Shown here: positions 1 through 64,000 of the stretch, piece by piece | Position numbering within the stretch: position 1 is the first letter of the stretch | Layout of the letters: every line of letters starts with the position of its first letter | Sequence record: MK250028.1 | Strand: one strand, 5' to 3' | DNA: 64,000 nt | The notes under the pieces: model-generated | The model's database searches: none | What the model was told of the DNA's origin: nothing | Seen by the model: only the letters and a program-made list of their open reading frames with translations | Made by a program: the position numbers and the translations under genes

Positions 1-54
1 CTGGCATATTTGCATTAGTACCAGCGGCATTTCCAAATAGTTTGCTATTTTCCA

Positions 55-1164
55 TTAGTCAACTTTATTCTCTTCTTTTTCTGCATCAGCTGCAGCTTCT
101 TCAGCCTCACGACGTGCAATAACAGCATCACGTTCATCAGATGGCACATCTGACAAAATTACACGATTCTTCTCAATCTTATGTACATATACCTGTACAT
201 TTGCACCTGCAGGAATTTCATTATTTCTCATTGCCTCGCGAGTCTCATCCTTTACAAGTGTCTTATGCAACATACCTGTAATAAACTCGTCAAGCTCGAC
301 GAACACACCAAATGAGGTTGTACCTGTTACTTTACCCTCAAATACATGGTCCTTATCATTCTCCAACAAATCCTCAAGTTCACGAAGCTTGACTGGAAGC
401 ATTGTTCTCAAGAACTTCTTACGTGATACAACAAAACCATAATTTGGATCATAAGATTCAATCATAACCTCAAACTTAGTACCAACCATGCTCTCAAAAT
501 CAGTTACACGGTTAGCTGCTGCCATTGAACCAGGCATAAATGCCTTAACCGTATTCATAATATCAACAACAAATCCACCCTTATTAGTAGACAAAATTGT
601 TGCGTAATATGCCTTAGACTTCTTGGTAATCTGTTCCTTCATCTCTCTCTCAAGAGTTTCAACATAACCATTCCAGATAGATGCCTTCTCAACATCACCC
701 TCTGTAATCTTAGCATTCAAATCCATACCAAGAAGTTGTTCCTTAAACTTAGGATCCTTCAATGCGGTTACAAACATATCCTTATCCATTGTCTTATCAT
801 CACCGACATTGAACTGATTAAAGAACTGATGTTCCTTATTAAGATCAACGATAACATTGTTAGAACCACCATTAATTGTCAACATCAATGTATCATCATC
901 AATAGGATCAATATCAGAAATATGCACAAGTGCATTCTTAACAAGTTCCTTACTACCAATTACATGAACATTTGCATATGCATCATACAAATCCTGTGCA
1001 TAAGATTCATGACTATAAACTTTCTCGTTATTCTTTGTCTTAATATTCTTATTTACCTTAAGTGAAGTACCATTCCATCCATCATCATATGGACTCCAAT
1101 CAAATGAACCCGGTGTTGGTTCGCCCCATTCATAACGTTGGGTCAACTCATTAAATTTCGCCAT
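55..1164 (-). CDS. rpsA: Ribosomal protein S1-like protein (two S1/OB domains)
   Basis: S1 motifs ILSTNKGGFVVDI..KAFMPGS and FEGKVTGTTSFGVFVELDEFITGMLH; shorter than cellular S1; no in-frame TAG. Confidence 0.75.
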   Translation of the reverse strand: MAKFNELTQRYEWGEPTPGSFDWSPYDDGWNGTSLKVNKNIKTKNNEKVYSHESYAQDLYDAYANVHVIGSKELVKNALVHISDIDPIDDDTLMLTINGGSNNVIVDLNKEHQFFNQFNVGDDKTMDKDMFVTALKDPKFKEQLLGMDLNAKITEGDVEKASIWNGYVETLEREMKEQITKKSKAYYATILSTNKGGFVVDIMNTVKAFMPGSMAAANRVTDFESMVGTKFEVMIESYDPNYGFVVSRKKFLRTMLPVKLRELEDLLENDKDHVFEGKVTGTTSFGVFVELDEFITGMLHKTLVKDETREAMRNNEIPAGANVQVYVHKIEKNRVILSDVPSDERDAVIARREAEEAAADAEKEENKVD

Positions 1165-1233
1165 TAAATATTCGTTTTTAAAAAATTAAACTTAAAATTA
1201 TCAAAAATTAAAAATTATTAAATATTAAATTAA

Positions 1234-2112
1234 TTACTGTTGTACTGTTGAAAGAACAGTAAATGATGTTTGATCAGTTGATTCAATTCTTACCTTTTGC
1301 TTTGAATCATTAGGTAATGTAATAATAATACTCTCTGCATCACCTTTAAGATTTACTGCTGTAAAGAAATTACTTCTGTAAATAGGTATTGCATTTTCTG
1401 CACCTGTACCATCTTTCAAGAAACCAAGCAAATAATCATAAGATTCATTTGTATCATCATACGCATAAAGTGCCCATTTGCCTGTACCTTCATCAATCTT
1501 TGTATAGAACTTAATAATATCTTTCTTTGCATCTGTAACAAAAATAGAAGAAATATTAGTAAGATTCTTCAATACATTCATTGAAATCTCAAATGACATA
1601 GGATTTGCAATAACATTAATTCTATCAAAGAAAAGTTCATCTGATACTTGTTCAAACTCAGATATATTGCAATCCTTTACCTTCATTGTATTTGTACGAG
1701 ATTTAAGTCTAATAGACTGTGCATGGAACTCATCTCCTACATGTCCCTTATAAACATCAAAATCTACATTCAATTGAAAATCTGTATCCTTGAAAATATC
1801 GATAACGGAAATAAATCGTGGAAGAATCATAAAGATACCAATCTTAATTCTTACATTATATTTCTCATTCCATTCATCAAGAGAATATGCAACATTATCA
1901 TTATCTCTGATATTCAAAATTTCCAATCCAGCATTTTCAAAAGAAATCTTTGCATATTTAACTACAGTATGATCTGCAGTAAAACCCTTTGAAACAAAGC
2001 ATTGTTCTTTCAAATCACATTCTATGAGAAGTGAACTTTGGATTTCCTTAAAGGCTTTCAACCATGTAGAAAATCCTGCAGTTGTTCCTTTATTCTTAAA
2101 TACTAAATTCAT
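1234..2112 (-). CDS. Putative DNA sliding clamp (PCNA/gp45-like)
   Basis: 292 aa; N-terminus FSTWLKAFKEIQSSLLIECD..FTADHTVVKYAKISFE resembles the PCNA N-terminal pattern; by-eye similarity only. Confidence 0.5.
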   Translation of the reverse strand: MNLVFKNKGTTAGFSTWLKAFKEIQSSLLIECDLKEQCFVSKGFTADHTVVKYAKISFENAGLEILNIRDNDNVAYSLDEWNEKYNVRIKIGIFMILPRFISVIDIFKDTDFQLNVDFDVYKGHVGDEFHAQSIRLKSRTNTMKVKDCNISEFEQVSDELFFDRINVIANPMSFEISMNVLKNLTNISSIFVTDAKKDIIKFYTKIDEGTGKWALYAYDDTNESYDYLLGFLKDGTGAENAIPIYRSNFFTAVNLKGDAESIIITLPNDSKQKVRIESTDQTSFTVLSTVQQ

Positions 2113-2419
2113 TATTAAATTATGTTAAAATTAAACGTTTATAATTATTAGATATTTAACTTAATAACATATACAAACTTTATAATATATGTGAAGTTAA
2201 CCTAAGAAACTATATTATAATATAGAAGATAATTATCTAAATCTTATCTTATCTTATCTTTTTTTAAAAAATATAAATTAATTTAAATTCTATATGCATA
2301 ATTTATAAACTAAATTCTTCCAATGACTTAAATTTATAAATACATAATGTATATAAAATAAATATATTCATATTTTAATATTTTATTTATTATATTGATT
2401 AACTTATAAAAAGTTTATA

Positions 2420-3442
2420 TTAAATTCTTGAAAAATTTTTAATAATTGAATTTATACGTTTTGTATGTTTTAATTGTTGTTGTGTAGTTGGCCATTTAGT
2501 ATATCCTCTGCTAAACCATGTATGAACAGCAATTAAATTTGTATCATAAAATTCATTTTTAATATCATTGCTATATATCGCTGATGTTAATCCTGATAAA
2601 TCAAATGTACAATTATTTTTTACAAAATCTGAATCATATAAATCTGTACCAAACAAATAATATATAGGTGTATCAGATAAAATTACTAACGCTTGCTCCA
2701 ATATATAATATGGTTCAAAATTAGGTTCTTCTTCATCTTTATAACTATATGGAATTTGATGGGGTTCAATTTTATTATCAGGATCATCTCTTACTGTTTT
2801 ACAATAAGGTGTCTCATGATTTGGTAAATCAACTCTTGTTTCTCGAAATATCTTTGCATTAGAAATCATTTTCATTGATTCACCATTCATATACTTATAT
2901 AAATCTTTATCTTTATTGTTTATTAATTTATTGATAAATTCTTTATATAAAGTATTAGGATTTTTCTCAAATTCGTTTGATATATATGTAATTATATTAT
3001 TAAAAGAAATATTTTTATCTCTTAATAATTTAATATTCCAAAAACTTAAAAAAGTATTAATCATAAAACGACTATGATTCCTATGACAAAATACCCCACC
3101 ATCTTGAGGACCTGCTATACAACAACCACTTTGTACAAAATTCTTAAATTCTTTTATTAAAGATTCAAAATCATTAATAAAACAATCCTCATCTATATAA
3201 ATTACATAATCAAAATTTTTATTAGATAACATATAACTAAACATTAATAAAAATGCATCTAACCCATAAAATGGCTTGTTATCTTTTATACCTGGAATAA
3301 CCCAAAAATTTTGAATAGGTATATATTCTATATATGTCTTTAATGACGGTATTAACAATGAACTAGGTAAACATATTGAATTTGTTACAAAGCATACTTT
3401 ATTCTATGATAACCATGTTTTAATCTCTACTATATTATCCAT
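2420..3442 (-). CDS. Putative glycosyltransferase (DxD type)
   Basis: YVIYIDEDCF motif; ATG at 3442 reached by reading one TAG as Gln (MDNIVEIKTWLSQNKVCFV). Confidence 0.6.
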
Positions 3443-3494
3443 TTAAATAAAATTAAATTATTGTATATATTTTACTTTAAATTAATAATAAAGT

Positions 3495-3803
3495 TTACAA
3501 TGTTGATATATTAAAACCACAATAACCCAATAAAATTACTATACGAATAAAATCTTGCATTTTAACATTTTCAAAATCTTTAACTTGTTCAAGATGTATC
3601 TTTAATAATTTTATATCTAATGGTTTATTTTCCTTATATAGTTTATATACATAATCATAACATATTTCAAAAAGTTCTTTTTCACTTTTAGGCATATCGC
3701 CATTAAGAATAGTATTCTTCATTTCTAAAGAATAATGGTCAAAGTCCATATTCTCAAGGGACTTTGACCATTCATTAAAATCTTGTTTATTTGTTGTGTT
3801 CAT
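3495..3803 (-). CDS. Hypothetical protein
   Basis: 102 aa ORF in a tightly packed minus-strand run. Confidence 0.6.
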   Translation of the reverse strand: MNTTNKQDFNEWSKSLENMDFDHYSLEMKNTILNGDMPKSEKELFEICYDYVYKLYKENKPLDIKLLKIHLEQVKDFENVKMQDFIRIVILLGYCGFNISTL

Positions 3804-4512
3804 AATACTTTCTATACTCTTTGTATAATTTATCTATAATCAATTGGTTATCTAAATTTTCAATATGAATTTCATTTACCATTGCACATAATTTCCATAA
3901 TTCATATTGATTAATACCAGATTTTTCATAATCATGATACCATGTAGTTTCAGGAAACATCCATCCATCATCCTCGCCAATACCAAATATATGAATATCA
4001 TTATGTATTCTATCTATAAATACACATACGCCACCATATGATTGACAATGACTATTATATGTAAAATGGTAAAGTCTTATAGAAGCTTCATCATAAAACC
4101 CTTTATCATAACAACCAAATGAATCCATCATATTACCTAAATAACACGGATCATAATCATATTCATATTTAACTTCTGCTAAATCATTATACCAACGTGG
4201 TTGTCGATTTTTAATAACACCTATTTGAATAAGTTTATCTTCAATATCCTTATTATAAGGCCAATATTGCCATAAACAATTGCATCCATAATGAGTTAAT
4301 TCAGCAAATTTATATATATCATTCTGAATACATTCAAAGAATGGTACATATTGCGTTTTATCTATATTATTTTCTTCAAAATATTTAAGATCATAACCAC
4401 AACAACTACCATCTGCATCGGCAAGTAAATCTTCTTTCTGTTTATCAGATAATTCAGTTTTATTAAATATATATGGTAACCATTCAGAGCCTTTATTATA
4501 ATCTAGAATCAT
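3787..4512 (-). CDS. Hypothetical protein
   Basis: 241 aa ORF overlapping its neighbours. Confidence 0.7.
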   Translation of the reverse strand: MILDYNKGSEWLPYIFNKTELSDKQKEDLLADADGSCCGYDLKYFEENNIDKTQYVPFFECIQNDIYKFAELTHYGCNCLWQYWPYNKDIEDKLIQIGVIKNRQPRWYNDLAEVKYEYDYDPCYLGNMMDSFGCYDKGFYDEASIRLYHFTYNSHCQSYGGVCVFIDRIHNDIHIFGIGEDDGWMFPETTWYHDYEKSGINQYELWKLCAMVNEIHIENLDNQLIIDKLYKEYRKYYEHNK

Positions 4513-4763
4513 ATGGTACCTCCTTTCTTTATTAATATAGGTTTATAATAATCCTGAAAAAATTCAGGACATGCTAAAGGATTAAATTCATTAGCTTTAC
4601 GTAAATCTATATTTTCCCTTACATTTTTACAAAAAGGTTTAAGTACAGAAATTATATCATCTTCAAATATCTTTTCACCTATATTAATATCAACTAAACC
4701 AGTCCATGCAACATCTGGTCTTTCAGATACCCATTGATTATTTTTATTTAGCCATGTTCTCAT
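4509..4763 (-). CDS. Hypothetical protein
   Basis: 84 aa ORF with ATGA overlap to the next gene. Confidence 0.6.
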   Translation of the reverse strand: MRTWLNKNNQWVSERPDVAWTGLVDINIGEKIFEDDIISVLKPFCKNVRENIDLRKANEFNPLACPEFFQDYYKPILIKKGGTI

Positions 4764-4885
4764 TGTATAATTATCTTTTAGTTTTACATTTAATTATACA
4801 AGATATTGAATAGAACAATAAAAATATATATTCTATCCAATATCAGGCCGCCAGTTTCATTTATAGTTTGAAACAAACTTTTTAT

Positions 4886-5023
4886 TTATCGTACATCACC
4901 AGTAAAAATTGCCCATATAAACTGAAGTACCATTCCGATAACTCCAAATACTACAGGAATAATTGCACATGCAAGTGCAAATACAGCAATCGCTATGATG
5001 ATACCAAGTAAAAACATTATCAT
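4886..5023 (-). CDS. Small membrane protein (45 aa)
   Basis: MIMFLLGIIIAIAVFALACAIIPVVFGVIGMVLQFIWAIFTGDVR; downstream of a TATCTTTG promoter at 5071-5078; not in ORF track. Confidence 0.6.
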   Translation of the reverse strand: MIMFLLGIIIAIAVFALACAIIPVVFGVIGMVLQFIWAIFTGDVR

Positions 5024-5119
5024 AATCTTTATATTTAAATTGTTAATATTTATGTTTATTATTTACATTACAAAGATACATAATATTTTCCTAAATAAAA
5101 AATATATTACCTAAAATTA

Positions 5120-5653
5120 TTAAGAATTTAAATAATTATGAAATGAACCATCATCAGAATCTCCAATAAGATTGTTCAATACATGCCAATACTCAAGATA
5201 ACGCTTTGCTTTCTCCATATCCTGTGTTTCTTTCTCCTTATGGTCAGATCTCCAAATATACTTAAATGAATTCAACTTACAGAAATCCATTGTTGCTTGT
5301 TTTCCAAATGTCTGAAGCATAGCTTCTATACATTGTAAGCCATTACCGCCAGCGCCATAATGATTTGGATGTTCAACAACATTCAAATTCTGTGTACTAA
5401 AAATAGGATTTAATTTTGTCTTATGTAATTGTAAATGTGCAGGTTCATCCTTAAATACAATCTTCTCATAATTCAACGGTTCTCTATTCTATTCAGCTAC
5501 ATTATCACTAATAGGTTCACCACATTTCTCGTCATTATCTGTTGCAACTTCATCGGTTCTATTAGAAACAAATACAATATCTTTCTCATCCTTTGTACGT
5601 GTAGGTTCACCATATACAGGTTCCTATGTACGAGTTTCCTTATTATAACTCAT
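5120..5653 (-). CDS. DUF3310-family protein (T7 gp1.7 nucleotide-kinase-like) with N-terminal extension
   Basis: VEHPNHY..QCIEAM..FCKLNSFKYIWR..K...QDMEKAKRYL motif; ATG at 5653 via two TAG=Gln. Confidence 0.7.
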
Positions 5654-5698
5654 ATTATATCAATTAGTTTTCATTTATAATTATACAGTAAAAATAAA

Positions 5699-6169
5699 TC
5701 ATTGTTTAATAGATTTTAACGAAATTAATGTAGTTCCAGATAAATCTATTAAATCTTTTTCTTTTGATGAAAAATCTAATATATGTTGTGTATGAGTTTC
5801 TTTAATTATACCATCGTTTTCCTATATAGGTTCTGGTTCAATTAACTAAGATAACTATTCATTATTATCTTTCTTATGTATCATATATACAGTATTCTGT
5901 TCTAACGCATCTTCTATTGAAAGCTCTTTAGTTGAACCATCAGCAAAATATGTTACGCTTGGTATTGGTGCATCTAAATCATAATACGTCTAAATAATAT
6001 CATATTTAGAAGTATCTATATCATTTATACTTTTAATATTAGTTAAATCATCTTCATCATTATTTTCATCTACAATATCTGACGTAATATCATTAACTCC
6101 TGTAAATTTTACTAATAGACAAAGAATAACAAAAAAACCTATACTTATTGATATTACTGGATCTATCAT
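5699..6169 (-). CDS. Hypothetical membrane-anchored acidic protein
   Basis: 156 aa open only under code 15 (4 TAG); N-terminal hydrophobic stretch; ends in TGA. Confidence 0.6.
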
Positions 6170-6198
6170 AATCTCTTATTTTATTAAATTAATAATTA

Positions 6199-6432
6199 TT
6201 ATTTACTCTCAAAATTAATAGTTGATACATCTTCCACTTTTTCTTTTAAACTATCAACTGTTATTGTATGTGTATTCTGTTGCTCTTGTAATGAGTCTAC
6301 AATGAATTCCTGTGTTTGCTTAATATGCTTTAGCTTCTCTTCATAATCAATACGGAGACGATTTGCAATTACAAGCATCATTATAAATCCTAATACAAAT
6401 AAAACAATAAATACTGTTACTATTATATTCAT
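6199..6432 (-). CDS. Small membrane protein
   Basis: 77 aa with N-terminal TM segment. Confidence 0.6.
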   Translation of the reverse strand: MNIIVTVFIVLFVLGFIMMLVIANRLRIDYEEKLKHIKQTQEFIVDSLQEQQNTHTITVDSLKEKVEDVSTINFESK

Positions 6433-6502
6433 ATTATTTTCTAATTAAAATTTTACTTTTTATTTATAGTATATTAAATCAATAAAGTTTATATATTAAA
6501 AT

Positions 6503-6544
6503 AAAAAATGGATAGATAGTTAAACGAAAAAACTATCTATCCAT
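6503..6544 (-). terminator. Intrinsic terminator
   Basis: 14-bp inverted repeat ATGGATAGATAGTT/AACTATCTATCCAT followed by a U tract on the minus strand. Confidence 0.75.
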
Positions 6545-6549
6545 CATAA

Positions 6550-7587
6550 TTATGCTTGATACGAATACTTGTCAAACAATGATTCAATATTAGAGGGATG
6601 CACAGCATTTATGCCGATTTCATTGCATTTTTTCAATGTATCATGGAAATCATCTATAAGACATACATCCTTAACATTCCACTTCATTTTATGAGTAAAC
6701 TGCTCAATAAAAACGTGCTTATAATTTTTATTTCCGACAAACATTCGGTTCTCAACAGGAATCTCTGGGAAATATTTATCAAGCCATTCATTCTTCTCAT
6801 TCCACGCTATTGAATTAGCACATGCAGTCACAATATAAACATTCTTCATGTCATAATGTTTCTTAACAAAATCAATGATATGTTTAACAGGCTTCAAATT
6901 TTTAAATAGTTCGCTACTTACAAAATCTGAATTTCCGTTAATATCAAGTTTTGCCTTGCCATAACAAGCTAATGTACCATCCATGTCAAGAAGTAAATAC
7001 TTATTGGTAAAATAATCAACGCGAATGAATTCATCTACCAATGGGATGTACTTATTCTTACATGCTTCAATACGTAAATTTTTCTTATAAATATCTTCAA
7101 TTGGAACTTTACGAGTTCTTCCTTGAAGTCTATTTATACAAACTTCTACAGGAGTATCAAAGAATATACAAGTAATCTTATCTACATTTTTATTTCTTAA
7201 ATAATCTATAATACTAAGATTATAATGATTATTAATTCCACCGCCGTCAAGAATAACATTACAATTAATCTTTGAACTATCTGCAATAGCAAAAATTATT
7301 TTTCGTGTTATTTGAACAGACTCTTCATGAACAACTTCCGGATGTTCATCAGTATAACCTTTTAACAATGGTTTAATTTCATCAGCAGAAATTACTATTG
7401 TTTCATTTATACAAAGATTATCTTCAATTGTCTGAATAATTTTATCTAAATTACATTCATCAAATGGTTTATCTAAAATAGATGTTAACCATTCAATGAG
7501 ATGCAAAATATTTGGATAATTCTCTTGAAGATATGTACTTTTACCAGATGCAGGCAAACCGAGGAAGTATGAGAACTTACTGATCAT
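6550..7587 (-). CDS. P-loop kinase + HAD phosphatase fusion (polynucleotide kinase/phosphatase-like)
   Basis: Walker A GLPASGKST, ILDGGG; HAD motif I LLLDMDGTL and motif IV LIDD. Confidence 0.8.
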   Translation of the reverse strand: MISKFSYFLGLPASGKSTYLQENYPNILHLIEWLTSILDKPFDECNLDKIIQTIEDNLCINETIVISADEIKPLLKGYTDEHPEVVHEESVQITRKIIFAIADSSKINCNVILDGGGINNHYNLSIIDYLRNKNVDKITCIFFDTPVEVCINRLQGRTRKVPIEDIYKKNLRIEACKNKYIPLVDEFIRVDYFTNKYLLLDMDGTLACYGKAKLDINGNSDFVSSELFKNLKPVKHIIDFVKKHYDMKNVYIVTACANSIAWNEKNEWLDKYFPEIPVENRMFVGNKNYKHVFIEQFTHKMKWNVKDVCLIDDFHDTLKKCNEIGINAVHPSNIESLFDKYSYQA

Positions 7588-7592
7588 AACTA

Positions 7593-8531
7593 TTATAAAT
7601 TAAATTGTTCTTTAATTTTATCCCATTTTCTATGTAATATATCAGAACATTGTATAGCATAATTATATAATTTAATAACATCATTTTTCCTTGAAAAATA
7701 TGCTTGTATACAACCATGATTATCTATACGAAGATGAAAATTAATATTATAATACTAATCAATAATATCAAATAATTCAACATATAATGGTTTCCAACTA
7801 ATATGATTACTTATTGATATTGATATACCTGTTCTTGATTTTGAAATACAACCATCACCATCTAAAAACCCTATTAAAAAATATATTAAATACGTTTTAT
7901 CATAGAATATAGAAATATTTGGTGAATTATATGTTTTCTACTTATCAATCAGATTAAATATTTTTTTCCATTTTTCACAAAAACATTTATCTCCTATACG
8001 TATACTACAAGTTGTATATTTTCCAAAAGTTGAATCTGCTTCACGTTCTCGAATAGTAGTATTTAACCTATTAGCTAATAACTAAAGATTATTTTTATCT
8101 CTATTTGAAATAGAAATAATAAATTCATTTTTTTGTGATATACAACCATCTGCTATAAAAAATCCCCACCAATAATAGACTTCCTTATTATTTAAATTAT
8201 TCATAAAACTTAAGTTTCCGTGTCTACGTCTATCTATATTATGAGGAAATTTCATACGTTCACACGCTTGAAATTGTATAGCATTATAACTAAGAGTTGG
8301 AAATGCATCTAATAATTCCTATTTAGATGCATTATACCATAACTCTTTTAGTTTTGCATTATTTTCATCAGTCCATTTAAAATTACAATGTATTTGTAAC
8401 TCATGTGCTTTTTTCTTTATAGCGCTTTTTGTTCTATTTGGTAATAAATTAATACATTCAGTTAATCCTGATATAGGATAATACTATTTTAATATATTAA
8501 TTTCATTTTCATTCCAAAATTTATACTACAT
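7593..8531 (-). CDS. Free-standing two-motif LAGLIDADG homing endonuclease with N-terminal Myb-like repeats
   Basis: Open only under code 15 (6 TAG, the first at codon 2); motifs WWGFFIADGCI and FLIGFLDGDGCI; absent from ORF track. Confidence 0.85.
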
Positions 8532-8549
8532 AAAAAATATATTAATTTT

Positions 8550-10130
8550 TTAAATAGTTCCATCAAGTAATTTATGAACAGCGTCTTGACGCGTCTTCCG
8601 AATTTCAGCAAGTGTAAACTCTCTTACTAACTTACCATCTTCAAAAACAGTCTTCAATTCATTCTTATCTGATGCTTCCTCTTCAGGCGTTACACGATCA
8701 ACTGGTACATACTTACCATTGCCATCTTTTACAACCATAAGAAGTCCACGATGTGATTTCTTTGGCATACCACATACTGTCTTAGGATCCTTATAAATTT
8801 CTATAGCTTTACCATCAACTTTACACCATGTAGACTTACAGGCTATGCCCAAAGAATCTCTGGATCGTACATTATAAGTAAAGCTTCCTATACCTTCAAT
8901 AAGGTTAGTTGCTGCGAAACCCTTATCTTCAAGTTGAGAATATGTATCCTTTTGGCGTTTCATATTAATTGAGTCTCCATAAAGAAGTCCAATATGTGGA
9001 TCAAGAATTTTATATCCTTTTTCATTAAATGTTCCACCGAACGTATTCCAAAGAAATTCATAAGAACCCATCTTTACAAATGGATCTTCTGCTTCCGGAT
9101 CACCACAAATAATTTTAACAGGATCACCACTATCAGGACGAATTACTACACGCCCATTACGAGACATAATTTGTTCTTTATACTTAGGAACAATCTTTGT
9201 CAAGAAATACCAATAATCATAACCATCTGCAACAATTGAAATAATACCATCTGGAAATTCATCAAGCATATTCTTAAAATAAACTTCATCATTTGGCTTA
9301 CCTGTTTCATCTGTTGCATTAGAGCACTCAATAGAATGTTCAGTAGCTGGAACAGTTGCAGCTATCAATTCTTTTTTAGGATCTGCATTATAATAATACT
9401 CAATCATCTTAATTGCTGGAACTGTTTCAGAACCACAAAAAGAAGTAAGATGTGCCATACCAGAAACAATAGATGCTTCAAATGAACTCATTCCTCTCAT
9501 AGAGAAATCATGACATAGAAATGCAAGATTAGACATATCGTTAGGATTATAAAAACCAGTTTTCATAGCATGTCTAACAAGTTCACGTTTAAATACATCA
9601 GCTGTTGTTGCAGAAGTAATTGGAAGCCAAAGGACATTTGAAGTCAAAGACTCCAAATAATTTGTGAGCCAAGCAAAATCAGGATGTGTATTTGTGATTG
9701 TTAAAATAGGGCATCCGATTGGACAATATGAACCTTCAGGAAGTGCCTTAATACGAATAGGAAGATAACCAAGTTTATGCAATGCAATAATATGATCAAC
9801 TCCTACTTTCTTTGCAACTGCTTCTCCTAGAAATGTAGTTGTCAAATCTGTATAAGTTTTTCGTACAGTATCTTCATCAAGGTTAAAGAAATAATTATTA
9901 AATGTATTAATAAGATACTTCTTAATAAAATACTGAATACCAAACACAACTGCTCCCTCTGTAGCTTCCGGAAAATATTTATTACTACGAGGAGTAAAGT
10001 TACTGAAAAGTTGTGTCATTCCCTTAGGGTACATACAGTGATGACCAAGCTTGTAGCCATCTGTCATAAGCATTGCATTAAGAAGTATGTCTTCTACCAA
10101 TACATGCTGTGAATCTTTTACGTTTGTCAT
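8550..10130 (-). CDS. nadV: Nicotinamide phosphoribosyltransferase (NAMPT)
   Basis: TDGYKLGH, HDFSMRG, VPATEHS, VVIRPDSGDP, LLYGDSI, KDPKT..KKS motifs. Confidence 0.95.
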   Translation of the reverse strand: MTNVKDSQHVLVEDILLNAMLMTDGYKLGHHCMYPKGMTQLFSNFTPRSNKYFPEATEGAVVFGIQYFIKKYLINTFNNYFFNLDEDTVRKTYTDLTTTFLGEAVAKKVGVDHIIALHKLGYLPIRIKALPEGSYCPIGCPILTITNTHPDFAWLTNYLESLTSNVLWLPITSATTADVFKRELVRHAMKTGFYNPNDMSNLAFLCHDFSMRGMSSFEASIVSGMAHLTSFCGSETVPAIKMIEYYYNADPKKELIAATVPATEHSIECSNATDETGKPNDEVYFKNMLDEFPDGIISIVADGYDYWYFLTKIVPKYKEQIMSRNGRVVIRPDSGDPVKIICGDPEAEDPFVKMGSYEFLWNTFGGTFNEKGYKILDPHIGLLYGDSINMKRQKDTYSQLEDKGFAATNLIEGIGSFTYNVRSRDSLGIACKSTWCKVDGKAIEIYKDPKTVCGMPKKSHRGLLMVVKDGNGKYVPVDRVTPEEEASDKNELKTVFEDGKLVREFTLAEIRKTRQDAVHKLLDGTI

Positions 10131-10326
10131 AAAATAATTTGTTTAAATTTTAATTTGATTACAATAATAATTTGTTTGTTTAATTATCTTGTAATCATTA
10201 TTTATATATATTATTAATTAAATTGTTTATAAAATTCATATTAAAAAAAATAACATCCTATTTTCACAAACAAGATGTTAATAATTCAAAGACATATTTA
10301 TTTGAAAATTAAGCTGCGAAATTAAT

Positions 10327-10872
10327 TTATGCAGCCTGTCGAACTTCCCAATCAATAATATCAACAACATACTTTTCCTTGTTGATAGAAATTGACTTAA
10401 TATTCTTAAGTGAAAGTGTTCTATACTCAATAACAGAAGTACTTGCTTTTTTCTTTGGCATGAATCTCTTCATATATGCTTCATCTTCCGCAGAAATCTT
10501 CTCACCATCAAGAATAATATTATTCTTTGAATAATTATTAGGAATGTAAATCAAACATACATTACCGGTACTAATATATTGCATAACAACATTCTTTACA
10601 AGATGACGGCGATTTGTATCTGTTGCCTTATAATCCTCACCAAGAATCTTACTCATTGTCTTTTCATAATCCTGTCCAAAATGGAAAGTAACTGAGAAAT
10701 CTGTGCGTGGTTGAAATCCATCCTTAATATGTTCCTTAGGAAGACCATCTGTATTAAACTTATTCAACTTAATATCAGACTCACCATATACAGTGACATA
10801 CTTACCGTTGCACTTTGCGTTAGACATAAGCTCGATAAACTCATCTACTGTTGTAATAATATTGTTGTTCAT
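10327..10872 (-). CDS. Hypothetical protein
   Basis: 181 aa; has its own TATCTTTG promoter at 10920-10927. Confidence 0.75.
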   Translation of the reverse strand: MNNNIITTVDEFIELMSNAKCNGKYVTVYGESDIKLNKFNTDGLPKEHIKDGFQPRTDFSVTFHFGQDYEKTMSKILGEDYKATDTNRRHLVKNVVMQYISTGNVCLIYIPNNYSKNNIILDGEKISAEDEAYMKRFMPKKKASTSVIEYRTLSLKNIKSISINKEKYVVDIIDWEVRQAA

Positions 10873-10919
10873 ATTCTTTATATTTTTAATTGTTCAACTT
10901 AATTGTTTTATTAACAATA

Positions 10920-10927
10920 CAAAGATA
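10920..10927 (-). promoter_or_regulatory. Class I (Bacteroidota host sigma-type) promoter -7 element TATCTTTG
   Basis: Matches TAnnTTTG; same ATGTATCTTTG context at 5071, 12253, 15121, 29625, 29947, 47177 (minus) and 39613, 43610 (plus), each just upstream of an ORF. Confidence 0.8.
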
Positions 10928-11108
10928 CATGTTTTATTTCAAATAAAAAAATATTAGAAGAAAAAATTAAATATTTTCTCTTAAAAATTTATCGATAAGT
11001 TTTTTAACACTATTACATTTATATTGTGTTTCTACATAACTACCTGTCCAATCAGTATGAACATGAAAATTCTCAAGAAACCAGTTTGCAATCTTTTCTT
11101 TATCCATA

Positions 11109-11408
11109 TCAATAATCTTCTGCATCTCGTAAAACTCTCATATTCTTTAAATCATTAATGAGTTTTTCACACTCTTTTAACAATACATATATAGTAGAAA
11201 TAATTATCACTATAATAAATAATAATATTCCTAATGCTATATAAAACTCTGAATCTTCATAATTAGAAATAAACTTAAAACATGTAATTATATATGTAAA
11301 AGTAAATGGTATTACTAAACATAAAATCCAATTTATTATATGTCTCCATACATGTTTCTCTATATATTCGTTTCTCTCTTTATATGATTTAAACCATTTA
11401 TTTTCCAT
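11109..11408 (-). CDS. Hypothetical membrane protein
   Basis: 99 aa with two hydrophobic segments. Confidence 0.65.
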   Translation of the reverse strand: MENKWFKSYKERNEYIEKHVWRHIINWILCLVIPFTFTYIITCFKFISNYEDSEFYIALGILLFIIVIIISTIYVLLKECEKLINDLKNMRVLRDAEDY

Positions 11409-11413
11409 ATTTC

Positions 11414-11635
11414 CTATTTCTTTTTTACATCATCAATAGTTAGAATACGTCTCTTTTTAATATAAAATTTCTTTATAGATGGAGATTCCTGTATTTCTTC
11501 AAATAATGAACATGGACTAAACCAATTATGTACAGTCTTAGCATATTCCATTGCTGTCTCTTCTGAATCGCAAACTGCAGATAATTCACGATTATATTCG
11601 TCACATGTACGATAAACTTCTACAACTTCTTTCAT
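11414..11635 (-). CDS. Hypothetical protein (ends at a TAG that may be a true stop)
   Basis: 73 aa; next gene starts 5 nt after the TAG. Confidence 0.6.
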   Translation of the reverse strand: MKEVVEVYRTCDEYNRELSAVCDSEETAMEYAKTVHNWFSPCSLFEEIQESPSIKKFYIKKRRILTIDDVKKK

Positions 11636-11654
11636 AATTATATGTAATTTAAAA

Positions 11655-11843
11655 TTAATTATTCAAATGTATATCATTAATACATAAAGGGATAAAAATA
11701 TAAAATATATTTTCTATATATAATGATAAAATCAAATTCCATAAATTATCTATAGTTAACATATTATAATACCAAAATCCCAATATAGTTAGTACGCTAC
11801 CTATGATAGAACATAAAATAGTAAATTTATATATTTGTTTCAT
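11655..11843 (-). CDS. Small membrane protein
   Basis: 62 aa, hydrophobic, ATGA overlap. Confidence 0.55.
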   Translation of the reverse strand: MKQIYKFTILCSIIGSVLTILGFWYYNMLTIDNLWNLILSLYIENIFYIFIPLCINDIHLNN

Positions 11844-12250
11844 TCTTTAATTTTTCTACCTAAAATATTTTTTAACATCCATACCAACATATTAAATGCA
11901 ACCAATAATTTATTTTCTGTATCATCAGTCTCTTCTGAATGAACTATATTATCACCTTTCATATTTTCAAGTTTCACCGAATAACTATCAATAACCATAT
12001 AATATTCTGTACTCATAGTCAAATCTTCAATACGACGGTATAAATCTTGAAGTGTATATGTATAATAACCTAATTTATACTTAACTAATTGTTCACAATA
12101 ATCTTTGTGCATATTTACATTATATTGATTTTTACCAATATAAATTAATGAAGCATCTGAAATATCAAGTCCAAGCTTCACCAATATATCCATATTATCT
12201 TTTGATAATGTAATAGTATTTTCTTTCATATATATAATTTTTATTAACAA
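11840..12250 (-). CDS. Hypothetical protein
   Basis: 136 aa ORF (true start probably the internal ATG); class I promoter at 12253-12260. Confidence 0.65.
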   Translation of the reverse strand: MLIKIIYMKENTITLSKDNMDILVKLGLDISDASLIYIGKNQYNVNMHKDYCEQLVKYKLGYYTYTLQDLYRRIEDLTMSTEYYMVIDSYSVKLENMKGDNIVHSEETDDTENKLLVAFNMLVWMLKNILGRKIKE

Positions 12251-12343
12251 TACAAAGATACATATTTTATTTTAAATAAAAAAGAGATATAACAAAATAA
12301 TCTGTTATACCTCTTATAAAATATATCTTAAAATAATAAAAAA

Positions 12344-13357
12344 TTACATAATATATTGTAAAAGCATCTTTGTTTCCTCATCAGCTTTTAATTTTGGATA
12401 TGCAGCTCTAAGTATCTGTAATACACGTGTTTCTGTCATTCCATGTTCTTCTGCAACTTGCCATGTATTCTTTTCACCACGTCCATTAATACCATAGCAA
12501 TCACATACAATTTCACCATCTCTTTCACCAAGAACTCTCTTTACATTATCTTCAAGTTCTCTTTCAAGATCAGCGTTATTAAGATTACTATCAGGGTCTT
12601 TAAATGTCCTATTAGCTGTTACATCACCTAATGTTGTTTTAGAATCATCATCATCCCCGTATGATTTATCCAAACTATTTGCACGTGTATTTGCTTCCAT
12701 TGTTTGTGCAAATGTTTCATATTTCAAATCTGGATGTTTCTTTACGAGAACATTATAAATATCATCAATATCAGGTTCATAACCATTCTTATTATATAAT
12801 TGATCCTTGATACGAGCGGCTTCACGAGCAATACTACCCATATTACGGGGAACTGCCATATGTCCACCTACTTCATCAACAGCAGTCATAATTTCTCTAC
12901 GAATATACCAAATAGCATAAGATACAAAACGTACATCTTTACCTGGCAAACTTGGATCATATGTATCTGCTGCTTGCATAAGTCCTATATTTCCATATTG
13001 AATCATATCTTCCTTTGGTATATTAATATTTTTATACTTATTGACAACAGAAATAACAAATGGAAGATTTGCGGACACCAACTTATTCTTTGCTTTTTCA
13101 ACTTCTCTCTTATTATCAGAATGTTGAATAATATCAGCAAGTTTCACTTCATCTGCATGTGATAATTGTTTTTTCTTATTAATAGCATGTAAATATGCAA
13201 TAGTAGACTTTGCTGTATTTTCATCCTGTGTAATAGCAAAATCATCATGCAAATCCATATGCATTCCATTATTAGCTTCATTGAGTTTCTTTCTAATAGT
13301 CTTAGAAACACTCTTCATGATACTCTCATATAATGCTTTCTTTTCATTTAACTTCAT
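12344..13357 (-). CDS. RNA polymerase sigma70-family factor with N-terminal Lys-rich leader
   Basis: Region 2 KLVSANLPFVISVVNKY..DMIQYGNIGLMQAADTYD..RFVSYAIWYIRREI; region 4 LGERDGEIV..YGI..TWQVAEEHGMTETRVLQI. Confidence 0.9.
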   Translation of the reverse strand: MKLNEKKALYESIMKSVSKTIRKKLNEANNGMHMDLHDDFAITQDENTAKSTIAYLHAINKKKQLSHADEVKLADIIQHSDNKREVEKAKNKLVSANLPFVISVVNKYKNINIPKEDMIQYGNIGLMQAADTYDPSLPGKDVRFVSYAIWYIRREIMTAVDEVGGHMAVPRNMGSIAREAARIKDQLYNKNGYEPDIDDIYNVLVKKHPDLKYETFAQTMEANTRANSLDKSYGDDDDSKTTLGDVTANRTFKDPDSNLNNADLERELEDNVKRVLGERDGEIVCDCYGINGRGEKNTWQVAEEHGMTETRVLQILRAAYPKLKADEETKMLLQYIM

Positions 13358-13451
13358 ATCTTGATAAAAATTATTTCAATATTTTAAATATTTATCTTAA
13401 AATAAAAATAGAGAATAGTTATCGCAACTACTCTCTATTTATAATTATCTA

Positions 13452-14009
13452 TTATTCTATATTTAATATTTGTTTAATCTTTACTATGTCATCCTGTGTT
13501 ATACCTGAATAACTATCTATTTTTATAAAGTTATCCTGTTGATATGTCATCATATCATCATCGTCATCTACTATACAATAATCTATTTTCAATTCATCAT
13601 CTTTAAATTTAAAATAATCTTCATCATAAAATTGTTTATAGTTTCGCAAATTTGTATTTCCACTATACATAAGAAAATCATGAATTTCATTTCCTCTTAT
13701 TGAGTGTTCATCATGATATTTTGGTGTTATACCTACTATATATTTAATTAAACATTTCAAATCTTTATACTTATCAAACGCATATTTTGTTGCTTCTAAT
13801 GAAATCTCTCTCCATGACGATGATATAACCAATCTTACATTATAATTCTCACATAATTGTTCTATAAGTTTTACTGCATTTTTGTCTACAAAATGATCAC
13901 CATTTTCTTCATTTATATATTTCTTTCCTTCCTTTGTAAAACACCAATTCGCATATTGTTCAGAATTCAAAACGCCGTCTATGTCTAAAAATAATATTTT
14001 TATATTCAT
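13452..14009 (-). CDS. HAD-family phosphatase (Swiss-Army-Knife RNA-repair type)
   Basis: ILFLDIDGVLNS, LVISSSWR, RGNEI, YCIVDDDDDM motifs. Confidence 0.8.
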   Translation of the reverse strand: MNIKILFLDIDGVLNSEQYANWCFTKEGKKYINEENGDHFVDKNAVKLIEQLCENYNVRLVISSSWREISLEATKYAFDKYKDLKCLIKYIVGITPKYHDEHSIRGNEIHDFLMYSGNTNLRNYKQFYDEDYFKFKDDELKIDYCIVDDDDDMMTYQQDNFIKIDSYSGITQDDIVKIKQILNIE

Positions 14010-14012
14010 TTA

Positions 14013-14336
14013 TTAATCTTCATCAAAATTATCATATATTGAAATCTTATTCTTCCTACGTTCTTTCTTAGGTTCTATACAAGGAAAACAATACTCTCCT
14101 ACATGCTTTATATATCTTTCATTCGTATATGTTGGTTCACCTTTAAAATTAAAATTCCGTTGTTCACCATATGCAATATGTTTCTTTTTCTTCCATTTAA
14201 CAACTTTATCTTTCTGTACTTCTATATCTTGTAAATCCTTATGTTTATTCTTTACTTTAAATTTTTTATCACATTCTACTACAAAACTAGATGAACCCTT
14301 ATTTACTTTATGTGTTTGATGATAACTTCTTGACAT
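14013..14336 (-). CDS. Hypothetical basic protein
   Basis: 107 aa ORF in operon. Confidence 0.6.
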   Translation of the reverse strand: MSRSYHQTHKVNKGSSSFVVECDKKFKVKNKHKDLQDIEVQKDKVVKWKKKKHIAYGEQRNFNFKGEPTYTNERYIKHVGEYCFPCIEPKKERRKNKISIYDNFDED

Positions 14337-14352
14337 AATATAAATTTTTTAT

Positions 14353-14664
14353 TTATAATCTTTCTATATTTATAACTTTATCTGCTAATAATGGTTTTAA
14401 TGTTTTATTAAACGTGTTTTCACTTATAGAAATTTTTTTATATCTTAATTTATATTCTCGTGTATTACTTCCAAAAGGATTATTTACTTCATATTTTAAT
14501 TCAGAAGCAAAATATATTGTATAATATACATTTGGTCTAACAGAATCATATGTTCTACTTATATTCTTTTCTATATATACAATGGATTTAATAGGTAAAA
14601 TTATATTACTACATTTTATATATTCTATATTATTTCCTTTACTATGATTTTTAAATTTTATCAT
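14353..14664 (-). CDS. Hypothetical protein
   Basis: 103 aa; MIKFK N-terminus shared with several other small ORFs. Confidence 0.6.
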   Translation of the reverse strand: MIKFKNHSKGNNIEYIKCSNIILPIKSIVYIEKNISRTYDSVRPNVYYTIYFASELKYEVNNPFGSNTREYKLRYKKISISENTFNKTLKPLLADKVINIERL

Positions 14665-14668
14665 TTTA

Positions 14669-15073
14669 CTAAATATATCTTAAATCATCTGCATAATCGC
14701 ACATATCTAAAAATTCATTTTGAAGTTCACTATCTATAATAGTAAATGCTCTGACTTCATCATATGATTTCTTGTCTGGAATAACATCACACCAATCTGC
14801 ATCCACATCATATACTTTATGCGTCGCTGTAGACATAACACGAATCATTGTTTTTTCTTTATATTCTTGTGTATATCCTAACGGTCCATATTCGTCAACT
14901 AATACTGTTTTCTTAAATGGCTTCATAATACATACAAGTCTTGTATTCATTTCATCTTTCTCACATGAATACATTCCTGGTATAAGCAATACTCTTTTAC
15001 CTGTTGTTACATTTATATTATATTCACAGTTACTTCTGAGAAATATCAAATCACCAATATTAAAGCACATCAT
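14669..15073 (-). CDS. Hypothetical protein
   Basis: 134 aa; ends TAG TAA; class I promoter at 15121. Confidence 0.65.
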   Translation of the reverse strand: MMCFNIGDLIFLRSNCEYNINVTTGKRVLLIPGMYSCEKDEMNTRLVCIMKPFKKTVLVDEYGPLGYTQEYKEKTMIRVMSTATHKVYDVDADWCDVIPDKKSYDEVRAFTIIDSELQNEFLDMCDYADDLRYI

Positions 15074-15255
15074 AATTCTTTATATTTTTAATTGTTTATA
15101 TTCTTATTTTATTAACAATACAAAGATACACATTATTTTTGATATAAAAAAGAAAACATAAAGAAATATCAATTTTTATAGTAAAAAACAATTAAAATTC
15201 TATAGAAATCTTATTAAATTTTATAATATTTTTTAAACAAGTATAGATGTACTGT

Positions 15256-15295
15256 AAAAAGAAAAGTCTACCATGACTTACATCATAATAGACTT
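15256..15295 (-). terminator. Intrinsic terminator of the tRNA-like RNA operon
   Basis: AAGTCTA-TTATGA..TCATGG-TAGACTT hairpin followed by TTCTTTTT on the minus strand. Confidence 0.65.
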
Positions 15296-15322
15296 ATAGT
15301 ACATCTTTAAAAATAATATCTG

Positions 15323-15418
15323 TGGATATAGATGGGCTCGAACCACCATGTATCTGTCCTAGAATTATGATACAAACTAACATCATATTAGTCGCGTTTA
15401 CCATTTCGCCATATATCC
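15323..15418 (-). tRNA. Atypical tRNA, nominal Ser(TGA), 96 nt with a 28-nt variable region
   Basis: Acceptor GGATATA/TATATCC, D arm GCG-AAATGGTAAA-CGC, anticodon stem ACTAA/TTAGT with loop TATGATG, T arm GGTGG-TTCGAGC-CCATC; A33, T37 and discriminator A are non-canonical; no encoded CCA. Confidence 0.7.
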
Positions 15419-15424
15419 ATATAG

Positions 15425-15498
15425 CAGGCCTGATGAGATTCGAACTCACAACAACATGATTAAAAATTCGTGTGCTCTACCAATTGAGCTACAGGCCC
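15425..15498 (-). tRNA. tRNA-Lys(TTT)-like with 8-nt anticodon loop
   Basis: GGGCCTG/CAGGCCT acceptor, GCTC-AATTGGTA-GAGC D arm, CACGA-ATTTTTAA-TCATG anticodon arm, GTGAG-TTCGAAT-CTCAT T arm; no encoded CCA. Confidence 0.8.
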
Positions 15499-15544
15499 AA
15501 AGTTCTATTTTAAATTTCCACGCAATAGAACTCCGAAGATTTGT

Positions 15545-15710
15545 AGATCTGTGTTCATGGTACTTAATCTAATGCTTGTTTTTAATACTGACGTGTTAAC
15601 CTCTTCACCAAATCCCCGATTAAATAATATGTAATAGAGGGGATTCATGGGTTCGAACCATGGATAATCAGTAAAATCATGATATATCACGAATGACACC
15701 ATGACAATCT
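15545..15710 (-). ncRNA. Circularly permuted tRNA-like RNA (YrlA/Y-RNA-like topology)
   Basis: Order on minus strand: ACTGA, T arm CATGG-TTCGAAC-CCATG, AATCCCC, 21-nt loop, GGGGATT, D arm GTG-AAGAGGTTAA-CAC, TCAGT; closed by distal stem TCATGGT (15698-15704)/ACCATGA (15555-15561). Confidence 0.7.
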
Positions 15711-15724
15711 ACGTTAACTGTAAT

Positions 15725-15803
15725 ACTAAAGCTCTTGACTCAATGCTAACGCTAAAATCTAGGATTCTGTTTATGCTAAATGTAATCAAGCTAATGCTTT
15801 AGT
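15725..15803 (-). ncRNA. Structured RNA element at the 5' end of the tRNA-like operon
   Basis: ACTAAAGC/GCTTTAGT and CTTGA/TCAAG stems; lies just downstream of a TAGACT-N17-TATAAC promoter. Confidence 0.4.
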
Positions 15804-15914
15804 CAATTTACATATGTTATATATGATATTATATTCAAAGTCTATTATTCATATCAAAAATATTTTTAAGAAATAAATATCATAAATGAATCAATAACAT
15901 TTATTATATAATAT

Positions 15915-17129
15915 ATGAATAAGAATTATAACAAACTATATGAAGAAATGATGTCAGATATTTCAGTTATCGTTAAAAAGAAAATAAATGAAGCATATGA
16001 CAATCAGCTTCTCGAAGAATATGGTGCAAAGGATATGTTTAATGATATTATGAAAGAAGCATCAAAAGAAGGTAAAATCTTTTATAAGCATCTTAAATAG
16101 TTTATAATTTATATCATCAAAAAATTACAAGAGACAGATCAATATAAAAAAGCTGAAAAACTTATGAATGCGTATGTTCAGAAAGTACAGAAATATATTG
16201 ATGAACATAAGAAGATTACTCCGAGACGTATGTTGAAAATTACTGTTGCTGTATTGACAATGTATGGAGGTGTTTCAATGATACAAGATTGTAAATAGAT
16301 GATTAAATCTTTATAGGGTAATGTTGAAACTTATGAATAGAAAGTAGAAAATGTACCGGATGAAAAGCAACAAGAAGTAATAGTAGAAGAACCTGAAGAT
16401 TTTGTTGTTGAAGTTAAAGATGAAGCAAAAGAAAAATTAAGTGTCAAGAAAGTATCTACTGAAGATATTAATAATACACCTGAAAAGAAATTTAAGGAAG
16501 ACAAGAATTTCAATTTTAAGTCAAGCAACGAGGCTCGCGAATTTATTAAACATCATGAGTTATGCTTACTTTACCCTTATTACGCAAAACCCGAAGAGGA
16601 AGCGAAAGGAATGGTAACTATTGGTTATGGTCATGTTGTATTGGAATCAGATGGTGAATTATACAAGAAAGTATAGCAATTAAAAAAGAAAGGCTTAATT
16701 AAACAATCATTTGTTACAAAAAATGGTAAAACTATTTTAAACCCTAATCATTGTAAAACCATTATAACAAAGACTGACGCAGATAAATTATTTTAGAAAG
16801 ATATTAAGATTGCTGAATAGCGTGCATATAGAACTATACAAAATATGCCAACAGATGATGATAATGTTAAATATTATATGTTATATAATCAAAAAATAAG
16901 AGATGGATTAACATCATTATGTTATAATGCTGGATAGCTTAAACATGAAAAATATACATTCATAACAAAAGGTCTTGCAAAATCTAGATATGATTATCAA
17001 GCATAGAAAATAAATGCAGGTGATTATAATGTATCCTTTAAATATTTCAAGAATATTAAAGATAATCCTAACAGAAGAAATGAGGAATATAAGTTATTCT
17101 TTATGAACGCAAATAAGTCTATGTCATAA
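15915..17129 (+). CDS. GH24-type phage lysozyme with long N-terminal extension and leader
   Basis: Open under code 15 (9 TAG); FIKHHE..Y..GMVTIGYGH, LTSLCYNAG and RRNEE motifs; ATAAATA at 15872. Confidence 0.8.
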
Positions 17130-17154
17130 TAAAAAATAAATTTTAATTAAATAT

Positions 17155-18507
17155 ATGAAAAAATTATTTGAAGCAAAATAGAAGCCATTAGTTGTTTATA
17201 ATCCTGCTGATATTTTCATGAAATATAATATGAAACCTGGTGATTATGTTTCAATTGCATATGTATCAGATACATTATAGGGAGAAGGTGCTAACCCACT
17301 TGTATCAAAACGTGGTTCAAAAAAGCAATGTTATAATATAAATTCAGAAACGGACGCATAGTTATAGCAATATATTAATGCTATGCCTAATAATAGAATT
17401 AAATAGTTATTAACAGAATTTAGGGAATCTACTAAATATCAAAGCTTTTTAAATGGCACTGCAAAGACAAAAACATGTATGCTTGATTTAACAACAGAAC
17501 ATATACTTAAGATTAGTCATTTAACATGTAACTGGAAAGATTCTAAAGCATTAGCAAAATTTTATAAAAAATAGAATGATGCTGAATTAAATCTCCGTAG
17601 AGAATTTGGTTTTGAAGACGGTTATGATAATAATTATGAACGTTTTTATAATCGTAAAGATGATAAACCGGTACCATTGGATGATAGAACACCAGAAGAA
17701 AAAGAAAACGATAAAAATTGGAGAGATTCTTATAATGGTAGAAATGTAATGCCTCGTATCAAGAAAAATGGTAATGAATATAATATTGCAACTATTATTC
17801 CAGGAATTTATGCAAATTTAAATAAACCTGGTAATATTGCATTACGTTTTGCATATAACAGTCGTTCAAGTCATACAGATTCCGATTATTATTATGTAAA
17901 TGGAGATGGTACATTATTTAAGCTTGATATGGCATTTATTACATTCTTAACATATGCATATAAAAAGAATGCTATGTCTTCTGATAATACCGAAGAAAAG
18001 TCATATGTGTCAGATGAAGAAAAAGAATTTGTTTTAAGATTAAAGCAACTAGTAAAAGATGCACCTAGTACTGCTGAAATGACACTTAAAACAGATAGCA
18101 TATTATTTATGAAATCTACTGCACGTACGTCAAAAAATGCAAAGGTATCAGAAAATGTACCATTTGTTTGGATTAATACTAATGCTGTTGTAAATAAGTA
18201 TGATTTTGTAAATCCTTCTGATTTAAATAATGTTATTAAAAATCTTGTTTATTCTATAGATGATACTAATGTTAATGCGACAATTGAAAATATAAATGTT
18301 AAAGGCAAATCTATTTCAGATTTAGTTTCAACAACTGATGGTAAAGTAACTGCAGATCCGACAGAAGTAAGAAAGAGATTAGGTATTGCAGAAGCATTAA
18401 GATGTATTGCATATAAATATACAATAGAGAAGAAAAAGAAAGCACTTTATGAATCAATAATGAGTAAAGTTGCAAAAACTATTAAAAGAAAGTTACAATT
18501 AATTTAA
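17155..18507 (+). CDS. Hypothetical protein (450 aa) with the leader-like motif at its C-terminus
   Basis: Code-15 extension of track ORF 17677..18507; ends KKKKALYESIMSKVAKTIKRKLQLI. Confidence 0.75.
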
Positions 18508-18514
18508 AATAATA

Positions 18515-18550
18515 AAAGAGATAGAATAACCAAAATTCTATCTCTTTTTT
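18515..18550. terminator. Bidirectional terminator between convergent genes
   Basis: AAAAGAGATAGAAT..ATTCTATCTCTTTTT inverted repeat with A/T tails. Confidence 0.75.
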
Positions 18551-18555
18551 ATATA

Positions 18556-19812
18556 TTAAAATCTTATAAATGAAACTACTTTTGCTTTTACATTTGGATC
18601 TGCAATCTTAAATACCTTGTCAGGATTTACCTATAACATAATATTCGATTCACCTTTATCTGTAACAGAAGAAGTCCAATATCTTCCTGAACCAATAATA
18701 TCTTCAACTTTATTTAATTCTGGTAAAGTTGGCAAATATGCATGTTCTGTAATTTCTTGTTTTACCTCATTAATTTGTGCATCATTCAAACCGGTTAAAT
18801 TCAACTTCTTCATAGGTAATGATTTGGCAGCAGAAGCGGCATTGTTACCGTTATCAGAAAGAATGTTTGTATAGAATTCTCCTTTAACTTCTTCTTGATA
18901 ATAATAATTTGATCCTGCTGTAATCTATAATTTCTAACTAGCACCAACTAATTTCTTCTTGAAGTAATAATCATCATATACACCATTATTTCCTGCATTA
19001 CCTAATGTTACTGTTTCATCACTCATAACCATAAATACAGGTTTCTTATCTAATGTCTTATATGTAGTTAATACGCACTTAGCTATTGCATTCTATGCAT
19101 CATTACTTAATACCAAACCATCCTTTTCATCCCATACTAAGAAATCACCGATATTTGCTTTCCTTAATGAATTACCAACTGTTTTAAAGTATGGTTTCAT
19201 ACTATCATACTTTTCACCTATTGTTATAGGTTCTTCATCAATATCATCTTCCATAGATACATCATCATAATCTGGATAATCATTAGATGTTTCTTCTGAA
19301 TCGATATTATCATCTTCTGAATTATCAACAACAGGTTCTTCATGTTGTTTAATAGAATCATCAAAACCTCTACTTACTTTAACTGGTTCATCAACAACTT
19401 CTGGTTCATCATTTACTGTATCATCTGTTGAAACATCATCATAATCTGGATAATCATGCTTTACAGGTTCTTGTGAAATTTCACCATCAAATTTACCACC
19501 ATTTTCAACATATAATTTCTATATTGATGTTATATCACCACCTGCATTTATATATGCGTCACCAATATTTTTATATGCTTTCAACTTATCAATATCAGAA
19601 ATATTATGTGGACATTCGACTTTCATAGTAAGCAAGCCTGCAACATATTTCTGAAGAAGGATTTCCTTTGAGTCTTTCTTCATAACTCGGGCATCTTCAC
19701 CTAATGTTGAACGCATACGACTTGACATAGAACTCATAGAAGCCCAAATCTTCGGATCTATTGTTCTCTATACACGTGCTTCGTTTAATATATTATTTTT
19801 AAATGTTCTCAT
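18556..19812 (-). CDS. Hypothetical late protein; acidic linker, C-terminal DUF1566-like motif
   Basis: Open under code 15; starts MRTFKNNILNEA; DYPDYDDVS repeated twice; YLPTLPEL..GRYWTSS at C-terminus. Confidence 0.7.
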
Positions 19813-19992
19813 TTAATATTAAAATAATTATTTTACTTATGATATTTATCTTTTATAATAAAATAAGAGATTTAGAATTAAATAATTCAATTATAGCATA
19901 TTCATACAAAAATAGGAGTAAACATAATTATCTTATATTTACTCCTATGTATTTAAATTATTTATTATTCTAAATCAAAAATTGCCTTAAAA

Positions 19993-21777
19993 TTAATTAA
20001 GTTCCAACCAAGTTACACGTTTGTCAAGTTTTGCAACAAGTTTTGCAAGAGCTTCGATTGTCTTCTCATTGTATACATCAATTGATTTCTCTACATCTTC
20101 GCCAGCAAACTGAACAGTATAAGTTGTCTTACCGCCTGTAACATTAAGAGCAAACTCCTCATTAACATCTGCTTCTGCAGGAATTGTAATTGCAACATCG
20201 TTATCAGCAGAATTAACAGCAACTGCCTTATTTTCAACTGTTTGTAAACGTGTTTCGTGATCATTGAATGCATCTGCGATTACCTCTTCATCAGATACTA
20301 ATTCACCAGCAACATCAGCTGCAGTAGCAAGACCTGTTGCATTATTATTTGTACCTGCAACCCACTTACCAGAATTTGTATTCTTTGTAAGACCAACTGA
20401 ACCAAGAGCAGAAGTCTTAACTTCAACTTCATGATTATCAACTGCAACAAAATTCTCAGAACCAGTCTTTACAGAAAGTGTAGGAAGTTCTGTACGTACT
20501 ACTTTAATCTTACCATTTTCCTGTGAAACTGAAGATACATACTTACCTTCTTCTGCTGTATCTGTAACATCAAGTGCTTCAATTGCAAAAGTTGCAGCTT
20601 TTTCTGTAGTCTTGATAGACTTAGCTAAACTTGCAATCTGTGCATCAACCTTATCACCTTCAACAGCAACAGTATCATCAGTTGCAACAATAGCTTCAGC
20701 TGCAACACCATTAGCTTCAAGATTAGCAGAATCAACAGTCAAATTACCATCTGCATCAACATGTACACCAGTTACATATTTACCATCACCTGCAGTTGCA
20801 TCACTTACAGCATGTTTCTTAGCTTCAAGATCTTCCAATCTCTTATGAATACCAGTAGCTGCTGTGCTTGCATCAGACGGTGTACCAATTTCTGCTTTAT
20901 TATGAGCAACATCTGTAATAAGTTCTTTACCGGTTTCAGTTTCATCTACCTCTTTAAACCAATCAATAACTTCAACTACCTTATTGATTACATTATCTTC
21001 ATCAGGATTCTATACATCACCCATAATAGTTTCAATATTAGTGACACGTGTATCTAACTTACCTTCTGCTGTTGTTGCACGATCTGCTTCTTTAGCAATC
21101 TTTCCAAATGCAGTTTCCTAAGTCTTATCATCATCAACAGTGCCAAGAAGTTCTGCGGAAGCAATGTCGTCCTCTGAAATGGTTACTACTTTCTTATCAG
21201 AAACTGCAACCTTTACATGACCAGCTTCTTTCTTTTCTACAGTTGTATAATCAGCATTCTCAAGATCATCAATACGATCTGAAAGTTCACCTTCTGCAGT
21301 TGTAGCACGGTTTGCTTCCTTTGCGATAGCGCCAAATACAGTATCTACATCCTTTGAATCTGCTTTAGTTCCAACAGTTGTTTCCAATGTAGAAACTCTA
21401 TCAGCAAGACTCTTAAGTTTAGCATCAGCTGAAACAGGAATATCAAGAGTCTTAACAGTCTTATCTGTATCAACATAAGAAACAGTAACTGCTGCTTCAG
21501 ATTTAACTTCACCTGTAGTTTCATCAATATTAGCAGGAGTAGATTTAATATTTAAAATCTTTGAAGAAACAACCTTACCACGAGCAACGATAGCGCCTGT
21601 ATTATTTGCTTCATCATAACCAAAATAAATAACACCATCGTCAGGAGTTCCTACTTTTTCAAGTACCTTATCAAGTGTACCATAACCAAAGTTTACTTCT
21701 ACACCATCACCAGCAATAGGAGCACCAAATACAACAGGAGTATTATCCTTCTTTGATTTCTTAATTGTAATAGCCAT
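19993..21777 (-). CDS. Putative virion structural/fibre protein, paralog 1
   Basis: Joins two track ORFs through 2 TAG; AKEA.RATTAEG repeats; ATAAATA upstream. Confidence 0.7.
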
Positions 21778-21896
21778 ATTATTAATTAAGTTTTATATTT
21801 TATTTTTTACTATAATATTTATTCAAAAAAATGGAGAAACATTAATAAAAACGTTTCTCCATTATATTAAAAATTAATTACTAAATTCTGTTAAAA

Positions 21897-23441
21897 TCAG
21901 AGTTCTTCCCATGTCAAAAGACCAGCAAGATATGTGTCATTTGCTTGAAGTTGATTTAATGCGGTATTTAAACCTGTATAGAATGTTTCATTAGCGACAT
22001 CAACTGTTACTTCTGCTTCAACACCGTCCTTACTTGTTGTAAGTTTCAATGTATTGAACTGTTTGTTATCTGCTTTAGGAGCTTCAAGTACAGCATCCTT
22101 TACATATGAAGCTTCAATAGCATTAACAGAAGCATCAGTCTTTTCAAGATGAGCACCAATTGATGTATCTTCAGCTTTAAGTTCATCAAATGTAGACTTG
22201 ATTCCAAGAGAAGTATCAACATATGTTGTTACAGCATCTGCATCAAGTGATACAATACCATTCTCTACCTTAATATACTTACCATCACCCTTGAATGTTT
22301 CAAAAATTTCTGTAAAATCAAGATAAACATCAGAATCTTTCGCAGATTCAGTTTTTGACGGTTTTGTATTAAGAGCAAGGTGTAAATATGAATGACCATA
22401 TTTAATCTTAAATCCAAGACGTGCTTGTTCCCATGTACCATCCTGATTCTCTGACCATGGAAGCATTGCTGCAGATGTTACTTCATCACCGTAATTAACA
22501 GTTGCTGAATTACCCCATTGATCTGAGTCACTACCATATACAATTTCTGGGCCTCCTTCTTTAACATACTTAAATGTACATACATGTGCGCCAGATACCA
22601 AGAAATCCTTAGCAATATTGATCTTATCACCAACAGGAGAAACTGTGCCATCAGGAGCAGTTTGCATTAATTGATATTCAGCTGCATATGTTTTCTCGCC
22701 ATCAGTTTGTTCCATCTGATCATCAGAAACTTTCTTAATTGCATATGTAGAAACTTTAAGTGCATCATCAACAACCTTTACTGTTGTATCATCAACTTTA
22801 ACACCTACTGTATATGTCTGATAATCATTAGCATCCTTTGCAGGAGTTACTTCAATAGCACCATTAGCTGCTTCAGAAACAACATCGCTCTTAAGATGAG
22901 TTTCAATACCGGATACCGAAGTATCTAAACGAGTAGTATCTTCAGTATGATGTGCTTTCAAATCATCAATCTAGTTCTGAAGATTAGATTGAGCTGCTTT
23001 AATCAATTCCTGAACAGTTGCAGTATCAATAATATCAAACTCTGTTGTCCATGTCTTCGTCTTTGTTTGATTATCAACAGGATCTGTTGCACTACCGAAC
23101 CATTTAACCATTACCTTATCAGCAACTTTCTCTGTTGTAGATTCTACATATTTACCTGTTGATGGATCAAAATGTTTCTTTGCAACCTCATTTGTTGTAA
23201 TATCAAGGATCTTAGAAGATACAAGTTGATTACCAACAAATATCATACCGGAATCACCAGCAGCGTCATATACAAAACGTAATTTAGCGTCTGAATCATG
23301 AGCATCATAAATACTAATCACTTTGTCTTCATCAAACGCACCACTCAAAAAATGTACTTCCTTACCTGCAATAGTTGCATCAGCAACCTAATCTGTTAAC
23401 TTTGTTGCTTCACCAGCACCATAAACCATTTTATTTGTCAT
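21897..23441 (-). CDS. Putative virion structural/fibre protein, paralog 2
   Basis: Joins track ORFs through 2 TAG; shares VSSKIL.I block and C-terminal TWEEL with neighbours. Confidence 0.7.
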
Positions 23442-23493
23442 ATTAAATTTTTATAGATTTAATTTTAATATTTATTAATGTTTTAAAAAATTA

Positions 23494-24459
23494 TTATTTA
23501 TATATCTCTTCCCATTTCAATTGGTCTTCCACAATAGTCAATCTATCATTAATAGATGAATCTGTATTCATGAATTCATTTATATGTGAATCATAATCTT
23601 TAAGATCTAATGTAACTGTCTTAATAAGACTACTGTCAAGTGAATGTGTAACATCCTTAATTACTGTACCATCTTTCAATGTCAATACACCTTCAACTAA
23701 ATCAATCTTATCAATAGGTTCAGGCCAAATTTTCGCTTCAATCTTATTTGAATCCTTAACATAATTAAGCTGTTTCAAAACCATGTCAGTTACTTCAATC
23801 TTAGATGAATCTGTTTGTTCTTCATCACCTTTAAATAAAGTGAATGTTTGTTTGAAACCATTCTCATATGTACCTGAATCCTTATGAATTGTATAATTAT
23901 ATTTGCCTTTATCTAAATCATCAATCAACTATACATAAGAAGTATCTATAGTATTGACTCTATCAAAAAGAGTATCAACAGAAGTATCTATAAATGTAAG
24001 ATGTTCATTTATATCTGTAATAGAAGTATCAATAACATTTAATCTTTCATATACATCATTAAATGAAGCATTCATTTTTTCTGTAATAGAAGAATCAAAC
24101 TATTCTAGTTTTTCTTTTACTTCATCTAATTCTTTCTACGAAACAATATTTGTTTTTACAGTTGCAAGTTTACCAGAATCATTTACATATTTGAGAGATA
24201 AAGTTACAACACCATCTACTGAAGCAAGAGATATATCTTTAACTTTAGATGTAAGTTCAAGATCACCCAAGAAGATACCTGTAAGCAATTCTGAATTCTT
24301 AGACTTACCAAAATACAAAGTATGTGGATCCTTATTCTTAGTATTTACAATATCAACATAACGACCTTCTATGAACTCAACTTCATCATGTGGTTTACAT
24401 TTTTTATTTGGGTCAAAAACATGTAATACATGCTGAGGTGGACGTATATCTTTATTCAT
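23494..24459 (-). CDS. Putative virion structural protein, paralog 3
   Basis: Joins track ORFs through 3 TAG; IDTS repeats every 14 aa; C-terminal KWEEI; ATAAATA upstream. Confidence 0.65.
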
Positions 24460-24570
24460 TTAAATATAACATGTTATTTTTATTATTTATTATAAAATAA
24501 AAAATGAGTAATAATTATATATCATTATAATATAAAAGTATTACTCATTTTTCCAATATTTTATTTTCAA

Positions 24571-26778
24571 TTATTCATTTCTATTTATATTATATTTATC
24601 TAAAAGATAATTTGCAAAATCTTCTTTTTCCTATGTTTTATTATTAAATCTAAAAAAGAAATTAAGATTAAGACCTACTTTTCCACCTTGCAAATAATTA
24701 GTTGGCCAAAGTCTTACCATCTTATTCATTACATATTCCTCTATTGTCTTGAATCTATAATGATTTAACCTTGCGTTTTCCCATGTTTTTTCATTATCTC
24801 TTAATTTTATAGAATTTATACATAACTAACCTATTGTATTTACTGTAACTATTTTTTTACTATATGGCGAATCATATAAAATGCCATGAGGTGAATTAAA
24901 TTCTATATTATCTACACATGTTTTAAATATTATTTTAGTTTGAGTAGACCAATTTTCTGTAATAGGTAGATAATCTGTAAATCTTTTAATTGAATAATTA
25001 TTATCTTCTACTTTTAATATTTCTGAATCTGTAAACTATCTCCAGCAAACTCTTATTGTATTAATTCCTCTATCATTAAACATATCATTAGATAAAAATT
25101 CATGTATATCATTACAATCTAATTCTAAAAATTCATCAATATCGAAATATGCGATCCAATCATATTTGTCTTTGTATATATTATAGCAATCTGTATATGA
25201 TGGAATCTAAACCAATTCTTTCCCTCTCTAATCTTTTAATATTACATATCCAGAATTTATATAATCAGATATTACATCTTCAAAATGTTCGCCATCAATA
25301 TCATTGTTATCATATAAAACAATATTATCAAATCCTATTGATTTATGATGTTCAACAAATTCTCTTATATAATTATTTTCCATTTTTCCTATACAGCATA
25401 ATAAGATCTTTCCTGTATATTTTTTAGGTTTATTATATAAATTCAAATGATTTAATTTTACTGGGCATACATCAATTAATTTCTACAAATCAATATCATA
25501 TGTTGAATCATAGTTATTCTTTAATTTCAATAAATCATCTTCTGTTGTTTCTTCTGTTACTAAATATGAATCATATAATGGTTTATGAATAGATAAAAAG
25601 AAATCTTCGAATTTAAAGTCCTATCCTATATTTTTACCTATACTAATCCATATATTTGGAATCCTATATGCTTCTGAAATAATCAACCCATGTAAACTTT
25701 CTGAAACAATAAATTCACATTCTTCTATATTTTTTATTATATCTTTCCAATCATTATATTTTGTAAAATCTATTATTAATATATCATCATTATCTTTAAA
25801 TTTATTTAATATATATGATTTAATATGTGAATGATGCGGAATAATTCCCAACTTATATTTTTTCATTACATATGGTTGATAATAATATGGAAATAATAAT
25901 GCTGGATCCCCATAAACTTTTGGGCAATTTATATTTAATTCCTATAAGTAATCCCTTGTTTTGGGACCTCTCACTGCATATATTTTATTTGGTTTATTTT
26001 TTAAATTATGTTTATATAAGAAACCACTCCCCCATATTTTTGTAAAATCATCTATATATTCATCACATAAAATAGAGCCTATGAATATATAATTTATTTT
26101 CTTATCTTTCTTATTATATTTTTTATGTTGTTTACCTGTAAGTTCTTTTAAAAAAGAAAAATTTATATCATCACCAAAGTTATGTGGTATTACTGTATTA
26201 TCAGAATTTAAAAATGCCCAACTATTTAAATATATAGTATCATTCTCGTTCTTCATAATTTCGCTATTTAATTCTTTTTGAAATAATGAATTCGAAGTAT
26301 TATTTTTCTTCAATACATTTACAACTTCAGTATTAATTTTATTTTCTTTTTCCTTTTTTATTTTATCTTTAAACTATTTACTATTAATAATAACATTTTT
26401 ATTTTTAATAATATCCTATTTCTCTTTAAGAATTTCCTAAATTGGTTTTACTTTAGACTCAATAGTAGGTATCATGATATTGGAAACATAAGCATACGTT
26501 TCCTTATTTGTTTTTATATTGTTAATATTAATTTTTGTATTATTTCCTTTATGTTCTTTTTCTTTATTATCATAATTAACAAATGTTTTCATATTAGGTT
26601 TCGTAACATTACCTAATATGTACTTATCAGGATTATATGTACCTTGTAACTAATTTATATTATTAGTCACTGATGAGAATCCGTCCTAATTATAATAAAC
26701 ACCAGAATTCTAGGCGTAACTTCTATTTTTTGAAAAATATGCTTTATCTATCTTCTATACATTTTTAATTGGAAACAT
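24571..26778 (-). CDS. Polysaccharide pyruvyltransferase + GT2/GT92-like glycosyltransferase fusion
   Basis: 735 aa under code 15 (about 15 TAG); NFGDD, WGSG, AVRGPKT, GDPALL, SESLHG; then ENNYIREFVEHH..GFDNIVLYDNND and YDWIAYFDIDEF. Confidence 0.8.
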
Positions 26779-26902
26779 ACAGATATAAAATTATTTTAAT
26801 ATATTTATTTTAAATAGAAAAGGATAGACTATTCTCTACGAACAATCTATCCTTAATTTAATATGAAAAACCCGAAATTAAGTTTTGAACTTAAGTTTAT
26901 AT

Positions 26903-28162
26903 TTACTTATTCACTGCAAGAATTGCACATGAACTATTAACAAGAAGATTTACATTTCCCTTAAATTCATTAATAGTTCTCTTATCTGTATAACTCATTG
27001 CAGATCGCATATAATCAATCATATTATCAGTCCACTGTTTTACAGTTTCCTTCACTGTAATATACTTTGTACAACCTTCTGAAGTCTTTGTTTTTGCAGA
27101 TGGATTAATTAACTTTTGAGCCTTCTTTGTTGACATTCCATAAGACTCCTTTGTAATAGTCTTCATATCCTTAATAAAGTCTTTTTTCTGTTTTTCAAGT
27201 TCATCTGAAATAACAGGATTTTCAGAATTTAATCCTTCCCAAATATTAAGAATGTCTTCTACTCCATTATTAATAATACCATCTTTATAAAAATAAAGAT
27301 AATGATTATTATAACTTTCAATATTCAATGGTGCTGTTGACTCAAGAAGTCCTGTAAACAAACTTCCAATCATTACATAATCTGCACCAAGACCCAATGC
27401 TTTAATTACATCTGCATAACCACGAATACCACCATCTGCAACAAGGTAAGGATGTGACTTAAAATAACTTGTTGGATTATCATTTTCATCAAATCCCTTG
27501 TCAGCAATATTCTTATAATATTTACACTTATCAATCAATGATGCAATAGGATAATGAATTGAAGAATTTGAAGTAGTTAAACACACGGATCCGCTTCCTA
27601 TAGACAGTCTGATATAGTCCACGCGAGCATGCTTACAAATCCACTCATAAGTTTCAGGATTAGCGATATTACCTGTCATTACAATGAGTTTATAATTACT
27701 ATTATCAGCAATATCCTTTGCCTTATTAATAGTCTCATACAAACTTTCCATATGGCCATTTGCTAAATCCACACAAATCCTATATGTTCGATTATATCCA
27801 GAAAATATTTCATCAGGTGACATCATCTTATGATCAACAAAAACATATTCAAACTCTTTCAATGACAATGCAACCCAATCGCCATCATCCATAAATGGTT
27901 TAATATATTCCATACGTTTTACAATATCACCATTTGGATCTGCTCCTATATTTCGTGGAATCATTGGATGAATCTTATTCAACTTCCAAATGTTAATATT
28001 ATATTCATTCGTAATAGTAGACATAGGTGCAGTAAACAGTGGAAGATACTTATCATCTTCCACAAATGGATTACATTCCTTTCTACTCTTAATTGAACTA
28101 ATAACAGCAGGTTCAATTGTCAAATCATTATATGAATACTTTGTATCTTTAATAATCGGCAT
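26903..28162 (-). CDS. IMP dehydrogenase / GMP reductase family protein (no CBS domains)
   Basis: PLFTAPM, DLANGH, LSIGSGSVCLT catalytic loop, ADGGI..KALGLGADYVMIGS, YGMS, MRSAMSY. Confidence 0.9.
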   Translation of the reverse strand: MPIIKDTKYSYNDLTIEPAVISSIKSRKECNPFVEDDKYLPLFTAPMSTITNEYNINIWKLNKIHPMIPRNIGADPNGDIVKRMEYIKPFMDDGDWVALSLKEFEYVFVDHKMMSPDEIFSGYNRTYRICVDLANGHMESLYETINKAKDIADNSNYKLIVMTGNIANPETYEWICKHARVDYIRLSIGSGSVCLTTSNSSIHYPIASLIDKCKYYKNIADKGFDENDNPTSYFKSHPYLVADGGIRGYADVIKALGLGADYVMIGSLFTGLLESTAPLNIESYNNHYLYFYKDGIINNGVEDILNIWEGLNSENPVISDELEKQKKDFIKDMKTITKESYGMSTKKAQKLINPSAKTKTSEGCTKYITVKETVKQWTDNMIDYMRSAMSYTDKRTINEFKGNVNLLVNSSCAILAVNK

Positions 28163-28198
28163 TTTTATTCTTTTATTATTTCTAAATATTATATATAA

Positions 28199-28402
28199 TT
28201 AAATACTCTTTGTCTTATTAATTACCATTGTAATAAAATCATGTCTCTCTACATAATCCTTACTCTGACAATCATGTTTTACCAACAGATATGCATCGAT
28301 AACTTTCTCTATAAAATCATGATCGTATCGTTTTTCAAGTCCTTCTTCAAAACCTGTTTCATATCCATTATTATATTCTTCTTGCAAATCTTTTTCTGTC
28401 AT
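28199..28402 (-). CDS. Hypothetical protein
   Basis: 67 aa ORF. Confidence 0.55.
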   Translation of the reverse strand: MTEKDLQEEYNNGYETGFEEGLEKRYDHDFIEKVIDAYLLVKHDCQSKDYVERHDFITMVINKTKSI

Positions 28403-28425
28403 AATTATATTACTGTTTTATTTTA

Positions 28426-28971
28426 TTACCAAAATACAATAGGACTATCACTTTGATTAGTAACCAATAATCTTCTATTAGTTGGACAAGATGGATAATC
28501 ACTCAATCGATGAACACCGCCTACCATCATTCTTCTAGAATCTGAACATCCATAATGTGGTTGACAAAAATCATAATGAATACGAATAAACTTAAAATCA
28601 TCATTAACTTCTACTGATGTAATAGACAATGAATCAATATTAATATAGTGAGAATTTTCAATATTATTATTCAAACTATTATTATGCATCTTAATCCATT
28701 CCATATCATTCTTAATAGCCGAAGTTAAATCAATACTCAAAAATACAGAATATGTATCTACAATCTCTGGAGATTCATGGTCTGCTTCTGTAAAGAAATC
28801 AAGAAATACTCGTTTATCGATTATATCACCTTTCTTATATTCATCACGCATTGTAGCTACATGATCAATAACTAAATCACTCTTATTCTTTGATTTATTT
28901 GAGTCTCCATGTTCATCTACCCATTTGATATACATGCCTCCTCTATTCTTAGGATAAAAAACTTTTGTCAT
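28426..28971 (-). CDS. Hypothetical protein
   Basis: 181 aa ORF. Confidence 0.65.
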   Translation of the reverse strand: MTKVFYPKNRGGMYIKWVDEHGDSNKSKNKSDLVIDHVATMRDEYKKGDIIDKRVFLDFFTEADHESPEIVDTYSVFLSIDLTSAIKNDMEWIKMHNNSLNNNIENSHYINIDSLSITSVEVNDDFKFIRIHYDFCQPHYGCSDSRRMMVGGVHRLSDYPSCPTNRRLLVTNQSDSPIVFW

Positions 28972-28981
28972 AATTTTTATT

Positions 28982-29158
28982 TTAATCAGTTATATATTTT
29001 GCTTTATAAGTTTTATAATTATTAATAATATTAATCCATTCTTCTTTTGTAAGTCCAGTTATTTCACAACCTTTTTTATAATCAAACATATTAATTTCTC
29101 CAGACATTTGAAGATGATAATATGCATCAAATTTCTCTTCTGTAATTTCTACTTTCAT
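28982..29158 (-). CDS. Small protein, DUF5049-like
   Basis: 58 aa MKVEITEEKFDAYYHLQMSGEINMFDY..GLTKEEW..I..NY; SG..NMFD motif; not in ORF track. Confidence 0.55.
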   Translation of the reverse strand: MKVEITEEKFDAYYHLQMSGEINMFDYKKGCEITGLTKEEWINIINNYKTYKAKYITD

Positions 29159-29170
29159 ATATTAATTATA

Positions 29171-29587
29171 TTATTTGTTATTATTAATCATATCAATAAG
29201 TTTACCGACATTATCATAAAGTGTTCCCAACTCATAAAATGCCATAAATTGATTTGATACTTTATGATATGTAGGATTACATACATTTATATCAATGAAC
29301 AGATTTTCACAAAGGTTTGAAATATACATTGATTTCTTATCTTTCTTCTTCGATATTTTTTCAGCTAATGGTTTCAATCGAGAATTTGCAAACTTAATTA
29401 CGTCATTATAATAATTTACAATGCCCTGTTCATACTCATAATCTGATACATATACAGTATTCTTATTTAATGTAAGAACATAATAATCAGAACACATATC
29501 AGATGTTCGTGTTACATGTAATTTATTATCTGCATTTGCAATTACACACATGAATGAAAGAACCAATGTTATAAATATATGTTTCAT
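29171..29587 (-). CDS. Hypothetical exported protein
   Basis: Signal-peptide-like N-terminus; class I promoter at 29625. Confidence 0.65.
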   Translation of the reverse strand: MKHIFITLVLSFMCVIANADNKLHVTRTSDMCSDYYVLTLNKNTVYVSDYEYEQGIVNYYNDVIKFANSRLKPLAEKISKKKDKKSMYISNLCENLFIDINVCNPTYHKVSNQFMAFYELGTLYDNVGKLIDMINNNK

Positions 29588-29656
29588 TTTATATTATTTT
29601 AAATTATTGTTTTAATTAACAATACAAAGATACATATTTTATTTTGAATAAAAAAA

Positions 29657-29920
29657 TTAATATGAAATTATTTTACTAATTTGTGAACAATATCCAAACC
29701 ATTCTTTACCTTTATATATAACACAGAAATCTCCATTTATATTAAGAACTCGTTGACCAGCAGAATTAAATACTGCTATAATTTCGCAATCGACAAAACC
29801 TTTATCACCTCTATCTTCGTTCATTAAATGAATATTAATAATAGTTCCAACACGAATATCTCGTATAGTGAAATGCTTTTTATCAATATCGTCTTTATTA
29901 TTTTTATTAAACTTAATCAT
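29657..29920 (-). CDS. Hypothetical protein
   Basis: 87 aa; class I promoter at 29947. Confidence 0.6.
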   Translation of the reverse strand: MIKFNKNNKDDIDKKHFTIRDIRVGTIINIHLMNEDRGDKGFVDCEIIAVFNSAGQRVLNINGDFCVIYKGKEWFGYCSQISKIISY

Positions 29921-30043
29921 ATATTATTTTATTAATGTTTATATAACAAAGATACATATAATTTTATAAAAAAGAAAAAGAGATACTATAAAAATACAGT
30001 ATCTCTTTAAATTAAATTATTAATTAAACTTTCTAAAAACTTA

Positions 30044-31087
30044 TTACTTTACAGTAACAATAGCAACACGACCAAAATCATCATCCATACCATGACCTGT
30101 AGCATCAGTTACCTTAACACCACGAGACTCAAGATACTTCTTAACTGCTGTTGCACGAGCATCAGACAATGCCTTATTATGCTTCTTAGTACTCTTAGGT
30201 TCCTGAGATGCATAAGCGTCTACAACTACAGTTGTTCCTTCAGGAATTGCATCAAGTACGGACTTACACTTTGCACTCAAATTTGAGCTATTAAACTTAA
30301 ATGGTGCAACAAATACATTCTGTGCAAAACCACTTGCATTTGTAACAGGTTTCTCTACAATCTTCTCAATTACCTGTGGCTCACGAGACTCAAGTTCATT
30401 AATCTTTTTATTAAGAGCATCAACCTCTGTCTGATCATAAAGTTTTGCCTTTGCAAATGAACGTGTTCCATTTGAATTCTTGAAACGATAAACAACACCT
30501 GCAGTAATCTCAAAACTACCATTCTTCTTTACAAGCTTGCCATTATCAATATCATTCCATACAACAGAAGGATTTACGACAATACCCCATGCACGCTCCT
30601 TACCAAGATTAAAATTAAACTCTGCACCAGCACGATAAGTCATCCAGTTATTATGATCTGCACCATAACCTGCTGTCTGATGACCCCAACCAAGACCTGT
30701 ATAAACAACAGGTTCAAAGAACTTACGTGTTCCATCAAACTTAAATACATTAGCAAGATTTACCTTACCATAACCACTTACATTTACATAATCAAATGCA
30801 GTGTATGTATTATAACTACCATGACCTGTTCCAATAAGTGTACGACCTTCAATACCAAATCCCAACCATGGTGTTACATACTTATCTGCACCAACTACAA
30901 TAATAGGTGCCATTGCTGTATGACCACTATAGAAATTGTCAAATGATGTAAGAACACCACCCTGAAGTGTTACTGAAACATTATCAGTAAACTTACTAGA
31001 ACCTGCATAATCATTCTGTACCTGTGCATTAATTGTACCAATTGCAAATGTAAACATTGCAATCAACATAAAAATAAACTTCTTCAT
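30044..31087 (-). CDS. ompA: OmpA-family outer membrane protein (Bacteroidota type)
   Basis: Signal peptide, beta-barrel-like N-domain, C-terminal OmpA domain AYAS..HNKALSDARATAVKKYLESRGV; no TAG. Confidence 0.9.
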   Translation of the reverse strand: MKKFIFMLIAMFTFAIGTINAQVQNDYAGSSKFTDNVSVTLQGGVLTSFDNFYSGHTAMAPIIVVGADKYVTPWLGFGIEGRTLIGTGHGSYNTYTAFDYVNVSGYGKVNLANVFKFDGTRKFFEPVVYTGLGWGHQTAGYGADHNNWMTYRAGAEFNFNLGKERAWGIVVNPSVVWNDIDNGKLVKKNGSFEITAGVVYRFKNSNGTRSFAKAKLYDQTEVDALNKKINELESREPQVIEKIVEKPVTNASGFAQNVFVAPFKFNSSNLSAKCKSVLDAIPEGTTVVVDAYASQEPKSTKKHNKALSDARATAVKKYLESRGVKVTDATGHGMDDDFGRVAIVTVK

Positions 31088-31233
31088 AGTTTTTCTTTTA
31101 ATTTAAAATTTGTTATTAACTAAAAAATTATTTGTTTAAAATATTTGATTTATTAAAAATCATTATCATAATAATATATAATAAACTTCTTAAAAAGTTT
31201 ACATTTTATAAAAATAAACTTCTTCATAGTTTT
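31068..31233 (-). repeat. 26-nt direct repeat of the ompA start region
   Basis: AAAACTATGAAGAAGTTTATTTTTAT at 31068-31093 (ompA start) and 31208-31233 (immediately 3' of the TnpB omegaRNA). Confidence 0.9.
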
Positions 31234-31350
31234 AGTTTTTATTTATACTAAAAACCTATATTTCTTGTTTCATAAATACATTATATATTAAATTTATATA
31301 TAATTCATATCTCCACAAGCTTAAATTCGGTAAAACTCAACCCTATTTAA
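31234..31350 (-). ncRNA. TnpB omegaRNA scaffold / IS right end, copy 1 (shortened)
   Basis: TAGGGTTGAG..CCGAATTT..GCTTGTGGAG..ATGAAACAAGAAA plus terminal hairpin GGTTTTTA/TAAAAACT, conserved with copy 2. Confidence 0.65.
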
Positions 31351-31362
31351 TATTTTAAATAA

Positions 31363-32496
31363 TTATAAATTAATTTGTCTTAATCCTTCTGATAAAATAT
31401 TCAAAGAAGCATTATAATCTCTATCTATTAAAGATTTACAATGTGGACATATCCACTTGCGCTAACTTAGTTTTAAATCTTTATAAATATATCCACAATT
31501 ATGACATGTCTTTGATGAAGGATAGAATCTATCTATTATAACTAAATTTTTATTATACCTATTACACTTATATTCAAGTTGTCGTCTGAACTCAAATAAA
31601 CTTAATTCCTATATGGACTTAGATAGTTTATGATTAGACATCATACCATTTACATTTAAATCTTCAATACAGATAACTTGGTTCTCATTAACTAGTTTTG
31701 AAGTTATTTGATGTAAATAATTTAATCTCTAATTCTTTATTTTCTCATGAACTTTTGCAATTTTAACTCTTACTTTATTTCTATTAATACTGTCTTTCTA
31801 TTTCTTAAATAATTGCCTCTATAATTTCTTTAATTTATTTTCTTGATTTTTATAAAAATGCTTATTCTCATATCTATTTCCATTTGAATCAACAATAAAA
31901 TCTTTAATTCCTAAATCTAATCCTATTACATTATCTAACTTTTCTTTTTCTTTAATATTATAATCAATACATATTGATAGATAATATTTGTTTGTAGAAG
32001 TTTTAGTAAGAGTAACAAAATGAATTTTATCTTGATTATGATTTAAATATATTTCATCTTTTCTTGAACACTTAAATAATATATTTTTTAACTACTTTAT
32101 TAAAGTTATTCTATTTCCTCTAATTTTTTTATTTTTAAACTTAAACATTGAATTAGTAAATCTGCAAGATTGTTTAGCATCTTTTTTAGATTTGAATTTA
32201 GGATAATATGTATATGATTTTAAAAAATTATCATATGCTTTAATTACATCTATCATTGATTGCTATAAACATGCATTATATACATCATTTAAAAAAGAAT
32301 ATTCATCTTGCTTCCTTAAAGAAACTAAATATTTACCTAACTATGATAAAGAAACAGATTGCTTATATTGTTTATATATTAATTTTTTATAATCTAATAA
32401 TTTATTATATATAAATCTACAACAACCTAATTGTTTAGAAATAAATTCTTTCTAAGCAACATCAGGATATATTCTTATTTTAATAGATTTGATCAT
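31363..32496 (-). CDS. tnpB: IS200/IS605-family RNA-guided endonuclease TnpB, intact, no tnpA
   Basis: 377 aa under code 15 (8 TAG); HTH N-terminus, RuvC D (GLDLG), E (IEDL), D (DRDYNA), Zn ribbon CHNC/CPHC. Confidence 0.9.
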
Positions 32497-32565
32497 ATAC
32501 AATAAAATTATTTATATAATATAAAATTAACTTCTTAAAAAGTTTACATTTTATAGAAATATTTT

Positions 32566-33234
32566 TCAAATTGGTTTTGGACAAAGTTTAACTAACTTAC
32601 TTCTCAACGAATTTAATATAGGTTTAAACTTAGTTTTATATTCATCCCAATTATTACCCATCATTTGAATCTTTATCCAATATGAATTTGCTTCACTATA
32701 ATCATATATCTTTCCATATTCTGCAATTTGAATACCAAACATATATAATCTTATACAATGAAAAATAGATTTTTTTGCTCTATATAAATCATAATCTTTT
32801 TCTATAATTAATTTCTTATGACATTTTGCATATGAGTTATTAACAATAGAAGAAATAACTTTCCTTAATTTCCATTTATCAAGAATGAAATAATTCGCGT
32901 ATAACGAGTTAAATTTTTCAAAACTATCATACATACTACTTTTCATAAATAAGCTCTCTAACGCGATTATATGATGTTCATATAGCATCTTTTTAAATGT
33001 ATTATTATTGATAATCTGAAAATCAAAATCAATAGCATTTCCATCAAATACATGAAGTTCCGTTATACCATTATAATCATCTGTTAATTTAATATCATCA
33101 TCTACAATAACAATAATATCCTTATCTGATTTTTCATTATTAGTTCCATATACATAAGATCCATGCATAAAAGATAATATATAATGTTCACGTATATTTA
33201 ATGGTAAACATTCCTTTATAAGTTTCCAATCCAT
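32566..33234 (-). CDS. Pol-beta superfamily nucleotidyltransferase
   Basis: MHGSYVYGTNNEKSDKDII motif. Confidence 0.75.
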   Translation of the reverse strand: MDWKLIKECLPLNIREHYILSFMHGSYVYGTNNEKSDKDIIVIVDDDIKLTDDYNGITELHVFDGNAIDFDFQIINNNTFKKMLYEHHIIALESLFMKSSMYDSFEKFNSLYANYFILDKWKLRKVISSIVNNSYAKCHKKLIIEKDYDLYRAKKSIFHCIRLYMFGIQIAEYGKIYDYSEANSYWIKIQMMGNNWDEYKTKFKPILNSLRSKLVKLCPKPI

Positions 33235-33237
33235 AAA

Positions 33238-33660
33238 TCATTCAACTAAATCATATTCTAACTTATGAAATATTATTCTCTTTTCCTTTAAAAGTTTATC
33301 CAATAATTCATTAAAATCAAATTTAACGGTAGTTAATGAATCATATACTAAATTTGGTACTTTATATAATTTGAATAATTGCTCAAAATTCGCAATTATA
33401 CCATTATAAAGTTTTTTCTCTGATGTATATGTATGTTTACCTTTATAATTAAGAATAAGTTTACCATCTAATGTAGCATACCACATATATTTCTTCTTAT
33501 TATTCTTATTAATTAAAGGCTTTGTTATTTGATCAAAAAATGAATCATCTATATCTATCTCATCATTTAACTCTATTTTATTATCATGGTTAAAATCAAT
33601 ACGTTTCTCAATATTAATCTTTACTTTCATTTTATTATCTTTGTATTTAAAAGAACACAT
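33238..33660 (-). CDS. Hypothetical protein
   Basis: ORF in operon; start uncertain. Confidence 0.6.
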   Translation of the reverse strand: MCSFKYKDNKMKVKINIEKRIDFNHDNKIELNDEIDIDDSFFDQITKPLINKNNKKKYMWYATLDGKLILNYKGKHTYTSEKKLYNGIIANFEQLFKLYKVPNLVYDSLTTVKFDFNELLDKLLKEKRIIFHKLEYDLVE

Positions 33661-34010
33661 GGTTTACCGATATAAAAAACACCAGGAATTTCCTTAAATT
33701 CTTTCATTAGTTTTTTAGTTTCACGTTTTAATTTATTCAAATATGTTTTATATGCTTTCTCCCTGTTATGGTCTATCCATGCATCATAATAATCTTGTCT
33801 AGAAAAATCTTCACGCTTTTTATCATACCATTCTATATCAGTAAACTTATTAATGTATATTTCTATCGCTTCTTCTATAGAATTAGCTGATATATGATAA
33901 GTTTCAGTTATTACTTTAACATCATCTTCATAATCGTCTTCTTCTATAGATATGTCTGTATAACAAAATATCTTTAATGTATTATTTTGATTTTTAAACT
34001 TTACGCTCAT
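33627..34010 (-). CDS. Hypothetical protein
   Basis: 127 aa ORF. Confidence 0.6.
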   Translation of the reverse strand: MSVKFKNQNNTLKIFCYTDISIEEDDYEDDVKVITETYHISANSIEEAIEIYINKFTDIEWYDKKREDFSRQDYYDAWIDHNREKAYKTYLNKLKRETKKLMKEFKEIPGVFYIGKPCVLLNTKIIK

Positions 34011-34121
34011 TTATAATATTAATTAGTTATACTCTTTATATGTAATATAAAATAAAAAAGTCTTAACATATTATAATAATATAATACATTAAGACTAAAA
34101 ACTTAAAAATAACATGAAAAA

Positions 34122-34646
34122 TTATTTCTTATTATTACAATTAACAATAACCTTATTATATACATCTAATAATATATTATCATTATTAAATGCTATATCT
34201 ATATCAGATGTAAAAATCATTGATAATGGAATAAACATTATATCATCAACTTCATTAGGTTCAGAATGTTCACTTGTTAATTCATAATCATCTATTATTC
34301 CTGGAAGAATTGCATAATAAATTACGCTTACATTCTGTCGCTTTGTATCTGGAATTGAATTAATGGCATAAAAATTCATCAATACTCTTGGGATAGAAAT
34401 ACCTGTTTCTTCAAAGGTCTCTCTCATTCCACATTGACACAAATCCTCATCATGATCCAAATAACCAGCTGGAACATTCCACCTTCCTACATTTGATGGA
34501 CATCCTTTACCACGTTTATTAATTAATGCACACCAATTTCCATCTGAATCTTTACAGAATACACAAGTCGCAACAGTTATTGAACGAGAATACCAATATT
34601 TTTCACCGTTATATTCAAACTCAAAATTTCGTAATCTCTGTTTCAT
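34122..34646 (-). CDS. NUDIX hydrolase
   Basis: Nudix box GYLDHDEDLCQCGMRETFEETGI. Confidence 0.9.
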   Translation of the reverse strand: MKQRLRNFEFEYNGEKYWYSRSITVATCVFCKDSDGNWCALINKRGKGCPSNVGRWNVPAGYLDHDEDLCQCGMRETFEETGISIPRVLMNFYAINSIPDTKRQNVSVIYYAILPGIIDDYELTSEHSEPNEVDDIMFIPLSMIFTSDIDIAFNNDNILLDVYNKVIVNCNNKK

Positions 34647-34665
34647 TTATTAATATAATTTTATT

Positions 34666-35199
34666 TTAAAATGTTCCTGTAGAACCAGCCATTCCATCTG
34701 CCCTATCAGATTTCTCTATCTTATTATAATCATCTTCACTCATTTCTTTCCAATCTGTATCAAGATAAATCTGATGGATAAACTGAACAAGTTTCTGACC
34801 TGTCTGAACTGTAATATCTGTATTTCCATTATTACAAAGATTAATATGAACTTCTCCCTGGTAATCTGCATCAATAGTATTTGCCATCACATCAAGATGA
34901 TACTTAGAAGCAACTCCTGATTTATTTGTTGCTTGAAGATATGTTCTTTTATCATTAATCCAAACTTTAATACCAGATGGAATCATTACTTGTTCACCAG
35001 GTGGAATAGTAATAAACAAATCATCATCCTTAATATTATAGAAAATTTTGTTACCTTCATTTTTCTTAATCAAATCAACAAGAAATTCCTAATTATAAAA
35101 AGGTACGAAAAAATCAGTTCCTGCATCATGACTATTAGCTCTATTTGGCAACTTAACATTTCTAACTCTTGTAAACTATACTGTAGTATTATAACTCAT
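34666..35199 (-). CDS. dut: dUTPase (trimeric)
   Basis: Motif 1 HDAGTDF recovered only with 2 TAG=Gln; NKSG, TIDADYQGE and RADGMAGSTG motifs. Confidence 0.9.
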
Positions 35200-35311
35200 T
35201 CTTTATATTAAAAATAATTTTTATATTATATAAATATATGTTAATAAAGTTTAACAAAATAATTATTAATAATACTTAAAAAATATTTTCAAAAATAGTA
35301 GACTTTTTTCA

Positions 35312-35796
35312 NNNNNNNNNNNNNNNNNNNNNNNNNNNNNNNNNNNNNNNNNNNNNNNNNNNNNNNNNNNNNNNNNNNNNNNNNNNNNNNNNNNNNNNNN
35401 NNNNNNNNNNNNNNNNNNNNNNNNNNNNNNNNNNNNNNNNNNNNNNNNNNNNNNNNNNNNNNNNNNNNNNNNNNNNNNNNNNNNNNNNNNNNNNNNNNNN
35501 NNNNNNNNNNNNNNNNNNNNNNNNNNNNNNNNNNNNNNNNNNNNNNNNNNNNNNNNNNNNNNNNNNNNNNNNNNNNNNNNNNNNNNNNNNNNNNNNNNNN
35601 NNNNNNNNNNNNNNNNNNNNNNNNNNNNNNNNNNNNNNNNNNNNNNNNNNNNNNNNNNNNNNNNNNNNNNNNNNNNNNNNNNNNNNNNNNNNNNNNNNNN
35701 NNNNNNNNNNNNNNNNNNNNNNNNNNNNNNNNNNNNNNNNNNNNNNNNNNNNNNNNNNNNNNNNNNNNNNNNNNNNNNNNNNNNNNNNNNNNNNNN
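35312..35796. other. Assembly gap (485 N)
   Basis: Run of N at the switch from minus- to plus-strand genes. Confidence 1.
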
Positions 35797-35852
35797 AATT
35801 TTATATACATTTATTATATAGATAAATATTCAAATATTCTTTTTTTAATTTA

Positions 35853-36764
35853 ATGAAATTTAATTTTGATAAATCTATTAATGAAAAATTATCTTTTTTA
35901 TATGAATCATTATTTGATGATGAAACTGATGATATTCTTAATAATGATGAAGAATCTCCGTTGAGTAATGTTTATAATGATGAAAAATAGTTTAATGATT
36001 TTTTAAATGATTGTAATAAATTAGATTTATTTTATAGATAGTGGAATTCTGAAAAATATATAGAAAGATTATAGGAAGAAAAGAAAATTAATCATAGTAA
36101 TGTGATTTATCTTAAACAATTAAGTTTAGCTTTTAAAGATTAGAAATAGTTTGATAAATTTTGTAATATGTTCGATTGTTATCCAACATTAAAATTATAT
36201 ATAGGATATTTAGAATTAGATATGAATTTTGATAGAAATGGAATACCTAATATAAAATTTAATTTTAATAATTTTAATAATACATTTATTGATATTGATA
36301 CTATTTCTATATATGGCGGAATATTTGAAAATTTAGAAGGAATTAATGAAACAATATCATTGAAAAATATTCATTTTAATAATTCTTATGTTAAGTCAAT
36401 AAATGGATTATTAGGAAGCGTTAGAATATTGGATTTTTTATATAATAAACCTATTGAATCCGTTACTGATTGGAGTAATTTATAGAATATGACAAAACTT
36501 TATAGGTTAACCGTTGATTATACAGAGTGGAAATTTATTGGTATAGATCATCTTTTACATTTTAATAATATACCAGAAAACATATTAGATATAAAGGAAG
36601 TTAATTTTATAAATCATGACGCATTTGGTAAATTAAGATATTATAAGAATTATATAAAAAATATGTTTATAGAGGAAAATCCTAATGTTAAAGGTAAACT
36701 TAAATCTAATATTATTAGACAACTTCAAGGTAATTATGAACCTATATTACATGGGAGAAAATAA
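35853..36764 (+). CDS. Late hypothetical protein with LRR-like repeats and a YESLFDD N-terminal motif
   Basis: 303 aa under code 15, joining two track ORFs; ENLEGI, KSINGL, IESVTDW repeats; ATAAATA at 35822. Confidence 0.65.
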
Positions 36765-36887
36765 TATATTGAATATTTCTTCTGTATTGTGTTAAAATTA
36801 ATTAAGGTTAATAACTATAAGGTAAAGAGATTTGATTGCGATACGGAGAAGATATGGTATCAAATTTTGAGTTTTATTAAATTATGT

Positions 36888-36916
36888 TAAACTATTAAAA
36901 ATATATTTTATATAAT
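36888..36916 (+). promoter_or_regulatory. Class II promoter TAAACT-N17-TATAAT
   Basis: Exact motif and 17-nt spacer also at 51905, 63181, 63844 (plus); variants at 57564 (plus) and 31196, 32541, ~15840 (minus). Confidence 0.75.
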
Positions 36917-36937
36917 AAACAAATAAAAGTTTAATAT

Positions 36938-38047
36938 ATGAGAAAATATTTTGAAGTTCCTGATATTATAACTGATGATTTTATTATATAGAATTTTAAA
37001 TTAAAGAATACAGAAAATGATATTAATCCTAGTAGGACAAGTAAGATATTTTTAAATTAGTATCCAACTATTAAAGAATATATAGAAAATAGATATGTGG
37101 ATTCAGAATCCATATATGAAACTTTTTATAGAATATTTCATCATATTGAACATAGACCTAAATGTAAGGCATGTGGTAAAGTTTTAGAATTTCATCATAA
37201 CCATAAATTTAGAGAATATTGTTCATAGAAATGTGTATAGAATTTTGAAGATGTTATATAGAAGAAATCAAAAACAAGAAAAAGAAAAGTAACAGAATAT
37301 AAATATTTGGGAAAAGATTTTTATCAAGAAGTTAGGAAGAAAATAGAAGATACCTGTTTAAAAAGATATGGTACAAAATATCCTACGTAGTGTGATGAAA
37401 TAAAAGAAAAAGTTAAGCAAACTAATATAAAAAGATTAGGTGTTCCATATACAGCTTAGAATAAAAAGTGTTTAGAAAAGATGAAGCAAACCTGTATAGA
37501 GAGATATGGAGTAGACCATAATTTTAAAATTCCAGGTATGAAGGAACATATTAAGGAAACTTGGATTGAAAAATACGGTTGCGAAAATCCTATGTAGAAT
37601 AAAGATATATTATAGAAAAATTTTGATTCAAAGAAAAAACATAATTCATACAGATAGTCAAAATCAGAAGAATCATTACATGAATATCTTTGTAATAAAT
37701 ATGGAGCAAATGATATATTAAGATAGTATAAATCTGATTTATATCCATATCATTGTGACTTTTATATTAAAAGTTTGGATTTGTATATTGAATTGCAAGG
37801 TTATTGGTCACATGGTTATCATCCATTTAATCCTAATGATAAAAATGATATTGAACGTTTAAATGAATTAATGTTAAGAAAAGATAAAACAGGTTATTCA
37901 CATGCTATTGATGTATGGACTGTTAGAGATGTCAATAAGAGAAATACGGCAAAAGAAAATAATTTAAATTATTTGGAACTATTTGCAGTTAAAAAAGAAG
38001 ATTTAATTAATAAATTTGAAGAATACATAAAAAATAAAAAAATTTAA
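36938..38047 (+). CDS. Putative free-standing homing endonuclease (Zn finger + K.T...YG repeats + PD-(D/E)XK-like domain)
   Basis: 369 aa under code 15 (about 11 TAG); CKAC..YCS..C; TCLKRYG/TCIERYG/TWIEKYG repeats; YPYHCDFYI..LYIELQGYWSHG. Confidence 0.7.
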
Positions 38048-38050
38048 TAT

Positions 38051-38610
38051 ATGAATGAAAGCTATAAAAATCAACATAAACCATCAAGAAATTCAAGGTT
38101 TAAACAAGGTTATTTTCATCCAAAACATCCAGAAAAATGGGTGACTAAAACCAACGAATATAGAAGTTCGTGGGAATTTTTTTTTTTTTTATGGATTGGT
38201 GTGACAGAAATCCTTAGGTTTTGAGAGTTGGTTCAGAACCATGTGCTATATAGTATAGAGATCCTGTTGCTAATTTGGAATATTGTCATCAACATCATTT
38301 GGATCCAAATAATCCTTAGAACTGGAAGATTAGAAAATATTATGTTGATATGTGGGTTGAGTTTAAAAAGAAAGATGGTGAAGTTATAAAAGTGTTTATT
38401 GAGATTAAACCTTATGCACAAACAATTAAACCTGAACCATTGAAACCTGGAGCGAAGTTAAAAGAAGTTAATCGTTATAATAGAGAAATGAAAACATTTT
38501 TGACTAACCAAGCAAAATGGAGAGCAGCAAAATATGAGTTTAAAAAACGCGGAGTTTAGTTTCAGGTGTGGACAGAACGCGAATTAAGTGATAAATTAAA
38601 ATTGTTTTAA
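38051..38610 (+). CDS. T4 gp4-like head completion nuclease, frameshifted in a 14-T run
   Basis: FKQGYFHPKHPEKW..YRSSWE, MDWCD.NP, GSEP..I.Y, YYVD, IEIKP..QT, NQAKW.AA; 4 TAG; poly-T at 38177-38190 breaks the frame. Confidence 0.8.
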
Positions 38611-38617
38611 TTTAATT

Positions 38618-39544
38618 ATGAATAAGAATATTAGACGATTAATAGAATCTCTATTTGATGATGATATATTAGATGATATTAGTAAACCAGATAATTCTGA
38701 TATGATTTTTGATAAAATAAGTTCAACTGATATTGTAAAGCCTTTATTGGATAAGATAGTAGATAGATCCGAGAATAATGATTTAGCAATATTTTTCAAC
38801 GCATATAAAACATTACCATAGTTATCCGAAATATCAAAAAGTTATAAGAATGGAATAAACATAGGTTATGTTAGAATTTCATTATATAAAGGAAATGTAA
38901 AATATTTTAAAGAATTATTTGATATATTATTGGATTATGATATTCATTTTAGTATGAACGTATTAGAATTTTCATTAGAAAATAAAACTGATAAGGTATA
39001 TTCAATTAAAGATTTATTTGATTTTGAAAAATATAAAAGTATTTTAAAAATAAAAGATTTTGTAGTTAGTTATGGGAGATTAAAAGATTTTAAAGGATTT
39101 CCGTCTTATATAGAAAACGAAATTTATTTAAATTGGATTAAAGAAGTAAATTCATTAGAAGGATTTCCAATAACAAAAAATAACTTATCTTTATATTTTA
39201 ATAATAGTGTATTACCGGATGATTGGACCGGATGTCCACATAAATTACAAGAATTAAATTTTCAACCGGAATTACCATCTATGTTATTTAATGTAGAGGA
39301 TGAAGTTAATTCTATTGTTAATAGTATGGGTAATTTAAAAAATATACCATATGATTTAACATTTGAAAGAGATAATATGAGTAGAGGATGTAATCTATAT
39401 ATAGGATGCATGCTTGTAGATCCTTCATGGAAGACAGAGGTTAAAAAAGAAATAAGAAAATATATAGGAAATTGCTTAAAGACTCAATATAAAAATATAA
39501 CTAATTTAAAAAAGAAATTATGTTATAGTATTAAAATGACTTAA
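38618..39544 (+). CDS. Hypothetical protein with LRR-like repeats (paralog-like of 35853)
   Basis: Joins two track ORFs through 1 TAG; IESLFDDD N-terminus; LKDFKGFP/SLEGFP/WTGCP repeats. Confidence 0.65.
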
Positions 39545-39648
39545 TCTATATAAAAATCACAAAATTATATTAATTTATAGTTTTGTGATTTTTTATTTTA
39601 TAATAATATGTGTATCTTTGAATTATAAATTAAAAAATGTAATTTATT

Positions 39649-40209
39649 ATGGATAAGAATACATTAAAAAAACAGATGAACCAAATTCATGATATAAATT
39701 TATCAAAGCGAATTGGTGAAGTTTGTGAGTGTCCAGTATGTGGCAATTCTTTCGTTAAGAAACATATTAAACATGTTTATTGTGGAGGACGTGATAATCA
39801 GATATGTAAGAATGCTTATAATAATTTCATGCGTTATAATACTGTTTATGATTTTGGGAGATTTGTTAATTTGAAAAATAAAAATAATAATGTCACTACT
39901 AAATCAACAAAATCATTTAATAAGTATATGTCTTTTTCATTTGGCAATGATTCTTCATTATCAGATAAGTCGAATAAAGAGTTAAATGAAGTTAAAGATA
40001 CTTCTAAACATGTTAGTAAAACTTTAAGTGTAGATAAACAAGTATTAAAGAATATTGAGTCTTCATTAGAAACTCGTATTAGAGAAAAAATTGAAAAAGA
40101 GTTTGAATATGAATATAAGAATAAATTAGAGAAAGAATATAATAAAGCATGTGCTAACTATGAAGAAGCAAAAAAATGGGAAAATGCCGAATTTAATGGT
40201 TGTGTTTAA
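39649..40209 (+). CDS. Zn-finger-containing hypothetical protein
   Basis: CPVCG..YCGG..C; class I promoter at 39613. Confidence 0.65.
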   Translation: MDKNTLKKQMNQIHDINLSKRIGEVCECPVCGNSFVKKHIKHVYCGGRDNQICKNAYNNFMRYNTVYDFGRFVNLKNKNNNVTTKSTKSFNKYMSFSFGNDSSLSDKSNKELNEVKDTSKHVSKTLSVDKQVLKNIESSLETRIREKIEKEFEYEYKNKLEKEYNKACANYEEAKKWENAEFNGCV

Positions 40210-40219
40210 ATAATGATGT

Positions 40220-40522
40220 ATGTTGTTATTTTATAGATTTGATGATATTCCAAAAAATGAGAGGTCTTCAATTTTTTGGAGAGGCGAAGAAAAAATAGGT
40301 GAAGAAAAAGGAGTATCTGTTTATGAAGCTCATAAAAATATAAATGGAACATATTCACCAGTTTTACCTAATCCTATAAATGAAACAGGGTTTGATACTT
40401 TTATTCATTTAATTAGATATTATTCCGGTAACAAATATTTGGTAACAGGAGATTTATTAGATGACAGAGGAACAGATGGTGAACCATTAATTAAGAACGT
40501 TAAAATAATTAAGAAGTTATGA
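40220..40522 (+). CDS. Hypothetical protein
   Basis: 100 aa in operon. Confidence 0.65.
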   Translation: MLLFYRFDDIPKNERSSIFWRGEEKIGEEKGVSVYEAHKNINGTYSPVLPNPINETGFDTFIHLIRYYSGNKYLVTGDLLDDRGTDGEPLIKNVKIIKKL

Positions 40523-40746
40523 ATAAAGAAGAACGTTATAAGAAGATAAATGATTTGATTCCACAAATCGAGTTAATTAAAGATACTATTTATAATATCG
40601 TATGGGAACCTCAGGAAGGTGATTTTGATAATCATTTCGACAATCTTCCAAAAGCAGAGAAGGTTGCTATCATAGGAATATTGAATGATGCAAATAGACT
40701 TAGTAATTCAGTTGCATGTTATGCACATTGGTTTGAACAAAAGTAA
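40519..40746 (+). CDS. Hypothetical protein
   Basis: 75 aa, ATGA overlap. Confidence 0.6.
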   Translation: MNKEERYKKINDLIPQIELIKDTIYNIVWEPQEGDFDNHFDNLPKAEKVAIIGILNDANRLSNSVACYAHWFEQK

Positions 40747-40803
40747 ACATTTTCAATAATTTAGACTATAATTTATAGATTTGTTGTTAATTAGATAAAG
40801 TTT

Positions 40804-41544
40804 ATGAAAAATAATAAAGAAATTGTTAAGGAATTTTATCCATATGTAAGTGATGCTCTTAAGAAAATGGATAATGTTGATATAGAAACATTGCAGAATA
40901 TATATAATATTCTTAGTAATATGAATGATTATTCTGTTGATGAAGTTATTAATGCGCAAAAAATAGTTAAAGATATTATTAATAAAACTATTGATGAGTT
41001 TAAAGATAAATTTATTAAGAATGTTTCATTTGATGATATTATTTTATATGCACAGGTATCAAAATCTGTATTGAAAAATAATAATACAAAGAAGAATTTT
41101 TTTAATAATATTGGTGTAACTATTGATACAAAAAATATAGTAGGAACTAAATCATTTGAAGCTATTCAACATGATTTGTTTGGTGGTGAACCAACTGTAT
41201 ATAAGAAGAAAAAGAAGTTTTCAAAAATTAATGATAAAGTTACACTTTATTCAAATATTCCTTATTTAACTCTTAAGAAAAATGAGCATTTATATCGTAT
41301 AGCTACACTTATTCCTTATAATAAGCAAGTAGTAGATGATAATGGTAAGAAAATAAAGGGATTAATCTATGGAATGCTTCCAACTATGTATTTTGTAACA
41401 GATAATAAGAAACGAGATTTTAGAATTGCTCGTAATAATTATATTAATATTGTAAGGTCTCAGAATGAAAAGTTGGTTAAGCATTATGAAGAAACTTACA
41501 ATATTACGTTAGGTTATGATGTTTCAGCTAAAATGATTAAGTAA
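40804..41544 (+). CDS. Hypothetical protein
   Basis: 246 aa ORF. Confidence 0.7.
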   Translation: MKNNKEIVKEFYPYVSDALKKMDNVDIETLQNIYNILSNMNDYSVDEVINAQKIVKDIINKTIDEFKDKFIKNVSFDDIILYAQVSKSVLKNNNTKKNFFNNIGVTIDTKNIVGTKSFEAIQHDLFGGEPTVYKKKKKFSKINDKVTLYSNIPYLTLKKNEHLYRIATLIPYNKQVVDDNGKKIKGLIYGMLPTMYFVTDNKKRDFRIARNNYINIVRSQNEKLVKHYEETYNITLGYDVSAKMIK

Positions 41545-41546
41545 TT

Positions 41547-42101
41547 ATGGTAGCAACTTATATAGCATTTACATTTTTTGTATGTTTAGTATTATTATGT
41601 TTTACTATAATACTTTTTATATGTATATCAGTATATGATAATATTGTACAATATAATGATCCAGGTCCATTTAAGAAATGGTTTTCAAGAATTATAATTT
41701 TTATTATATGCTATTTTTTTATAAATTGGACACATTATTTAATGTTTAAACCTATACGATTTATAAGTAGTGATGAACCTGTTTTAATAACAGGAAATAA
41801 TGCTACATATAGATATTATAATTATTTTCAAACAGATTCTGATGATGTAATTGTACATAAACCGATCTATATGAAAGGTATAATATATAAGGATAAAGTA
41901 TCTAATTGTAGTGATAATGATAATAATGTTAATCATCATGATATTTGTATAAAGTCAGAAGATGGCAAACATATTGAAGAAGATTATCATTATAATCCTC
42001 AAATAGAAGATTTACCTTTTGAAGAATATAAGAAACGTGTAGGATTTAAAAAGGTATTTTTTCCAGAGGAACGATATTATTTAATTTATTTTAGCAAATA
42101 A
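41547..42101 (+). CDS. Hypothetical membrane protein
   Basis: Two N-terminal TM segments. Confidence 0.65.
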   Translation: MVATYIAFTFFVCLVLLCFTIILFICISVYDNIVQYNDPGPFKKWFSRIIIFIICYFFINWTHYLMFKPIRFISSDEPVLITGNNATYRYYNYFQTDSDDVIVHKPIYMKGIIYKDKVSNCSDNDNNVNHHDICIKSEDGKHIEEDYHYNPQIEDLPFEEYKKRVGFKKVFFPEERYYLIYFSK

Positions 42102-42107
42102 AAGTTT

Positions 42108-42482
42108 ATGATGAATATATTTTTGATATTACATTTTGTACCAGTAATTGTAGGATTATATATTTTTTATATAATACCTTATTTTACATTGAAAAAGAAT
42201 TCGTCATTATATGATTATTTTAATAATTTGGAATTTATATCAATTCCATCTTTAACTATATTAACAATAGTACCAATATTTAATTATATTATATTGTTTA
42301 AGTTAGTTGAAGAGTATAGTAATGATTCTGAAAAAGAAGAATGTTTAAATCAAACAGTATCTAATATATATGATTTCTTTAAAGAATTTTTTACAGCTTT
42401 ATGGATGTTATTTGTATGGTTGTTTGGTCTTAAGTATGTATTTAGATTTTTTAATAAAATATTAACACTTAAAATAAAGTAA
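42108..42482 (+). CDS. Hypothetical membrane protein
   Basis: Three hydrophobic segments. Confidence 0.6.
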   Translation: MMNIFLILHFVPVIVGLYIFYIIPYFTLKKNSSLYDYFNNLEFISIPSLTILTIVPIFNYIILFKLVEEYSNDSEKEECLNQTVSNIYDFFKEFFTALWMLFVWLFGLKYVFRFFNKILTLKIK

Positions 42483-42488
42483 TTAAAA

Positions 42489-42761
42489 ATGGAATTAACA
42501 AAGGAATATCTTTTAGATCATGGATATGAAACAAATCATCCTGATCGTGTTTTGTGTCGTTTTTATAAGACTAATAATGAATCTCCTGAGTGGCGAGTTA
42601 GTGTAGAACAGGAATATTTTCCATTGAGTAATAAACTTACATTCAATATTAATTGTTGGAAGTGTAATGAGAGTGGTGCTATTATTAAGCGTTCTTCCAT
42701 AGGATATGCTACAACAGTTGAAGAGTTGAATAATGTTATTGCTCTATGTGGAATCGAGTAA
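42489..42761 (+). CDS. Hypothetical protein
   Basis: 90 aa ORF. Confidence 0.6.
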   Translation: MELTKEYLLDHGYETNHPDRVLCRFYKTNNESPEWRVSVEQEYFPLSNKLTFNINCWKCNESGAIIKRSSIGYATTVEELNNVIALCGIE

Positions 42762-43582
42762 TATTTAATATAAAGAATTTATGGTTTTGGTATTTAATAA
42801 ATTATTATACCAGAACCTATTTCAATAATTTAAAGAATATGATGGTTAAACCGTATATTAAAGAAGATAGAAAATTAACAGCTAAGAATCATATAGAAGA
42901 AATGGAAAATTCTTTTCATCCTATGATTCAAACTTCTATTAGAGATTCTGTTGTATATACAGAGGATGATAATGTTTTAGATAAAAGAAATATTATTGTA
43001 GAAGATATAAAGACAGAAGATGCAGTTTTTAAGTATGGAGAAGATAAACATTTATGTGTATTGAATTTTTCAAGCTATAAATATCCTGGTGGAGGTTTCA
43101 TTAAAGGTGCGATAGCTCAAGAAGAAGCATTATGTCATGCAAGTGATTTATATAATGTAATCTCCGATAAAAAATTTAATACATATTATGAACATAATCG
43201 ACAAAATACTAATGGCGGATTATATAAGAATTTTGCTATCTATTCTCCAAATATTATTTTTAATAGAGTTGCTGATAATTTTATTTCTGTAGATGTAATT
43301 ACATGTCCAGCACCAAATCTTTCACATTATGAAGGACATATTTATTATGCGATGAAAGCTATGAATGATAGAATAAAATTTATTCTTGATATTGCAGAGA
43401 AACATAAACAAAAGAATTTGGTTCTTGGTGCATTTGGATGCGGAGTATTTAAGAATGATCCTCAATTTGTTGCTGAAGTATTTAAGGAATTATTGGGATC
43501 TTCTAAATATCATTTTGAAGCCATTATATTCGCAATACCGGGAGGAATTAATTATAAGAAATTTAAAGAAGTTTTTTCTTAA
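42746..43582 (+). CDS. TIGR02452/DUF2263 macrodomain protein (microbial PARG-like)
   Basis: VLNFSSYKYPGGGFIKGAIAQEEALCHAS, IYSP, ITCPAPN, LVLGAFGCGVFKN. Confidence 0.9.
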   Translation: MWNRVIFNIKNLWFWYLINYYTRTYFNNLKNMMVKPYIKEDRKLTAKNHIEEMENSFHPMIQTSIRDSVVYTEDDNVLDKRNIIVEDIKTEDAVFKYGEDKHLCVLNFSSYKYPGGGFIKGAIAQEEALCHASDLYNVISDKKFNTYYEHNRQNTNGGLYKNFAIYSPNIIFNRVADNFISVDVITCPAPNLSHYEGHIYYAMKAMNDRIKFILDIAEKHKQKNLVLGAFGCGVFKNDPQFVAEVFKELLGSSKYHFEAIIFAIPGGINYKKFKEVFS

Positions 43583-43657
43583 ATATTTTTTTATTTAAAA
43601 TAAAATATGTATCTTTGTATTGTTAATAAAATAATGAACAATTAAAATAACGAAGAT

Positions 43658-43879
43658 ATGAATAAGTCTCTTAAAATACAAATAACACTTCTTGTGGTTA
43701 TTCTTACAGTAGGAATAATTATAGTTAACAACATTAAATCTAATGTTAACTATATTAATGAACCTTGTCCTCTTTGTGGTTCATCTGAGGTTCTTGATTT
43801 TGGTTATGATAATATGAATGGTCAAGAACATGCTCATTGTGTTACTTGTGAAAGAGACTTCTACATTGATGTAGATTAA
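43658..43879 (+). CDS. Membrane-anchored Zn-ribbon protein
   Basis: TM segment, CPLCG..CVTC; class I promoter at 43610. Confidence 0.65.
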   Translation: MNKSLKIQITLLVVILTVGIIIVNNIKSNVNYINEPCPLCGSSEVLDFGYDNMNGQEHAHCVTCERDFYIDVD

Positions 43880-43990
43880 AAAGTTCCTACTGTTTTTTTA
43901 TAATGGTTAAAGAGTATTAGAGAATATTCTTTAACCATTTTTTATATATAAAATAAACTAATATCTAATTATTTAATATAAAATATAGAG

Positions 43991-44314
43991 ATGATAAATT
44001 TTAAAAAGAAACATGTTGAACGGACATATTTTTCTGTTATAATGTCATGGGTATATACAGGATATAAATATGATTCTGTTTCTGATGCAACAAATAATTT
44101 AAGAAAAGCAATAGAATATATAGAAAACAATAAATCTGATTTATATTTTGATGAAATTATATCATCTGGATTAGGCTCAATAGCATCAGGAAATTATACA
44201 GATACTATTATTAGACCATATCTTATAGTAAGGAGAAATTATTGGGATGATATGTTTAAAACAGAACATGAAAAAAATATATATAAACAAATAATAAATT
44301 TAACAATACCTTAA
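43991..44314 (+). CDS. Hypothetical protein
   Basis: 107 aa ORF. Confidence 0.6.
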   Translation: MINFKKKHVERTYFSVIMSWVYTGYKYDSVSDATNNLRKAIEYIENNKSDLYFDEIISSGLGSIASGNYTDTIIRPYLIVRRNYWDDMFKTEHEKNIYKQIINLTIP

Positions 44315-44318
44315 AAAT

Positions 44319-44558
44319 ATGATTTATGAAATGAATGTTAAAGAAGAACCAGATATTTTTAATGAATTAAAAAAATATCTTCAAAATACATATAAACTTT
44401 CTGTTGTTGAATCTATTAATTTAATAGGTAAAATAGAAAATTTAATTAGAAAAGAAACCGATAAAATTATAAAAAATAGAAAACCATTTGAAATTGATTT
44501 TAATAAAATTGATTTAGATGATATTTTAGATGTTGATTTTTTAGATGATAAAAAATAA
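44319..44558 (+). CDS. Hypothetical protein
   Basis: 79 aa ORF. Confidence 0.55.
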   Translation: MIYEMNVKEEPDIFNELKKYLQNTYKLSVVESINLIGKIENLIRKETDKIIKNRKPFEIDFNKIDLDDILDVDFLDDKK

Positions 44559-44768
44559 TTAATTATAGAAAATATTTTTCATTTAAAAAATAATTTAGAT
44601 AAATAATATAAGAAATAAGTTTAATAACTTTGGTAGGTTGGTTTAAACTATTTTTATAATTTGAATATAATATATAATTAAAGATATTTATAGATCGTTT
44701 ATATTAATAATTTGTATCAACCTACCAATTTTATACAAATTAAAATATAAACGATTTTTTATTATATT

Positions 44769-45902
44769 ATGTTAAAGTCTATTAAAATACGAATATATCC
44801 TGATAATGTTTAGAAAGAATTTATTTCTAAACAGTTAGGTTGTTGTCGATTTATATATAATAAATTATTGTATTATAAGAAGTCATAGTATGAGTAGAAT
44901 AAACAATCTGTTTCTTTATCACAGTTAGGTAAATATTTAACTAATTTAAAGAAACTAAATGAATATTCTTTTTTAAATGATGTTTATTCTTAGTGTTTAT
45001 AGCAATCAATGTAGGATATGATTAAAGCATATGATAATTTCTTTAAATTACATAATGGTTATCCTAAATTTAAATCAAAGAAAGATACTAAACAAACATG
45101 TAGATTTACAAATACTATATTTAAATTTAAGAAAAAGAAAATTAATGGTAATAGGATAACATTAATTAAATAGTTATAGAATATATTATTTAAATGTTCA
45201 AAAAGAGATGAAATATATTTAAATCATAATCAGGATAAAATCCATTTTATTACTCTTACTAAAACATCTACTGAAAAATATTATCTATCTATTTGTATTG
45301 AGTATAATATTTATAAAAAAGAAAAGTTAGATACAGTAATAGGTCTTGATTTAGGTATTAAAGACTTTATAGTAGATTCTAATGGAAATAGATATGAGAA
45401 TAAACATTTTTATAAAAACCAATAAAAGAAATTAAAGAAATTATAGAGGTTGTTAAGTAAGAAATAGAAAGGAAGTAATAATAGAAATAAAGTTAGAATT
45501 AAATTAGCTAACGTTTATGAAAAAATAGCTAATCAAAGAAGCACATATTTACATCAAATTAGTTCAAAATTAGTTAACGAGAACCAAGTTATCTGTATTG
45601 AAGATTTAAATGTAAATGGTATGATGTCTAATCATAAATTAGCTAAATCTATATAGGACTTAAGTTTCTATGAATTTAGACGTTAGTTAGAATATAAATG
45701 TAGATAGAATGGAAGACAATTAATGATTATAGATAGATTTTATCCTTCTTCTAAAACATGTCACAATTGTGGATATATTTATAAAAGTTTAAAATTAAAT
45801 GAACGCGACTGGATATGTCCACATTGTAGATCTCTAATAGATAGAGATTATAATGCTTCATTAAATATTTTAACTGAAGGATTAAGACAAATTAATTTAT
45901 AA
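44769..45902 (+). pseudogene. tnpB: TnpB copy 2, interrupted by one TAA
   Basis: Same 1134-nt length as copy 1; 13 TAG; TAA at 45423-45425 where copy 1 has GAA; RuvC residues present. Confidence 0.85.
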
Positions 45903-45916
45903 TTTATATAAAATAT

Positions 45917-46061
45917 TAAATAGGGTTGAGTTTACCCGAATTTACGCTTGCGGAGATACCAACTATGGATGAAAGAAATTACATTCATGTAATTATACTA
46001 AAAAGTAGTGTGTCTATGAAACAAGAAACACAGGTTTTTAAAATTAATTGAAAACAAAACT
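45917..46061 (+). ncRNA. TnpB omegaRNA scaffold / right end, copy 2 (longer)
   Basis: Conserved blocks with copy 1; terminal hairpin GTTTTTAA/TTGAAAAC, then AAAACT and the ATG of the next gene. Confidence 0.7.
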
Positions 46062-46532
46062 ATGAGTTTGTACAAATATCCAAGTATACATGGTTTGAAG
46101 GATATTGCAATGATTTATAATGATTCTGAATGGGATAATGCAAAACTTAAAGTGTGGGATCCTGAATATCAAAGAGAATATAATATATCATTTACAGGTT
46201 CTACAAGACCAACTGAAACTGAACCAGGTATAGTAAGTTTCAATATATCAAAAGTAAAAGACGAAAAATCTGCTGATGAAAAATCAATAGATATTTATTT
46301 AGATAAAAGATTTCCTAATATATCTAAATTAGAGAGAAACAAATATGAATTGATTTTTAGAGCAGGTGTTGAATATGGAAAGAATGTAAGTAAAAAAGAT
46401 TTACTTAAAGAATTATTTAAATCACCATGTGAAAAATGTGGTAGTTATATGATGTCAGATAATTGTATTTGTAATAAATTATATAACTATTGTGATTTTA
46501 TAGAAGAAGTAAAGGAAAGGATAGAGAAATAA
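46062..46532 (+). CDS. Hypothetical protein
   Basis: 156 aa; ATG directly abuts the omegaRNA end. Confidence 0.65.
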   Translation: MSLYKYPSIHGLKDIAMIYNDSEWDNAKLKVWDPEYQREYNISFTGSTRPTETEPGIVSFNISKVKDEKSADEKSIDIYLDKRFPNISKLERNKYELIFRAGVEYGKNVSKKDLLKELFKSPCEKCGSYMMSDNCICNKLYNYCDFIEEVKERIEK

Positions 46533-46557
46533 GAATCTCTATCCTTTATTATTTTAT

Positions 46558-47130
46558 TTAATATTCATCATCGTCATCCCATTCATCATCTGAATCATCA
46601 TAATCTTCCTCTTCATCATCAAAATTAGAATCAGAAAGATAAATTTCTTCTATAACTACTTGATTAACTTTGAATACCATAAGTCCTTCTGAAAATTCAA
46701 GTTCAATATCAATTTCACCATCTTCATTTGCAGGGAATATTTGAATACTTTCATCTTGTTTTAATTCAATTTCAGGTTTACAATAGGCAATATCAAAAAT
46801 ACCTATTGTACCAGAATCTACATCATATTTTTGATTTGTCATAGAATCATATGTACCATCGCCATATTGAGTTCCTTGAATAATACCTATAACTTCCTCA
46901 TCATTTTCAAGAATTCCATCAGGATATTTCTTTGCACCCCATACATTATCATAAATATCTTCTGTTAAACAATAACATGGATCACCAATAACAAGTGATT
47001 CTACATTTGTTAATGTTACATAATAACGTCCACTTGTTTGTGTATATTTCTCATTAATTGATTTCTTTACAGATTTTGATACTGATTTCATTATACTTTC
47101 ATATAATGATTTCTTTTGTTTATTATTCAT
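46558..47130 (-). CDS. Leader-bearing hypothetical protein (GDPCY family, DUF4241-like)
   Basis: N-terminus KKSLYESIMKSVSKSVKKSINE; LVIGDPCY, YGDGTY, VDSGTIG; acidic tail. Confidence 0.7.
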   Translation of the reverse strand: MNNKQKKSLYESIMKSVSKSVKKSINEKYTQTSGRYYVTLTNVESLVIGDPCYCLTEDIYDNVWGAKKYPDGILENDEEVIGIIQGTQYGDGTYDSMTNQKYDVDSGTIGIFDIAYCKPEIELKQDESIQIFPANEDGEIDIELEFSEGLMVFKVNQVVIEEIYLSDSNFDDEEEDYDDSDDEWDDDDEY

Positions 47131-47160
47131 AATGTTATGTAAATTAAAAAAATTATTTTT

Positions 47161-47170
47161 AGTATTTATC
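47161..47170 (-). promoter_or_regulatory. Class III (T4-late-like) promoter ATAAATA
   Basis: ATAAATA about 25-45 nt upstream of ATGs at 13357, 15915, 19812, 21777, 24459, 26778, 35853, 47130, 50861, 54147, 62428. Confidence 0.65.
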
Positions 47171-47245
47171 TTTTAACAAAGATACATAAAATTTTTTAAA
47201 TAAAAAAGAGATGTAATTTAATTATTACATCTCTTAAATTATTAA

Positions 47246-47548
47246 TTATCCATCATATCCGTATTTACCGAATACATGAACAATTTCACCGCTTTTAGTT
47301 GTATAAGATTTATCATAAGATTCTAGATCATAATCACCGAAGTAATCATCATATGATTTATATCTCCAGCTATCTTCTGTAATATCTTCCTCTGATATAG
47401 AATCTTTTGAAACTAATTTATTATGATCTCTATCAAGAACATATGTTCCATTTTTCCATCCATTATATTCATCATCTGATGCAAATGTCAATGAATGTGT
47501 AGAACTTGAGTTAGTTTCAAATACACTTTTCCTTACTTGAATTTTCAT
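47246..47548 (-). CDS. FETNSSSTH-motif protein D
   Basis: MKIQVRKSVFETNSSSTHSL. Confidence 0.8.
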   Translation of the reverse strand: MKIQVRKSVFETNSSSTHSLTFASDDEYNGWKNGTYVLDRDHNKLVSKDSISEEDITEDSWRYKSYDDYFGDYDLESYDKSYTTKSGEIVHVFGKYGYDG

Positions 47549-47566
47549 TATATATTATTATATATT

Positions 47567-48130
47567 TTAATTACTCTTATAGTATTCCCATGATTTTCCA
47601 AAATTTGGACAATCCAACTCTTCATCACTATTATCATTACCTGTTGATACATAACTATTATAATCAAACAAATAATTCATAAGTTTTTTATCATTACTTA
47701 TAACATCTTCGAGAAAATCACCTACTTCATTTCCATGATCTATATAACCACTATCTTCTTCATCATCATTATTCATAAATTTAATATAAGTATATTCACT
47801 ACCATCATCATATTTATGAACTTTAACTTTCATATTAGCAGCATATGGAAATAGTGCTTTAATATTATGTTTTGCAAGAATATCTGTAATTGATTTAATT
47901 GCATTATTTACTTTATCAATATTATTCCAATAACAACTTGTAATTGCTTCCCATAGATATTCTGCTTTAGTAGCAGTGTCAAAATGAATATCAAAATCCC
48001 ATCCAAATTCGCCTTTACCAAATATTACTTTATCAGGAAATTCATTAATATCAGATTTCTTAATAATGGAAATAGAATGTGTTGAACTTGAATTTGTTTC
48101 AAATACACTACGTCTAACTTGTACTTTCAT
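47567..48130 (-). CDS. FETNSSSTH-motif protein C
   Basis: MKVQVRRSVFETNSSSTHSI; GYIDH and TGNDN later in the protein. Confidence 0.8.
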   Translation of the reverse strand: MKVQVRRSVFETNSSSTHSISIIKKSDINEFPDKVIFGKGEFGWDFDIHFDTATKAEYLWEAITSCYWNNIDKVNNAIKSITDILAKHNIKALFPYAANMKVKVHKYDDGSEYTYIKFMNNDDEEDSGYIDHGNEVGDFLEDVISNDKKLMNYLFDYNSYVSTGNDNSDEELDCPNFGKSWEYYKSN

Positions 48131-48154
48131 TTTATTTTATAAAATTAATAATTA

Positions 48155-48820
48155 TTAAATAATATAAATCTTTGGTTTATAATAAGGTGCATAAGCTTCA
48201 TCGGCATAAGTAATAGTATTATTATCATCCATAATATTCCAAAAATATTCATTGAATTTTTCTACTGTTAACCAACCACCATTTTCACCAATATTTTCAA
48301 AAAACTTTTTATTTGTATCTGTATTTTTTGTAAATTCAACATATGAACCATATTCAAGTTGATTCTTAACATCTTGAATATCATACTCATGTTGTTTTGC
48401 AATCTTCTTTATATACTCTACAAACTTCTTATATACTTCTGTATCTTCTAACCAATCATCATGATTATCCTCAAAATAATGGTTTCTATATTCAGCTCTA
48501 TTATAATCTTCAATATAATATGCATTATTATTTAATTCCATTGCAATATATTGAAGTTTAGCAACCCAATTATTAATGATATAATAAATATTAGTCATTT
48601 CATCACCATTTTCGAAATCAATACCACGAAGAATAAATGTATGTTCTATAATATAATCCTTTGGATTAAATATACCACAGTCCATATTATCCTTATATTG
48701 CTCAAAAATAGCTTTATATACAATATCTTTTACATCATTAATTGTTCCATGTGTAATTTGTAAAGAATGTGTTGAACTTGAGTTCGTTTCAAACACCCCT
48801 CTTCTAATTTGTACTTTCAT
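48155..48820 (-). CDS. FETNSSSTH-motif protein B
   Basis: MKVQIRRGVFETNSSSTHSL. Confidence 0.8.
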   Translation of the reverse strand: MKVQIRRGVFETNSSSTHSLQITHGTINDVKDIVYKAIFEQYKDNMDCGIFNPKDYIIEHTFILRGIDFENGDEMTNIYYIINNWVAKLQYIAMELNNNAYYIEDYNRAEYRNHYFEDNHDDWLEDTEVYKKFVEYIKKIAKQHEYDIQDVKNQLEYGSYVEFTKNTDTNKKFFENIGENGGWLTVEKFNEYFWNIMDDNNTITYADEAYAPYYKPKIYII

Positions 48821-49320
48821 TAATCTGGTTCTATATAAATTTTTGTATGTTCATGATTTAAATCTTTATCGTAATTGAAATAATCCCTATCAAATATGTC
48901 AACTTTTGATTCATCATTAAAAATATATTCTAACAATAATTGCTCAAAGTCTTCATCTTTTTCATCAAATAGGTCATTAAATACATCTTCATACCCATAG
49001 CTATAATTATCATATTCTCCCGTTTCTGAAATAAGGAATACACAATTAATATCATATTTAGATAATACTTTTTCAATGCGATATTTAGTAGACATAAAAT
49101 GAGATAGATTATCACTAAATGTCATATAGTCAAATAAGTTATCTAATCTATCTTGAAAATGATTACCTTTATCTCTTTCTCGCCAAGGTAAACCAAATTT
49201 AAGTGTAGTTCCTGCATATAATTTAAGAATTTTATCATCTACAGGTTTTGTACATATAGTTAATGTATGTGTTGAACTTGAATTAGTTTCAAATACACTA
49301 TGCCTTATTTGAATTTTCAT
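48820..49320 (-). CDS. FETNSSSTH-motif protein A
   Basis: MKIQIRHSVFETNSSSTHTL; TAATG coupling to the next gene. Confidence 0.8.
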   Translation of the reverse strand: MKIQIRHSVFETNSSSTHTLTICTKPVDDKILKLYAGTTLKFGLPWRERDKGNHFQDRLDNLFDYMTFSDNLSHFMSTKYRIEKVLSKYDINCVFLISETGEYDNYSYGYEDVFNDLFDEKDEDFEQLLLEYIFNDESKVDIFDRDYFNYDKDLNHEHTKIYIEPD

Positions 49321-49343
49321 AATTTTCCTATTGTTTTATATTA

Positions 49344-50228
49344 TTACTTATTATATTTGTTTCTAATAAATTGAAACATTTCATCCATAGTCTTATCACC
49401 TATATGGAATCTTTCTTTAGAAATTGAATTCTTTGCAAATTCACCCTTTACTAAATCAATATAAAATGTATAACCACCATCATCTCCCATGTAGAATTCA
49501 TTCCATTCATCATCGGACATAATACGTTTTACATCAAGTTGCTTAATTGCTAGATTATCAAAACTTAATACTTTAAACTTCTCCGTAATTTCCTTAAGAT
49601 TATCAAAGATATATTTACGATTTGTTTCAATCATATCATTATGTTCCTTATGGAAATTAACTCCTCGTTGTAAATCTTTATATCCAAGGAGAAGAACTTT
49701 AAGATTATGATTTGCCAACTTATTAATATCATCTTCTGTAAGAATACCTACAATAGTATGAAGAACTGTATTAGGAATACTATTCATTTTCTGGATAAGT
49801 TCATCAGATGGTTTTACCAACGAAACACCAATACCATATACGAGTTTATTATCAGACCAATCCTTTAATTTATCATAATTATCAAAGAATTGTTTTTGAT
49901 TTACTGTAATATTAGCAAATACTTTCTTCGATTTAAGAAAATTAAGGAACTTATCAAGATCAGGGTGATCAAGGTCATTACCATTCAATGCAATTTCTGT
50001 ATATGGATGAAGTGTATTTATAAATGGATATGTAAACAAGTTACCATGTTTCCCATGTGGCGAACATCCTTCATAACAAAACGCACAGCCTATATTACAC
50101 TTATCTGTTAATTTACAGTCTACATTTTCACTATATGCTGGAATAAACTCATCATCATTTGTACGACGAATTTTTGTTCCATCACCCAAAATTGTTACGA
50201 TATAATTACCATTCTTATAACTTGGCAT
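49344..50228 (-). CDS. Radical SAM enzyme
   Basis: CNIGCAFC (CxxxCxxC), EIALNG, ANITVN; no Cys-rich SPASM domain visible. Confidence 0.9.
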   Translation of the reverse strand: MPSYKNGNYIVTILGDGTKIRRTNDDEFIPAYSENVDCKLTDKCNIGCAFCYEGCSPHGKHGNLFTYPFINTLHPYTEIALNGNDLDHPDLDKFLNFLKSKKVFANITVNQKQFFDNYDKLKDWSDNKLVYGIGVSLVKPSDELIQKMNSIPNTVLHTIVGILTEDDINKLANHNLKVLLLGYKDLQRGVNFHKEHNDMIETNRKYIFDNLKEITEKFKVLSFDNLAIKQLDVKRIMSDDEWNEFYMGDDGGYTFYIDLVKGEFAKNSISKERFHIGDKTMDEMFQFIRNKYNK

Positions 50229-50358
50229 AATTTCTTTATTTTAAAAAATTAATAAATTTAAATTTAATATCACGAAGATACATATTTTGTTTATATATAA
50301 AAAAGAAAAATAGAGAATATCTAACATTAATTAGTAAATATTCTCTATTTTTAAAAAT

Positions 50359-50861
50359 TTATAATTCTATTATTTCTAATTTATTATAAGGTATTATTCC
50401 ATTATAAAAATATGTTGGATCTCTTTCATCTTCAGATTCTTCATCATTTTCATCATATATGTTGTTTTGATCTAAAGAAAGTTTATTTAAATCAATATCA
50501 GATGTTTTAATTCTAAATACAATAATTTCTAATTCTTTTTCATATCTATCTTCATATTCTTCTGCAAATTCTTCAAATTCATCAGAGCTATCTAAATATG
50601 ATTCTGCAACATATTCATCTGTTGCTAAAAATACCCCGTACTTTATATTTTCATATGGAGTATTTTCATAATTCCAAAATCGTTTCTTTGGTACTTTTGC
50701 ACCTAACCCATTTTTCTTTATTGAACGCAAATAACAAGATGGAGTTGCATGATAAAAATATTTATATTATAATTGATTGTTTCATTAATTGATTTCTTTA
50801 CAGATTTAGAAATAGATTTTATTATATTTTCATATAATGTTTTCTTTTGTATAGAATTCAT
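50359..50861 (-). pseudogene. Leader-bearing ADP-ribosyltransferase-like protein, 1-nt frameshift after the leader
   Basis: ATG 50861 gives MNSIQKKTLYENIIKSISKSVKKSINE; the domain YFYHATPS..LRSIKKNGL..GVFLATDEYVAESY is in the -1 frame. Confidence 0.6.
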
Positions 50862-51006
50862 AATTTTACATAAATTAAATTTTATTTTTATATTTATATG
50901 ATGATATACAATGTAAATTTATAATAAATAATACATTAAATAAGACATTTTTATAATTATAGAATATTTAATAATAGGTAAGGTAGAATATTAAAAGATT
51001 TAAATT

Positions 51007-51315
51007 ATGACGACATTTATATATATTATATTTTTATGTTTTTATATAGCATTTGGAATAACAATATTTGGAATTTGTTATCGGTATAACTTCTTAAATA
51101 TGAGAGATGAATATATAAGAGATAAACGTGCTAATTCAGAAAATGAATCTGTATTTTTAACAATAACATTTTGGCCGTTTTTACTTATTATTATTTTATT
51201 TATTTGTACACCTAAAAGGATTATAGAATCATTAATTAAAAATATTGATGAAGAATTAAAAATAGATAATAAATTACATAAAAATAATAAAGTAACTAAT
51301 AGTATTAATTTATGA
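51007..51315 (+). CDS. Hypothetical membrane protein
   Basis: Two TM segments, TFWP motif. Confidence 0.6.
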   Translation: MTTFIYIIFLCFYIAFGITIFGICYRYNFLNMRDEYIRDKRANSENESVFLTITFWPFLLIIILFICTPKRIIESLIKNIDEELKIDNKLHKNNKVTNSINL

Positions 51316-51611
51316 TACAAAATAAAATGATAACTTTATCAAAAAGTTATGAATATACAGATTACTATTGCGAGTTTGTTAAATATAAGAATAAAATATT
51401 TAAAATTCTTGTGCAATCAACAGGAACAAGAATTACAGCACATATATTTATAGTCAATAAATATGGAATATCGGAGATAGCAGAAGGTTCAGATTTTGAA
51501 GAAAATATCCGGCATTTTGATATTAATAACTCTACAAGTAAAGATATAAAGCATAAATATATATTAAAACAACTCAAATATGCCAAGGATTTTATTACTA
51601 AGATATTTTAA
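51312..51611 (+). CDS. Hypothetical protein
   Basis: 99 aa, ATGA overlap. Confidence 0.6.
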   Translation: MIQNKMITLSKSYEYTDYYCEFVKYKNKIFKILVQSTGTRITAHIFIVNKYGISEIAEGSDFEENIRHFDINNSTSKDIKHKYILKQLKYAKDFITKIF

Positions 51612-51639
51612 TAAATATTTAAAGACTTAGTAATTAACG

Positions 51640-51903
51640 ATGAATCCATTAACATATTTGATTTTATTTTTATAGAATATATTTTATATAATAGAAGGTT
51701 ACAGTAAATGGCTATTTGATATTGTAACATTCAAGGAAAATCGATTATCAAAAAAGCGAATGGCAATCTGTAATAAATGTGAACATAATAAACATGGAAT
51801 ATGTGAGTTATGTGGATGTATTCTTAAAGCAAAAACAAGAGTAGATTTTATATTAGATAATAATGGAATAACGATAGACGGATGTCCAAAAAGGAAATGG
51901 TAA
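51640..51903 (+). CDS. Cys-rich Zn-binding small protein
   Basis: 87 aa under code 15 (1 TAG); RMAICNKC..ICELCGC.LKAKT..GCP..KW; not in track. Confidence 0.7.
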
Positions 51904-51961
51904 TTAAACTATTTCCTTTTTTCTTTATATAATAATATATGTAAAAATAGAATTATTTAAA

Positions 51962-52459
51962 ATGAAAGATATATCAACAGATATTAAGAGAGAAATGAAT
52001 GAAATACAAGATAGGATAGGTGCATTTCATGATACCGGAGTAACAGATGATGGTATGATGAAAACTAAACCTTCTATAACCATATGTGTTGATTTTGATG
52101 GTACAATGGTAAAGCATGAATATCCTAATATTGGTGAAGAAGCAGAAGGTTGTATCGAAACATTGAAAAGGTGGATAAATGATTATAACGTAGGTATTAT
52201 TTTGGATACCATGAGATCTGATGAAACTTTAGATGAAGCTGTTAAATGGTGTAAAGAAAATGGTATTAAACTTTATGGAATAAGTAAAGACCCAACTCAA
52301 GAAAAATGGACAAATTCACCAAAGGCGTATGCTCCATTTTCTATTGATGACAGGAATGTCGGATGTCCATTAGTATATGGAAAATCAAAACGACCATATG
52401 TGGATTGGAAAAAGATTGTAGAAATTTTTGAACCGGTTATTAAAATGTTTGTGGAATGA
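51962..52459 (+). CDS. HAD-superfamily hydrolase (BT0820-like)
   Basis: ICVDFDGTMVKHEYPNIG; SPK....IDDRN. Confidence 0.8.
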   Translation: MKDISTDIKREMNEIQDRIGAFHDTGVTDDGMMKTKPSITICVDFDGTMVKHEYPNIGEEAEGCIETLKRWINDYNVGIILDTMRSDETLDEAVKWCKENGIKLYGISKDPTQEKWTNSPKAYAPFSIDDRNVGCPLVYGKSKRPYVDWKKIVEIFEPVIKMFVE

Positions 52460-52854
52460 TAAAGTTTAAAAAAGAAAAGTCAAATAAAAAATATATAGAA
52501 GTTATTCCGATAGAATATAATATGTATGAATTTCTTCATAATATGAACAGTTATAAACATATAAATTTATTTGATGTTATTACGAAATCAACTGATGCTG
52601 ATATAAAGAGATTTATTAAAGAACATCCAATTATTGATAACATTATTAATAATAGAAATAATAGAAATAAATTAACTATTAAAAGAACTATATTACCTAT
52701 AAACAGTGTATGTGAATTTTCCGAGATAGAAAAATTCACATGTGTTGGCGATAAACCTATATATTTCTTTAAGGCTACATTTTTACAACAAGAATATGAT
52801 GCTATATATTTAACTGATGAAAATCTTTTTGAATTGTTTAATTTACAAGAATAA
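52456..52854 (+). CDS. Hypothetical protein (MIKFK family)
   Basis: 132 aa; resembles the next ORF. Confidence 0.65.
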   Translation: MIKFKKEKSNKKYIEVIPIEYNMYEFLHNMNSYKHINLFDVITKSTDADIKRFIKEHPIIDNIINNRNNRNKLTIKRTILPINSVCEFSEIEKFTCVGDKPIYFFKATFLQQEYDAIYLTDENLFELFNLQE

Positions 52855-52857
52855 ATT

Positions 52858-53208
52858 ATGATTAAGTTTAAAGATAATAATGATAATTTCTTGAGAGTTA
52901 CTATAATATCACCTGTCACTTATGAATTAATATCTTTATTAGATAAAGAAAATGTTGATATAAGTGCAGTGTATAATTACAAGGATTTAAATAGAATTAT
53001 TAAAGAACATGATTGTATCATGGATGAACTTAGGTATTATATGTGTAATAGGATGAATCAATTAATAAATTATAAAAATATAGTTAAAGTTCAGAATATT
53101 ACAAAAATTAATTGTCTAGGAATTGATGATACCTATTTTCTATATATAGACGGATGTTATTATCTTACGAATGATATAAATTTTATACAAAAATATATAA
53201 AGAGATAA
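52858..53208 (+). CDS. Hypothetical protein (MIKFK family)
   Basis: 116 aa. Confidence 0.65.
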   Translation: MIKFKDNNDNFLRVTIISPVTYELISLLDKENVDISAVYNYKDLNRIIKEHDCIMDELRYYMCNRMNQLINYKNIVKVQNITKINCLGIDDTYFLYIDGCYYLTNDINFIQKYIKR

Positions 53209-53212
53209 GTGT

Positions 53213-54058
53213 ATGTAGTACGAAAATACTATTGTAATTAATTTGGTTGCAGGACCATGTGCAGGAAAATCAACTATAGCAAGTGGTATATTCTATAAGT
53301 TAAAGATGAAAGGAATTGATTGTGAACAAACTTTGGAATATGCAAAGGATCGAGTATGGGAAGGAAGTTACTCTACAATGGATGATTAGATCTATATGTT
53401 TGGAAAACAATATCATAGAGTATGGAGATTGAATCATAAAGTTTAGGTAATTATTTCAGATAGTCCATTGATATTATCTATTCATTATGCGAAATTTGAG
53501 AGTAACTATTTCGAGAACTTTGTTATTGAGCAATTTAATAAGTTTAATAACATTACTTATTTTATTGAACGAGATACAGAATATAATGAGAATGGTAGGG
53601 TTCATTCATTAGATGCCGCAATGAAAGCAGATTAGGAATTAAAGGATATTCTTAATAAACATGATATTAAATATTCAACGGTAAAGACAACAGAGGCAAC
53701 CGATATTATTACAGATTAGATTTTATAGAAATTAGAAGATATGAAGAAAATTAAAAAAGATACCGTTGTTACTCTTTATGAATCTAAATGTTATAATGGA
53801 GATGAAAGAGACGAAAACGGAGAATCTAAACTTCATATGATAAAATATACAGCTAATAATATGTATAATTATTTAACTCAACAATTGACATTATTTGCCG
53901 GTAGTGATGTAGATAAGAAATTAATTTGTGAGTTATGTAAGAAAAATGAAAAAGATGAAAATAAGAAATTTATTTGTTATTATACAATAAATAAAGAACA
54001 TTATACATGTATTCAAAAAGTTGATTATTTAGGAACTGTGACATATATATTGGATTAA
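53213..54058 (+). CDS. NadR/Ttd14-type P-loop kinase (AAA_28) fused in-frame to a C-terminal domain under code 15
   Basis: INLVAGPCAGKST, EYAKD, ISDSPL, GRV; begins ATG TAG; reads through TAGs into track ORF 53741..54058. Confidence 0.75.
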
Positions 54059-54146
54059 GATAAAGGGATATAGATTAAATTATATGAATCTATATCCCTT
54101 TATTATTTAAAATAAATAATGAAATATTGTATGAATATTTTAATTT

Positions 54147-56420
54147 ATGGAAGATAACAATGTGAATAATATAATTTAGAATGATGAAGATAAAATTTCA
54201 ATATAGTCTACTATAAGTTCAGCAGAAGGAAACTTGAATTTTTCACAAAATAGAGATGAAACTACGGGTTCTGGAGGAGACGGAGGTTCATCTTTAAGTG
54301 GTAGTTCTACATCGGGAAATACTTCATCAAATTCAAGTGGTAGTGAATCATCTCAATTAGCGAGTGATAATTTAACACCTATATTATTGATATTAGGTGA
54401 TAGTCCAGATCCTGAACCAGATGTTGAGGAAGAACCTGTATTGTTGGAAGAAGATAATTTATAGCAATATACTATTGCACAAAATGGTTAGGAACCATAT
54501 CACGTAATAATAGGTAATTCTGGGTGTACTAATAAAGTTGATGAAGAGCATATTATAGTTATACAAGAAGGTGATAATATTATAAATAATAACAATAATA
54601 TTATTGCAATAACTGCTAAAATAGATTAGAGTTGGTGTCATGTTGTTTTTGAACATCCTTTAAATTCACCATTATAGTTGGGAACTCCATATAAATTAAA
54701 TTCTGATAATTTTAGTAGTGAAGATAATGAAAGAACTATTGTTCCTATGATAACGTGTGAGCAAAATTCAGGTCCTCAAAGAACAGCAAATATTATATTT
54801 TGCATTGATGGTATAGAATCAGATTTAAAAATAGGAATTACTCAAAATGCAGGTAATTATAGCGAAGAACCAGTTATTATTAAATATAAATCTGTTGAAA
54901 ATGGTGTTATAAAGTATGATATATTAGATAGTAACAAAATATATTATATTCATAAAAATAGTAACTATATATTTAGTGACAGAACAAATATGAGTGAGAA
55001 TCCTTTATTATTTGGATTAAGAGATAGTAATAATAATATAAATGGTAATTTAAAAAATTCAGATAGTTCTTATACATTTGAATCAGAACCAGAAGGATAT
55101 AATATGGTAATAACAGATAATAATACTGCTACAACAACAAATACAGCATATCTCATGATTATAACACAGCCGCAAACGGTTGATATAAATCAAGTAATAA
55201 CATTTAAATATAATAATATTGATTTTATAAAGGTTAAATATTCAGAATCATAGAAAGATTATAAAACATCTATAAAAATATGTAAATTAGAGAATTTATA
55301 GAATTATAAAGAAACATCAGGATATAATATATATTTATTTAATTCTGATATAGGAACGACTGCAAATATAAAAACATCATTTACTGTATGTAGTACTGTA
55401 AAATTACATAGTTACGGCAGTAATGATGATATTAGTAATGGACGAATTGTTGCATGTATACGTCTAGATAAAAATACAGATAAAATTCCAGAAAATAATA
55501 TAAGTGATTTAAATGATGATAATGATGATATATGGCATTAGTTAAAACCTGTTGGTACCACATTAACATCAACATTATTTAAAGAAACATATAAAGATAT
55601 ATATTTATAGGATTGGACAAATTTGAAAGTTTATAATTATTCTGCTGAAACAATAACTAACGTTGAAGAAAATTAGAATATATATGTATATATTGTAAAG
55701 GATTCTAAATATAATAAAGTTGGCGTTATTAATTTTGGCGGAACAATGGGACAAAATGGATATTTGGGTTTATTTAATTATTATTATACGTCTTTATAGG
55801 CTTGCACATATAATACATATTGGATTTGCTGGTGTCATTGGTATGGAGATACAAATGACAGTTATTATGATAATTCTGGTGATACAATAACAGAAACGGA
55901 AACAATAAATGCAACATTTAAAAATAAACAATTTGGAACATTTGATTTATACTTTGTTGCAATGAATGAACGAGGTAATGATAATGATATACATGATATT
56001 GATATTGCGAATAAAATAATAAATTCTGGAAAAAATTATAAAAAGTATAATATTCCTTCAGGTACTTATAATTTTAATATGAATAAAATAATGGGTCTTG
56101 TATTTCATCCAAAAAATTCGTCTATAAATGAAATTAAAACATTTAGAGAAATATATGATACATTATAGTTTAAAAATAATAATCATTATTATGATATAAT
56201 AAGTGTATATAAAGATTATTATGTTATAGATTTGAATAATGTTTGTAATGATATAAATGGAAATATCATTAATTTAAATGAATTTTATACAGATATGATG
56301 TATTAGATATATATTTTTACAAAAGTAAATGGTTCATTAATATATATAGGTATACTTTCTTATGGACATGTTAATACTAAACAAAATTGGGGAAATATTG
56401 CATGTTATAGCGAGGGTTAA
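54147..56420 (+). CDS. Large TAG-rich putative tail/receptor-binding protein with a BACON-like domain (part 1)
   Basis: 757 aa under code 15; SWCHV..ITCEQNSGPQRTANIIF..IGITQ; ATAAATA at 54112. Confidence 0.65.
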
Positions 56421-56483
56421 TTACGTAAAATAATACATAGAATTTCATAAGTCAATATAGATACAGAAAGTTTTGAATAATCT

Positions 56484-57521
56484 ATGTTGAATAATATTAT
56501 ATATGGTTCTAATTCTAGTTTACCTGATTTAAATGGACCTTAGTAGTCATCATGGATTGGTCCAGGTGATATTGATTGTGAATTACCAGGTCCAAGTATA
56601 AATCCAAGTTTAAATACGTCTATTGGTGAATTAGTAGATAGTAGTTTTATTATAAAAGATCCAAGTAGTTCCAGTAGTTCTAGAAGTTATATAAAATGGC
56701 AAGATTGCCCTTATACAATAACATTAGCAGCAACAACAGGAACTGCCATATCTAATAGATGTTTAAATAAAACAGCTAGTATATTAAAATCAAATTATGT
56801 ATATTTAGGATATACAGATACAGATGGAAATTTTAAAAATAAATTAAAAACCGGTTTATCATTAAATACAATAAATGATGATACAAGTATTGCTTTAACA
56901 TGCGATACTCTTGGATGTACGGGATATATAAAAGGACAAACTGATGATAATACGGGTGCTTTAATATATTATAGTTTAAATACATTTAGTAATAGTAGAA
57001 CTGTTACATTTAGTTTAAATAAATTACCATTATTTAAAATATCATAGACATATAAAGCTCCAGTTTCATATCTATATTTAAATATAACAACTAGTTATAA
57101 TGAAAATAATACTTATGCATTATTTAATGACTCTGTTGCTGATATACAATAGTTTACAGGTCTATAGACCTATTTACAAATTGATTCATAGAACTTAACT
57201 GGAAGTACACGTTCATATATATTAGGTTTTTATACAGATAATAAATATACATTTAATACAGAACTTACTGTTAGTCAAATTAGTAGTAACCTAGAACATG
57301 TAAGTGGTATAAATGTTGGAGGCTTTGGAAATTATTATATTTTAAGTATGCCTCTGGCTGTAAATGTTTATAATGGAGATAGTAGAACTACTACTATAAG
57401 TGTTGGAGATGATATTTATTTTTATAAAGTTTTAGGTTCAACTTATATATATGATTTTAAGGTTAATTTTAGTGATACTACATTAACCGGTAAATATAAA
57501 ATTAAACAGGTAACATCTTAA
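56484..57521 (+). CDS. Putative tail/receptor-binding protein (part 2), same frame as part 1
   Basis: 345 aa under code 15; Ser/Thr/Asn-rich, SRTVTF..KISQ pattern. Confidence 0.6.
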
Positions 57522-57620
57522 TATAAAAGGAGAATTATTTTTAATTCTCCTTTTCTTTTTATTATAACTTTTTCATCTTTTTATTATATAATATATAAAT
57601 CTATAATTTTATAGTTATTA

Positions 57621-59540
57621 ATGGAATATACGATAGAATCAATAAAACAAAATATAGTATGTTGGGTTGAAGACCATTTAGGATTAGATTTTACATTTAG
57701 AAAATATTAGTTGGAATCTATAATGTTTATTATTAAATCTATTCTTAATGATGATAGGGAAACTTCAATTATCGAGGCTCCAACTGGTTCAGGTAAATCA
57801 CTTATCTGTATTATATCTGCAGGTGTTTTATCAACATATTATAAGAAGTCATCATATATATTATGTTCAGATCTTTTCCTTTGGCAACAATACGCGGATT
57901 TTATAGATAAGAAATCATTAAGGGAATTCGGATATATAAAAGGTGCAATAGGAAATTATACATGCTTTGTTAATAAACAAGATTTAAGTTGTGGACGTTG
58001 CAAGTTAGCGAAAGTTTCATATGGACAATTAAAAGATAAGAATTGGCGAGAACGAAATATGTTTACATGCGTTGAGAGATGTAAATATATGCAAGATAGA
58101 TTCAGAGCTGAACGTTCAAACGTTACACTTATGACATATCAACTTTGGCTTCATCATATGAATCTAGTTAATTCAAAAGCAGCTGGTTCACATCCATTTC
58201 CGAAGAGAGATGTAATATTTTGTGATGAGTGCCATAATATTCCTGATTTGGTTCAACAATTCTGTGCGCCAACATTAAGGGATCAATCTCATGTAAATAA
58301 AATAATGGATATTCTTAATTACGCAGAGGAAAACAATATTGAGATTAAAACTATATTAAAACATATAGATCCAGAATTATATAAATATGATTATTATTTA
58401 AAGATATATGAGAAGAATAAGGATAATAGATATACAAACATGTTTGATAACTCTATTATTAAAGATAGGTTGGATATTATATTTACAGGTCTTAATTTTT
58501 ATCATGATAATGCTAAACAGATTTTAGACTTATTAAAAATGTTTCGAGATATTCTCTCTATTGTTTCTGTTGTGAATGAATCAATGGAAGATGAAATTCA
58601 ACATGAATCATTATTCAATACAAGGAATATGGATAAAGGATTAGAAACATTATCTAAGAGATTAACATGGTTTCAAACATTCGGAAATTCTTTTGAGGAC
58701 TTTATGGAAGCTATAAAGAAATCAGGAATTGAATATATGTTAATGGAAGTTAATATCAATCCAGAAACAAGAGAACGAATATTTCAGTTTAATTGTGCTA
58801 AAGAGGATTATCTTTGTAGTGAGTATCTTTTATCACATGCTAATAATAAAGTTTTACTATCAGCGACTGTTGGATCGTATCATGCTTTCGATGAGAATAT
58901 AGGGATAAAGTATACAAAACAACATGAGTCTTTTTTCTCAAAGATTCCGTCTACATTTGATTTTACACATTCACCTATATATTACATACCAAAATATAAA
59001 ATGAATTATGCCAATAAACAACATGATTTTCCGTTTATTCAACAGATGTCATGTAAGATTATAAATGCACATATTAATAACAGAGGTATAATTCATACAG
59101 GGTCATATGAGAATGCAAGATTCTTTTATAATGCATGTCCACGAGAAATTCAAAAAAGATTATTCTTATATGGAACACCAAAGCAAAAGGAAGAGATAAT
59201 GCCTGATTTTAAGAAATCATTGAATGGCATATTAGTTGGTCCAACATTAACGGAAGGTATAGATTTACCGAATGATTATTGTAGATTCATTATATTGATG
59301 AAAGTTCCATATCCTAATATAACAAGTAAGATAGTAAAGAAGAAATTAGAATTATTCCCTTTATGGTATAACAGTACGACAAGTAATGTGATAATTCAGG
59401 CTATTGGTAGAGGCGTAAGAAATGAACATGATTATTGTACAACATATATATTGGATGGGTGTTTCGGTAATCTTTATCAACAAACAAAAGATCAATATTC
59501 ACCTGAATTACAAAACAGAATAAAAGTCATATATAGTTAA
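57621..59540 (+). CDS. DinG/Rad3-like SF2 helicase
   Basis: Q-motif FRKYQ (Q encoded by TAG), EAPTGSGKS, DECH, SAT, EGIDLP, KVPYP, QAIGRGVR; Cys residues suited to an Fe-S cluster. Confidence 0.9.
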
Positions 59541-59541
59541 T

Positions 59542-59883
59542 ATGTATAACCAAGATATATATTTAAAAAGTTCAGGAATATTGTTCGCTAAAGAATTTGA
59601 GAGAGTTGTTCATGGAGGTAGAGGAGATTATGTCGAATTTACACGTGAACAAATTATTCCAAAACTTTATTATAAATTCGATGAAGAACATAATGAATTT
59701 GATATAAATAACTTTGAAAAATATAACGGATATTATTATCATTGGTTATATCCGTTATATGATACTGAAACAAAAATATATTTTCAATTGAAAACAGTTA
59801 AATACGCAGATTATAAATTATATCATTTTTATGTAAGTCCTGAACTTTTAATAAATTTCAATGATCCAGAAAGTTTATTTTAA
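59542..59883 (+). CDS. Hypothetical protein
   Basis: 113 aa; RVVHGGRGDYVEF. Confidence 0.7.
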   Translation: MYNQDIYLKSSGILFAKEFERVVHGGRGDYVEFTREQIIPKLYYKFDEEHNEFDINNFEKYNGYYYHWLYPLYDTETKIYFQLKTVKYADYKLYHFYVSPELLINFNDPESLF

Positions 59884-59888
59884 ATAAT

Positions 59889-60833
59889 ATGAAAGATAAG
59901 AAAATATTAATATTAACGATGTGTTGTAATCAAGATTTATTCTAGCAATAGGAATATAGATTACGAACATAGTTATATGCTAAAGATATATTAGATAATA
60001 AATACGATAATGTAGATTATTGGACATATACTGCATCAACAGATGGTAAATATCATGTAAATAAAAAATTACATAAAATAGAAGTTCCATGTGATGACAC
60101 TTTATATGGTACATATGATAAGACATATAAGGTATTTAAATTATTAAATCAACTTAATATAGAATATGATTATATATTAAGAACAAATTGTTCAACATAT
60201 ATTAATATTCCATTATTAAAGTTATTTGTAAATAATTTAAATAATTATAGATTAATATATTCAAATTCTATATATTGTAGTAAAGACGGATGTGGGCCAT
60301 ACCAATGGAGTTTGTATGGATTAGGGAATTCATTGTTGTTATCTAAATTTTGGGTTTCTATTATTATAAAAAATAATGTTAATAATCTAACGAAATTCAA
60401 TTATAATAAATTATCAACAGATTCCGTTTATACTGTTGATGATAATGCTATAGGATTTACAGTGAACTGTTTTTGCTTGCAGAATAATTGGGATATATGT
60501 GATATATGGAAATCATGGAAAGCACCATTACAAAACAAAATACCGGTTCAACCATATAATTATATATGTATTCCTTTTAGAGAATATAAAACAAGAGAGA
60601 ATGAAATAAAAAATTCATTATTTATACATGATGAAATAACTAAATATAAAGATGGTTATACAAATGAATATGTAAATAGTTTATCAGATAACATGTGGTT
60701 TCATATATTGGATTTTGAACAAGGCATGCATTCTATAGTTGATAGAAAATTAGGTGAACAATTTATGGATTTTGTATATGTTCCGAGATATATAGAGAGA
60801 ATAAAAGAACAAGAAAATAAAGCATAGAAATAA
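59889..60833 (+). CDS. Putative glycosyltransferase (GT31/Fringe-like)
   Basis: Code-15 ORF; TYDKT..EYDYILRTNCSTYINIPLL; true stop TAA overlaps the next ATG (TAATG). Confidence 0.6.
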
Positions 60834-61042
60834 TGGTAGATATAGATTACGTTAAGGGTAATGTACGAGATGGTTGGATGTTGAATCCAAATGAAAAAGT
60901 CGTTAAAGGAATTATTAAGGGAATTAACCGTTGTAACGGTGATTGTCCATGTAATAATGATTCTGATGAAAAACATTGTCCATGTTCAAATTATAGAACA
61001 AAGGATAAGTGTTGTTGCAAGTTATATGTTAAGAAAGATTAA
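60833..61042 (+). CDS. Ferredoxin:thioredoxin reductase catalytic subunit-like Fe-S protein
   Basis: W.LNP..V...IKG, CPC..HCPC..CCCKLY. Confidence 0.75.
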   Translation: MVDIDYVKGNVRDGWMLNPNEKVVKGIIKGINRCNGDCPCNNDSDEKHCPCSNYRTKDKCCCKLYVKKD

Positions 61043-61061
61043 TTTTAATTAAATAAGAAAT

Positions 61062-61784
61062 ATGGCAAAACATACAATAGATATAATTAATTCAGATAAT
61101 TCAACATTGAAGATGTTTTCTATAGAAGATGATATATCAGAACAAGTTACATTTTCAACTGATGGATTATATCCATGTATTGAATTATCAAAAGATATAT
61201 TGAATAAGTATAAGGAACAAAATAAACTTTATTATATTCATACATACGGTGATATTTATAATCTTATTGATGATGTAAATATGACAGTTATTGTATATAA
61301 TAAAGAAGATGAACAATATCATGTGGGTATTGTTAACATGATTAACAAAAAGCATATAGAATCAAGCGACTATATTAAATTTATTGATTTAACAAAACGA
61401 ATTAAAGGTGATGTTGAATACTGGATTCCAAAATATTGTTGCTATAATTATGAGAAGTTCCATACATATCAGACAAGTTTGTTATATTTGTTTGATACAA
61501 TGAAAGAATCTCAAGTTGATATGTTAAATGATATTATTCAGAGATATAAGTTTAAGATGTCTAAAGAAAAAGCAATAGTTATAACTTTAAATAATAAAGA
61601 GTTATACCAACAGAAATTTGATAAGATATTTAATGAACGAGTAACTGAATTGAAAGAAGAAATTACGGATCAACTTCAAGATGAATTATCTAAAGCAGAA
61701 TCTAATATCAAAAGTTTGACCAATAAGATTACTTATGTTCAAGAAGATTTAAATAAAGTTGAAAATGGAACTGATAACGTATGA
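61062..61784 (+). CDS. Hypothetical protein with C-terminal coiled coil
   Basis: 240 aa ORF. Confidence 0.7.
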   Translation: MAKHTIDIINSDNSTLKMFSIEDDISEQVTFSTDGLYPCIELSKDILNKYKEQNKLYYIHTYGDIYNLIDDVNMTVIVYNKEDEQYHVGIVNMINKKHIESSDYIKFIDLTKRIKGDVEYWIPKYCCYNYEKFHTYQTSLLYLFDTMKESQVDMLNDIIQRYKFKMSKEKAIVITLNNKELYQQKFDKIFNERVTELKEEITDQLQDELSKAESNIKSLTNKITYVQEDLNKVENGTDNV

Positions 61785-62295
61785 TGATTTCAAAAATAAT
61801 GAATTCAATACCGTATATGGCGTAATATATACATCAGAATTAAAAGATGGTATATTACCAGTAGCTGATGATATAGCTGTAGGTAATATGAAAATATCTG
61901 ATTTATTGAAACCAGTAAAACCGGCAGAATTCACTATTATAAAGAAAAGTGAAATACTTTTATCTAATAATTTACTTATAAAATATATAATAGATCCTCC
62001 ATATCATGATTGGATGAATAAAGATATTCCATATGAATTTTATCGTGAATGTAGACATTCACCAGATGTTTTTGGAATTATATATAATGTCACGACAAAG
62101 GAATTAAAGTCTCCTACTGAATTTGGTAGAAATAGAGATATTCATTTATTTACTACAAAGGAAGAATGTAATAATTTTATTGATTCATGTAATAAAATTA
62201 TATTGGATAGAATAATAAAATATTATAATGAAAAGATTTCACAGTATACTTCTACTGTAAATGAAATTAAAGCAAAATTTGATAGTATTTTATAA
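61759..62295 (+). CDS. Hypothetical protein
   Basis: 178 aa ORF. Confidence 0.7.
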   Translation: MKMELITYDDFKNNEFNTVYGVIYTSELKDGILPVADDIAVGNMKISDLLKPVKPAEFTIIKKSEILLSNNLLIKYIIDPPYHDWMNKDIPYEFYRECRHSPDVFGIIYNVTTKELKSPTEFGRNRDIHLFTTKEECNNFIDSCNKIILDRIIKYYNEKISQYTSTVNEIKAKFDSIL

Positions 62296-62427
62296 GAATT
62301 TTATTGGGTTTTACTTAATTTTTCTCAATATTTTTGAAGTTTTATTAAAGTTATAAGAATTTTAATAAAACTTCATTTTTTTATATGTGTTTATACTAGA
62401 TAAATAATAAAAATGATTTTTTAATAA

Positions 62428-62703
62428 ATGGAACCAAAGAAACATACTTCACGTGATGGTGGTTTAGACGTAGTAGATGTTAACGATACACCAGAGGACG
62501 TATATATGGATTCATTCTTAGAAGATGGCGATGACGGTTTTGCAGAGAATTTGGAACCAGATAAGATGCCAGCAGAAGACTTAAGAATTGAAGCATTGAA
62601 GAGAGCTATAGATATTGCAAAACTTATGAGTAATGTTACTACACAGGATGTTATTAACATTGCGGCTAAAATTGCTGATTATATCAGTAACACACAAATT
62701 TAA
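62428..62703 (+). CDS. Acidic late protein, paralog 1
   Basis: LRIEALK..KLMSNVTTQDV; ATAAATA at about 62400. Confidence 0.75.
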   Translation: MEPKKHTSRDGGLDVVDVNDTPEDVYMDSFLEDGDDGFAENLEPDKMPAEDLRIEALKRAIDIAKLMSNVTTQDVINIAAKIADYISNTQI

Positions 62704-62727
62704 AATATACATATTTAATATATAACA

Positions 62728-63123
62728 ATGAATACAACAACATTAAAAGAAAGATTAGGTCTTGATGAAGACGCTGTTTTCGAAGATGGAGCGACAACTG
62801 CAACAGATGACGGTATGACTGATGAGGAACTTAAGATCGAATCTTTGAAGATCGCTACAAATATCGGTAAACTTATGAGTAATGTAACAACAGAAGATAT
62901 TGTTAGTATCGCCGAGACAGTTGCCAAGTTTATCAAAGGTGGCGAAGGCGCATCTCTTGAAACATCAAATGATAATTCTTCTGATGAAAGTTCAGATGAT
63001 ACTGAGGAAGAAGCAGAAGATTTCGATACAAATGATGAAGATACATCTGATAACAGTGGAGAAGAAACAGATGAGACTATTTCTCCGGTTGCTGGTGAAG
63101 ATGAAGAAGATTTTGAAGTTTAA
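62728..63123 (+). CDS. Acidic late protein, paralog 2
   Basis: LKIESLK..KLMSNVTTEDI; D/E-rich tail. Confidence 0.75.
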   Translation: MNTTTLKERLGLDEDAVFEDGATTATDDGMTDEELKIESLKIATNIGKLMSNVTTEDIVSIAETVAKFIKGGEGASLETSNDNSSDESSDDTEEEAEDFDTNDEDTSDNSGEETDETISPVAGEDEEDFEV

Positions 63124-63245
63124 TCATAAAGGAATAACATTATTTAACGATTTTGTTATTCCTTATTTTTATAATTTAAGTAAACTATTTCATGTATTCT
63201 GTATATAATCTTTAAATTGTTTAATAAAAATAAAGAAATAAGTTT

Positions 63246-63770
63246 ATGACAGAAGTAAATGTGAATGGATCTATTGATCTTAATTTGAACCGTGGTAAGA
63301 GAGTGAATAATGATAAACGTCCACGTATTAAGCGAGAGGAACGTAAGCCACGTGTTAAGACAGATGAAGAGTATATTGCGCAGCTTGAAACAGCTATGCA
63401 GAAAGCAGGTGGACGTTATGTAAAGTTTGATGATATTGATCATACAGAGGGATTGATGGTTGCAGGAGTGCAATGTAAAAACGGTAATTATATGTTTGCC
63501 GTTATGAATCGTGATCGAAAGGTACAGCTTGTTGGTAATAATGAGCATTTCTCAGTTATTCGTGATGTTCCAGCAAGTCTTTATGTATTGGATTATGTAT
63601 ATCATCGTGACCCTGAGATTTTGCTGAATATTGTTGATGCAACATTCTATCAGGATGAGATTAAGTTGATCACTAAGATGTATATTAAGGTTGCAAAGAA
63701 AGTTAATAAGGATAATAAGAAAAACACAAAGAAATCAAAGAAGAACACTAAGAAAAACACAAAGAAGTGA
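63246..63770 (+). CDS. Hypothetical protein with Lys-rich C-terminal tail
   Basis: 174 aa; class II promoter at 63181-63209. Confidence 0.75.
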   Translation: MTEVNVNGSIDLNLNRGKRVNNDKRPRIKREERKPRVKTDEEYIAQLETAMQKAGGRYVKFDDIDHTEGLMVAGVQCKNGNYMFAVMNRDRKVQLVGNNEHFSVIRDVPASLYVLDYVYHRDPEILLNIVDATFYQDEIKLITKMYIKVAKKVNKDNKKNTKKSKKNTKKNTKK

Positions 63771-63901
63771 TTAATAGATTTAATTTAGTTTACTTCTAAA
63801 TATAAAGAGATATATTCTAATATAGAGTATATCTCTTTTTTCATAAACTTAATTTTAATTTTAACATATAATATATAAAGATATAATATTTTTTATAATA
63901 A

Positions 63902-64000
63902 ATGGAAAAATTAAATTCATTCAAGGAACTGTTTACATGGAATAAAGATGAACAACAAGATTTGGAATTTGAAAATCTGAATCTTATAACTGCTGTTTAT
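63902..64000 (+). CDS. Partial ORF running off the window
   Basis: MEKLNSFKELFTW..; class II promoter at 63844-63872. Confidence 0.55.
   Translation, partial: MEKLNSFKELFTWNKDEQQDLEFENLNLITAVY

What the first reader, a model, noticed from the sequence alone, without database searches (positions are those of the whole stretch)
12344..50861. Shared Lys-rich leader on unrelated proteins: candidate capsid-targeting signal for an injected protein set
Seen: KKALYESIMKSVSKTIRKKLNE-A (sigma70), NKLYEEMMSDISVIVKKKINE-A (lysozyme), KKSLYESIMKSVSKSVKKSINE-K (46558) and KKTLYENIIKSISKSVKKSINE-T (ART-like). Shorter relatives occur at 19812 (MRTFKNNILNE-A), 35853 and 38618. All but 38618 follow an ATAAATA promoter. 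Established: T4 internal proteins and Alt carry N-terminal capsid-targeting peptides removed by gp21 after (I/L)-X-E. Inference: this is a portable module that loads regulatory and enzymatic cargo into the head, with cleavage at (L/I)NE.
Basis: partly seen in the sequence, partly recalled or inferred. Interest (0 to 1): 0.85.

Follow-up and report, generated by a model that had tools for sequence, protein, structure and literature searches.

The report
Shared protein leader of Lak megaphages
A 27-residue N-terminal tag ending in Leu/Ile-Asn-Glu sits on a sigma factor, a lysozyme and many unrelated small proteins of the uncultivated Lak megaphage, and it most likely works like phage T4's capsid-targeting peptide: it loads these proteins into the head and is then cut off by the head protease, though this is not yet shown.

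Summary
The window is Prevotella megaphage Lak-B1/B9, and TAG is read as sense. Five copies of the leader lie in the window. Four are N-terminal: sigma70, lysozyme, the 46558 gene and a broken gene at 50861. Lak-B1 holds about 16 copies, and Lak-A1 and Lak-C1 hold 10-11 each. A profile finds 922 protein clusters in public data, nearly all with the leader at residues 1-28. Conservation stops sharply after (L/I)-N-E.

Several facts support the T4-like reading:
- Lak-B1 encodes a gp21-family prohead protease (Pfam S77). That protein carries seven [LIVM]NE sites.
- The gp23-family capsid protein has K-L-N-E|D at residue 61-64.
- Three paralogues keep the NE junction while the leader varies from 11 to 23 residues.
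- Leader genes share an ATAAATA box that also marks TAG-containing (late) genes.

Packaging and cleavage are inferred, not shown.

The finding is a new variant of a known kind. The masked stretch at 35312-35796 was not read and touches no leader copy.

The parts
12344..13357 (-). Sigma-70 family gene (337 aa, no TAG). Leader is residues 1-27 (13277-13357) and ends K-K-L-N-E|A.
   Evidence: The orthologues in Lak-A1/C1 keep the leader and LNE and carry 4 in-frame TAG codons. All but 1 (N-truncated) of the 120 listed orthologues keep the leader, and all 120 keep (L/I)NE.
13389..13395 (-). ATAAATA box, 38 nt before the sigma ATG.
   Evidence: The same box is present in Lak-A1/C1.
15915..17129 (+). 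Lysozyme-domain gene (404 aa when 9 in-frame TAG codons are read as sense). Leader is residues 1-26 (15915-15992) and ends K-K-I-N-E|A.
   Evidence: The leader is conserved in Lak-A1.
15873..15879 (+). ATAAATA box, 42 nt before the lysozyme ATG.
17155..18507 (+). Gene of unknown function (450 aa, 6 TAG). A copy of the module forms its last 25 residues (18430-18504). It has no NE. I-A-E|A lies 33 residues from the end.
   Evidence: The C-terminal copy and I-T-E|A are conserved in Lak-A1.
18556..19812 (-). Gene of 418 aa (6 TAG) with a short 11-residue leader MRTFKNNILNE|A. It is a paralogue of two Lak-B1 proteins that carry the long leader, and the NE junctions align.
   Evidence: ATAAATA box at 19843-19849.
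46558..47130 (-). Gene of 190 aa (no TAG; PHROG 20074, unknown function; acidic tail). Leader is residues 1-27 (47050-47130) and ends K-S-I-N-E|K.
   Evidence: ATAAATA box at 47163-47169.
50718..50861 (-). Leader ORF of 47 codons. The leader (50781-50861) ends K-S-I-N-E|T, and the ORF then runs into TAA at 50718-50720.
   Evidence: ATAAATA box at 50891-50897.
50359..50766 (-). It overlaps the leader ORF in another frame, so the gene is broken by a frameshift between 50766 and 50721.
   Evidence: The state is the same in the Lak-B1 record, and Lak-A1/C1 have no orthologue. No Pfam or PHROG hit. There is an Arr-like lead only.
35853..36764 (+). Gene of 303 aa (6 TAG). S-I-N-E|K lies at residues 8-11, followed by the second motif LYESLFDDETDD. 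ATAAATA box at 35822-35828.
   Evidence: It lies 57 nt to the right of the masked stretch.

Best explanation
**Proposal.** The leader has the consensus M-x4-KK-x-LYESIMK-x-V(S/A)KTVKK-x-(L/I)NE. I read it as the Lak megaphage counterpart of the T4 capsid-targeting sequence.

**Inferred steps.**
1. Leader genes are transcribed from an ATAAATA-type late promoter.
2. The leader, probably one helix, binds a component of the prohead core or scaffold, so the protein is built into the prohead.
3. The gp21-family prohead protease then cuts after the Glu of (L/I)-N-E. It cuts the capsid protein at K-L-N-E(64) and itself at a cluster of xNE sites in the same way.
4. The mature cargo stays in the head and is ejected into Prevotella with the DNA.

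**Cargo.** It includes a sigma-70 factor, a lysozyme-domain protein and a fast-evolving set of small proteins of unknown function.

**Shown versus inferred.** Shown here: the motif, its position, its spread, the sharp end of conservation, the protease and capsid families, the xNE sites and the promoter box. Inferred: binding, cleavage, packaging and ejection.
For: 1. **Portable module.**
   - Lak-B1 has 11 copies at E <= 4e-6 and 5 weaker ones. Lak-A1 and Lak-C1 have 10-11 each.
   - Among 1.84e9 representative proteins, 922 clusters match at E <= 1e-3. Nearly all of the best 150 carry the leader at residues 1-28.
   - Cargo parts are unrelated. Only 9 Pfam families were found among the 150, each in one member.
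2. **Sharp boundary**. P3 is L or I in 148/150, P2 is N in 141/150 and P1 is E in 148/150. P1' is mostly small or polar (S 41, A 31, D 15, N 14). Nothing is conserved after that.
3. **Selection acts on the peptide, not the DNA.** Sigma and the 46558 gene share 16 of 22 residues, and 9 of those use different codons, including AGT versus TCA for Ser.
4. **T4-type machinery.**
   - Pfam Peptidase_S77 scores 56 bits, above the cut-off.
   - Pfam Gp23 capsid protein scores 68 bits.
   - T4 gp21 cuts after Glu, removes the 65-residue gp23 propeptide and removes the 10-20-residue CTS of internal proteins and Alt (PMC5694885, PMC3012670).
5. **Matching sites.**
   - The capsid protein has A-K-L-N-E|D at 60-64, and it is the only [LIVM]NE in its first 140 residues.
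   - The 581-aa protease-plus-acidic-tail protein has 7 [LIVM]NE sites, the most enriched of 136 ORFs (Poisson p = 2e-4). Five lie at residue 19 and at 178-228, just after the protease domain. Six of the seven are kept in Lak-A1/C1.
6. **Conserved junction.** Three paralogues share a mature domain that begins right after NE. Their leaders are 11, 21 and 23 residues long.
7. **Position bias.** [LI]NE occurs in the first 35 residues about 3.8 times more often than elsewhere (p = 4e-6).
8. **Shared regulation.**
   - An ATAAATA box lies 27-52 nt upstream of 9/10 leader genes versus 19/152 other genes (p = 4e-7).
   - Box genes hold TAG more often (16/24 versus 31/101, p = 0.002).
   - The sigma orthologue in Lak-A1/C1 has 4 in-frame TAG codons, so it must be translated when TAG is read as sense.
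9. **The leader is not a general feature of Lak sigma factors.** A second sigma-70 gene of Lak-B1 lacks it.
Against: - There is no proteomic, N-terminal or structural evidence. Lak phages are uncultivated.
- The leader is two to three times longer than the T4 CTS and far more conserved. It shows no sequence likeness to MKTYQEFIAE.
- About half of the Lak-B1 leader genes hold no TAG, unlike most structural genes. Late-only expression is therefore not shown.
- One conserved copy is C-terminal and lacks NE.
- The enrichment of xNE in the protease gene is only modestly significant after correction for 136 ORFs.
- The hydrophobic moment of the leader is unremarkable: 22% of shuffles reach it.
- The K-A-I-Y-E-S stretch in the capsid propeptide is not a significant match to the leader profile (-0.5 bits).
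- The AlphaFold helix for residues 3-28 has low confidence (pLDDT about 40).
- The protease-leader complex could not be computed.
Confidence: 0.6

Rival explanations
1. The leader is a cleaved pro-sequence whose main role is not head targeting. It keeps the proteins inactive or tethered, for example at the membrane, until a protease removes it. The model is pro-sigma-E and pro-sigma-K of Bacillus sporulation.
For: - The boundary at (L/I)NE is sharp.
- One carrier is a sigma factor and one is a lysozyme. Both could harm the infection if active too early.
- The leader is about as long as the 27-residue pro-sequence of pro-sigma-E (own knowledge).
Against: - Most carriers are small proteins with no known fold and no obvious need for latency.
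- The matching KLNE site in the capsid protein and the xNE cluster in the prohead protease tie the cut to head maturation. In T4 that cutting happens inside the prohead (PMC5694885).
- The C-terminal copy has no NE.
Confidence: 0.15
2. The leader is an uncleaved interaction helix. It brings many proteins to one common partner, such as a phage chaperone, the tail or ejection apparatus, host RNA polymerase, DNA or membrane. In this reading the NE is part of the binding surface.
For: - Residues along the whole 27-mer are very strongly conserved (L, Y, E, S, I, M, V, K). That is more than a protease site needs.
- A conserved C-terminal copy without NE exists.
- The leader has a net charge of +4 to +6.
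Against: - Almost all copies sit at the extreme N-terminus.
- Conservation ends at exactly the same residue, Glu, in 148/150 carriers, and P1' is small.
- The same xNE motif occurs in the capsid protein and the protease.
- A paralogue has only an 11-residue remnant that still keeps ILNE.
Confidence: 0.15
3. The shared segment is a by-product of DNA-level spread of a promoter-plus-start cassette by recombination or gene conversion. The peptide itself has no function.
For: - The leader travels together with an ATAAATA box at a fixed distance.
- The copies at 46558 and 50861 are 88% identical in DNA.
Against: - Between other pairs, more than half of the conserved residues use different codons, and DNA identity is only 55-70%.
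- The spacer between box and ATG is not conserved.
- 922 clusters keep the peptide.
- The sigma orthologues changed 8 of 20 leader residues yet kept the hydrophobic pattern and LNE.
Confidence: 0.04

Closest known systems
T4 capsid-targeting sequence (CTS) of internal proteins IPI/II/III and Alt, removed by prohead protease gp21
   Same: - It is an N-terminal tag that is the only conserved part of otherwise diverse proteins (PMC3012670).
- It is cut after Glu in an (L/I)-x-E context: ITE-6 and LTE-619 in Alt, and MKTYQEFIAE in the internal proteins (PMC5694885; bioRxiv 10.1101/2021.01.19.427310).
- The protease family (S77) and capsid family (Gp23) are the same in the Lak genome.
- The capsid propeptide is of similar length: 65 residues in T4, and a candidate 64 here.
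- Alt also has a C-terminal propeptide. That parallels the C-terminal copy with I-(A/T)-E|A upstream.
   Different: - The leader is 26-28 residues rather than about 10, and it is much more strongly conserved.
- P2 is almost always Asn.
- There are about 10-16 carriers per genome, and hundreds of cargo families across the lineage.
- Cargo includes a sigma-70 factor and a lysozyme-domain protein.
- No experimental evidence exists.
Propeptides of head and ejection proteins of giant phages phiKZ, 201phi2-1 and SPN3US (protease family S80, cut at A/S/G-x-E)
   Same: - These are giant phages with many internal ejection proteins, including transcription machinery (virion RNA polymerase subunits).
- The propeptides are cut after Glu and are thought to target proteins into the prohead.
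- Paralogues share N-termini (PMC5694885).
   Different: - Those propeptides are long (more than 100 residues) and are not one shared portable sequence.
- The cleavage motif differs (A-x-E).
- Lak has the T4-type S77 protease.
Pro-sigma-E and pro-sigma-K of Bacillus subtilis (own knowledge)
   Same: A sigma-70 family factor is made with an N-terminal pro-sequence of about 20-27 residues, and this must be removed.
   Different: - Those pro-sequences are specific to the sigma factor and are cut by the membrane proteases SpoIIGA or SpoIVFB.
- Here the same leader sits on many unrelated proteins.
Encapsulation peptides of bacterial microcompartments and cargo-loading peptides of encapsulins (own knowledge)
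   Same: A short helical tag, N- or C-terminal, is enough to load unrelated cargo into a protein shell. Encapsulins share the HK97 fold with phage capsids.
   Different: - Those tags are not cleaved.
- There is no sequence relation.
- They act in cellular compartments, not virions.

Membership tests
T4-type CTS / gp21-processed head proteins | The phage encodes a gp21-family (Peptidase_S77) prohead protease. | tested here: met
   PF03420 at Lak-B1 497276-497593 (-), 56.4 bits, above the cut-off. The ORF is 581 aa, with the protease domain followed by an acidic tail.
T4-type CTS / gp21-processed head proteins | The major capsid protein is of the gp23 family and has an N-terminal propeptide ending in (L/I)-x-E. 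| tested here: inconclusive
   PF07068 scores 67.8 bits. A-K-L-N-E|D lies at residues 60-64, before the part that matches the Pfam model. The cut itself cannot be tested. phmmer against PDB found no T4 chain to align.
T4-type CTS / gp21-processed head proteins | A short N-terminal peptide ending in (L/I)-x-E is the only part shared by otherwise unrelated proteins. | tested here: met
   The length is 26-28 residues rather than 10-20.
T4-type CTS / gp21-processed head proteins | The carriers are present in virions with the leader removed, and the tag is enough to package foreign proteins. | not testable with these tools
   No Lak isolate or virion proteome exists. The Lak papers do not mention the leader.
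T4-type CTS / gp21-processed head proteins | Sequence relation to the T4 CTS (MKTYQEFIAE). | tested here: inconclusive
   I see no likeness for the long leader. The short forms MRTFKNNILNE and MKFNFDKSINE resemble it in length and layout only. Ten residues are too few for a test of homology.
Sigma-70 family | Regions 2, 3 and 4 are present. | tested here: met
   Region 2 scores 44.5 bits, above the cut-off. Region 3 scores 24.6 against a cut-off of 25.3. Regions 1.2 and 4 are weak. PHROG 351 matches at 6e-43.
   No Pfam or PHROG hit. The language-model search gives Arr (PF12120) only at rank 25, with a score of 0.94 and 135 shared features. The AlphaFold model has pLDDT 40.6 and is unusable.
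Pro-sigma-E/K type pro-sigma factors | A dedicated membrane protease (SpoIIGA or SpoIVFB type) is encoded with the sigma factor. | not tested
   I did not search for one. The leader is shared with many proteins that are not sigma factors, which already sets it apart.

The most novel reading that the evidence does not exclude
Lak megaphage virions carry a ready-made sigma-70 factor. It is made late as a pro-protein, loaded by the leader and trimmed by the prohead protease. It is then injected with the DNA and redirects Prevotella RNA polymerase from the first minute. This would be the first packaged sigma factor. The same leader would mark a hypervariable arsenal of more than 900 families of injected effectors, readable directly from metagenomes.
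Probability: 0.35. Interest if true: 0.8.

Novelty: new variant of a known kind. Interest (0 to 1): 0.65.

Why it matters
Lak phages are among the largest known phages. They are common in human and animal guts, have never been cultivated, and most of their genes have no known function.

A recognisable loading tag would allow the set of proteins that travel in the virion and enter the host to be read from sequence alone. Per genome that means a sigma factor, a wall-degrading enzyme and a dozen fast-evolving unknowns, and across metagenomes hundreds of families. These are the natural candidates for host take-over and counter-defence functions.

It would also extend the T4 capsid-targeting principle to a distant lineage with a much longer and better-defined tag. 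It predicts the cleavage specificity of the Lak head protease as (L/I)-N-E followed by a small residue. Finally, it offers a possible tag for packaging foreign proteins.

All of this can be tested with simple co-expression experiments, even without a cultured phage.

Tried and rejected
- **AlphaFold of the 135-aa 'ART-like' frame** gave pLDDT 40.6, too poor for a fold search.
- **AlphaFold of the sigma protein** with 16 orthologues gave pLDDT 52.7. The leader is one helix (residues 3-28) followed by a coil, but at low confidence.
- **phmmer of the Lak capsid protein against PDB** found nothing, so there is no residue-level alignment to T4 gp23.
- **tblastn of a 34-aa leader against 50,697 phage records** found only the nine Lak-B orthologues. 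The method is too insensitive for such a short query.
- **Leader profile against the capsid propeptide**: the K-A-I-Y-E-S likeness is not significant, at -0.5 bits.
- **Hydrophobic moment**: not above shuffles, so I do not call the leader a classic amphipathic helix.
- **Genomic context of database hits**: contigs are mostly 1-10 kb and uninformative.
- **Read laying on 50300-50950**: only contigs were available. The one identical piece covers 50532-50746 without any difference. A related strain's contig shows 4 extra letters behind 50762, but the same sample has adapter sequence at that spot. It remains undecided whether the frameshift is real.
- **Rejected: RiPP-type leader.** The cargo includes 300-400-aa enzymes.
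- **Rejected: Sec, lipoprotein or T9SS export signal.** The leader has no hydrophobic core and no Cys, and it is basic and helical.
- **No whole genome** was held for the window.

Full report
**Identity of the window**

The window has 22-35% G+C. Window 19993-24459 is 100% identical to Prevotella phage Lak-B1 (MK250020.1, 205973-210439) and Lak-B9. It is 74% identical to Lak-A1, Lak-A2 and Lak-C1. Window position 1 therefore corresponds to Lak-B1 position 185981.

Many long frames are open only if TAG is read as sense. The lysozyme frame 15915-17129 holds nine in-frame TAG codons and no other stop. TAG recoding in Lak phages is published (PMC6784885). I wrote the residue as Q by convention and did not test which residue it is.

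**The masked stretch**

The N run lies at 35312-35796. The offset between window and Lak-B1 coordinates is 185980 on the left and on the right. The run therefore has the true length and the flanks are collinear. I did not read the letters in any other copy.

No leader copy lies within 11 kb of it. The one feature it limits is gene 35853, which starts 57 nt to its right. That gene's ATAAATA box (35822-35828) is still readable. The ORF listed at 35289-35810 (-) is an artefact of the N letters.

**The observation**

A profile of the copies, run against the six-frame translation of the window, gives five hits at E = 8e-14 to 9e-12. The next hit is at E = 0.04.

It forms the last 25 residues of gene 17155-18507, just downstream of the lysozyme gene, and it ends in L-Q-L-I-stop with no NE.

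The carriers check out as follows:
- Sigma-70 is confirmed (Pfam regions 2 and 3; PHROG 351 at 6e-43).
- The lysozyme domain is confirmed (PF00959, PHROG 7).
- The 46558 protein belongs to PHROG 20074, of unknown function.

The fourth carrier is broken. Its leader ORF runs into TAA at 50718-50720. A 135-codon frame (50362-50766) overlaps it in another frame. The Lak-B1 record has the same state, and Lak-A1 and Lak-C1 have no orthologue.

The "ART-like" label has no Pfam or PHROG support. There is only a weak language-model lead to rifampin ADP-ribosyltransferase (Arr) at rank 25, and the structure model is unusable. I left the gene as two pieces.

**How far the module reaches**

- In Lak-B1 the profile finds 16 places at E <= 0.1, of which 11 are at E <= 4e-6.
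- Lak-A1 and Lak-C1 have 10-11 places each.
- In the fetched loci the module starts 1-10 residues after a Met and ends in LNE or INE. It is followed by unrelated sequence.
- A profile search of 1.84 billion representative proteins gives 922 clusters at E <= 1e-3. Nearly all of the best 150 carry the module at residues 1-28. The few internal placements have a Met directly before the module, which points to a mis-called start.
- In these 150, the nearly invariant positions are M1, K6, K7, L9, Y10, E11, S12, I13, M14, V17, K19, V21, K22, N26 and E27.
- Around the junction, P3 is L or I in 148 and P2 is N in 141. P1 is E in 148, and P1' is S, A, D, N or G in 110. After that there is no conservation.
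- Only nine Pfam families occur among the 150, each in one member. The Lak-B1 carriers outside the window have no Pfam or PHROG function.
- In IMG/VR the module occurs in 30 loci, most on contigs of 120-673 kb. The same upstream box is usually present.
- No paper in the library contains the motif string, and the Lak papers do not mention it.

**Selection acts on the peptide**

Sigma and the 46558 gene share 16 of 22 leader residues. Nine of these use different codons, including AGT versus TCA for Ser. DNA identity between most pairs is 55-70%.

The sigma orthologues of Lak-A1 and Lak-C1 are 76% identical overall and nearly identical just after the junction. Their leader has changed at 8 of 20 positions, yet it keeps the hydrophobic pattern and LNE. 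All but one (N-terminally truncated) of the 120 listed orthologues keep the leader, and all 120 keep (L/I)NE. P1' varies among A, D, G and N.

**Link to head maturation**

Lak-B1 encodes a T4 gp21-family prohead protease (Pfam Peptidase_S77, 56 bits, above the cut-off). It also encodes a T4 gp23-family capsid protein (Pfam Gp23, 68 bits).

In T4, gp21 cuts after Glu. It removes a 65-residue propeptide from gp23. It removes the 10-20-residue capsid-targeting sequences from the internal proteins and from Alt (ITE-6, and also LTE-619 at the C-terminal side). It also degrades the core proteins (PMC5694885). The internal proteins are a diverse set that share only the CTS (PMC3012670). The CTS sequence is MKTYQEFIAE (bioRxiv 10.1101/2021.01.19.427310).

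The Lak capsid protein has A-K-L-N-E|D at residues 60-64. This is the only [LIVM]NE in its first 140 residues, and it lies ahead of the part that matches the Pfam model.

The protease gene product is 581 aa: a protease domain followed by a very acidic tail. It has seven [LIVM]NE sites, at 19, 178, 190, 217, 226, 538 and 557. This is the strongest enrichment among 136 ORFs (p = 2e-4, about 0.03 after correction). Four of the sites are followed by Ser, which is the commonest P1' of the leaders. Six of the seven are kept in Lak-A1 and Lak-C1.

Over all ORFs at hand, [LI]NE is 3.8 times more frequent in the first 35 residues than elsewhere (p = 4e-6).

**The junction is a functional boundary**

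Gene 18556-19812 starts MRTFKNNILNE|A. It is a paralogue of two Lak-B1 proteins that carry the long leader. The three align from the residue after NE through a conserved domain of about 110 residues. Their leaders are 11, 21 and 23 residues long.

Gene 35853 has S-I-N-E at residues 8-11. After that it carries a different motif, L-Y-E-S-L-F-D-D-E. It shares this motif with 38618 and with a DUF285 protein near the protease gene. This second motif has nine copies in Lak-B1. Gene 38618 has no NE and is not a relative of the leader.

**Regulation**

Counted over the window and the loci, 9 of 10 leader genes have the box 27-52 nt upstream, against 19 of 152 other genes (p = 4e-7). Genes with the box hold in-frame TAG more often (16/24 against 31/101, p = 0.002).

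In the window the box also precedes the large TAG-rich genes at 19993-26778 and at 54147-56420. The box resembles the T4 late promoter TATAAATA (own knowledge). That it acts as a late promoter here is an inference.

About half of the Lak-B1 leader genes have no TAG, so they could also be read early. The sigma gene has none in Lak-B1 but four in Lak-A1 and Lak-C1.

**The C-terminal copy**

The copy is conserved in Lak-A1 and again ends in K-R-K-L-Q-L-I-stop. I-A-E|A (I-T-E|A in Lak-A1) lies 33 residues from the end. This suggests that the helix is the docking element, and that NE is needed only when the tag has to be removed from an N-terminus. A cut at I-x-E|A would parallel the C-terminal processing of T4 Alt. 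That is speculation.

**Other checks**

Lak-B1 has a second sigma-70 gene (311 aa) without the leader. The AlphaFold model of the sigma protein puts residues 3-28 in one helix followed by a coil, but at low confidence. The hydrophobic moment is not above shuffles.

**Verdict**

The best explanation is a capsid-targeting propeptide cut by the S77 prohead protease after (L/I)NE (confidence 0.6).

The rivals are:
- a cleaved pro-sequence with another role (0.15)
- an uncleaved interaction helix (0.15)
- a passive promoter-plus-start cassette (0.04)

The principle is known from T4. The tag, its length and conservation, its scale and its cargo (a sigma-70 factor and a lysozyme) are new. No paper in the searched library holds the motif string, and the three Lak papers I read do not mention the leader. 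I rate it a new variant of a known kind, with interest 0.65.

Noticed in passing
window 35853-35966 and 38618-38707; Lak-B1 501694-501780 and six more places: There is a second shared N-terminal motif, M-x6-L-x-ESLFDDD-xx-DD, which is acidic. It has nine copies in Lak-B1 at E <= 9e-5. One is on a DUF285-repeat protein 4 kb from the prohead protease gene. Its function is unknown, and it may be a second sorting signal.
   Followed up: partly
window, whole: TAG is read as sense in roughly a third of the genes, including lysozyme, the genes at 19993-26778, 54147-57521 and the TnpB genes. Other genes hold none. The window is 100% identical to Lak-B1/B9.
   Followed up: yes
window 31363-32502 (-) and 44769-45902 (+): There are two copies of an IS605-type TnpB gene (OrfB_IS605, Cas12f1-like TNB and HTH domains). 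Their N-termini are nearly identical, and each holds 8-9 in-frame TAG codons, so the transposon gene is adapted to the phage's code. The second copy is split into pieces.
   Followed up: partly
window 47246-49320 (-): Four tandem paralogues of 100-221 aa share the N-terminus MK(I/V)Q(V/I)R(R/H/K)(S/G)VFETNSSSTHS. They lie directly downstream of a gene matching PHROG 16999 ('Fe-S oxidoreductase', 49344-50228). None of the five has a Pfam hit.
   Followed up: partly
Lak-B1 42628-42732 (-) (locus L004): One leader gene has TAA at codon 5 (MNKN-stop-KKSLYES...), where other leaders have Q or K. It is either a nonsense mutation or it starts at an internal Met.
   Followed up: no
Lak-B1 502259-503512 (+) (L008 6259-7512): A 417-aa protein lies 5 kb from the protease gene. 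Its N-terminus is weakly leader-like and ends A-L-S-E|A, followed by an acidic stretch. It has weak PHROG matches to tape-measure and head proteins. It is a candidate core or ejection protein.
   Followed up: partly
window 24571-26778 (-): A 735-aa protein carries pyruvyl-transferase and glycosyltransferase domains and 15 TAG codons, behind an ATAAATA box. This fusion is mentioned in PMC8346664.
   Followed up: partly
window 8550-10130 (-), 51962-52459 (+), 36938-38047 (+): Three other annotated genes: nicotinamide phosphoribosyltransferase (PHROG 448, 6e-176), a protein matching PHROG 1238 ('phosphoheptose isomerase'), and a homing endonuclease with 11 TAG codons.
   Followed up: no
Lak-B1 339645-340580 (+) (L063 646-1581): A second sigma-70 family gene (311 aa) has an acidic N-terminus and no leader.
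   Followed up: partly

What the first reader, a model, noticed from the sequence alone, without database searches (positions are those of the whole stretch)
12344..13400. A sigma70 that appears to be made late and pre-loaded for the next infection
Seen: the sigma gene has a class III promoter (about 13385-13395), its own terminator and the leader, and I see no class I or II promoter upstream. Inference: a sigma needed for class II promoters but expressed late makes sense if it is packaged and injected, so middle transcription could begin without phage protein synthesis. I do not know of a described virion-delivered sigma70.
Basis: inference. Interest (0 to 1): 0.75.

Follow-up and report, generated by a model that had tools for sequence, protein, structure and literature searches.

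The report
Late-made sigma factor of Lak megaphage
A giant gut phage of Prevotella (Lak) carries a full-length sigma-70-type gene that sequence evidence places among its late genes, but nothing shows the protein is packed into the virion, and a second, early sigma gene removes the reason for supposing it.

Summary
The window is Prevotella megaphage Lak-B (near-identical to MK250020.1), which reads TAG as Gln.

**Observation: confirmed.**
- ORF 12344-13357 (-) is a sigma-70-family protein with regions 1.2 to 4.2.
- It is a single-gene unit between two strong intrinsic terminators.
- ATAAATA-N4-AA lies 38 nt before the ATG. This motif sits before 68% of TAG-rich genes (portal, prohead protease) and 20% of TAG-free ones.
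- No host-type (class I) or TAAAC-N17-TATAA (class II) promoter lies in the spacer.

**New support for late expression.** Eight orthologues (down to 34% identity) keep the motif. All eight carry 1-4 in-frame TAG codons, at the late-gene frequency in Lak-A1 and at codon 5 or 6 in three lineages. Only Lak-B is TAG-free.

**Interpretation: partly supported.** "Late" holds. "Needed for class II, hence packaged" does not follow.
- The genome has an ECF-like sigma that is TAG-free, sits in an early operon and has its own class II promoter. It fits class II better.
- A gp55-like small sigma fits the T4-like late motif.

**Best reading (0.5):** last tier of a sigma relay, acting late in the same cell, regulon unknown. 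Virion delivery: about 0.12, not testable here.

The parts
13399..13436 (-). Intrinsic terminator of the upstream early operon (11-bp stem, 5-nt loop, ATTTTTATTTT). It insulates the sigma gene from the class I promoter at 15128.
   Evidence: Fold -16.9 kcal/mol, z -6.4, 0 of 200 shuffles as stable. Coordinates. Kept in Lak-A1, Lak-C1 and three other lineages, with changes that keep the pairing.
13383..13395 (-). Class III (T4-late-like) promoter core, ATAAATA-N4-AA, 38 nt before the ATG.
   Evidence: Weight-matrix score 14.7 bits; no control window and 2 of 5000 shuffles reach it. The motif class goes with TAG-rich genes. It is present 32-43 nt before the ATG in all eight orthologues.
13358..13382 (-). 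Short A/T-rich leader between the inferred start site and the ATG; no stable structure.
   Evidence: Fold of 13358-13400: -2.6 kcal/mol, z -0.04.
12344..13357 (-). Sigma-70-family gene, called s1 here: 337 aa with regions 1.2, 2, 3 and 4. No in-frame TAG in Lak-B.
   Evidence: NCBIfam RpoD/RpoS models at E 1e-32 to 3e-35, below all equivalog cut-offs. phrog_351, E 6e-43. PDB RpoD/RpoS/SigA chains. Alignment with Bacteroidota sigmas.
12274..12315 (-). The sigma gene's own intrinsic terminator (15-bp stem, 4-nt loop as folded; T-run).
   Evidence: -16.8 kcal/mol, z -6.6. Coordinates. A terminator is present at the same place in five other Lak lineages, with a different sequence.
12253..12260 (-). 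Class I (host Bacteroidota sigmaA-type, TAnnTTTG) -7 box of the next gene (11840-12229). It marks the return to early-type transcription right after the sigma unit.
   Evidence: TATCTTTGTATTG occurs 8 times in the window against 0.57 expected. Class I lies before 45/211 TAG-free genes and 0/107 TAG-rich genes.
15121..15128 (-). Nearest upstream class I -7 box. It drives the four-gene operon 13452-15073 that ends at the terminator before the sigma gene.

Best explanation
The gene is a true late gene of a Lak megaphage. Its product most likely acts late in the same infected cell, as the last tier of a relay of sigma factors on the host's core RNA polymerase.

Shown from sequence:
- The gene is a single-gene unit bracketed by two strong terminators.
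- It has the same ATAAATA-N4-AA element, at the same distance from the start codon, as the portal, prohead-protease and tail-tube-like genes.
- Every lineage examined except Lak-B has 1-4 in-frame TAG codons in it.

Inferred relay:
1. Host sigmaA reads the class I promoters (TAnnTTTG). These include the operon of an ECF-like sigma, s2.
2. s2 reads class II (wA[A/G]AC[A/T]-N17-TATAA), which stands before replication, recombination and tRNA genes and before s2 itself.
3. A gp55-like small sigma, s3, reads class III, as T4 gp55 reads TATAAATA. Class III stands before virion genes and before this sigma, s1.
4. s1 can only be translated once TAG is read as Gln.

s1 keeps the aromatic residues that melt the -10 element. 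Its -35 and -12 reading positions have changed (R584E, E585T, R588L/N, Q437R in E. coli numbering). I therefore expect it to direct core polymerase to phage promoters rather than merely block it. Its regulon is not identified. The only candidates seen are the TAAAC-type class II promoters in front of TAG-containing genes.
For: Identity of the window: 100% match to Lak-B genomes over 11000-15000.

Promoter classes and their link to TAG use:
- Motif discovery and class-versus-TAG tests.
- TAG share of Gln-like codons is 1% (class I), 12% (class II) and 34% (class III) in Lak-B1.
- Lak-A1 gives 1.1%, 14% and 33%.

Gene content of the classes:
- Class III includes portal (E 7e-57), head maturation protease (E 2e-30) and a tail-tube-like gene.
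- Class II includes a DNA polymerase piece, a UvsX-like recombinase, a tRNA nucleotidyltransferase and a DNA helicase, and lies next to tRNA genes.

The s1 unit:
- The class III site scores 14.7 bits.
- Terminators on both sides.
- Orthologues in Lak-A1, Lak-C1, three further Lak lineages and three relatives at 51%, 35% and 34% identity all keep the motif 32-43 nt before the ATG. All hold 1-4 in-frame TAG; three have one at codon 5 or 6. Lak-A1 has 4 TAG among 11 Gln-like codons, 36%.

The other two sigmas:
- s2 is ECF-like, TAG-free, in a class I operon, and has its own class II promoter conserved in Lak-A1.
- s3 belongs to the gp55 family (phrog_234 E 4e-11; PDB 7d7c gp55 E 0.014; annotated late sigmas of T4-like phages).

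Conserved melting residues and the changed reading head of s1.
Against: - No fourth promoter class was found that s1 could own. The leftover upstream regions show only more class II variants.
- Class II has a primary-sigma-like layout (-35 in the TTGACA register, 17-bp spacer, TATAA).
- The split of class II into AGAC sites (TAG-free genes) and AAAC sites (genes with TAG) is borderline: p 0.008 among six tests.
- All timing is inferred from motifs and codon use. No transcript or protein data exist for this phage here.
- Borges et al. state that Lak replication genes are also mostly alternatively coded. TAG therefore shows 'after the switch', not strictly 'late'.
Confidence: 0.5

Rival explanations
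1. s1 is made late, packed into the capsid and injected with the DNA. Phage-specific promoters (class II, or even class I) can then fire before any phage protein is made.
For: - Late promoter and TAG-dependent translation are conserved.
- The unit is shielded from early read-through by a terminator.
- No late-only promoter class for s1 was found.
- Class II has a primary-sigma-like geometry.
- From my own knowledge, other phages make transcription proteins late and inject them (T4 Alt, N4 and phiKZ virion RNA polymerases). Phage G virion proteomics lists RsfA-like transcription regulators.
Against: - About 45 host-type promoters precede TAG-free genes, so host holoenzyme can start infection.
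- An early, TAG-free, self-promoted ECF-like sigma is at hand for class II.
- If an early supply of s1 were useful, an early promoter would give it. Instead the gene is locked against early expression, by a terminator and by TAG at codon 5, 6 or 45.
- There is no conserved N-terminal cleavage-type motif between Lak-A and Lak-B (read).
- In phage G the sporulation sigma was not among the virion proteins.
- The papers searched give no precedent.
Confidence: 0.12
2. s1 is mainly a competitor. Made late, it takes core RNA polymerase away from host sigmaA and from s2, shutting off host and early or middle transcription, without a sizeable regulon of its own.
For: - No promoter class can be assigned to it.
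- The strict exclusion from the early phase (terminator, TAG lock) suggests that early s1 would harm class I transcription.
Against: - The residues for -10 melting and a helix-turn-helix in region 4 are kept across relatives down to 34% identity. A mere core-binding decoy would not need them.
- From my own knowledge, phages usually achieve shut-off with small anti-sigma proteins.
Confidence: 0.15
3. s1 itself reads the ATAAATA promoters and so activates its own gene. The gp55-like protein is an accessory or has another role.
For: - s1 sits under the class it would read, as many sigma genes do.
- The ATAAATA before s3 in Lak-B1 lies in the loop of a hairpin and may not be a promoter.
Against: - The motif and its distance to the conserved AA match the T4 late promoter read by gp55, as I recall that promoter's geometry, and a gp55 homologue is present in all three Lak clades.
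- Class III has no -35 element although s1 has a full region 4.
- ATAAATA does not fit the TAnnnT pattern that primary-type sigmas read.
- With TAG early in the gene and no other promoter, the loop could not start itself.
Confidence: 0.1
4. s1 is really an early or middle protein. The ATAAATA is a chance match, and the gene is transcribed by read-through from the class I promoter at 15128.
For: - The string is common in this AT-rich DNA: 17 found against 15.8 expected in the window.
- Lak-B s1 has no TAG.
- The gene lies on the same strand as the early operon.
Against: - The site scores above all control windows.
- It is conserved in position in eight orthologues.
- A strong terminator intervenes.
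- All other lineages carry TAG codons that would truncate the protein before the code switch.
Confidence: 0.04

Closest known systems
T4 late transcription (gp55 small sigma reading TATAAATA at -10)
   Same: - The element before the sigma gene and before the virion genes is ATAAATA, with a conserved AA 4 nt downstream and no -35 element.
- The genome encodes a gp55-family protein.
   Different: - The first T of the T4 octamer is weakly kept.
- No gp33 or clamp partner was looked for.
- Here the late promoter drives a full-length sigma gene, which T4 does not have.
Sigma cascades of phages and sporulation (SPO1 gp28 then gp33/34; Bacillus sigmaF/E/G/K), recalled from my own knowledge
   Same: Each sigma gene is transcribed by the holoenzyme of the preceding tier. 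Here the early operon carries s2, and the late promoter carries s1.
   Different: - The last-tier factor is the most primary-like one, and no later promoter class is visible.
- Expression is also gated by a change of genetic code.
RpoD-like sigmas of RNA-polymerase-less 'group 2' jumbo phages (Iyer et al. 2021, PMC7824862)
   Same: A minimal gp55-type sigma and a complete RpoD-like sigma occur together in a huge phage that relies on host core polymerase. Distant homologues occur in jumbo coliphages, cyanophages and vibriophages.
   Different: - s1 is at most 30% identical to any sigma of a named phage outside the Lak group in the collection searched.
- Its temporal class and TAG gating are not mentioned for Lak in the papers I searched.
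Short (~287 aa) RpoD-like sigmas of Bacteroidota
   Same: They are the nearest cellular relatives (28-36% identity). They share the region 2.4 motif W-x-I-R-x-x-I-M.
   Different: - s1 has a 45-50 aa N-terminal extension with an acidic patch.
- It has an insertion in region 2.
- Its region 4.2 has changed (R584E, E585T, R588L), while the Bacteroidota proteins keep R-E-R-x-R-Q.
Late-made, virion-delivered transcription proteins (T4 Alt, N4 vRNAP, phiKZ vRNAP), recalled from my own knowledge
   Same: Late expression of a protein that acts on transcription.
   Different: - None of these is a sigma factor.
- Those phages either cannot use, or they modify, the host enzyme at the start. Lak has many host-type early promoters.
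- Packaging of s1 is untested.

Membership tests
Sigma-70 family | Region 2 (core binding, -10 recognition and melting) | tested here: met
   PF04542 is on record for all orthologues. TIGR02937 scores 65 bits against a cut-off of 42.9. Aromatic residues Y/F, F, Y, W, Y align with E. coli F419, F427, Y430, W433 and W434 (E. coli numbering from my own knowledge).
Sigma-70 family | Region 4 helix-turn-helix (-35 recognition, flap binding) | tested here: met
   Aligned to the end of RpoD_Cterm (profile positions 1-237 of 238) and to region 4.2 of solved RpoD/RpoS chains. PF04545 is on record for two orthologues.
Sigma-70 family | Regions 1.2 and 3 | tested here: inconclusive
   Both are aligned. 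PF04539 is only 'faint'. PF00140 appears only in the relative P0129.
Primary (group 1) sigma / RpoD equivalog | Score above the curated RpoD cut-offs, and conserved -35 reading residues R584, E585, R588 | tested here: not met
   Best score is 122 bits against cut-offs of 354-572. Region 4.2 reads E-T-R-V-L-Q where RpoD has R-E-R-I-R-Q.
T4-type late promoter | TATAAATA-like single element at -10, no -35 element, in front of virion genes | tested here: met
   ATAAATA-N4-AA lies 28-45 nt before the ATG of 62 TAG-rich genes, including portal and protease. There is no information upstream of the motif.
T4-type late promoter | Read by a gp55-family sigma, with co-activator and sliding clamp | not testable with these tools
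   A gp55 homologue is present. Its use of these promoters is inferred by homology only.
Virion-delivered transcription proteins | Protein present in purified virions | not testable with these tools
   The phage is uncultivated, I have no virion proteome for it, and no RNA runs hold this DNA.
Virion-delivered transcription proteins | Needed because the host enzyme alone cannot start the phage programme | tested here: not met
   45 of 211 TAG-free genes with a spacer have the host-type TAnnTTTG box. One such operon carries an ECF-like sigma.
Intrinsic terminators | Stable GC-containing hairpin followed by a U-run | tested here: met
   -16.9 and -16.8 kcal/mol, z -6.4 and -6.6, each followed by a T-run.

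The most novel reading that the evidence does not exclude
The sigma is made late, packed into the huge Lak capsid and injected with the DNA. A phage-specific holoenzyme would then form on host core polymerase before any phage gene is translated. This would be the first virion-delivered sigma factor. The evidence does not exclude it: the gene is late, it is locked against early expression, and no late promoter class of its own was found.
Probability: 0.12. Interest if true: 0.85.

Novelty: new variant of a known kind. Interest (0 to 1): 0.5.

Why it matters
Lak megaphages are among the largest phages of the human and animal gut. They have never been cultured, and their gene regulation is undescribed. 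The two Lak/recoding papers I searched do not mention promoters.

What this locus adds:
- Promoter class and the TAG-to-Gln code switch run in step.
- The phage carries three sigma-like factors of three different kinds.
- Its most primary-like sigma is held back until after the switch by three separate devices: a late promoter, flanking terminators and early TAG codons.

This gives a concrete, testable wiring diagram for a half-megabase phage, and a clear puzzle: what does a complete sigma do at the end of infection? If the answer were delivery in the virion, it would add a new way for phages to seize host transcription. If it is a last-tier or shut-off sigma, it extends the known sigma-cascade theme to a code-switching phage.

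Tried and rejected
**Searches that gave nothing**
- No whole genome is held for the window. I fetched the Lak-B1 record and Lak-A1 instead.
- No RNA sequencing run holds this DNA.
- PHROGs gave no family for most Lak proteins.
- Literature searches for a sigma found in virions gave no case. Phage G virions hold RsfA-like regulators, but its sporulation sigma is not listed among virion proteins.

**Tests that weakened or did not settle a point**
- The motif count alone is no more than chance in the window: 17 against 15.8. The case rests on placement.
- A search for a fourth promoter class, by k-mers and by spaced pairs in the 206 unclassified upstream regions, found only further class II variants.
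- Splitting class II into AGAC and AAAC types gave p 0.008 against TAG presence, as one of six tests. I do not rely on it.
- I considered assigning s1 to class II from its reading-head residues. The changes (Q437R, T440M, R584E, E585T, R588L/N) cannot be mapped to a motif with confidence.
- The recognition helix of s1 differs between Lak-A and Lak-B while the class II -35 element does not. The recognition helix of s2 is identical in both. This is a weak argument only.
- A T4-type L/I-x-E cleavage motif near the N-terminus is not conserved between Lak-A and Lak-B (read), so it says nothing on packaging.
Their Bacteroidota origin is inferred from one genome scan.

- No structure prediction or complex prediction was run. 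Neither would separate the hypotheses.

**Masked stretch**
- The masked stretch 35312-35796 was not filled. In my scripts I set to N the matching positions of the Lak-B1 copy and 700 bp beside each mapped flank in Lak-A1. None of these was printed or examined on its own.
Full report
**What the window is.** Positions 11000-15000 are 100% identical to five Prevotella phage Lak-B genomes and 77-78% identical to Lak-A and Lak-C. The window lies at record position +185,980 of Lak-B1 (MK250020.1, 547,991 bp). It differs from that record by a few substitutions after 41803 and an indel near 62381. Lak phages read TAG as glutamine, and TAG is concentrated in structural-gene regions (Devoto et al. 2019, PMC6784885). 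No whole genome is held for the window. I therefore fetched the unannotated Lak-B1 record and later Lak-A1, and called genes myself under code 15: 609 and 601 ORFs. The window has a masked stretch at 35312-35796. I set to N its place in the Lak-B1 copy and 700 bp beside each mapped flank in Lak-A1. None of these was printed or examined on its own.

**The gene.** ORF 12344-13357 on the minus strand gives a 337-aa protein.
- It matches RpoD/RpoS/SigA models from region 1.2 to the end of region 4.2. The best score is 122 bits, against curated cut-offs of 354-572.
- It matches phrog_351 'RNA polymerase sigma factor' and solved RpoD, RpoS and SigA chains.
- It is therefore a full-length sigma-70-family protein, but not an RpoD equivalog.
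- A search of 1.8 billion cluster representatives found a small phage clade at 51%, 35% and 34% identity. After that come mostly proteins of about 287 aa at 28-36% identity.
- One of those has its relatives in Bacteroidales, Marinilabiliales and Chitinophaga genomes. The nearest cellular relatives are thus the short RpoD-like sigmas of Bacteroidota.
- In an alignment the phage protein keeps the aromatic residues that melt the -10 element. It shares the motif W-x-I-R-x-x-I-M with the Bacteroidota proteins.
- It reads R at the place of E. coli Q437, and E-T-R-V-L-Q where RpoD and the Bacteroidota proteins read R-E-R-x-R-Q in region 4.2. E. coli numbering is from my own knowledge. Its promoter-reading head is therefore its own.

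- **Class I** is a near-invariant block, tttttATTTaAAATAAAATATGTATCTTTGTATTGTTAATAAAA.
  - Its core TATCTTTG fits the Bacteroidota sigmaA -7 consensus TAnnTTTG. I know that consensus from the literature; papers that use the term are listed.
  - It lies before 45 of 211 TAG-free genes that have a spacer, and before none of 107 genes with two or more TAG (p 2e-9).
- **Class II** is TAAAC[A/T]-N17-TATAAT.
  - There are 30 copies at spacer 17 against 1-9 at spacers 12-23. In Lak-A1 it is 70 against 7-10 with a looser pattern.
  - An iterated matrix gives 75 sites with the consensus wA[A/G]AC[A/T]ttt ... (a/g)TATAA. The C is invariant and the last T of the -10 hexamer is not conserved.
  - It precedes a DNA polymerase piece, a UvsX-like recombinase, a tRNA nucleotidyltransferase, homing endonucleases and a DNA helicase, and lies next to tRNA genes.
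- **Class III** is aATAAATA-N4-AA, 28-45 nt before the start codon, with no -35 element.
  - It lies before 73 of 107 TAG-rich genes and 42 of 211 TAG-free ones (OR 8.6, p 4e-17).
  - Its genes include the portal protein, the head maturation protease and a tail-tube-like protein.
- **TAG share.** The share of TAG among Gln-like codons rises from 1% (class I) through 12% (class II) to 34% (class III) in Lak-B1. In Lak-A1 the figures are 1.1%, 14% and 33%.

**The observation.**
- The ATAAATA before the sigma gene lies at 13395-13389, 38 nt before the ATG.
- The string itself is no commoner in the window than in shuffles: 17 against 15.8. Its weight comes from placement.
- On the matrix built from 62 TAG-rich genes it scores 14.7 bits. 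That is better than 78% of late genes and all of about 360 control windows. Only 2 of 5000 shuffles of the spacer reach it.
- A hairpin with a T-run closes the upstream four-gene operon just before it, and another closes the sigma gene (-16.9 and -16.8 kcal/mol, z about -6.5).
- The spacer holds no class I or class II promoter.
- The next class I box upstream is at 15128. Another follows directly after the sigma terminator, at 12260.

**New evidence on timing.**
- In Lak-B the gene has no TAG. Given late-gene usage this has a probability of about 0.015 for its ten Gln codons.
- That looked like an argument for early translation until I read the orthologues.
- Lak-A1 and Lak-C1 (75-76% identity) each have four in-frame TAG. 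One stands at the conserved glutamine of region 4.2.
- Three further Lak lineages have one, three and four TAG.
- Three remote relatives (51%, 35%, 34% identity, other AT-rich recoded phages) have three, two and three.
- In three lineages a TAG stands at codon 5 or 6.
- In Lak-A1, 4 of 11 Gln-like codons are TAG (36%). This is the class III figure, not that of class I or II.
- All eight orthologues keep ATAAATA 32-43 nt before the ATG, with scores of 8.3-16.1. The five Lak lineages also keep both terminators, with changes that preserve pairing.

The gene is thus held back in three ways: a late promoter, insulation from the early operon, and a need for TAG suppression. One caveat applies. Borges et al. 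note that Lak replication genes are also mostly alternatively coded. TAG alone therefore shows 'after the switch'; it is the promoter that says 'late'.

The argument was that a sigma needed for class II yet made late must be delivered in the virion. The premise is weak, because the genome has two more sigma-like genes.

- **s2** (record 339645-340580, 311 aa) is ECF-like. Its best match is SigW, and it matches phrog_1740.
  - It is TAG-free in Lak-A1 and Lak-B1, and its frame in Lak-C1 is open without stops.
  - It is the second gene of an operon with a class I promoter.
  - In both Lak-A1 and Lak-B1 it is directly preceded by TAGACA-N17-TATAAA, a class II site.
  - From general knowledge, self-promotion is the usual habit of ECF sigmas, and so is an AAC-type -35 element followed by T's.
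  - Its region 4 recognition helix is identical in Lak-A1 and Lak-B1, as is the class II -35 element. The helix of s1 differs between the two phages.
- **s3** (record 402921-403307, 128 aa, three TAG in all three clades) belongs to the T4 gp55 family.
  - Evidence: phrog_234 at E 4e-11, PDB 7d7c gp55 at E 0.014, and annotated late sigmas of T4-like phages.
  - T4 gp55 reads TATAAATA, which class III closely resembles.

The simplest wiring is: host sigmaA to class I (including s2), s2 to class II, s3 to class III (including s1). On this wiring nothing requires an injected sigma.

**What s1 does remains open.**
- I found no fourth promoter class.
- Class II does have a primary-sigma-like layout, so s1 may read part of it. 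The AAAC sites go with TAG-containing genes more often than the AGAC sites do, but only at p 0.008 among six tests.
- I favour a late role in the same cell as a promoter-directing sigma (0.5), because the melting residues and the helix-turn-helix are conserved down to 34% identity.
- A pure competitor role gets 0.15.
- Self-reading of class III gets 0.10.
- Virion delivery gets 0.12.
- An early gene with a chance motif gets 0.04.

Against delivery: the phage visibly relies on host-type promoters to begin. It also takes pains to prevent early s1, which would be pointless if early s1 were useful. For delivery: the lack of a late regulon, and known cases of late-made, injected transcription proteins (T4 Alt, N4 and phiKZ polymerases, from my own knowledge). 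I found no report of a sigma in virions. No RNA data hold this phage.

**Comparison and novelty.** Phage-encoded RpoD-like sigmas beside gp55-like ones are known in jumbo phages that lack their own polymerase (Iyer et al. 2021). Sigma cascades are also classic. What is unusual here is that the most primary-like factor sits at the bottom of the cascade and is gated by the code switch. Neither point is mentioned for Lak in the papers I searched. I rate it a new variant of a known kind, of moderate interest.

Noticed in passing
whole Lak-B1 record (L001-L011) and Lak-A1 (L040-L067); in the window e.g. class I boxes at 10927, 12260, 15128, 29632 (-) and 43610 (+): Promoter class predicts use of the recoded TAG codon. 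The TAG share of Gln-like codons is 1% (host-type class I), 12-14% (class II) and 33-34% (class III) in two genomes. The two Lak/recoding papers I searched do not mention promoters.
   Followed up: yes
Lak-B1 record 339645-340580 (+) = L014:1174-2109; Lak-A1 298376-299326 (-): A second sigma gene. It is ECF/SigW-like, TAG-free, and the second gene of a class I operon. It has its own TAGACA-N17-TATAAA promoter, conserved in Lak-A1, which looks like ECF-type self-regulation.
   Followed up: yes
Lak-B1 record 402921-403307 (+) = L022:1450-1836: A gp55-family small sigma (128 aa) with three in-frame TAG in Lak-A, Lak-B and Lak-C. The ATAAATA before it in Lak-B1 lies in the loop of a hairpin, so how this gene is first switched on is unclear.
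   Followed up: partly
window 15424-15498 (-); Lak-B1 record 344976-345048 (+): A tRNA-like gene with an irregular anticodon loop. ARAGORN calls it 'tttt', or UUA with a 3-nt insert. A regular tRNA with anticodon UUA lies elsewhere, preceded by a class II and a class III promoter. ARAGORN found no tRNA with anticodon CUA in Lak-B1, so what decodes TAG is not obvious.
   Followed up: partly
window 35312-35796: A masked stretch of 485 N. I left it untouched. The DNA on its two sides maps to two distant places in Lak-A1 (about 409.5 kb and 303.0 kb), so gene order differs there between Lak-A and Lak-B.
   Followed up: no
window 11840-12229 (-): A small gene of unknown function with a class I promoter directly follows the sigma terminator in the Lak lineages compared. 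No family was found for it. A partner of the sigma (for example an anti-sigma) is conceivable but untested.
   Followed up: no
Lak-B1 record, 74 class II sites: Class II sites with AGAC in the -35 element precede TAG-free genes almost only (16 of 17). AAAC sites precede genes with TAG in 23 of 57 cases (p 0.008, one of six tests). This may reflect two readers or two times of use.
   Followed up: partly
Lak-B1 record 242464, 267658, 357299, 513017 (gene starts); the first is window 56484: Four TAG-rich genes that lack ATAAATA share TAGATA[T/C]A[A/G]AAA about 25-30 nt before the ATG. This may be a variant late element.
   Followed up: no
window 8550-10130 (-), 13452-14009 (-), 57621-59540 (+): A nicotinamide phosphoribosyltransferase gene (phrog_448, E 6e-176). 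A HAD_SAK_2-type protein just upstream of the sigma gene. A DNA helicase (phrog_2488) behind a class II promoter.
   Followed up: partly
window 41803-64000: The window differs from the Lak-B1 record by a handful of substitutions and by an indel near 62381. It therefore comes from another, nearly identical Lak-B genome.
   Followed up: partly

Follow-up and report, generated by a model that had tools for sequence, protein, structure and literature searches.

Few RNAs that mimic tRNA are known (tmRNA, viral tRNA-like structures, YrlA and mascRNA), and each of them has revealed new biology. Permuted tRNA genes are known from Cyanidioschyzon merolae, some green algae and Thermofilum pendens (reviewed in PMC4090602): RNase P and 3′ processing take out the acceptor-side junction, and a bulge-helix-bulge motif, a splicing endonuclease and a ligase restore the anticodon loop, so that decoding tRNAs result. 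The mascRNA/MALAT1-type elements are eukaryotic and not permuted, and from them RNase P, by a cut that sets RNA ends, releases a small non-decoding tRNA-like RNA out of a longer transcript (mentioned in 10.1101/312249). [quoted passage not shown]

We analyzed a 64,000-nucleotide stretch of DNA from sequence record MK250028.1, Prevotella phage Lak-B1 (the window, below). Positions 15540–15711 of its minus strand carry a permuted tRNA-like RNA gene, present once per Lak genome, in which the 3′ half of a tRNA is followed by a 20-nt linker (21 nt if the discriminator U is included) and then by a tRNA 5′ half, all inside a three-part bulged helix (Table 1). Judged by its sequence, this is a real non-coding RNA gene. 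A first-pass annotation of the window had proposed such an RNA here, and its coordinates and pairings are all borne out on the minus strand (ACTGA at 15672–15668, AATCCCC at 15645–15639, GGGGATT at 15617–15611 and TCAGT at 15591–15587): the acceptor stem pairs at seven of seven positions as claimed, the anticodon-like stem at six of six (U+ACUGA with UCAGU+A), and the distal bulged helix (TAGAT-TGT-CATGGT against ACCATG-A-ACA-CAG-ATCTA) is also that of the minimum-free-energy fold. The T arm alone spans 15662–15646 (CATGG TTCGAAC CCATG) and the D arm proper 15608–15593. The picture of an L-shaped, circularly permuted tRNA-like RNA beneath a bulged closing helix, which is a YrlA-type layout, agrees with both the fold and the invariant tertiary nucleotides described below.

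Table 1. Features of the element and its surroundings in the window, in order of transcription
Feature	Position	Strand	Evidence and remarks
Promoter-like sigma-70-type site, TTGATA-18-TATAAT, upstream of the RNA operon	15828..15857	-	Consensus scan, 11/12 matches; pattern match alone
Conserved upstream block (ATTGACTAAAGC...TCCTAGA...TTAGCAT...ATTGAGTCAAGAGCTTTAG...)	15712..15811	-	Directly 5′ of the element in every lineage
Closing helix, 5′ strands (UAGAU, UGU, CAUGGU)	15698..15711	-	Pair with 15544-15561; helices 1 and 2 covary
Leader hairpin UCGUGA-UAUA-UCAUGA	15677..15692	-	Minimum-free-energy fold; all lineages; 98% paired; two-sided changes at 5/6 pairs
Anticodon-like stem, 3′ strand (U+ACUGA)	15668..15673	-	Pairs with 15586-15591
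Variable region of 5 nt (UUAUC, with conserved C48 as its last nt), then T arm (CAUGG UUCGAAC CCAUG)	15646..15667	-	
Acceptor 3′ strand AAUCCCC	15639..15645	-	7 bp always; 100% paired; 6/7 pairs covary
U73 (15638), C74 (15637) and remaining linker (intervening sequence) to position −1 (15618)	15618..15638	-	
Acceptor 5′ strand GGGGAUU	15611..15617	-	Pairing and covariation
U8-G9, D arm (GUG AAGAGGUUAA CAC), G26; tRNA-His-type D arm	15592..15610	-	
Anticodon-like stem, 5′ strand (UCAGU+A)	15586..15591	-	Pairing and covariation
Single-stranded trailer; conserved motif GCAUUAGAUUAAGU at 15575-15562	15562..15585	-	Conserved across lineages
Closing helix, 3′ strands (ACCAUG, bulged A, ACA, bulge CAG, AUCUA) and tail CAAA	15540..15561	-	Fold and covariation
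Spacer hairpin between element and next tRNA	15501..15532	-	Lak-B AGUUCUAUU/AAUAGAACU and Lak-A/C GGUCUUAUU/AAUAAGACC covary
Co-transcribed tRNA with 8-nt anticodon loop AUUUUUAA	15425..15498	-	Rfam tRNA 55.7 bits; ARAGORN
Second co-transcribed tRNA, with long variable arm	15323..15418	-	Rfam tRNA 43 bits
Intrinsic terminator-like hairpin (14-pair stem) and U run, end of the RNA-only operon	15264..15295	-	Shuffles expect 0.1 such sites

The fold is thus easily drawn, but is it maintained in relatives of the element? Eighteen distinct homologs were collected from Lak megaphages and from phage contigs of ~95–190 kb, a family that Rfam, ARAGORN and tRNA finders all miss. Covariation, which the first-pass annotation had proposed as a check of its fold, supports it: in these 18 sequences compensatory, two-sided base changes occur in 31 of 41 pairs and standard pairs make up 94.4% of the pair cells, values that come from an alignment fitted to the structure model and so carry some bias toward the structure, although an unfitted MAFFT alignment had already given the same result. 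None of 500 shuffles matched the observed pairing and covariation values, and a control in which the partners were slid gave only 6–18 two-sided pairs and 24–46% pairing. The acceptor stem is exactly 7 bp long in every lineage, and the T stem is 100% paired with three covarying pairs. The anticodon-like stem is recoded in relatives to ACACU/GGUGU, AUAAA/UUUAU and others, and the sequence of the closing helix is wholly recoded from lineage to lineage, with a bulged A and a 3-nt bulge recurring on its 3′ strand. The elbow and core tertiary nucleotides are all invariant (U8, A14, G18G19, A21, C48 and the T loop UUCGA in 18/18), as is the whole U8-G9/D-arm/G26 segment save one D-loop position. A 15-mer scan of metagenome contigs matched mostly ordinary tRNA-His and tRNA-Glu genes, and a relaxed structural scan for further permuted modules was noisy (3–4 matches per shuffle) and convincing only in one phage array, L281.

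Ordinary bacterial tRNA-His(GUG) genes account for 91 of the 93 classified loci that share the D-arm string of the element, and a plain tandem pair of tRNA-His genes was found in another phage (L282). On this sequence evidence the body of the element is derived from tRNA-His, and it arose independently of YrlA. His-type features stop at the D arm and body: in place of the G−1 of tRNA-His identity there is U or C, in place of its C73 there is U, G or A, and an anticodon is lacking. ARAGORN calls no tRNA at the element, the Rfam tRNA model (RF00005) reaches 15.3 bits over its 5′ half only, for a cut-off of 29, and a collinear cloverleaf with an anticodon loop is absent. Because there is no anticodon there should be no decoding, and the RNA is probably a tRNA look-alike.

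The linker varies in length from 17 to 130 nt among the relatives, and its interior is unconserved and in some cases holds a large inserted hairpin. Its ends behave differently: C74 is present in 18/18, N73 is U in 17/18 (it is U or G among the 18 homologs, and an A73 variant was seen besides), and position −1 is U in 17/18. Among 62 genuine tRNA genes from these phages, 61 have C74, none has C75 and 45 have T at −1, against a background of 14% C. Since these N73-C74...U(−1) flanks are conserved as in genuine tRNA genes, they suggest RNase P cleavage and 3′ maturation with CCA addition, and a CCA-adding-family enzyme is encoded by six of seven carrier phages (around 320205–320594 in MK250020.1); the RNA may accordingly be matured to a two-piece, anticodon-less, CCA-tailed tRNA mimic. 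The earlier proposal of a chargeable two-piece RNA cut by RNase P is therefore indirectly favored by the linker ends as far as cleavage goes, and its "chargeable" part is not, the discriminator being variable (U, G or A) and the determinants for His (G−1, C73) and Ala (G3·U70) missing. The C74 and U(−1) contexts may be relics of an ancestral spacer, though the rest of that spacer has fully turned over. A paralogous module in L281 has its 7-bp acceptor capped by a UUCG tetraloop and could not be processed by the RNase P/CCA route, so a free CCA end is not required by every such module. In a single RNA-seq run with related sequence, no contig ran across the element; one odd junction contig was present in the same run, with 15324 joined to 15811, which may reflect a genomic rearrangement, a tandem repeat, or a circular or back-joined RNA.

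The element appears to head a short operon that makes only RNAs and would consist of a promoter, a 100-nt block, the element, a hairpin, two unusual tRNAs and a terminator. The promoter-like site and the terminator bracket this unit, in agreement with the first-pass view that the RNA is co-transcribed with tRNAs. The 100-nt block is better conserved than any protein nearby; it is near-invariant between Lak clades, is kept in 15 lineages and shows almost no covariation, and a search with the block alone found 30 loci, all 30 with the element directly after it. A hairpin fills the spacer position in all lineages, and orthologs of the tRNA that follows have hypervariable anticodon loops. The trailer carries a GCW-UYA-GCN-URA-like motif across lineages, a similar string opens the upstream block, and no complementarity of the motif to linker or block is consistent across lineages. 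The idea that the trailer displays two stop codons (UAR-NN-UAA) held for the first five lineages and was abandoned when the larger set gave UCA, CAG and CAC. We also set aside a link of the element to TAG recoding: recoding of TAG is clear in the window, and no such signal is seen at the carrier loci on ~95–190 kb contigs, although these offer little sequence and much of it is tRNA genes. A natural permuted group I intron-exon arrangement, with block and leader as the 3′ intron part, was considered and dropped as well, as the sole G before the 3′ half lies within CAUG, the rejoined loops would differ between clades and the upstream block lacks covariation.

The explanation we favor, to which we give a probability of roughly 45%, is that the element is a tRNA-His-derived, permuted tRNA mimic that is processed to a two-piece CCA-tailed form and acts in trans as a decoy or scaffold rather than as an adaptor. 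It would most likely have originated from two tandem tRNA-His genes by retention of the first gene's 3′ half, the intergenic spacer and the second gene's 5′ half, while new, mutually pairing flanks (the three-part helix and the leader hairpin) would have evolved in place of the anticodon loop. The RNA folds as a standard tRNA L, with T and D arms, an acceptor stem of 7 bp, a variable loop of 5 nt and the full set of tertiary contacts, and the tRNA maturation machinery would most likely take the linker for an inter-tRNA spacer. RNase P would cleave before G1, the 3′ side would be trimmed to N73-C74, and a host or phage CCA-adding enzyme would complete the CCA, the predicted product being a two-piece, CCA-tailed RNA whose parts the closing helices and the acceptor and anticodon-like stems hold together. 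Such an RNA could act in trans on proteins that recognize the tRNA body or acceptor end, as a decoy for host factors directed at tRNA, defence nucleases among them, or as a scaffold. Numerous defence systems target tRNA bodies, tails or anticodon arms, and phages counter with tRNAs (PMC11464382, PMC11555353, PMC12851939, PMC12445682). A bolder and more tentative possibility is that the element represents a new, Ro60-independent class of permuted tRNA genes in huge phages of gut Bacteroidota, in which tRNA maturation enzymes (RNase P, 3′ trimming, CCA-adding enzyme) remove up to 130 nt of intervening sequence to give a two-piece, CCA-tailed tRNA-His mimic lacking an anticodon, which is produced along with tRNAs of hypervariable anticodon loops and either is dedicated to countering tRNA-directed immunity or regulates the phage translation apparatus.

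The same layout could instead belong to a YrlA-type Y RNA that remains uncut and is capped by the linker loop, the bulged helix binding host Ro60 (Rsr) and the module tethering an effector such as PNPase. The module order matches that of YrlA, the closing helix has its recurrent bulged A and 3-nt bulge on the 3′ strand, a TROVE protein in a Bacteroides control genome indicates that a Bacteroidales host could supply Ro60, and Rfam YrlA gives sub-threshold matches of 27–36 bits on other permuted modules of the L281 array. At the element, however, Rfam YrlA (RF02553, cut-off 69 bits) finds no match at E ≤ 10 in any of five lineages (Lak-B1 window, Lak-A1, L280, L281 and L155), and its 20.5-bit match within the window lies over a neighboring tRNA. 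The GNCGAAN0-1G motif, which has been proposed to contact Ro60 from a site near the 5′ end (PMC4201824), is absent from the leaders of all 18 homologs on direct reading, the recoding of the closing helix between lineages is ill-suited to a sequence-specific Ro60 site, and linkers that have tRNA-type flanks and reach 130 nt differ from YrlA caps. Phage YrlAs have been reported adjoining phage Ro60 genes (PMC4201824), whereas the carrier phage genomes have no TROVE gene: a search of the Lak-B1 genome and five further carrier genomes (four of them at least 90% complete; Lak-A1 not among the five) found none, with control genomes positive. TROVE was found in 0 of 201 genomes of an order with ~1-Mb genomes (centre label Muribaculaceae), a count that is uninformative on Prevotella. 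The first-pass observation that no Ro60 gene lies nearby thus extends to the whole Lak-B1 genome and to the other carrier genomes searched, but membership in the YrlA family itself, given the missing Rfam match and GNCGAA motif and the unconserved closing-helix sequence, is not supported, and we regard a YrlA-type RNA as unlikely.

We give a similarly low weight to a leader acting in cis on the phage tRNA operon, a tRNA-shaped 5′ domain that would recruit RNase P along with other tRNA enzymes, or shield the 5′ end of the precursor, and so control maturation or stability of the unusual downstream tRNAs. Position is what speaks for it: the element always comes first in the operon, with the conserved block immediately before it and a tRNA 0–45 nt after it, and the additional permuted modules of L281 each lie directly upstream of a tRNA. 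A leader has no obvious need for a full L-shape, invariant tertiary nucleotides, an exact 7-bp acceptor and tRNA-type linker flanks, however, and most tRNAs in these arrays are without a permuted module. That the element constantly opens a tRNA operon, next to the conserved block, is equally compatible with a cis role.

Could the element be a miniature, two-piece, tmRNA-like rescue RNA, whose linker is removed, whose CCA is charged and whose trailer GCA-UUA-GAU-UAA encodes a three-codon tag (Ala-Leu-X-stop)? Its permuted topology is that of two-piece tmRNA genes, an A-rich stretch lies upstream of the trailer string, and in most lineages that string reads GCN-UYA-GCN-stop with variation at third positions and between UAA and UGA. 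Yet the string is broken in L307 (GCU UAA) and the GCN is missing in L281, and its recurrence where the upstream block begins is more in keeping with a binding motif than with a tag. Pair 3:70 is G-C or C-G in 18/18 and never G·U, in line with the G3-C70 that the first-pass annotation had held against tmRNA, and the discriminator is variable. The element also has a real D stem, which tmRNA lacks, and tmRNA and permuted-tmRNA models find no match there beyond the T loop. A tmRNA-like role was raised by the SmpB that Lak encodes and was weakened by the separate canonical tmRNA that Lak already carries (G3·U70, A73, ...MAA tag) and by the absence of SmpB from four of four element-carrying phage contigs of ~150–185 kb; we see little chance that it is correct.

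Slimmer still is the chance of a true permuted tRNA gene that yields a decoding tRNA once its ends have been cut and ligated to restore an anticodon loop, in the manner of Cyanidioschyzon or Thermofilum. The order of 3′ half, intervening sequence and 5′ half with pairing flanks is right for one, and the phage has RNA-repair-type genes (a HAD_SAK_2 domain protein). But the flanks of the anticodon-like stem vary in length and sequence by lineage so that no common anticodon can be reconstituted, and the bulge-helix-bulge motif is not conserved: placed by hand as 3-4-3 it gives UAA in Lak-B, the region differs in Lak-A/C, L155, L280 and L281, and in L280 the stem simply continues for 10 bp. The splicing endonuclease is not known from bacteria or phages, and RtcB is absent from Lak. 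With neither a conserved motif nor a recoverable anticodon, the permuted tRNA gene reading mentioned in the first-pass annotation is largely refuted. That the element is two decayed, functionless tandem tRNA genes has next to no probability, for although the tandem tRNA-His genes of L282 show the same apparent order and the element probably arose from such a pair, covariation rejects decay: every helix, the non-tRNA closing helices and leader hairpin included, is maintained by compensatory change in the 18 sequences, no remnants of the missing tRNA halves are present, and the element is conserved across very different phages despite its recoded stems.

A strongly conserved RNA family whose structure is backed by covariation occurs in some of the largest known human and animal gut phages. 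The family shows that the design of a permuted tRNA under a closing stem evolved more than once and can do without a nearby gene for a Ro60 partner. If excision of the linker takes place in the way its flanks suggest, the element would be a natural phage case of a permuted gene that gives a two-piece tRNA-like RNA by way of the ordinary tRNA machinery. Its sharing of an operon with fast-changing anticodon loops and a conserved block points to a specialised, tRNA-centred module, plausibly one in conflict between phage and host over tRNA.

Compared with known systems, the element is closest in layout to YrlA (RF02553), with which it shares the permuted T arm, joined acceptor and D arm, the tRNA tertiary contacts, the lack of an anticodon loop and a terminal stem made from both ends, and its 7-bp acceptor stem is that of the M. 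smegmatis RNA. It differs from YrlA in its tRNA-His-type body, in a 17–130-nt linker with tRNA-gene flanks where YrlA has a short cap, in lacking an Rfam match, the GNCGAAN0-1G motif and a same-strand Ro60/TROVE gene within ~4 kb, and in its constant position, just after a conserved block, as the opening element of a phage tRNA operon. Like the two-piece tmRNAs of alpha-proteobacteria, some beta-proteobacteria and cyanobacteria, it has a permuted gene, a segment that would be excised, two paired pieces and a tRNA-like acceptor/T domain, but it has no G3·U70, A73, pseudoknots or convincing tag frame and does not co-occur with SmpB. It has the 3′ half first and an intervening sequence at the acceptor ends, as in the algal and archaeal permuted tRNA genes, without their bulge-helix-bulge motif or a recoverable anticodon. 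[quoted passage not shown]

Comparison across relatives shows the element, a circularly permuted tRNA-like RNA, to be a conserved, anticodon-less mimic of tRNA-His with an L shape that heads a phage tRNA operon. All of the parts described for it in the first-pass annotation were found, on the minus strand (table below), and its closing helix and leader hairpin are also obtained with RNAfold; ARAGORN and Rfam report only the two ordinary downstream tRNAs at this locus and miss the element.

Features of the element, its operon and related loci (window positions unless a locus is named; parts of the element in 5' to 3' order; L-numbers are loci or contigs of relatives)
Feature	Position	Strand	Detail
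ORF	17155-18507		6 in-frame TAG codons
ORF	15915-17129		9 in-frame TAG codons
Sigma-70-like promoter match	15857-15828	-	pattern match
Block	15811-15712	-	100 nt
Element	15540-15711	-	
Leader		-	UAGAU-UGU-CAUGGU + hairpin
Anticodon-like stem, 3' strand		-	U+ACUGA
Variable region		-	UUAUC
T arm		-	CAUGG-UUCGAAC-CCAUG
Acceptor, 3' strand		-	AAUCCCC, then discriminator U73 and 20-nt linker
Acceptor, 5' strand		-	GGGGAUU, then U8-G9
D arm		-	GUG-AAGAGGUUAA-CAC, then G26
Anticodon-like stem, 5' strand		-	UCAGU+A, then 24-nt single-stranded stretch
Closing helix, 3' side, and tail		-	ACCAUG-A-ACA-CAG-AUCUA-CAAA
tRNA 1	15498-15425	-	
tRNA 2	15418-15323	-	
Strong terminator-like hairpin	15295-15264	-	sequence scan
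HAD domain protein, 'Swiss Army Knife' RNA-repair type (HAD_SAK_2)	13452-14009	-	downstream of RNA operon, same strand
Sigma-70-like factor, regions 2 and 3	12344-13357	-	downstream of RNA operon, same strand
NAMPT-family enzyme	8550-10130	-	downstream of RNA operon, same strand
T stem, Lak-B1 to Lak-A/Lak-C			CAUGG/CCAUG to ACGGG/CCCGU (MAFFT)
Acceptor stem, Lak-B1 to Lak-A/Lak-C			GGGGAUU/AAUCCCC to GGGCGAU/AUUGCCC (MAFFT)
Closing helix, Lak-B1 to Lak-A/Lak-C			CAUGGU/ACCAUG to CAUAGU/ACUAUG (MAFFT)
Distant element copies	L155; L281; L280		contigs of 38.5 kb (43% GC); 174 kb; 554 kb
tRNA 1 orthologs	L155:1856-1929, L281:1034-1107, L280:865-938, L002:999-1071		also at other element loci
Further permuted modules, L281	5328-5473, 5592-5710, 5832-5935		amid ordinary tRNAs
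Further permuted modules, other loci	L292:223-370, L293:11776-11929, L301:5370-5522, L311:5207-5370		amid ordinary tRNAs

The stretch matches Prevotella phage Lak-B1 MK250020.1 (a ~548 kb megaphage) at ~201.2-201.9 kb with 100% identity. In Lak-A and Lak-C the element region is ~81% identical, and compensatory changes are already visible in a plain MAFFT alignment of the Lak relatives. The locus is colinear in three DNA runs, in two of which relatives show more such changes (e.g., CAUGGU/ACCAUG to CACAGU/ACUGUG). Distant copies were found by pattern scans of IMG/VR and with a covariance model (R1), and a search with the upstream block gave 21 additional loci on contigs of 94-190 kb. When 18 distinct element sequences were aligned, standard pairs filled 94.4% of pair cells, the acceptor and T stems were 100% paired, and 31 of 41 pairs had changed on both sides. 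The covariation score is 0.65, versus 0.19 for shuffled alignments and 0.03-0.16 with slid partners; this alignment was fitted to the structure model, and unfitted alignments give the same direction. Helices outside the tRNA-like part (two outer helices, the leader hairpin and the anticodon-like stem) covary as well. The elbow and core nucleotides U8, A14, G18G19, A21, C48 and the T loop UUCGA are constant in 18/18, as is a 5-nt variable loop. Lak genomes have a single copy each. Two decayed tandem tRNAs are therefore excluded.

The D-arm string of the element, UGGUGAAGNGGUUAACACG, is that of an ordinary bacterial tRNA-His(GUG): 91 of the 93 ARAGORN-classified loci carrying it have tRNA-His, and those that ARAGORN missed are tRNA-His by eye. 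Another phage (L282) has a plain tandem tRNA-His pair, which gives the identical order of 3' half, spacer and 5' half. The D arm and this pair make it likely that the element arose from a tandem tRNA-His pair by loss of the outer halves. His identity is absent from it: an anticodon is missing and U or C stands at position -1; position 73 is U in 17/18 sequences, G in L155, and A in one relative from sequencing run X12. Two MAG contigs titled Muribaculaceae (L178 and L188) hold tRNA-His genes of Firmicutes type, and their genomes and order-level relatives are ~1 Mb, so these titles probably name the wrong taxon.

The linker between the halves is 17-28 nt long in Lak, L155, L281, L298 and L307, and 67-130 nt, with a long inserted hairpin, in other lineages (contigs of ~77-186 kb). 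Its interior is unconserved and its ends are kept: C74 follows the discriminator in 18/18 and U precedes G1 in 17/18. For comparison we took 62 genuine tRNA genes of Lak-B1 (tRNA clusters L285, L286 and L287), L155, L281 and related loci, in which C74 is present in 61/62 (background C, 14%), C75 in 0/62 and T at -1 in 45/62. The carrier phages thus appear to depend on CCA-end completion for their tRNAs, and a CCA-adding-family enzyme gene is present in 6 of the 7 tested. The element therefore retains the flanks that real tRNAs offer to RNase P and 3' maturation. Its acceptor stem is exactly 7 bp, stacked on a 5-bp T stem, the ruler for RNase P and 3' maturation enzymes. Direct precedent is provided by Mycobacterium smegmatis YrlA, which has a 7-bp acceptor stem and in vivo undergoes RNase P cleavage, nibbling and CCA tagging (PMC4201824; 10.1101/312249). 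From the flanks, the stacked stems, the CCA enzyme and this precedent we infer, with moderate confidence, that the tRNA maturation machinery would excise the linker as an intervening sequence, leaving a two-piece, CCA-tailed RNA.

The YrlA architecture proposed earlier does not extend to family membership: no Rfam YrlA match was obtained at the element in 5 lineages, even at E<=10 (cut-off 69 bits), the GNCGAAN0-1G motif is absent from it, and its closing helix is re-coded from lineage to lineage. The reported lack of a Ro60 gene holds more widely: TROVE searches of Lak-B1 and five other carrier genomes gave no match, and control genomes were positive. These four results speak against YrlA identity; a Y RNA working with host Ro60 is a less likely reading. 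The first-pass annotation had also argued against tmRNA, and correctly so: the 3:70 pair is G-C or C-G, Lak encodes SmpB (MK250020.1 116555-116986) and a separate one-piece standard tmRNA (MK250020.1 414201-414610, L290:1501-1910; G3.U70, A73, tag ending ...MAA), and SmpB is absent from four element-bearing phage contigs of ~150-185 kb. The Lak tmRNA is not called by ARAGORN and scores 47-54 bits in Rfam, just at the cut-off; in Lak-A and Lak-C it lies ~7 kb from the permuted element. A decoding permuted tRNA is very unlikely: neither the length nor the sequence of the regions beside the anticodon-like stem is constant, these regions hold no conserved bulge-helix-bulge motif and no common anticodon, and RtcB was not found in Lak.

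The promoter match and terminator-like hairpin enclose an RNA-only unit of block, element, covarying spacer hairpin, tRNA 1 and tRNA 2. In all 30 loci found, the block lies immediately upstream of the element, and it is better conserved than the element stems or neighbouring proteins; its sequence is kept from Lak to ~95-190 kb phages, whereas the element stems are wholly changed. Within it, UUAGC-type motifs recur and an ATTGA(C/G)T box is present twice. Covariation is almost absent from the block, which therefore resembles a target of protein recognition, as DNA or RNA, more than a folded domain; it could be an operator, promoter or protein-binding RNA. A conserved trailer string before the closing-helix 3' strands, GCW-UYA-GCN-URA, is similar to the motif that comes first in the block. 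Many lineages would allow a reading of Ala-Leu-Ala-stop, but this frame is interrupted in L307 and has no initial GCN codon in L281, and we therefore treat the string as a putative binding motif. The window is ~25% GC, and with TAG read as sense, long ORFs appear to either side of the locus and long-ORF coverage of the window rises from 0.47 to 0.75, in agreement with published Lak recoding (PMC7162821; 10.1101/2021.08.26.457843).

The anticodon loop of tRNA 1 has 8 nt (AUUUUUAA) in Lak-B1, whereas Lak-B2 and B8 have 7 nt. The body (G1.U72, G73, C74) is retained in its orthologs, and their anticodon loops are hypervariable, with CUA (an amber suppressor, L155), UUU, GUU, AUU, UUC or CUU, and U, A, G or C at position 33. 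Evolving suppressors, or evasion of anticodon nucleases, may explain this variation. The 96-nt tRNA 2 has a long variable arm and an unusual loop, UAUGAUG (A at position 33); its L281 counterpart has a loop containing UCA, and the two tRNAs are not adjacent in Lak-A. One Lak-B1 tRNA has anticodon UUA and would read UAA (MK250020.1 344976-345047; L287:477-549). Of the intron-free tRNAs in the two clusters, none was called as a CUA suppressor by ARAGORN. Several Rfam tRNA matches of 92-127 nt may contain introns. Arrays with extra permuted modules occur on phage contigs of ~77-180 kb. A second conserved family of modules has a covarying acceptor (CCUUCCC/GGGAAGG versus CCCUCCU/AGGAGGG) and shares the N73-C74...U(-1) flanks of the element; another module, in which a UUCG tetraloop caps the 7-bp acceptor, reaches 36 bits with the Rfam YrlA model. 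Each permuted module of L281 is preceded by GGAAWCTWACAGCAAA.

A single gut metatranscriptome run (X18) gave no contig over the element. It did give one 171-nt contig joining a tRNA-2-like 3' part (15386-15324) to the block start (15811-15719); the 15324-to-15811 junction goes back 488, and the contig, which ends 8 nt short of the element, could stem from a relative whose locus is rearranged or repeated in tandem, from a back-joined RNA, or from carried-over DNA. Bacterial immunity often targets tRNA bodies, tails and anticodon arms, and phages respond with tRNAs (PMC11464382, PMC11555353, PMC12851939, PMC12445682). We tentatively suggest that the element RNA might act in trans on proteins recognising the body or acceptor end of tRNAs, either as their decoy or as a scaffold; action in cis on operon maturation is a less likely alternative.

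The family spans megaphages and gut-metagenome phage contigs of ~95-190 kb, which probably belong to jumbo phages, and no description of it was found in the literature searched. Its architecture is already known from YrlA, from which the element differs in its independent origin, in lacking Ro60, and in a long intervening sequence whose flanks are those of tRNAs.

What the first reader, a model, noticed from the sequence alone, without database searches (positions are those of the whole stretch)
24571..26778. Late, TAG-rich pyruvyltransferase-glycosyltransferase fusion next to structural genes: possible virion glycan coat
Seen: one 735-aa ORF joins a pyruvyltransferase and a GT2/GT92-like domain, has a class III promoter and sits directly upstream of the structural triplet. 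Two more GT-like genes lie at 2420 and 59889. Established: pyruvylated fibril glycans are known from Megavirinae giant viruses, and capsid glycosylation from some mycobacteriophages. Inference: a gut megaphage building a pyruvylated glycan on its particle or remodelling the host surface.
Basis: partly seen in the sequence, partly recalled or inferred. Interest (0 to 1): 0.65.

Follow-up and report, generated by a model that had tools for sequence, protein, structure and literature searches.

The report
Late phage glycan-capping fusion enzyme
A Lak gut megaphage carries a probably late-expressed enzyme that fuses a sugar-adding and a pyruvate-adding domain; it is a swappable cassette that probably puts acidic caps on a glycan of the virus particle or of its Prevotella host. 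The gene was already reported, and its target remains unknown.

Summary
The window is Prevotella phage Lak-B1/B9. The ORF at 24571-26778 (-) is real. It gives 735 aa only if its 15 TAG codons are read as Gln. It has three parts: a disordered N-terminal extension, a polysaccharide pyruvyltransferase (PvT) domain and a GT92-type GT-A glycosyltransferase domain. All catalytic motifs are invariant.

Crisci et al. 2021 already described this protein as a core, two-domain Lak protein.

New findings here:
- The PvT+GT92 pairing forms one clade that occurs in other huge-phage contigs in both domain orders. Its sister group is the pyruvyltransferases of Bacteroidales capsule loci.
- In one Lak variant, at the same locus, the PvT domain is replaced by a Stealth sugar-phosphate transferase, while the flanking parts stay 98-100% identical.
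- Lak-B1 and Lak-B2 diverge only across the catalytic domains.
- A hairpin followed by an ATAAATA motif 27-30 nt before the ATG is conserved in 8 of 9 relatives. The same motif precedes the capsid and endolysin genes.

The best reading is a late, cytoplasmic, two-step enzyme that adds an anionic glycan cap. Its acceptor is unresolved: virion protein about 0.4, host envelope glycan about 0.35. The "structural triplet" could not be verified. The gene at 59889 is a GT-A enzyme. The gene at 2420 is unconfirmed.

The parts
24571..26778 (-). Fusion gene, 735 aa (P0001), with 15 in-frame TAG=Gln codons
26227..26778 (-). N-terminal extension, aa 1-184. It is K/N-rich, predicted disordered, has no TM segment or signal peptide, and is conserved among Lak phages.
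   Evidence: pLDDT <50. The first ~137 aa are identical between the PvT and Stealth alleles. The first ~280 nt are 100% identical between B1 and B2. Hydropathy.
25444..26226 (-). Polysaccharide pyruvyltransferase domain, aa 185-445, GT-B-like fold
   Evidence: PF04230. Invariant N200-x-G202-D203, R270...T274 and H363 match the WbbZ motifs. Fold Z ~13 to UDP-GlcNAc 2-epimerases.
24574..25431 (-). GT92-type GT-A glycosyltransferase domain, aa 450-735, with the D546-x-D548-E549 motif
   Evidence: PF01697 and PF13704. Best structural match is GalS1 8D3T, Z 16.1. The DxDE motif aligns to GalS1. Invariant residues.
26820..26854 (-). Terminator-like hairpin (15 pairs plus a T-run) that separates the fusion gene from the TAG-free IMPDH-like gene
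   Evidence: An analogous hairpin is present in Lak-A1/C1, L001, L094 and L002.
26802..26808 (-). ATAAATA, a motif like the T4 late promoter, 30 nt upstream of the ATG
24498..24550 (-). AT-rich inverted repeat plus T-run after the stop codon (seen by eye, below the scanner's G+C threshold). It is followed by ATAAATA at 24484-24490 for the next gene.
23494..24459 (-). Downstream 321-aa protein, coiled-coil-like, 3 TAG. Synteny is conserved in relatives.
21897..23441 (-). Downstream 514-aa protein. It is A/V/T/D-rich, has no signal peptide, and is a paralogue of the 594-aa protein in its N-terminus. Function unknown.
19993..21777 (-). Downstream 594-aa protein. It lies in a region of raised G+C and has no signal peptide. 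Function unknown.
59889..60833 (+). P0266, a second glycosyltransferase-like gene with a GT-A fold nearest to GT31. It has N-C-S where GT31 enzymes have DxD, and 4 TAG.
   Evidence: Its domain sits next to the fusion gene in L001.
2420..3442 (-). P0268, a claimed GT-like gene. Only a DxD-like motif is present; it is unconfirmed.
26903..28162 (-). Upstream IMPDH/GMP-reductase-like gene, no TAG
30044..31087 (-). OmpA-like gene with a signal peptide and no TAG. Its homologue lies directly upstream of the fusion gene in L094.

Best explanation
P0001 is an active, cytoplasmic, late-expressed two-step glycan-capping enzyme.

Proposed mechanism:
- The GT92-type GT-A domain takes a host nucleotide sugar and adds one residue to an acceptor glycan. 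UDP-galactose is the likely donor by analogy with every characterised GT92 (inferred).
- The fused pyruvyltransferase domain uses phosphoenolpyruvate to convert that residue into a ketal-pyruvylated, negatively charged cap (inferred from family chemistry).
- The gene is a self-contained transcription unit: a terminator hairpin, a T4-late-like ATAAATA element, the gene, then another hairpin. Its 15 TAG codons should allow translation only once the phage's amber-suppressing system is on (inferred).

The catalytic part behaves as an exchangeable cassette. It occurs as B1-type and B2-type PvT alleles and as a Stealth sugar-1-phosphate-transferase allele, all behind the same N-terminal extension. 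The product is therefore a variable, surface-type anionic epitope.

I rate a phage-made acceptor, meaning virion-associated proteins glycosylated in the cytoplasm during assembly, as slightly the most likely target. The conserved disordered N-terminus would act as the docking piece. The enzymatic part I hold at about 0.8 and the virion target at about 0.4.
For: Shown:
- Both domains score above the Pfam cut-offs.
- The AF2 model has pLDDT >95 for aa 180-735.
- The GT92 domain matches GalS1 with Z 16.1, and the DxDE motif aligns.
- The three pyruvyltransferase motifs are invariant in 27 fusion proteins.
- There is no TM segment or signal peptide.

Late signature:
- TAG density is the highest class in the window.
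- The hairpin plus ATAAATA 27-30 nt before the ATG is conserved in 8 of 9 loci.
- The same motif precedes the capsid and endolysin genes.

Cassette behaviour:
- P0030 lies at the identical locus and has Stealth in place of PvT, with flanking parts 98-100% identical.
- B1 against B2 is 66-88% identical only within 24,650-26,500, inside flanks that are 96-100% identical.
- The two domains stay paired in both orders, in single clades on both trees.

Evidence for a virion-side target:
- It is a core gene in at least 49 of 51 Lak genomes.
- Synteny with the non-secreted 321/514/594-aa genes holds in a relative that is ~60% identical.
- The N-terminal extension is specific to the phage versions.
- Signal-less BspA/DUF285 adhesin-like genes lie next to the fusion gene in 5 relatives.
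- The genome has no Bac_transf, Wzx, GT1, GT2, epimerase or NTP-transferase.
- The best viral structural matches are multidomain pyruvyltransferases of giant viruses.
Against: - No characterised PS_pyruv_trans or GT92 enzyme initiates on a protein. They extend or cap existing glycans, so a separate initiating transferase would be needed. Only candidates exist: P0266 and the GT25 gene.
- The sister clade is made of capsule-locus enzymes of Bacteroidales, found next to Wzy, GT1 genes and an acyltransferase.
- The only tested phage GT+PvT pair modifies host O antigen.
- The neighbours are not shown to be structural, and the capsid gene is 155 kb away.
- DUF285/PARCEL genes travel with mobile DNA, so their adjacency may be incidental.
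- Late timing is inferred from sequence only. No RNA run holds this stretch.
Confidence: 0.4

Rival explanations
1. Host-envelope remodelling. This is the same two-step chemistry, but the acceptor is a host undecaprenyl-linked capsule, O-antigen or O-glycan intermediate at the inner face of the membrane. The host's own flippase and export machinery then display the pyruvylated or phosphosugar-capped glycan. The cap would mask receptors from competing phages or from progeny released onto debris.
For: - The nearest cellular relatives are pyruvyltransferases in Bacteroidales capsule loci.
- A functional wbbY-wbbZ pair on a phage genome caps Klebsiella O antigen with pyruvate.
- Secreted OmpA-like and 138-aa proteins are encoded 2.4-3.3 kb upstream, and the OmpA-like gene is directly adjacent in L094.
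- Lak phages express outer-membrane proteins.
- Allelic hypervariability fits tracking of host serotype.
- The phage lacks its own initiating and export genes, so it would have to ride on host pathways.
Against: - The late-type promoter and heavy TAG use are odd for exclusion functions, which are usually early or lysogenic.
- It is a core gene across Lak phages from many animals and hosts, although Prevotella surface glycans are highly variable.
- The conserved phage-specific N-terminal extension has no counterpart in the bacterial enzymes.
- None of the best 80 GTDB loci carries the fusion.
Confidence: 0.35
2. A target that is not a surface glycan: sugar hypermodification of phage DNA, or modification of a nucleotide, lipid or small metabolite.
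For: - In Cobetia phage Carin-5 the lone pyruvyltransferase sits among DNA and nucleotide-metabolism genes.
- Nucleotide-metabolism genes flank the fusion gene here and in L002 and L004.
- Phage glycosyltransferases that modify DNA are well known.
Against: - DNA-protecting enzymes must act early, whereas this gene carries the late signature.
- No pyruvylated DNA base is known (my own knowledge).
- Huge phages are full of nucleotide-metabolism genes, so adjacency is weak evidence.
- The PvT-to-Stealth swap is typical of surface-polymer chemistry.
Confidence: 0.07
3. A passenger gene captured from the host, with no role in the phage cycle or already decaying.
For: Both domains derive from bacterial families. 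TnpB elements and homing endonucleases lie nearby.
Against: - It is core in Lak.
- Catalytic residues are invariant across 27 divergent fusion proteins.
- It is fully rewritten in the phage's TAG code.
- A conserved promoter-like element is present.
- The domain pairing is kept through a permutation of order.
Confidence: 0.03

Closest known systems
WbbY-WbbZ O1-antigen locus of Klebsiella, and its functional copy on a Caudovirales genome (Kelly et al. 2023, PMC10629545)
   Same: A glycosyltransferase works together with a PEP-dependent pyruvyltransferase that caps the terminal galactose. The locus is phage-borne. The same NxGD, Rxxx(S/T) and H motifs are present.
   Different: There the two proteins are separate, and the transferase is a two-module polymerase. 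Here there is one polypeptide with a GT92 domain, a long N-terminal extension, a late/TAG signature, and an unknown acceptor.
Mimivirus/Megavirinae fibril glycan clusters (pyruvyltransferases L143 and Mg538)
   Same: A virus-encoded pyruvyltransferase lies beside glycosyltransferases. The best BFVD matches to the model are giant-virus pyruvyltransferase proteins (33% identity).
   Different: Giant viruses also encode the nucleotide-sugar pathways and the fibril protein in the cluster. Lak-B1 has none of these, and the glycan on its particle is unproven.
Mycobacteriophage virion glycosylation (Freeman et al. 2023, cited)
   Same: Phage transferases use host sugars to decorate capsid and tail proteins in the cytoplasm.
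   Different: The enzyme families differ, and no pyruvylation is involved. There the glycosylation was shown by mass spectrometry; here it is only inferred.
Bacteroidales capsule-locus pyruvyltransferases (e.g. the locus in Bacteroides sp. KFT8, L040)
   Same: They are the sister clade of the PvT domain, at 38-46% identity.
   Different: They are single-domain proteins set among Wzy, GT1 and acyltransferase genes. They have no GT92 partner and no N-terminal extension.
Plant GalS1 and other CAZy GT92 galactosyltransferases
   Same: Best structural match (Z 16.1), with the DxDE motif aligned.
   Different: About 15% identity. The donor and linkage are unknown here.
Stealth (CR2) hexose-1-phosphate transferases of bacterial capsules
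   Same: A Stealth domain replaces the PvT domain in allele P0030. It is fused as well in P0065-67 and lies adjacent in L001.
   Different: It is absent from Lak-B1 itself.
S. pombe Pvg1p/Pvg3p pyruvylated-galactose cap (from my own knowledge; 5AX7 is mentioned)
   Same: A galactosyltransferase plus a pyruvyltransferase make an acidic terminal cap.
   Different: They are separate eukaryotic Golgi enzymes. Here the partner transferase is GT92, and a GT31-like gene lies elsewhere in the window.

Membership tests
Polysaccharide pyruvyltransferase (Pfam PF04230) | Profile match above the curated cut-off | tested here: met
   59.2 bits against a cut-off of 25.3, aa 207-379. There is a single copy in the 548-kb genome.
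Polysaccharide pyruvyltransferase (Pfam PF04230) | Conserved motifs NxGD, Rxxx(S/T) and catalytic His, as defined on WbbZ/Pvg1p | tested here: met
   N200/G202/D203, R270...T274 and H363 are invariant in 27 fusion proteins.
Polysaccharide pyruvyltransferase (Pfam PF04230) | Two-Rossmann GT-B-like fold resembling Pvg1p/WbbZ | tested here: inconclusive
   The domain matches UDP-GlcNAc 2-epimerases at Z ~13, the same secondary hits reported for WbbZ. However, 5AX7 and 6X1L did not appear in the rows listed, and the domain was not folded alone.
Polysaccharide pyruvyltransferase (Pfam PF04230) | PEP-dependent ketal transfer to a sugar | not testable with these tools
   Needs an enzyme assay.
CAZy GT92 / Pfam PF01697 | Profile match above the cut-off | tested here: met
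   59.9 bits against a cut-off of 23, aa 462-647.
CAZy GT92 / Pfam PF01697 | GT-A fold closest to a solved GT92, with the DxD(E) metal site | tested here: met
   GalS1 8D3T: Z 16.1, rmsd 3.9 Å over 210 residues. D546-x-D548-E549 aligns to GalS1 D-V-D-E and is invariant.
CAZy GT92 / Pfam PF01697 | Galactosyl transfer from UDP-Gal | not testable with these tools
   Inferred only by analogy.
Phage virion-glycosylation systems | Transferase genes linked to proven structural genes, and glycans present on virion proteins | tested here: inconclusive
   Synteny with the 321/514/594-aa genes is conserved, but these have no structural annotation, and the capsid gene is distant. Glycans are not testable.
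Giant-virus-type autonomous glycan clusters | The virus's own nucleotide-sugar synthesis genes | tested here: not met
   No Epimerase or NTP_transferase in the whole genome.
Autonomous lipid-linked polysaccharide pathway | Initiating phosphoglycosyl transferase and flippase | tested here: not met
   No Bac_transf or Polysacc_synt. No GT1 or GT2.
Code-15 (TAG=Gln) recoded late genes of Lak phages | The frame is open only with TAG read as sense, and TAG alternates with CAA/CAG at conserved sites | tested here: met
   The code was reported for Lak phages. No suppressor tRNA lies in this window.

The most novel reading that the evidence does not exclude
Lak megaphages coat a virion component with an acidic glycan whose terminal chemistry is allelic: pyruvate ketal in two divergent versions, or sugar-1-phosphate through a Stealth domain. 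Recombination swaps this chemistry at a single hotspot. The result would be a serotype-like variable glycan coat on a gut phage of a Gram-negative host, analogous to giant-virus fibril glycans.
Probability: 0.3. Interest if true: 0.75.

Novelty: new variant of a known kind. Interest (0 to 1): 0.5.

Why it matters
Virus-made glycans are known from giant viruses and a few actinobacteriophages, and phage-borne O-antigen modifiers come mostly from temperate phages. This gene is different. It is a core, late, hypervariable pyruvyl/phosphosugar capping cassette in the largest gut phages.

If it acts on the virion, it would reveal a glycan coat that could affect mucus binding, recognition by the host animal's immune system and host range. 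If it acts on the host, it would be a new way for virulent megaphages to rewrite Prevotella surfaces during infection.

The question is now testable, because the allele series (B1-type PvT, B2-type PvT, Stealth) provides natural variants.

Tried and rejected
After that I sent them to no outside tool and analysed them only in local scripts, so their fold is unknown.
- Pfam, PHROGs and tblastn gave nothing for the three downstream genes.
- A single-sequence search of PDB found nothing.
- The first profile was too diverse for the genome scan, so I re-ran with A2.
- No RNA run holds the stretch, so read laying was not used and expression timing is untested.
- Complex prediction was not used, because it accepts only code-11 proteins and the candidate partners carry TAG codons.
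- The supplements of Crisci et al. held no entry for the gene.
- Stealth, GT1, GT2, epimerase, NTP-transferase, Bac_transf and Wzx are absent from Lak-B1.
- I rejected the idea that the neighbours are the main head module, because gp23 lies at 52-54 kb of the genome.
- I rejected the claim that the fusion is 'Lak-specific', because it occurs in other huge-phage contigs.
- The Mimivirus R699 fold hit is a collagen glucosyltransferase and only reflects the generic GT fold.
- The run of N near 35.8 kb was left untouched.

Full report
**Identity of the window.** Bases 19,000-31,000 are 100% identical to Prevotella phage Lak-B1 (MK250020.1, about 204,980-216,980) and to Lak-B9. Lak phages are ~540-kb gut megaphages that read TAG as glutamine (Devoto et al.).

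**The observation.** Under table 11 the region 24571-26778 breaks into short ORFs. With TAG=Q it is one 735-aa ORF on the minus strand with 15 TAG codons.
- Across seven phages, TAG alternates mostly with CAA. Gln524 is TAG in all seven and Q in more distant homologues whose genetic code I did not check.
- Fifteen of its 21 Gln codons are TAG, at 20.4 per 1000 codons, which is among the highest in the window.
- Pfam gives PS_pyruv_trans (aa 207-379) and Glyco_transf_92/Glyco_tranf_2_4 (aa 462-647), both far above their cut-offs.
- An AlphaFold model built on 103 sequences is very confident for aa 180-735 (pLDDT >95, pTM 0.79) and disordered for aa 1-178.
- The C-terminal domain is a GT-A fold closest to the GT92 galactan synthase GalS1 (Z 16.1), with the DxDE metal motif aligned.
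- The middle domain is GT-B-like. Its best hits are UDP-GlcNAc 2-epimerases (Z ~13), the same secondary hits reported for the pyruvyltransferase WbbZ.
- The three pyruvyltransferase motifs defined on WbbZ/Pvg1p (NxGD, Rxxx(S/T), His) are invariant in 27 fusion proteins, as are D546/D548/E549.
- The protein has no signal peptide or membrane segment.

Both domains therefore look catalytically competent and cytoplasmic.

**Prior knowledge.** Crisci et al. 2021 listed exactly this protein as one of three annotatable 'Lak-specific' core families (K13665; Glyco_tranf_2_4 plus PS_pyruv_trans; closest to Prevotella). The bare observation is therefore not new. Its function has not been addressed.

**Regulatory signature.**
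- The TAG-free IMPDH-like gene upstream ends in a 15-bp hairpin with a T-run (26820-26854).
- ATAAATA follows at 26802-26808, 30 nt before the ATG. This resembles the T4 late element TATAAATA (my own knowledge).
- An AT-rich inverted repeat follows the stop codon.
- The motif lies 30-45 nt upstream of all five consecutive genes from 18556 to 26778, of the endolysin gene and of two other TAG-rich genes. It also precedes the gp23-like capsid gene elsewhere in the genome.
- Enrichment within the window is modest (7/20 TAG-rich genes against 6/50 TAG-free genes, p=0.03).
- ATAAATA, in most cases preceded by such a hairpin, recurs 27-30 nt before the start of the homologous gene in Lak-A1, Lak-C1, Lak-B2 and five metagenomic relatives, 8 of 9 loci in all, although the surrounding sequence differs.

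Timing itself is untested, because no RNA run holds the stretch.

**Neighbourhood.**
- The three downstream genes (321, 514 and 594 aa) have no Pfam or PHROG assignment and only Lak hits.
- They are not secreted. They are A/V/T/D-rich and sit in a region of raised G+C. The 514-aa and 594-aa proteins share an N-terminal segment.
- The capsid gene is 155 kb away, so 'structural triplet' is unverified.
- Upstream lie secreted proteins, OmpA-like and a 138-aa protein. An endolysin gene lies nearby.
- TAG-rich genes in the window also include TnpB genes and homing endonucleases. TAG use therefore marks more than structural genes.
- Of the two further 'GT-like' genes, the one at 59889-60833 folds confidently as a GT-A enzyme nearest to GT31, with N-C-S where GT31 has DxD. 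The one at 2420-3442 has no profile support.

**Genome-wide inventory.** Lak-B1 has one PvT, one GT92 and one GT25. It has no GT1, GT2, epimerase, NTP-transferase, Stealth, Bac_transf or Wzx. It must therefore use host nucleotide sugars and PEP. It cannot start or export a lipid-linked polymer on its own.

**Evolution.**
- Of 176 word-indexed homologues, dozens keep both domains. In Lak and Lak-like contigs the order is PvT then GT92. In other contigs the order is GT92 then PvT, sometimes with an added GT2 or Stealth domain.
- Every context I fetched looks like a huge phage. That is only six lineages.
- On both domain trees the partnered domains form single supported clades. All 72 PvT domains have support 98, and the GT92 clade has 95.
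- The PvT clade is sister to single-domain enzymes of Bacteroidales. One of these lies in a classical Wzy-type capsule locus.
- None of the 80 best GTDB loci carries the fusion.

**Cassette behaviour.**
- Contig L093 has the same gene order: IMPDH-like gene, fusion gene, then the 321-, 516- and 593-aa genes. Its flanks are 76-96% identical to the window.
- Its protein P0030 carries a Stealth CR2 domain where PvT should be. Its first ~137 residues are identical, and its GT92 domain 98% identical, to the PvT allele P0006.
- Between Lak-B1 and Lak-B2 the flanks are 96-100% identical. Identity falls to 66-88% only across 24,650-26,500, which covers the catalytic domains, while the first ~280 nt of the gene stay identical.

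The locus is thus a recombination hotspot that varies the chemistry of an anionic substituent behind a constant N-terminal piece.

**Interpretation.**
- The chemistry I hold at about 0.8: add a sugar, then cap it with pyruvate.
- A virion acceptor is favoured by the late signature, the core status, the phage-specific N-terminal extension, the conserved linkage to non-secreted proteins, the signal-less BspA/DUF285 neighbours in five relatives, and the giant-virus look-alikes.
- A host acceptor is favoured by the capsule-locus ancestry, the wbbYZ precedent on a phage and the nearby envelope genes.
- My estimates are about 0.4 for a virion acceptor, 0.35 for a host acceptor, and small weights for DNA or other targets and for a passenger gene.

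Noticed in passing
window 15424-15498 (-): ARAGORN reports a tRNA-like gene with a four-base anticodon (tttt) and undetermined identity. It is the only tRNA call in the window, and no CUA suppressor is present here.
   Followed up: no
window 31363-32502 (-); 44769-45425 and 45450-45902 (+): TnpB/IS605 OrfB genes, the second one split, carry 9 and 8+4 in-frame TAG codons. These transposon genes are written in the phage's TAG=Gln code.
   Followed up: partly
window 7593-8531 (-) and 36938-38047 (+): LAGLIDADG-type homing endonuclease genes are also TAG-rich (6 and 11 TAG).
   Followed up: partly
window 15915-17129 (+): An endolysin gene (Phage_lysozyme) with 9 TAG has ATAAATA 42 nt upstream. It lies at the far end of the gene block that follows the fusion gene and converges on that block.
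   Followed up: partly
window 24650-26500 compared with Lak-B2 (L101): There is a sharp recombination hotspot. The flanks are 96-100% identical, the catalytic domains 66-88%, and the first ~280 nt of the gene 100%.
   Followed up: yes
L093 4150-6969: A Lak variant has a Stealth CR2 domain in place of the pyruvyltransferase domain at the same locus. Its N-terminus and GT92 domain are nearly identical to a PvT allele.
   Followed up: yes
L001 12788-15925; L094 6328-7236; L002 8924-9907; L004 12667-14040; L092 13882-14934: Signal-less BspA-type LRR/DUF285 (PARCEL) repeat proteins lie next to the fusion gene in five relatives. Lak-B1 has a single DUF285 gene, far away at ~500.9 kb of MK250020 (L103).
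   Followed up: partly
window 59889-60833 (+); L001 7986-9914: A GT31-like GT-A protein family has N-C-S instead of DxD and no Pfam model. In L001 the domain is fused to another DxD GT-A domain directly upstream of the fusion gene. The Lak genomes contain 2-3 places that match this protein (possible paralogues).
   Followed up: partly
window 29171-29587 (-) and 30044-31087 (-): Two TAG-free genes have clear Sec signal peptides: a 138-aa protein and an OmpA-like protein. They are phage-encoded envelope proteins close to the fusion gene.
   Followed up: partly
window 19993-21777 (-) and 21897-23441 (-): The 594-aa and 514-aa proteins share an N-terminal ~80-100 aa segment and an A/V/T/D-rich make-up that is unlike the K/N/I-rich bulk of the window. 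Local G+C is 33-35% against ~25%.
   Followed up: partly
MK250020.1 52.5-54.5 kb (L095-L097): The gp23-like major capsid gene has only one TAG codon, although 'structural genes are TAG-rich' is the usual summary. AGATAAATAT lies 61 nt upstream.
   Followed up: partly
window about 35,760-35,790: A run of N lies just upstream of the gene at 35853. It was left as it is.
   Followed up: no
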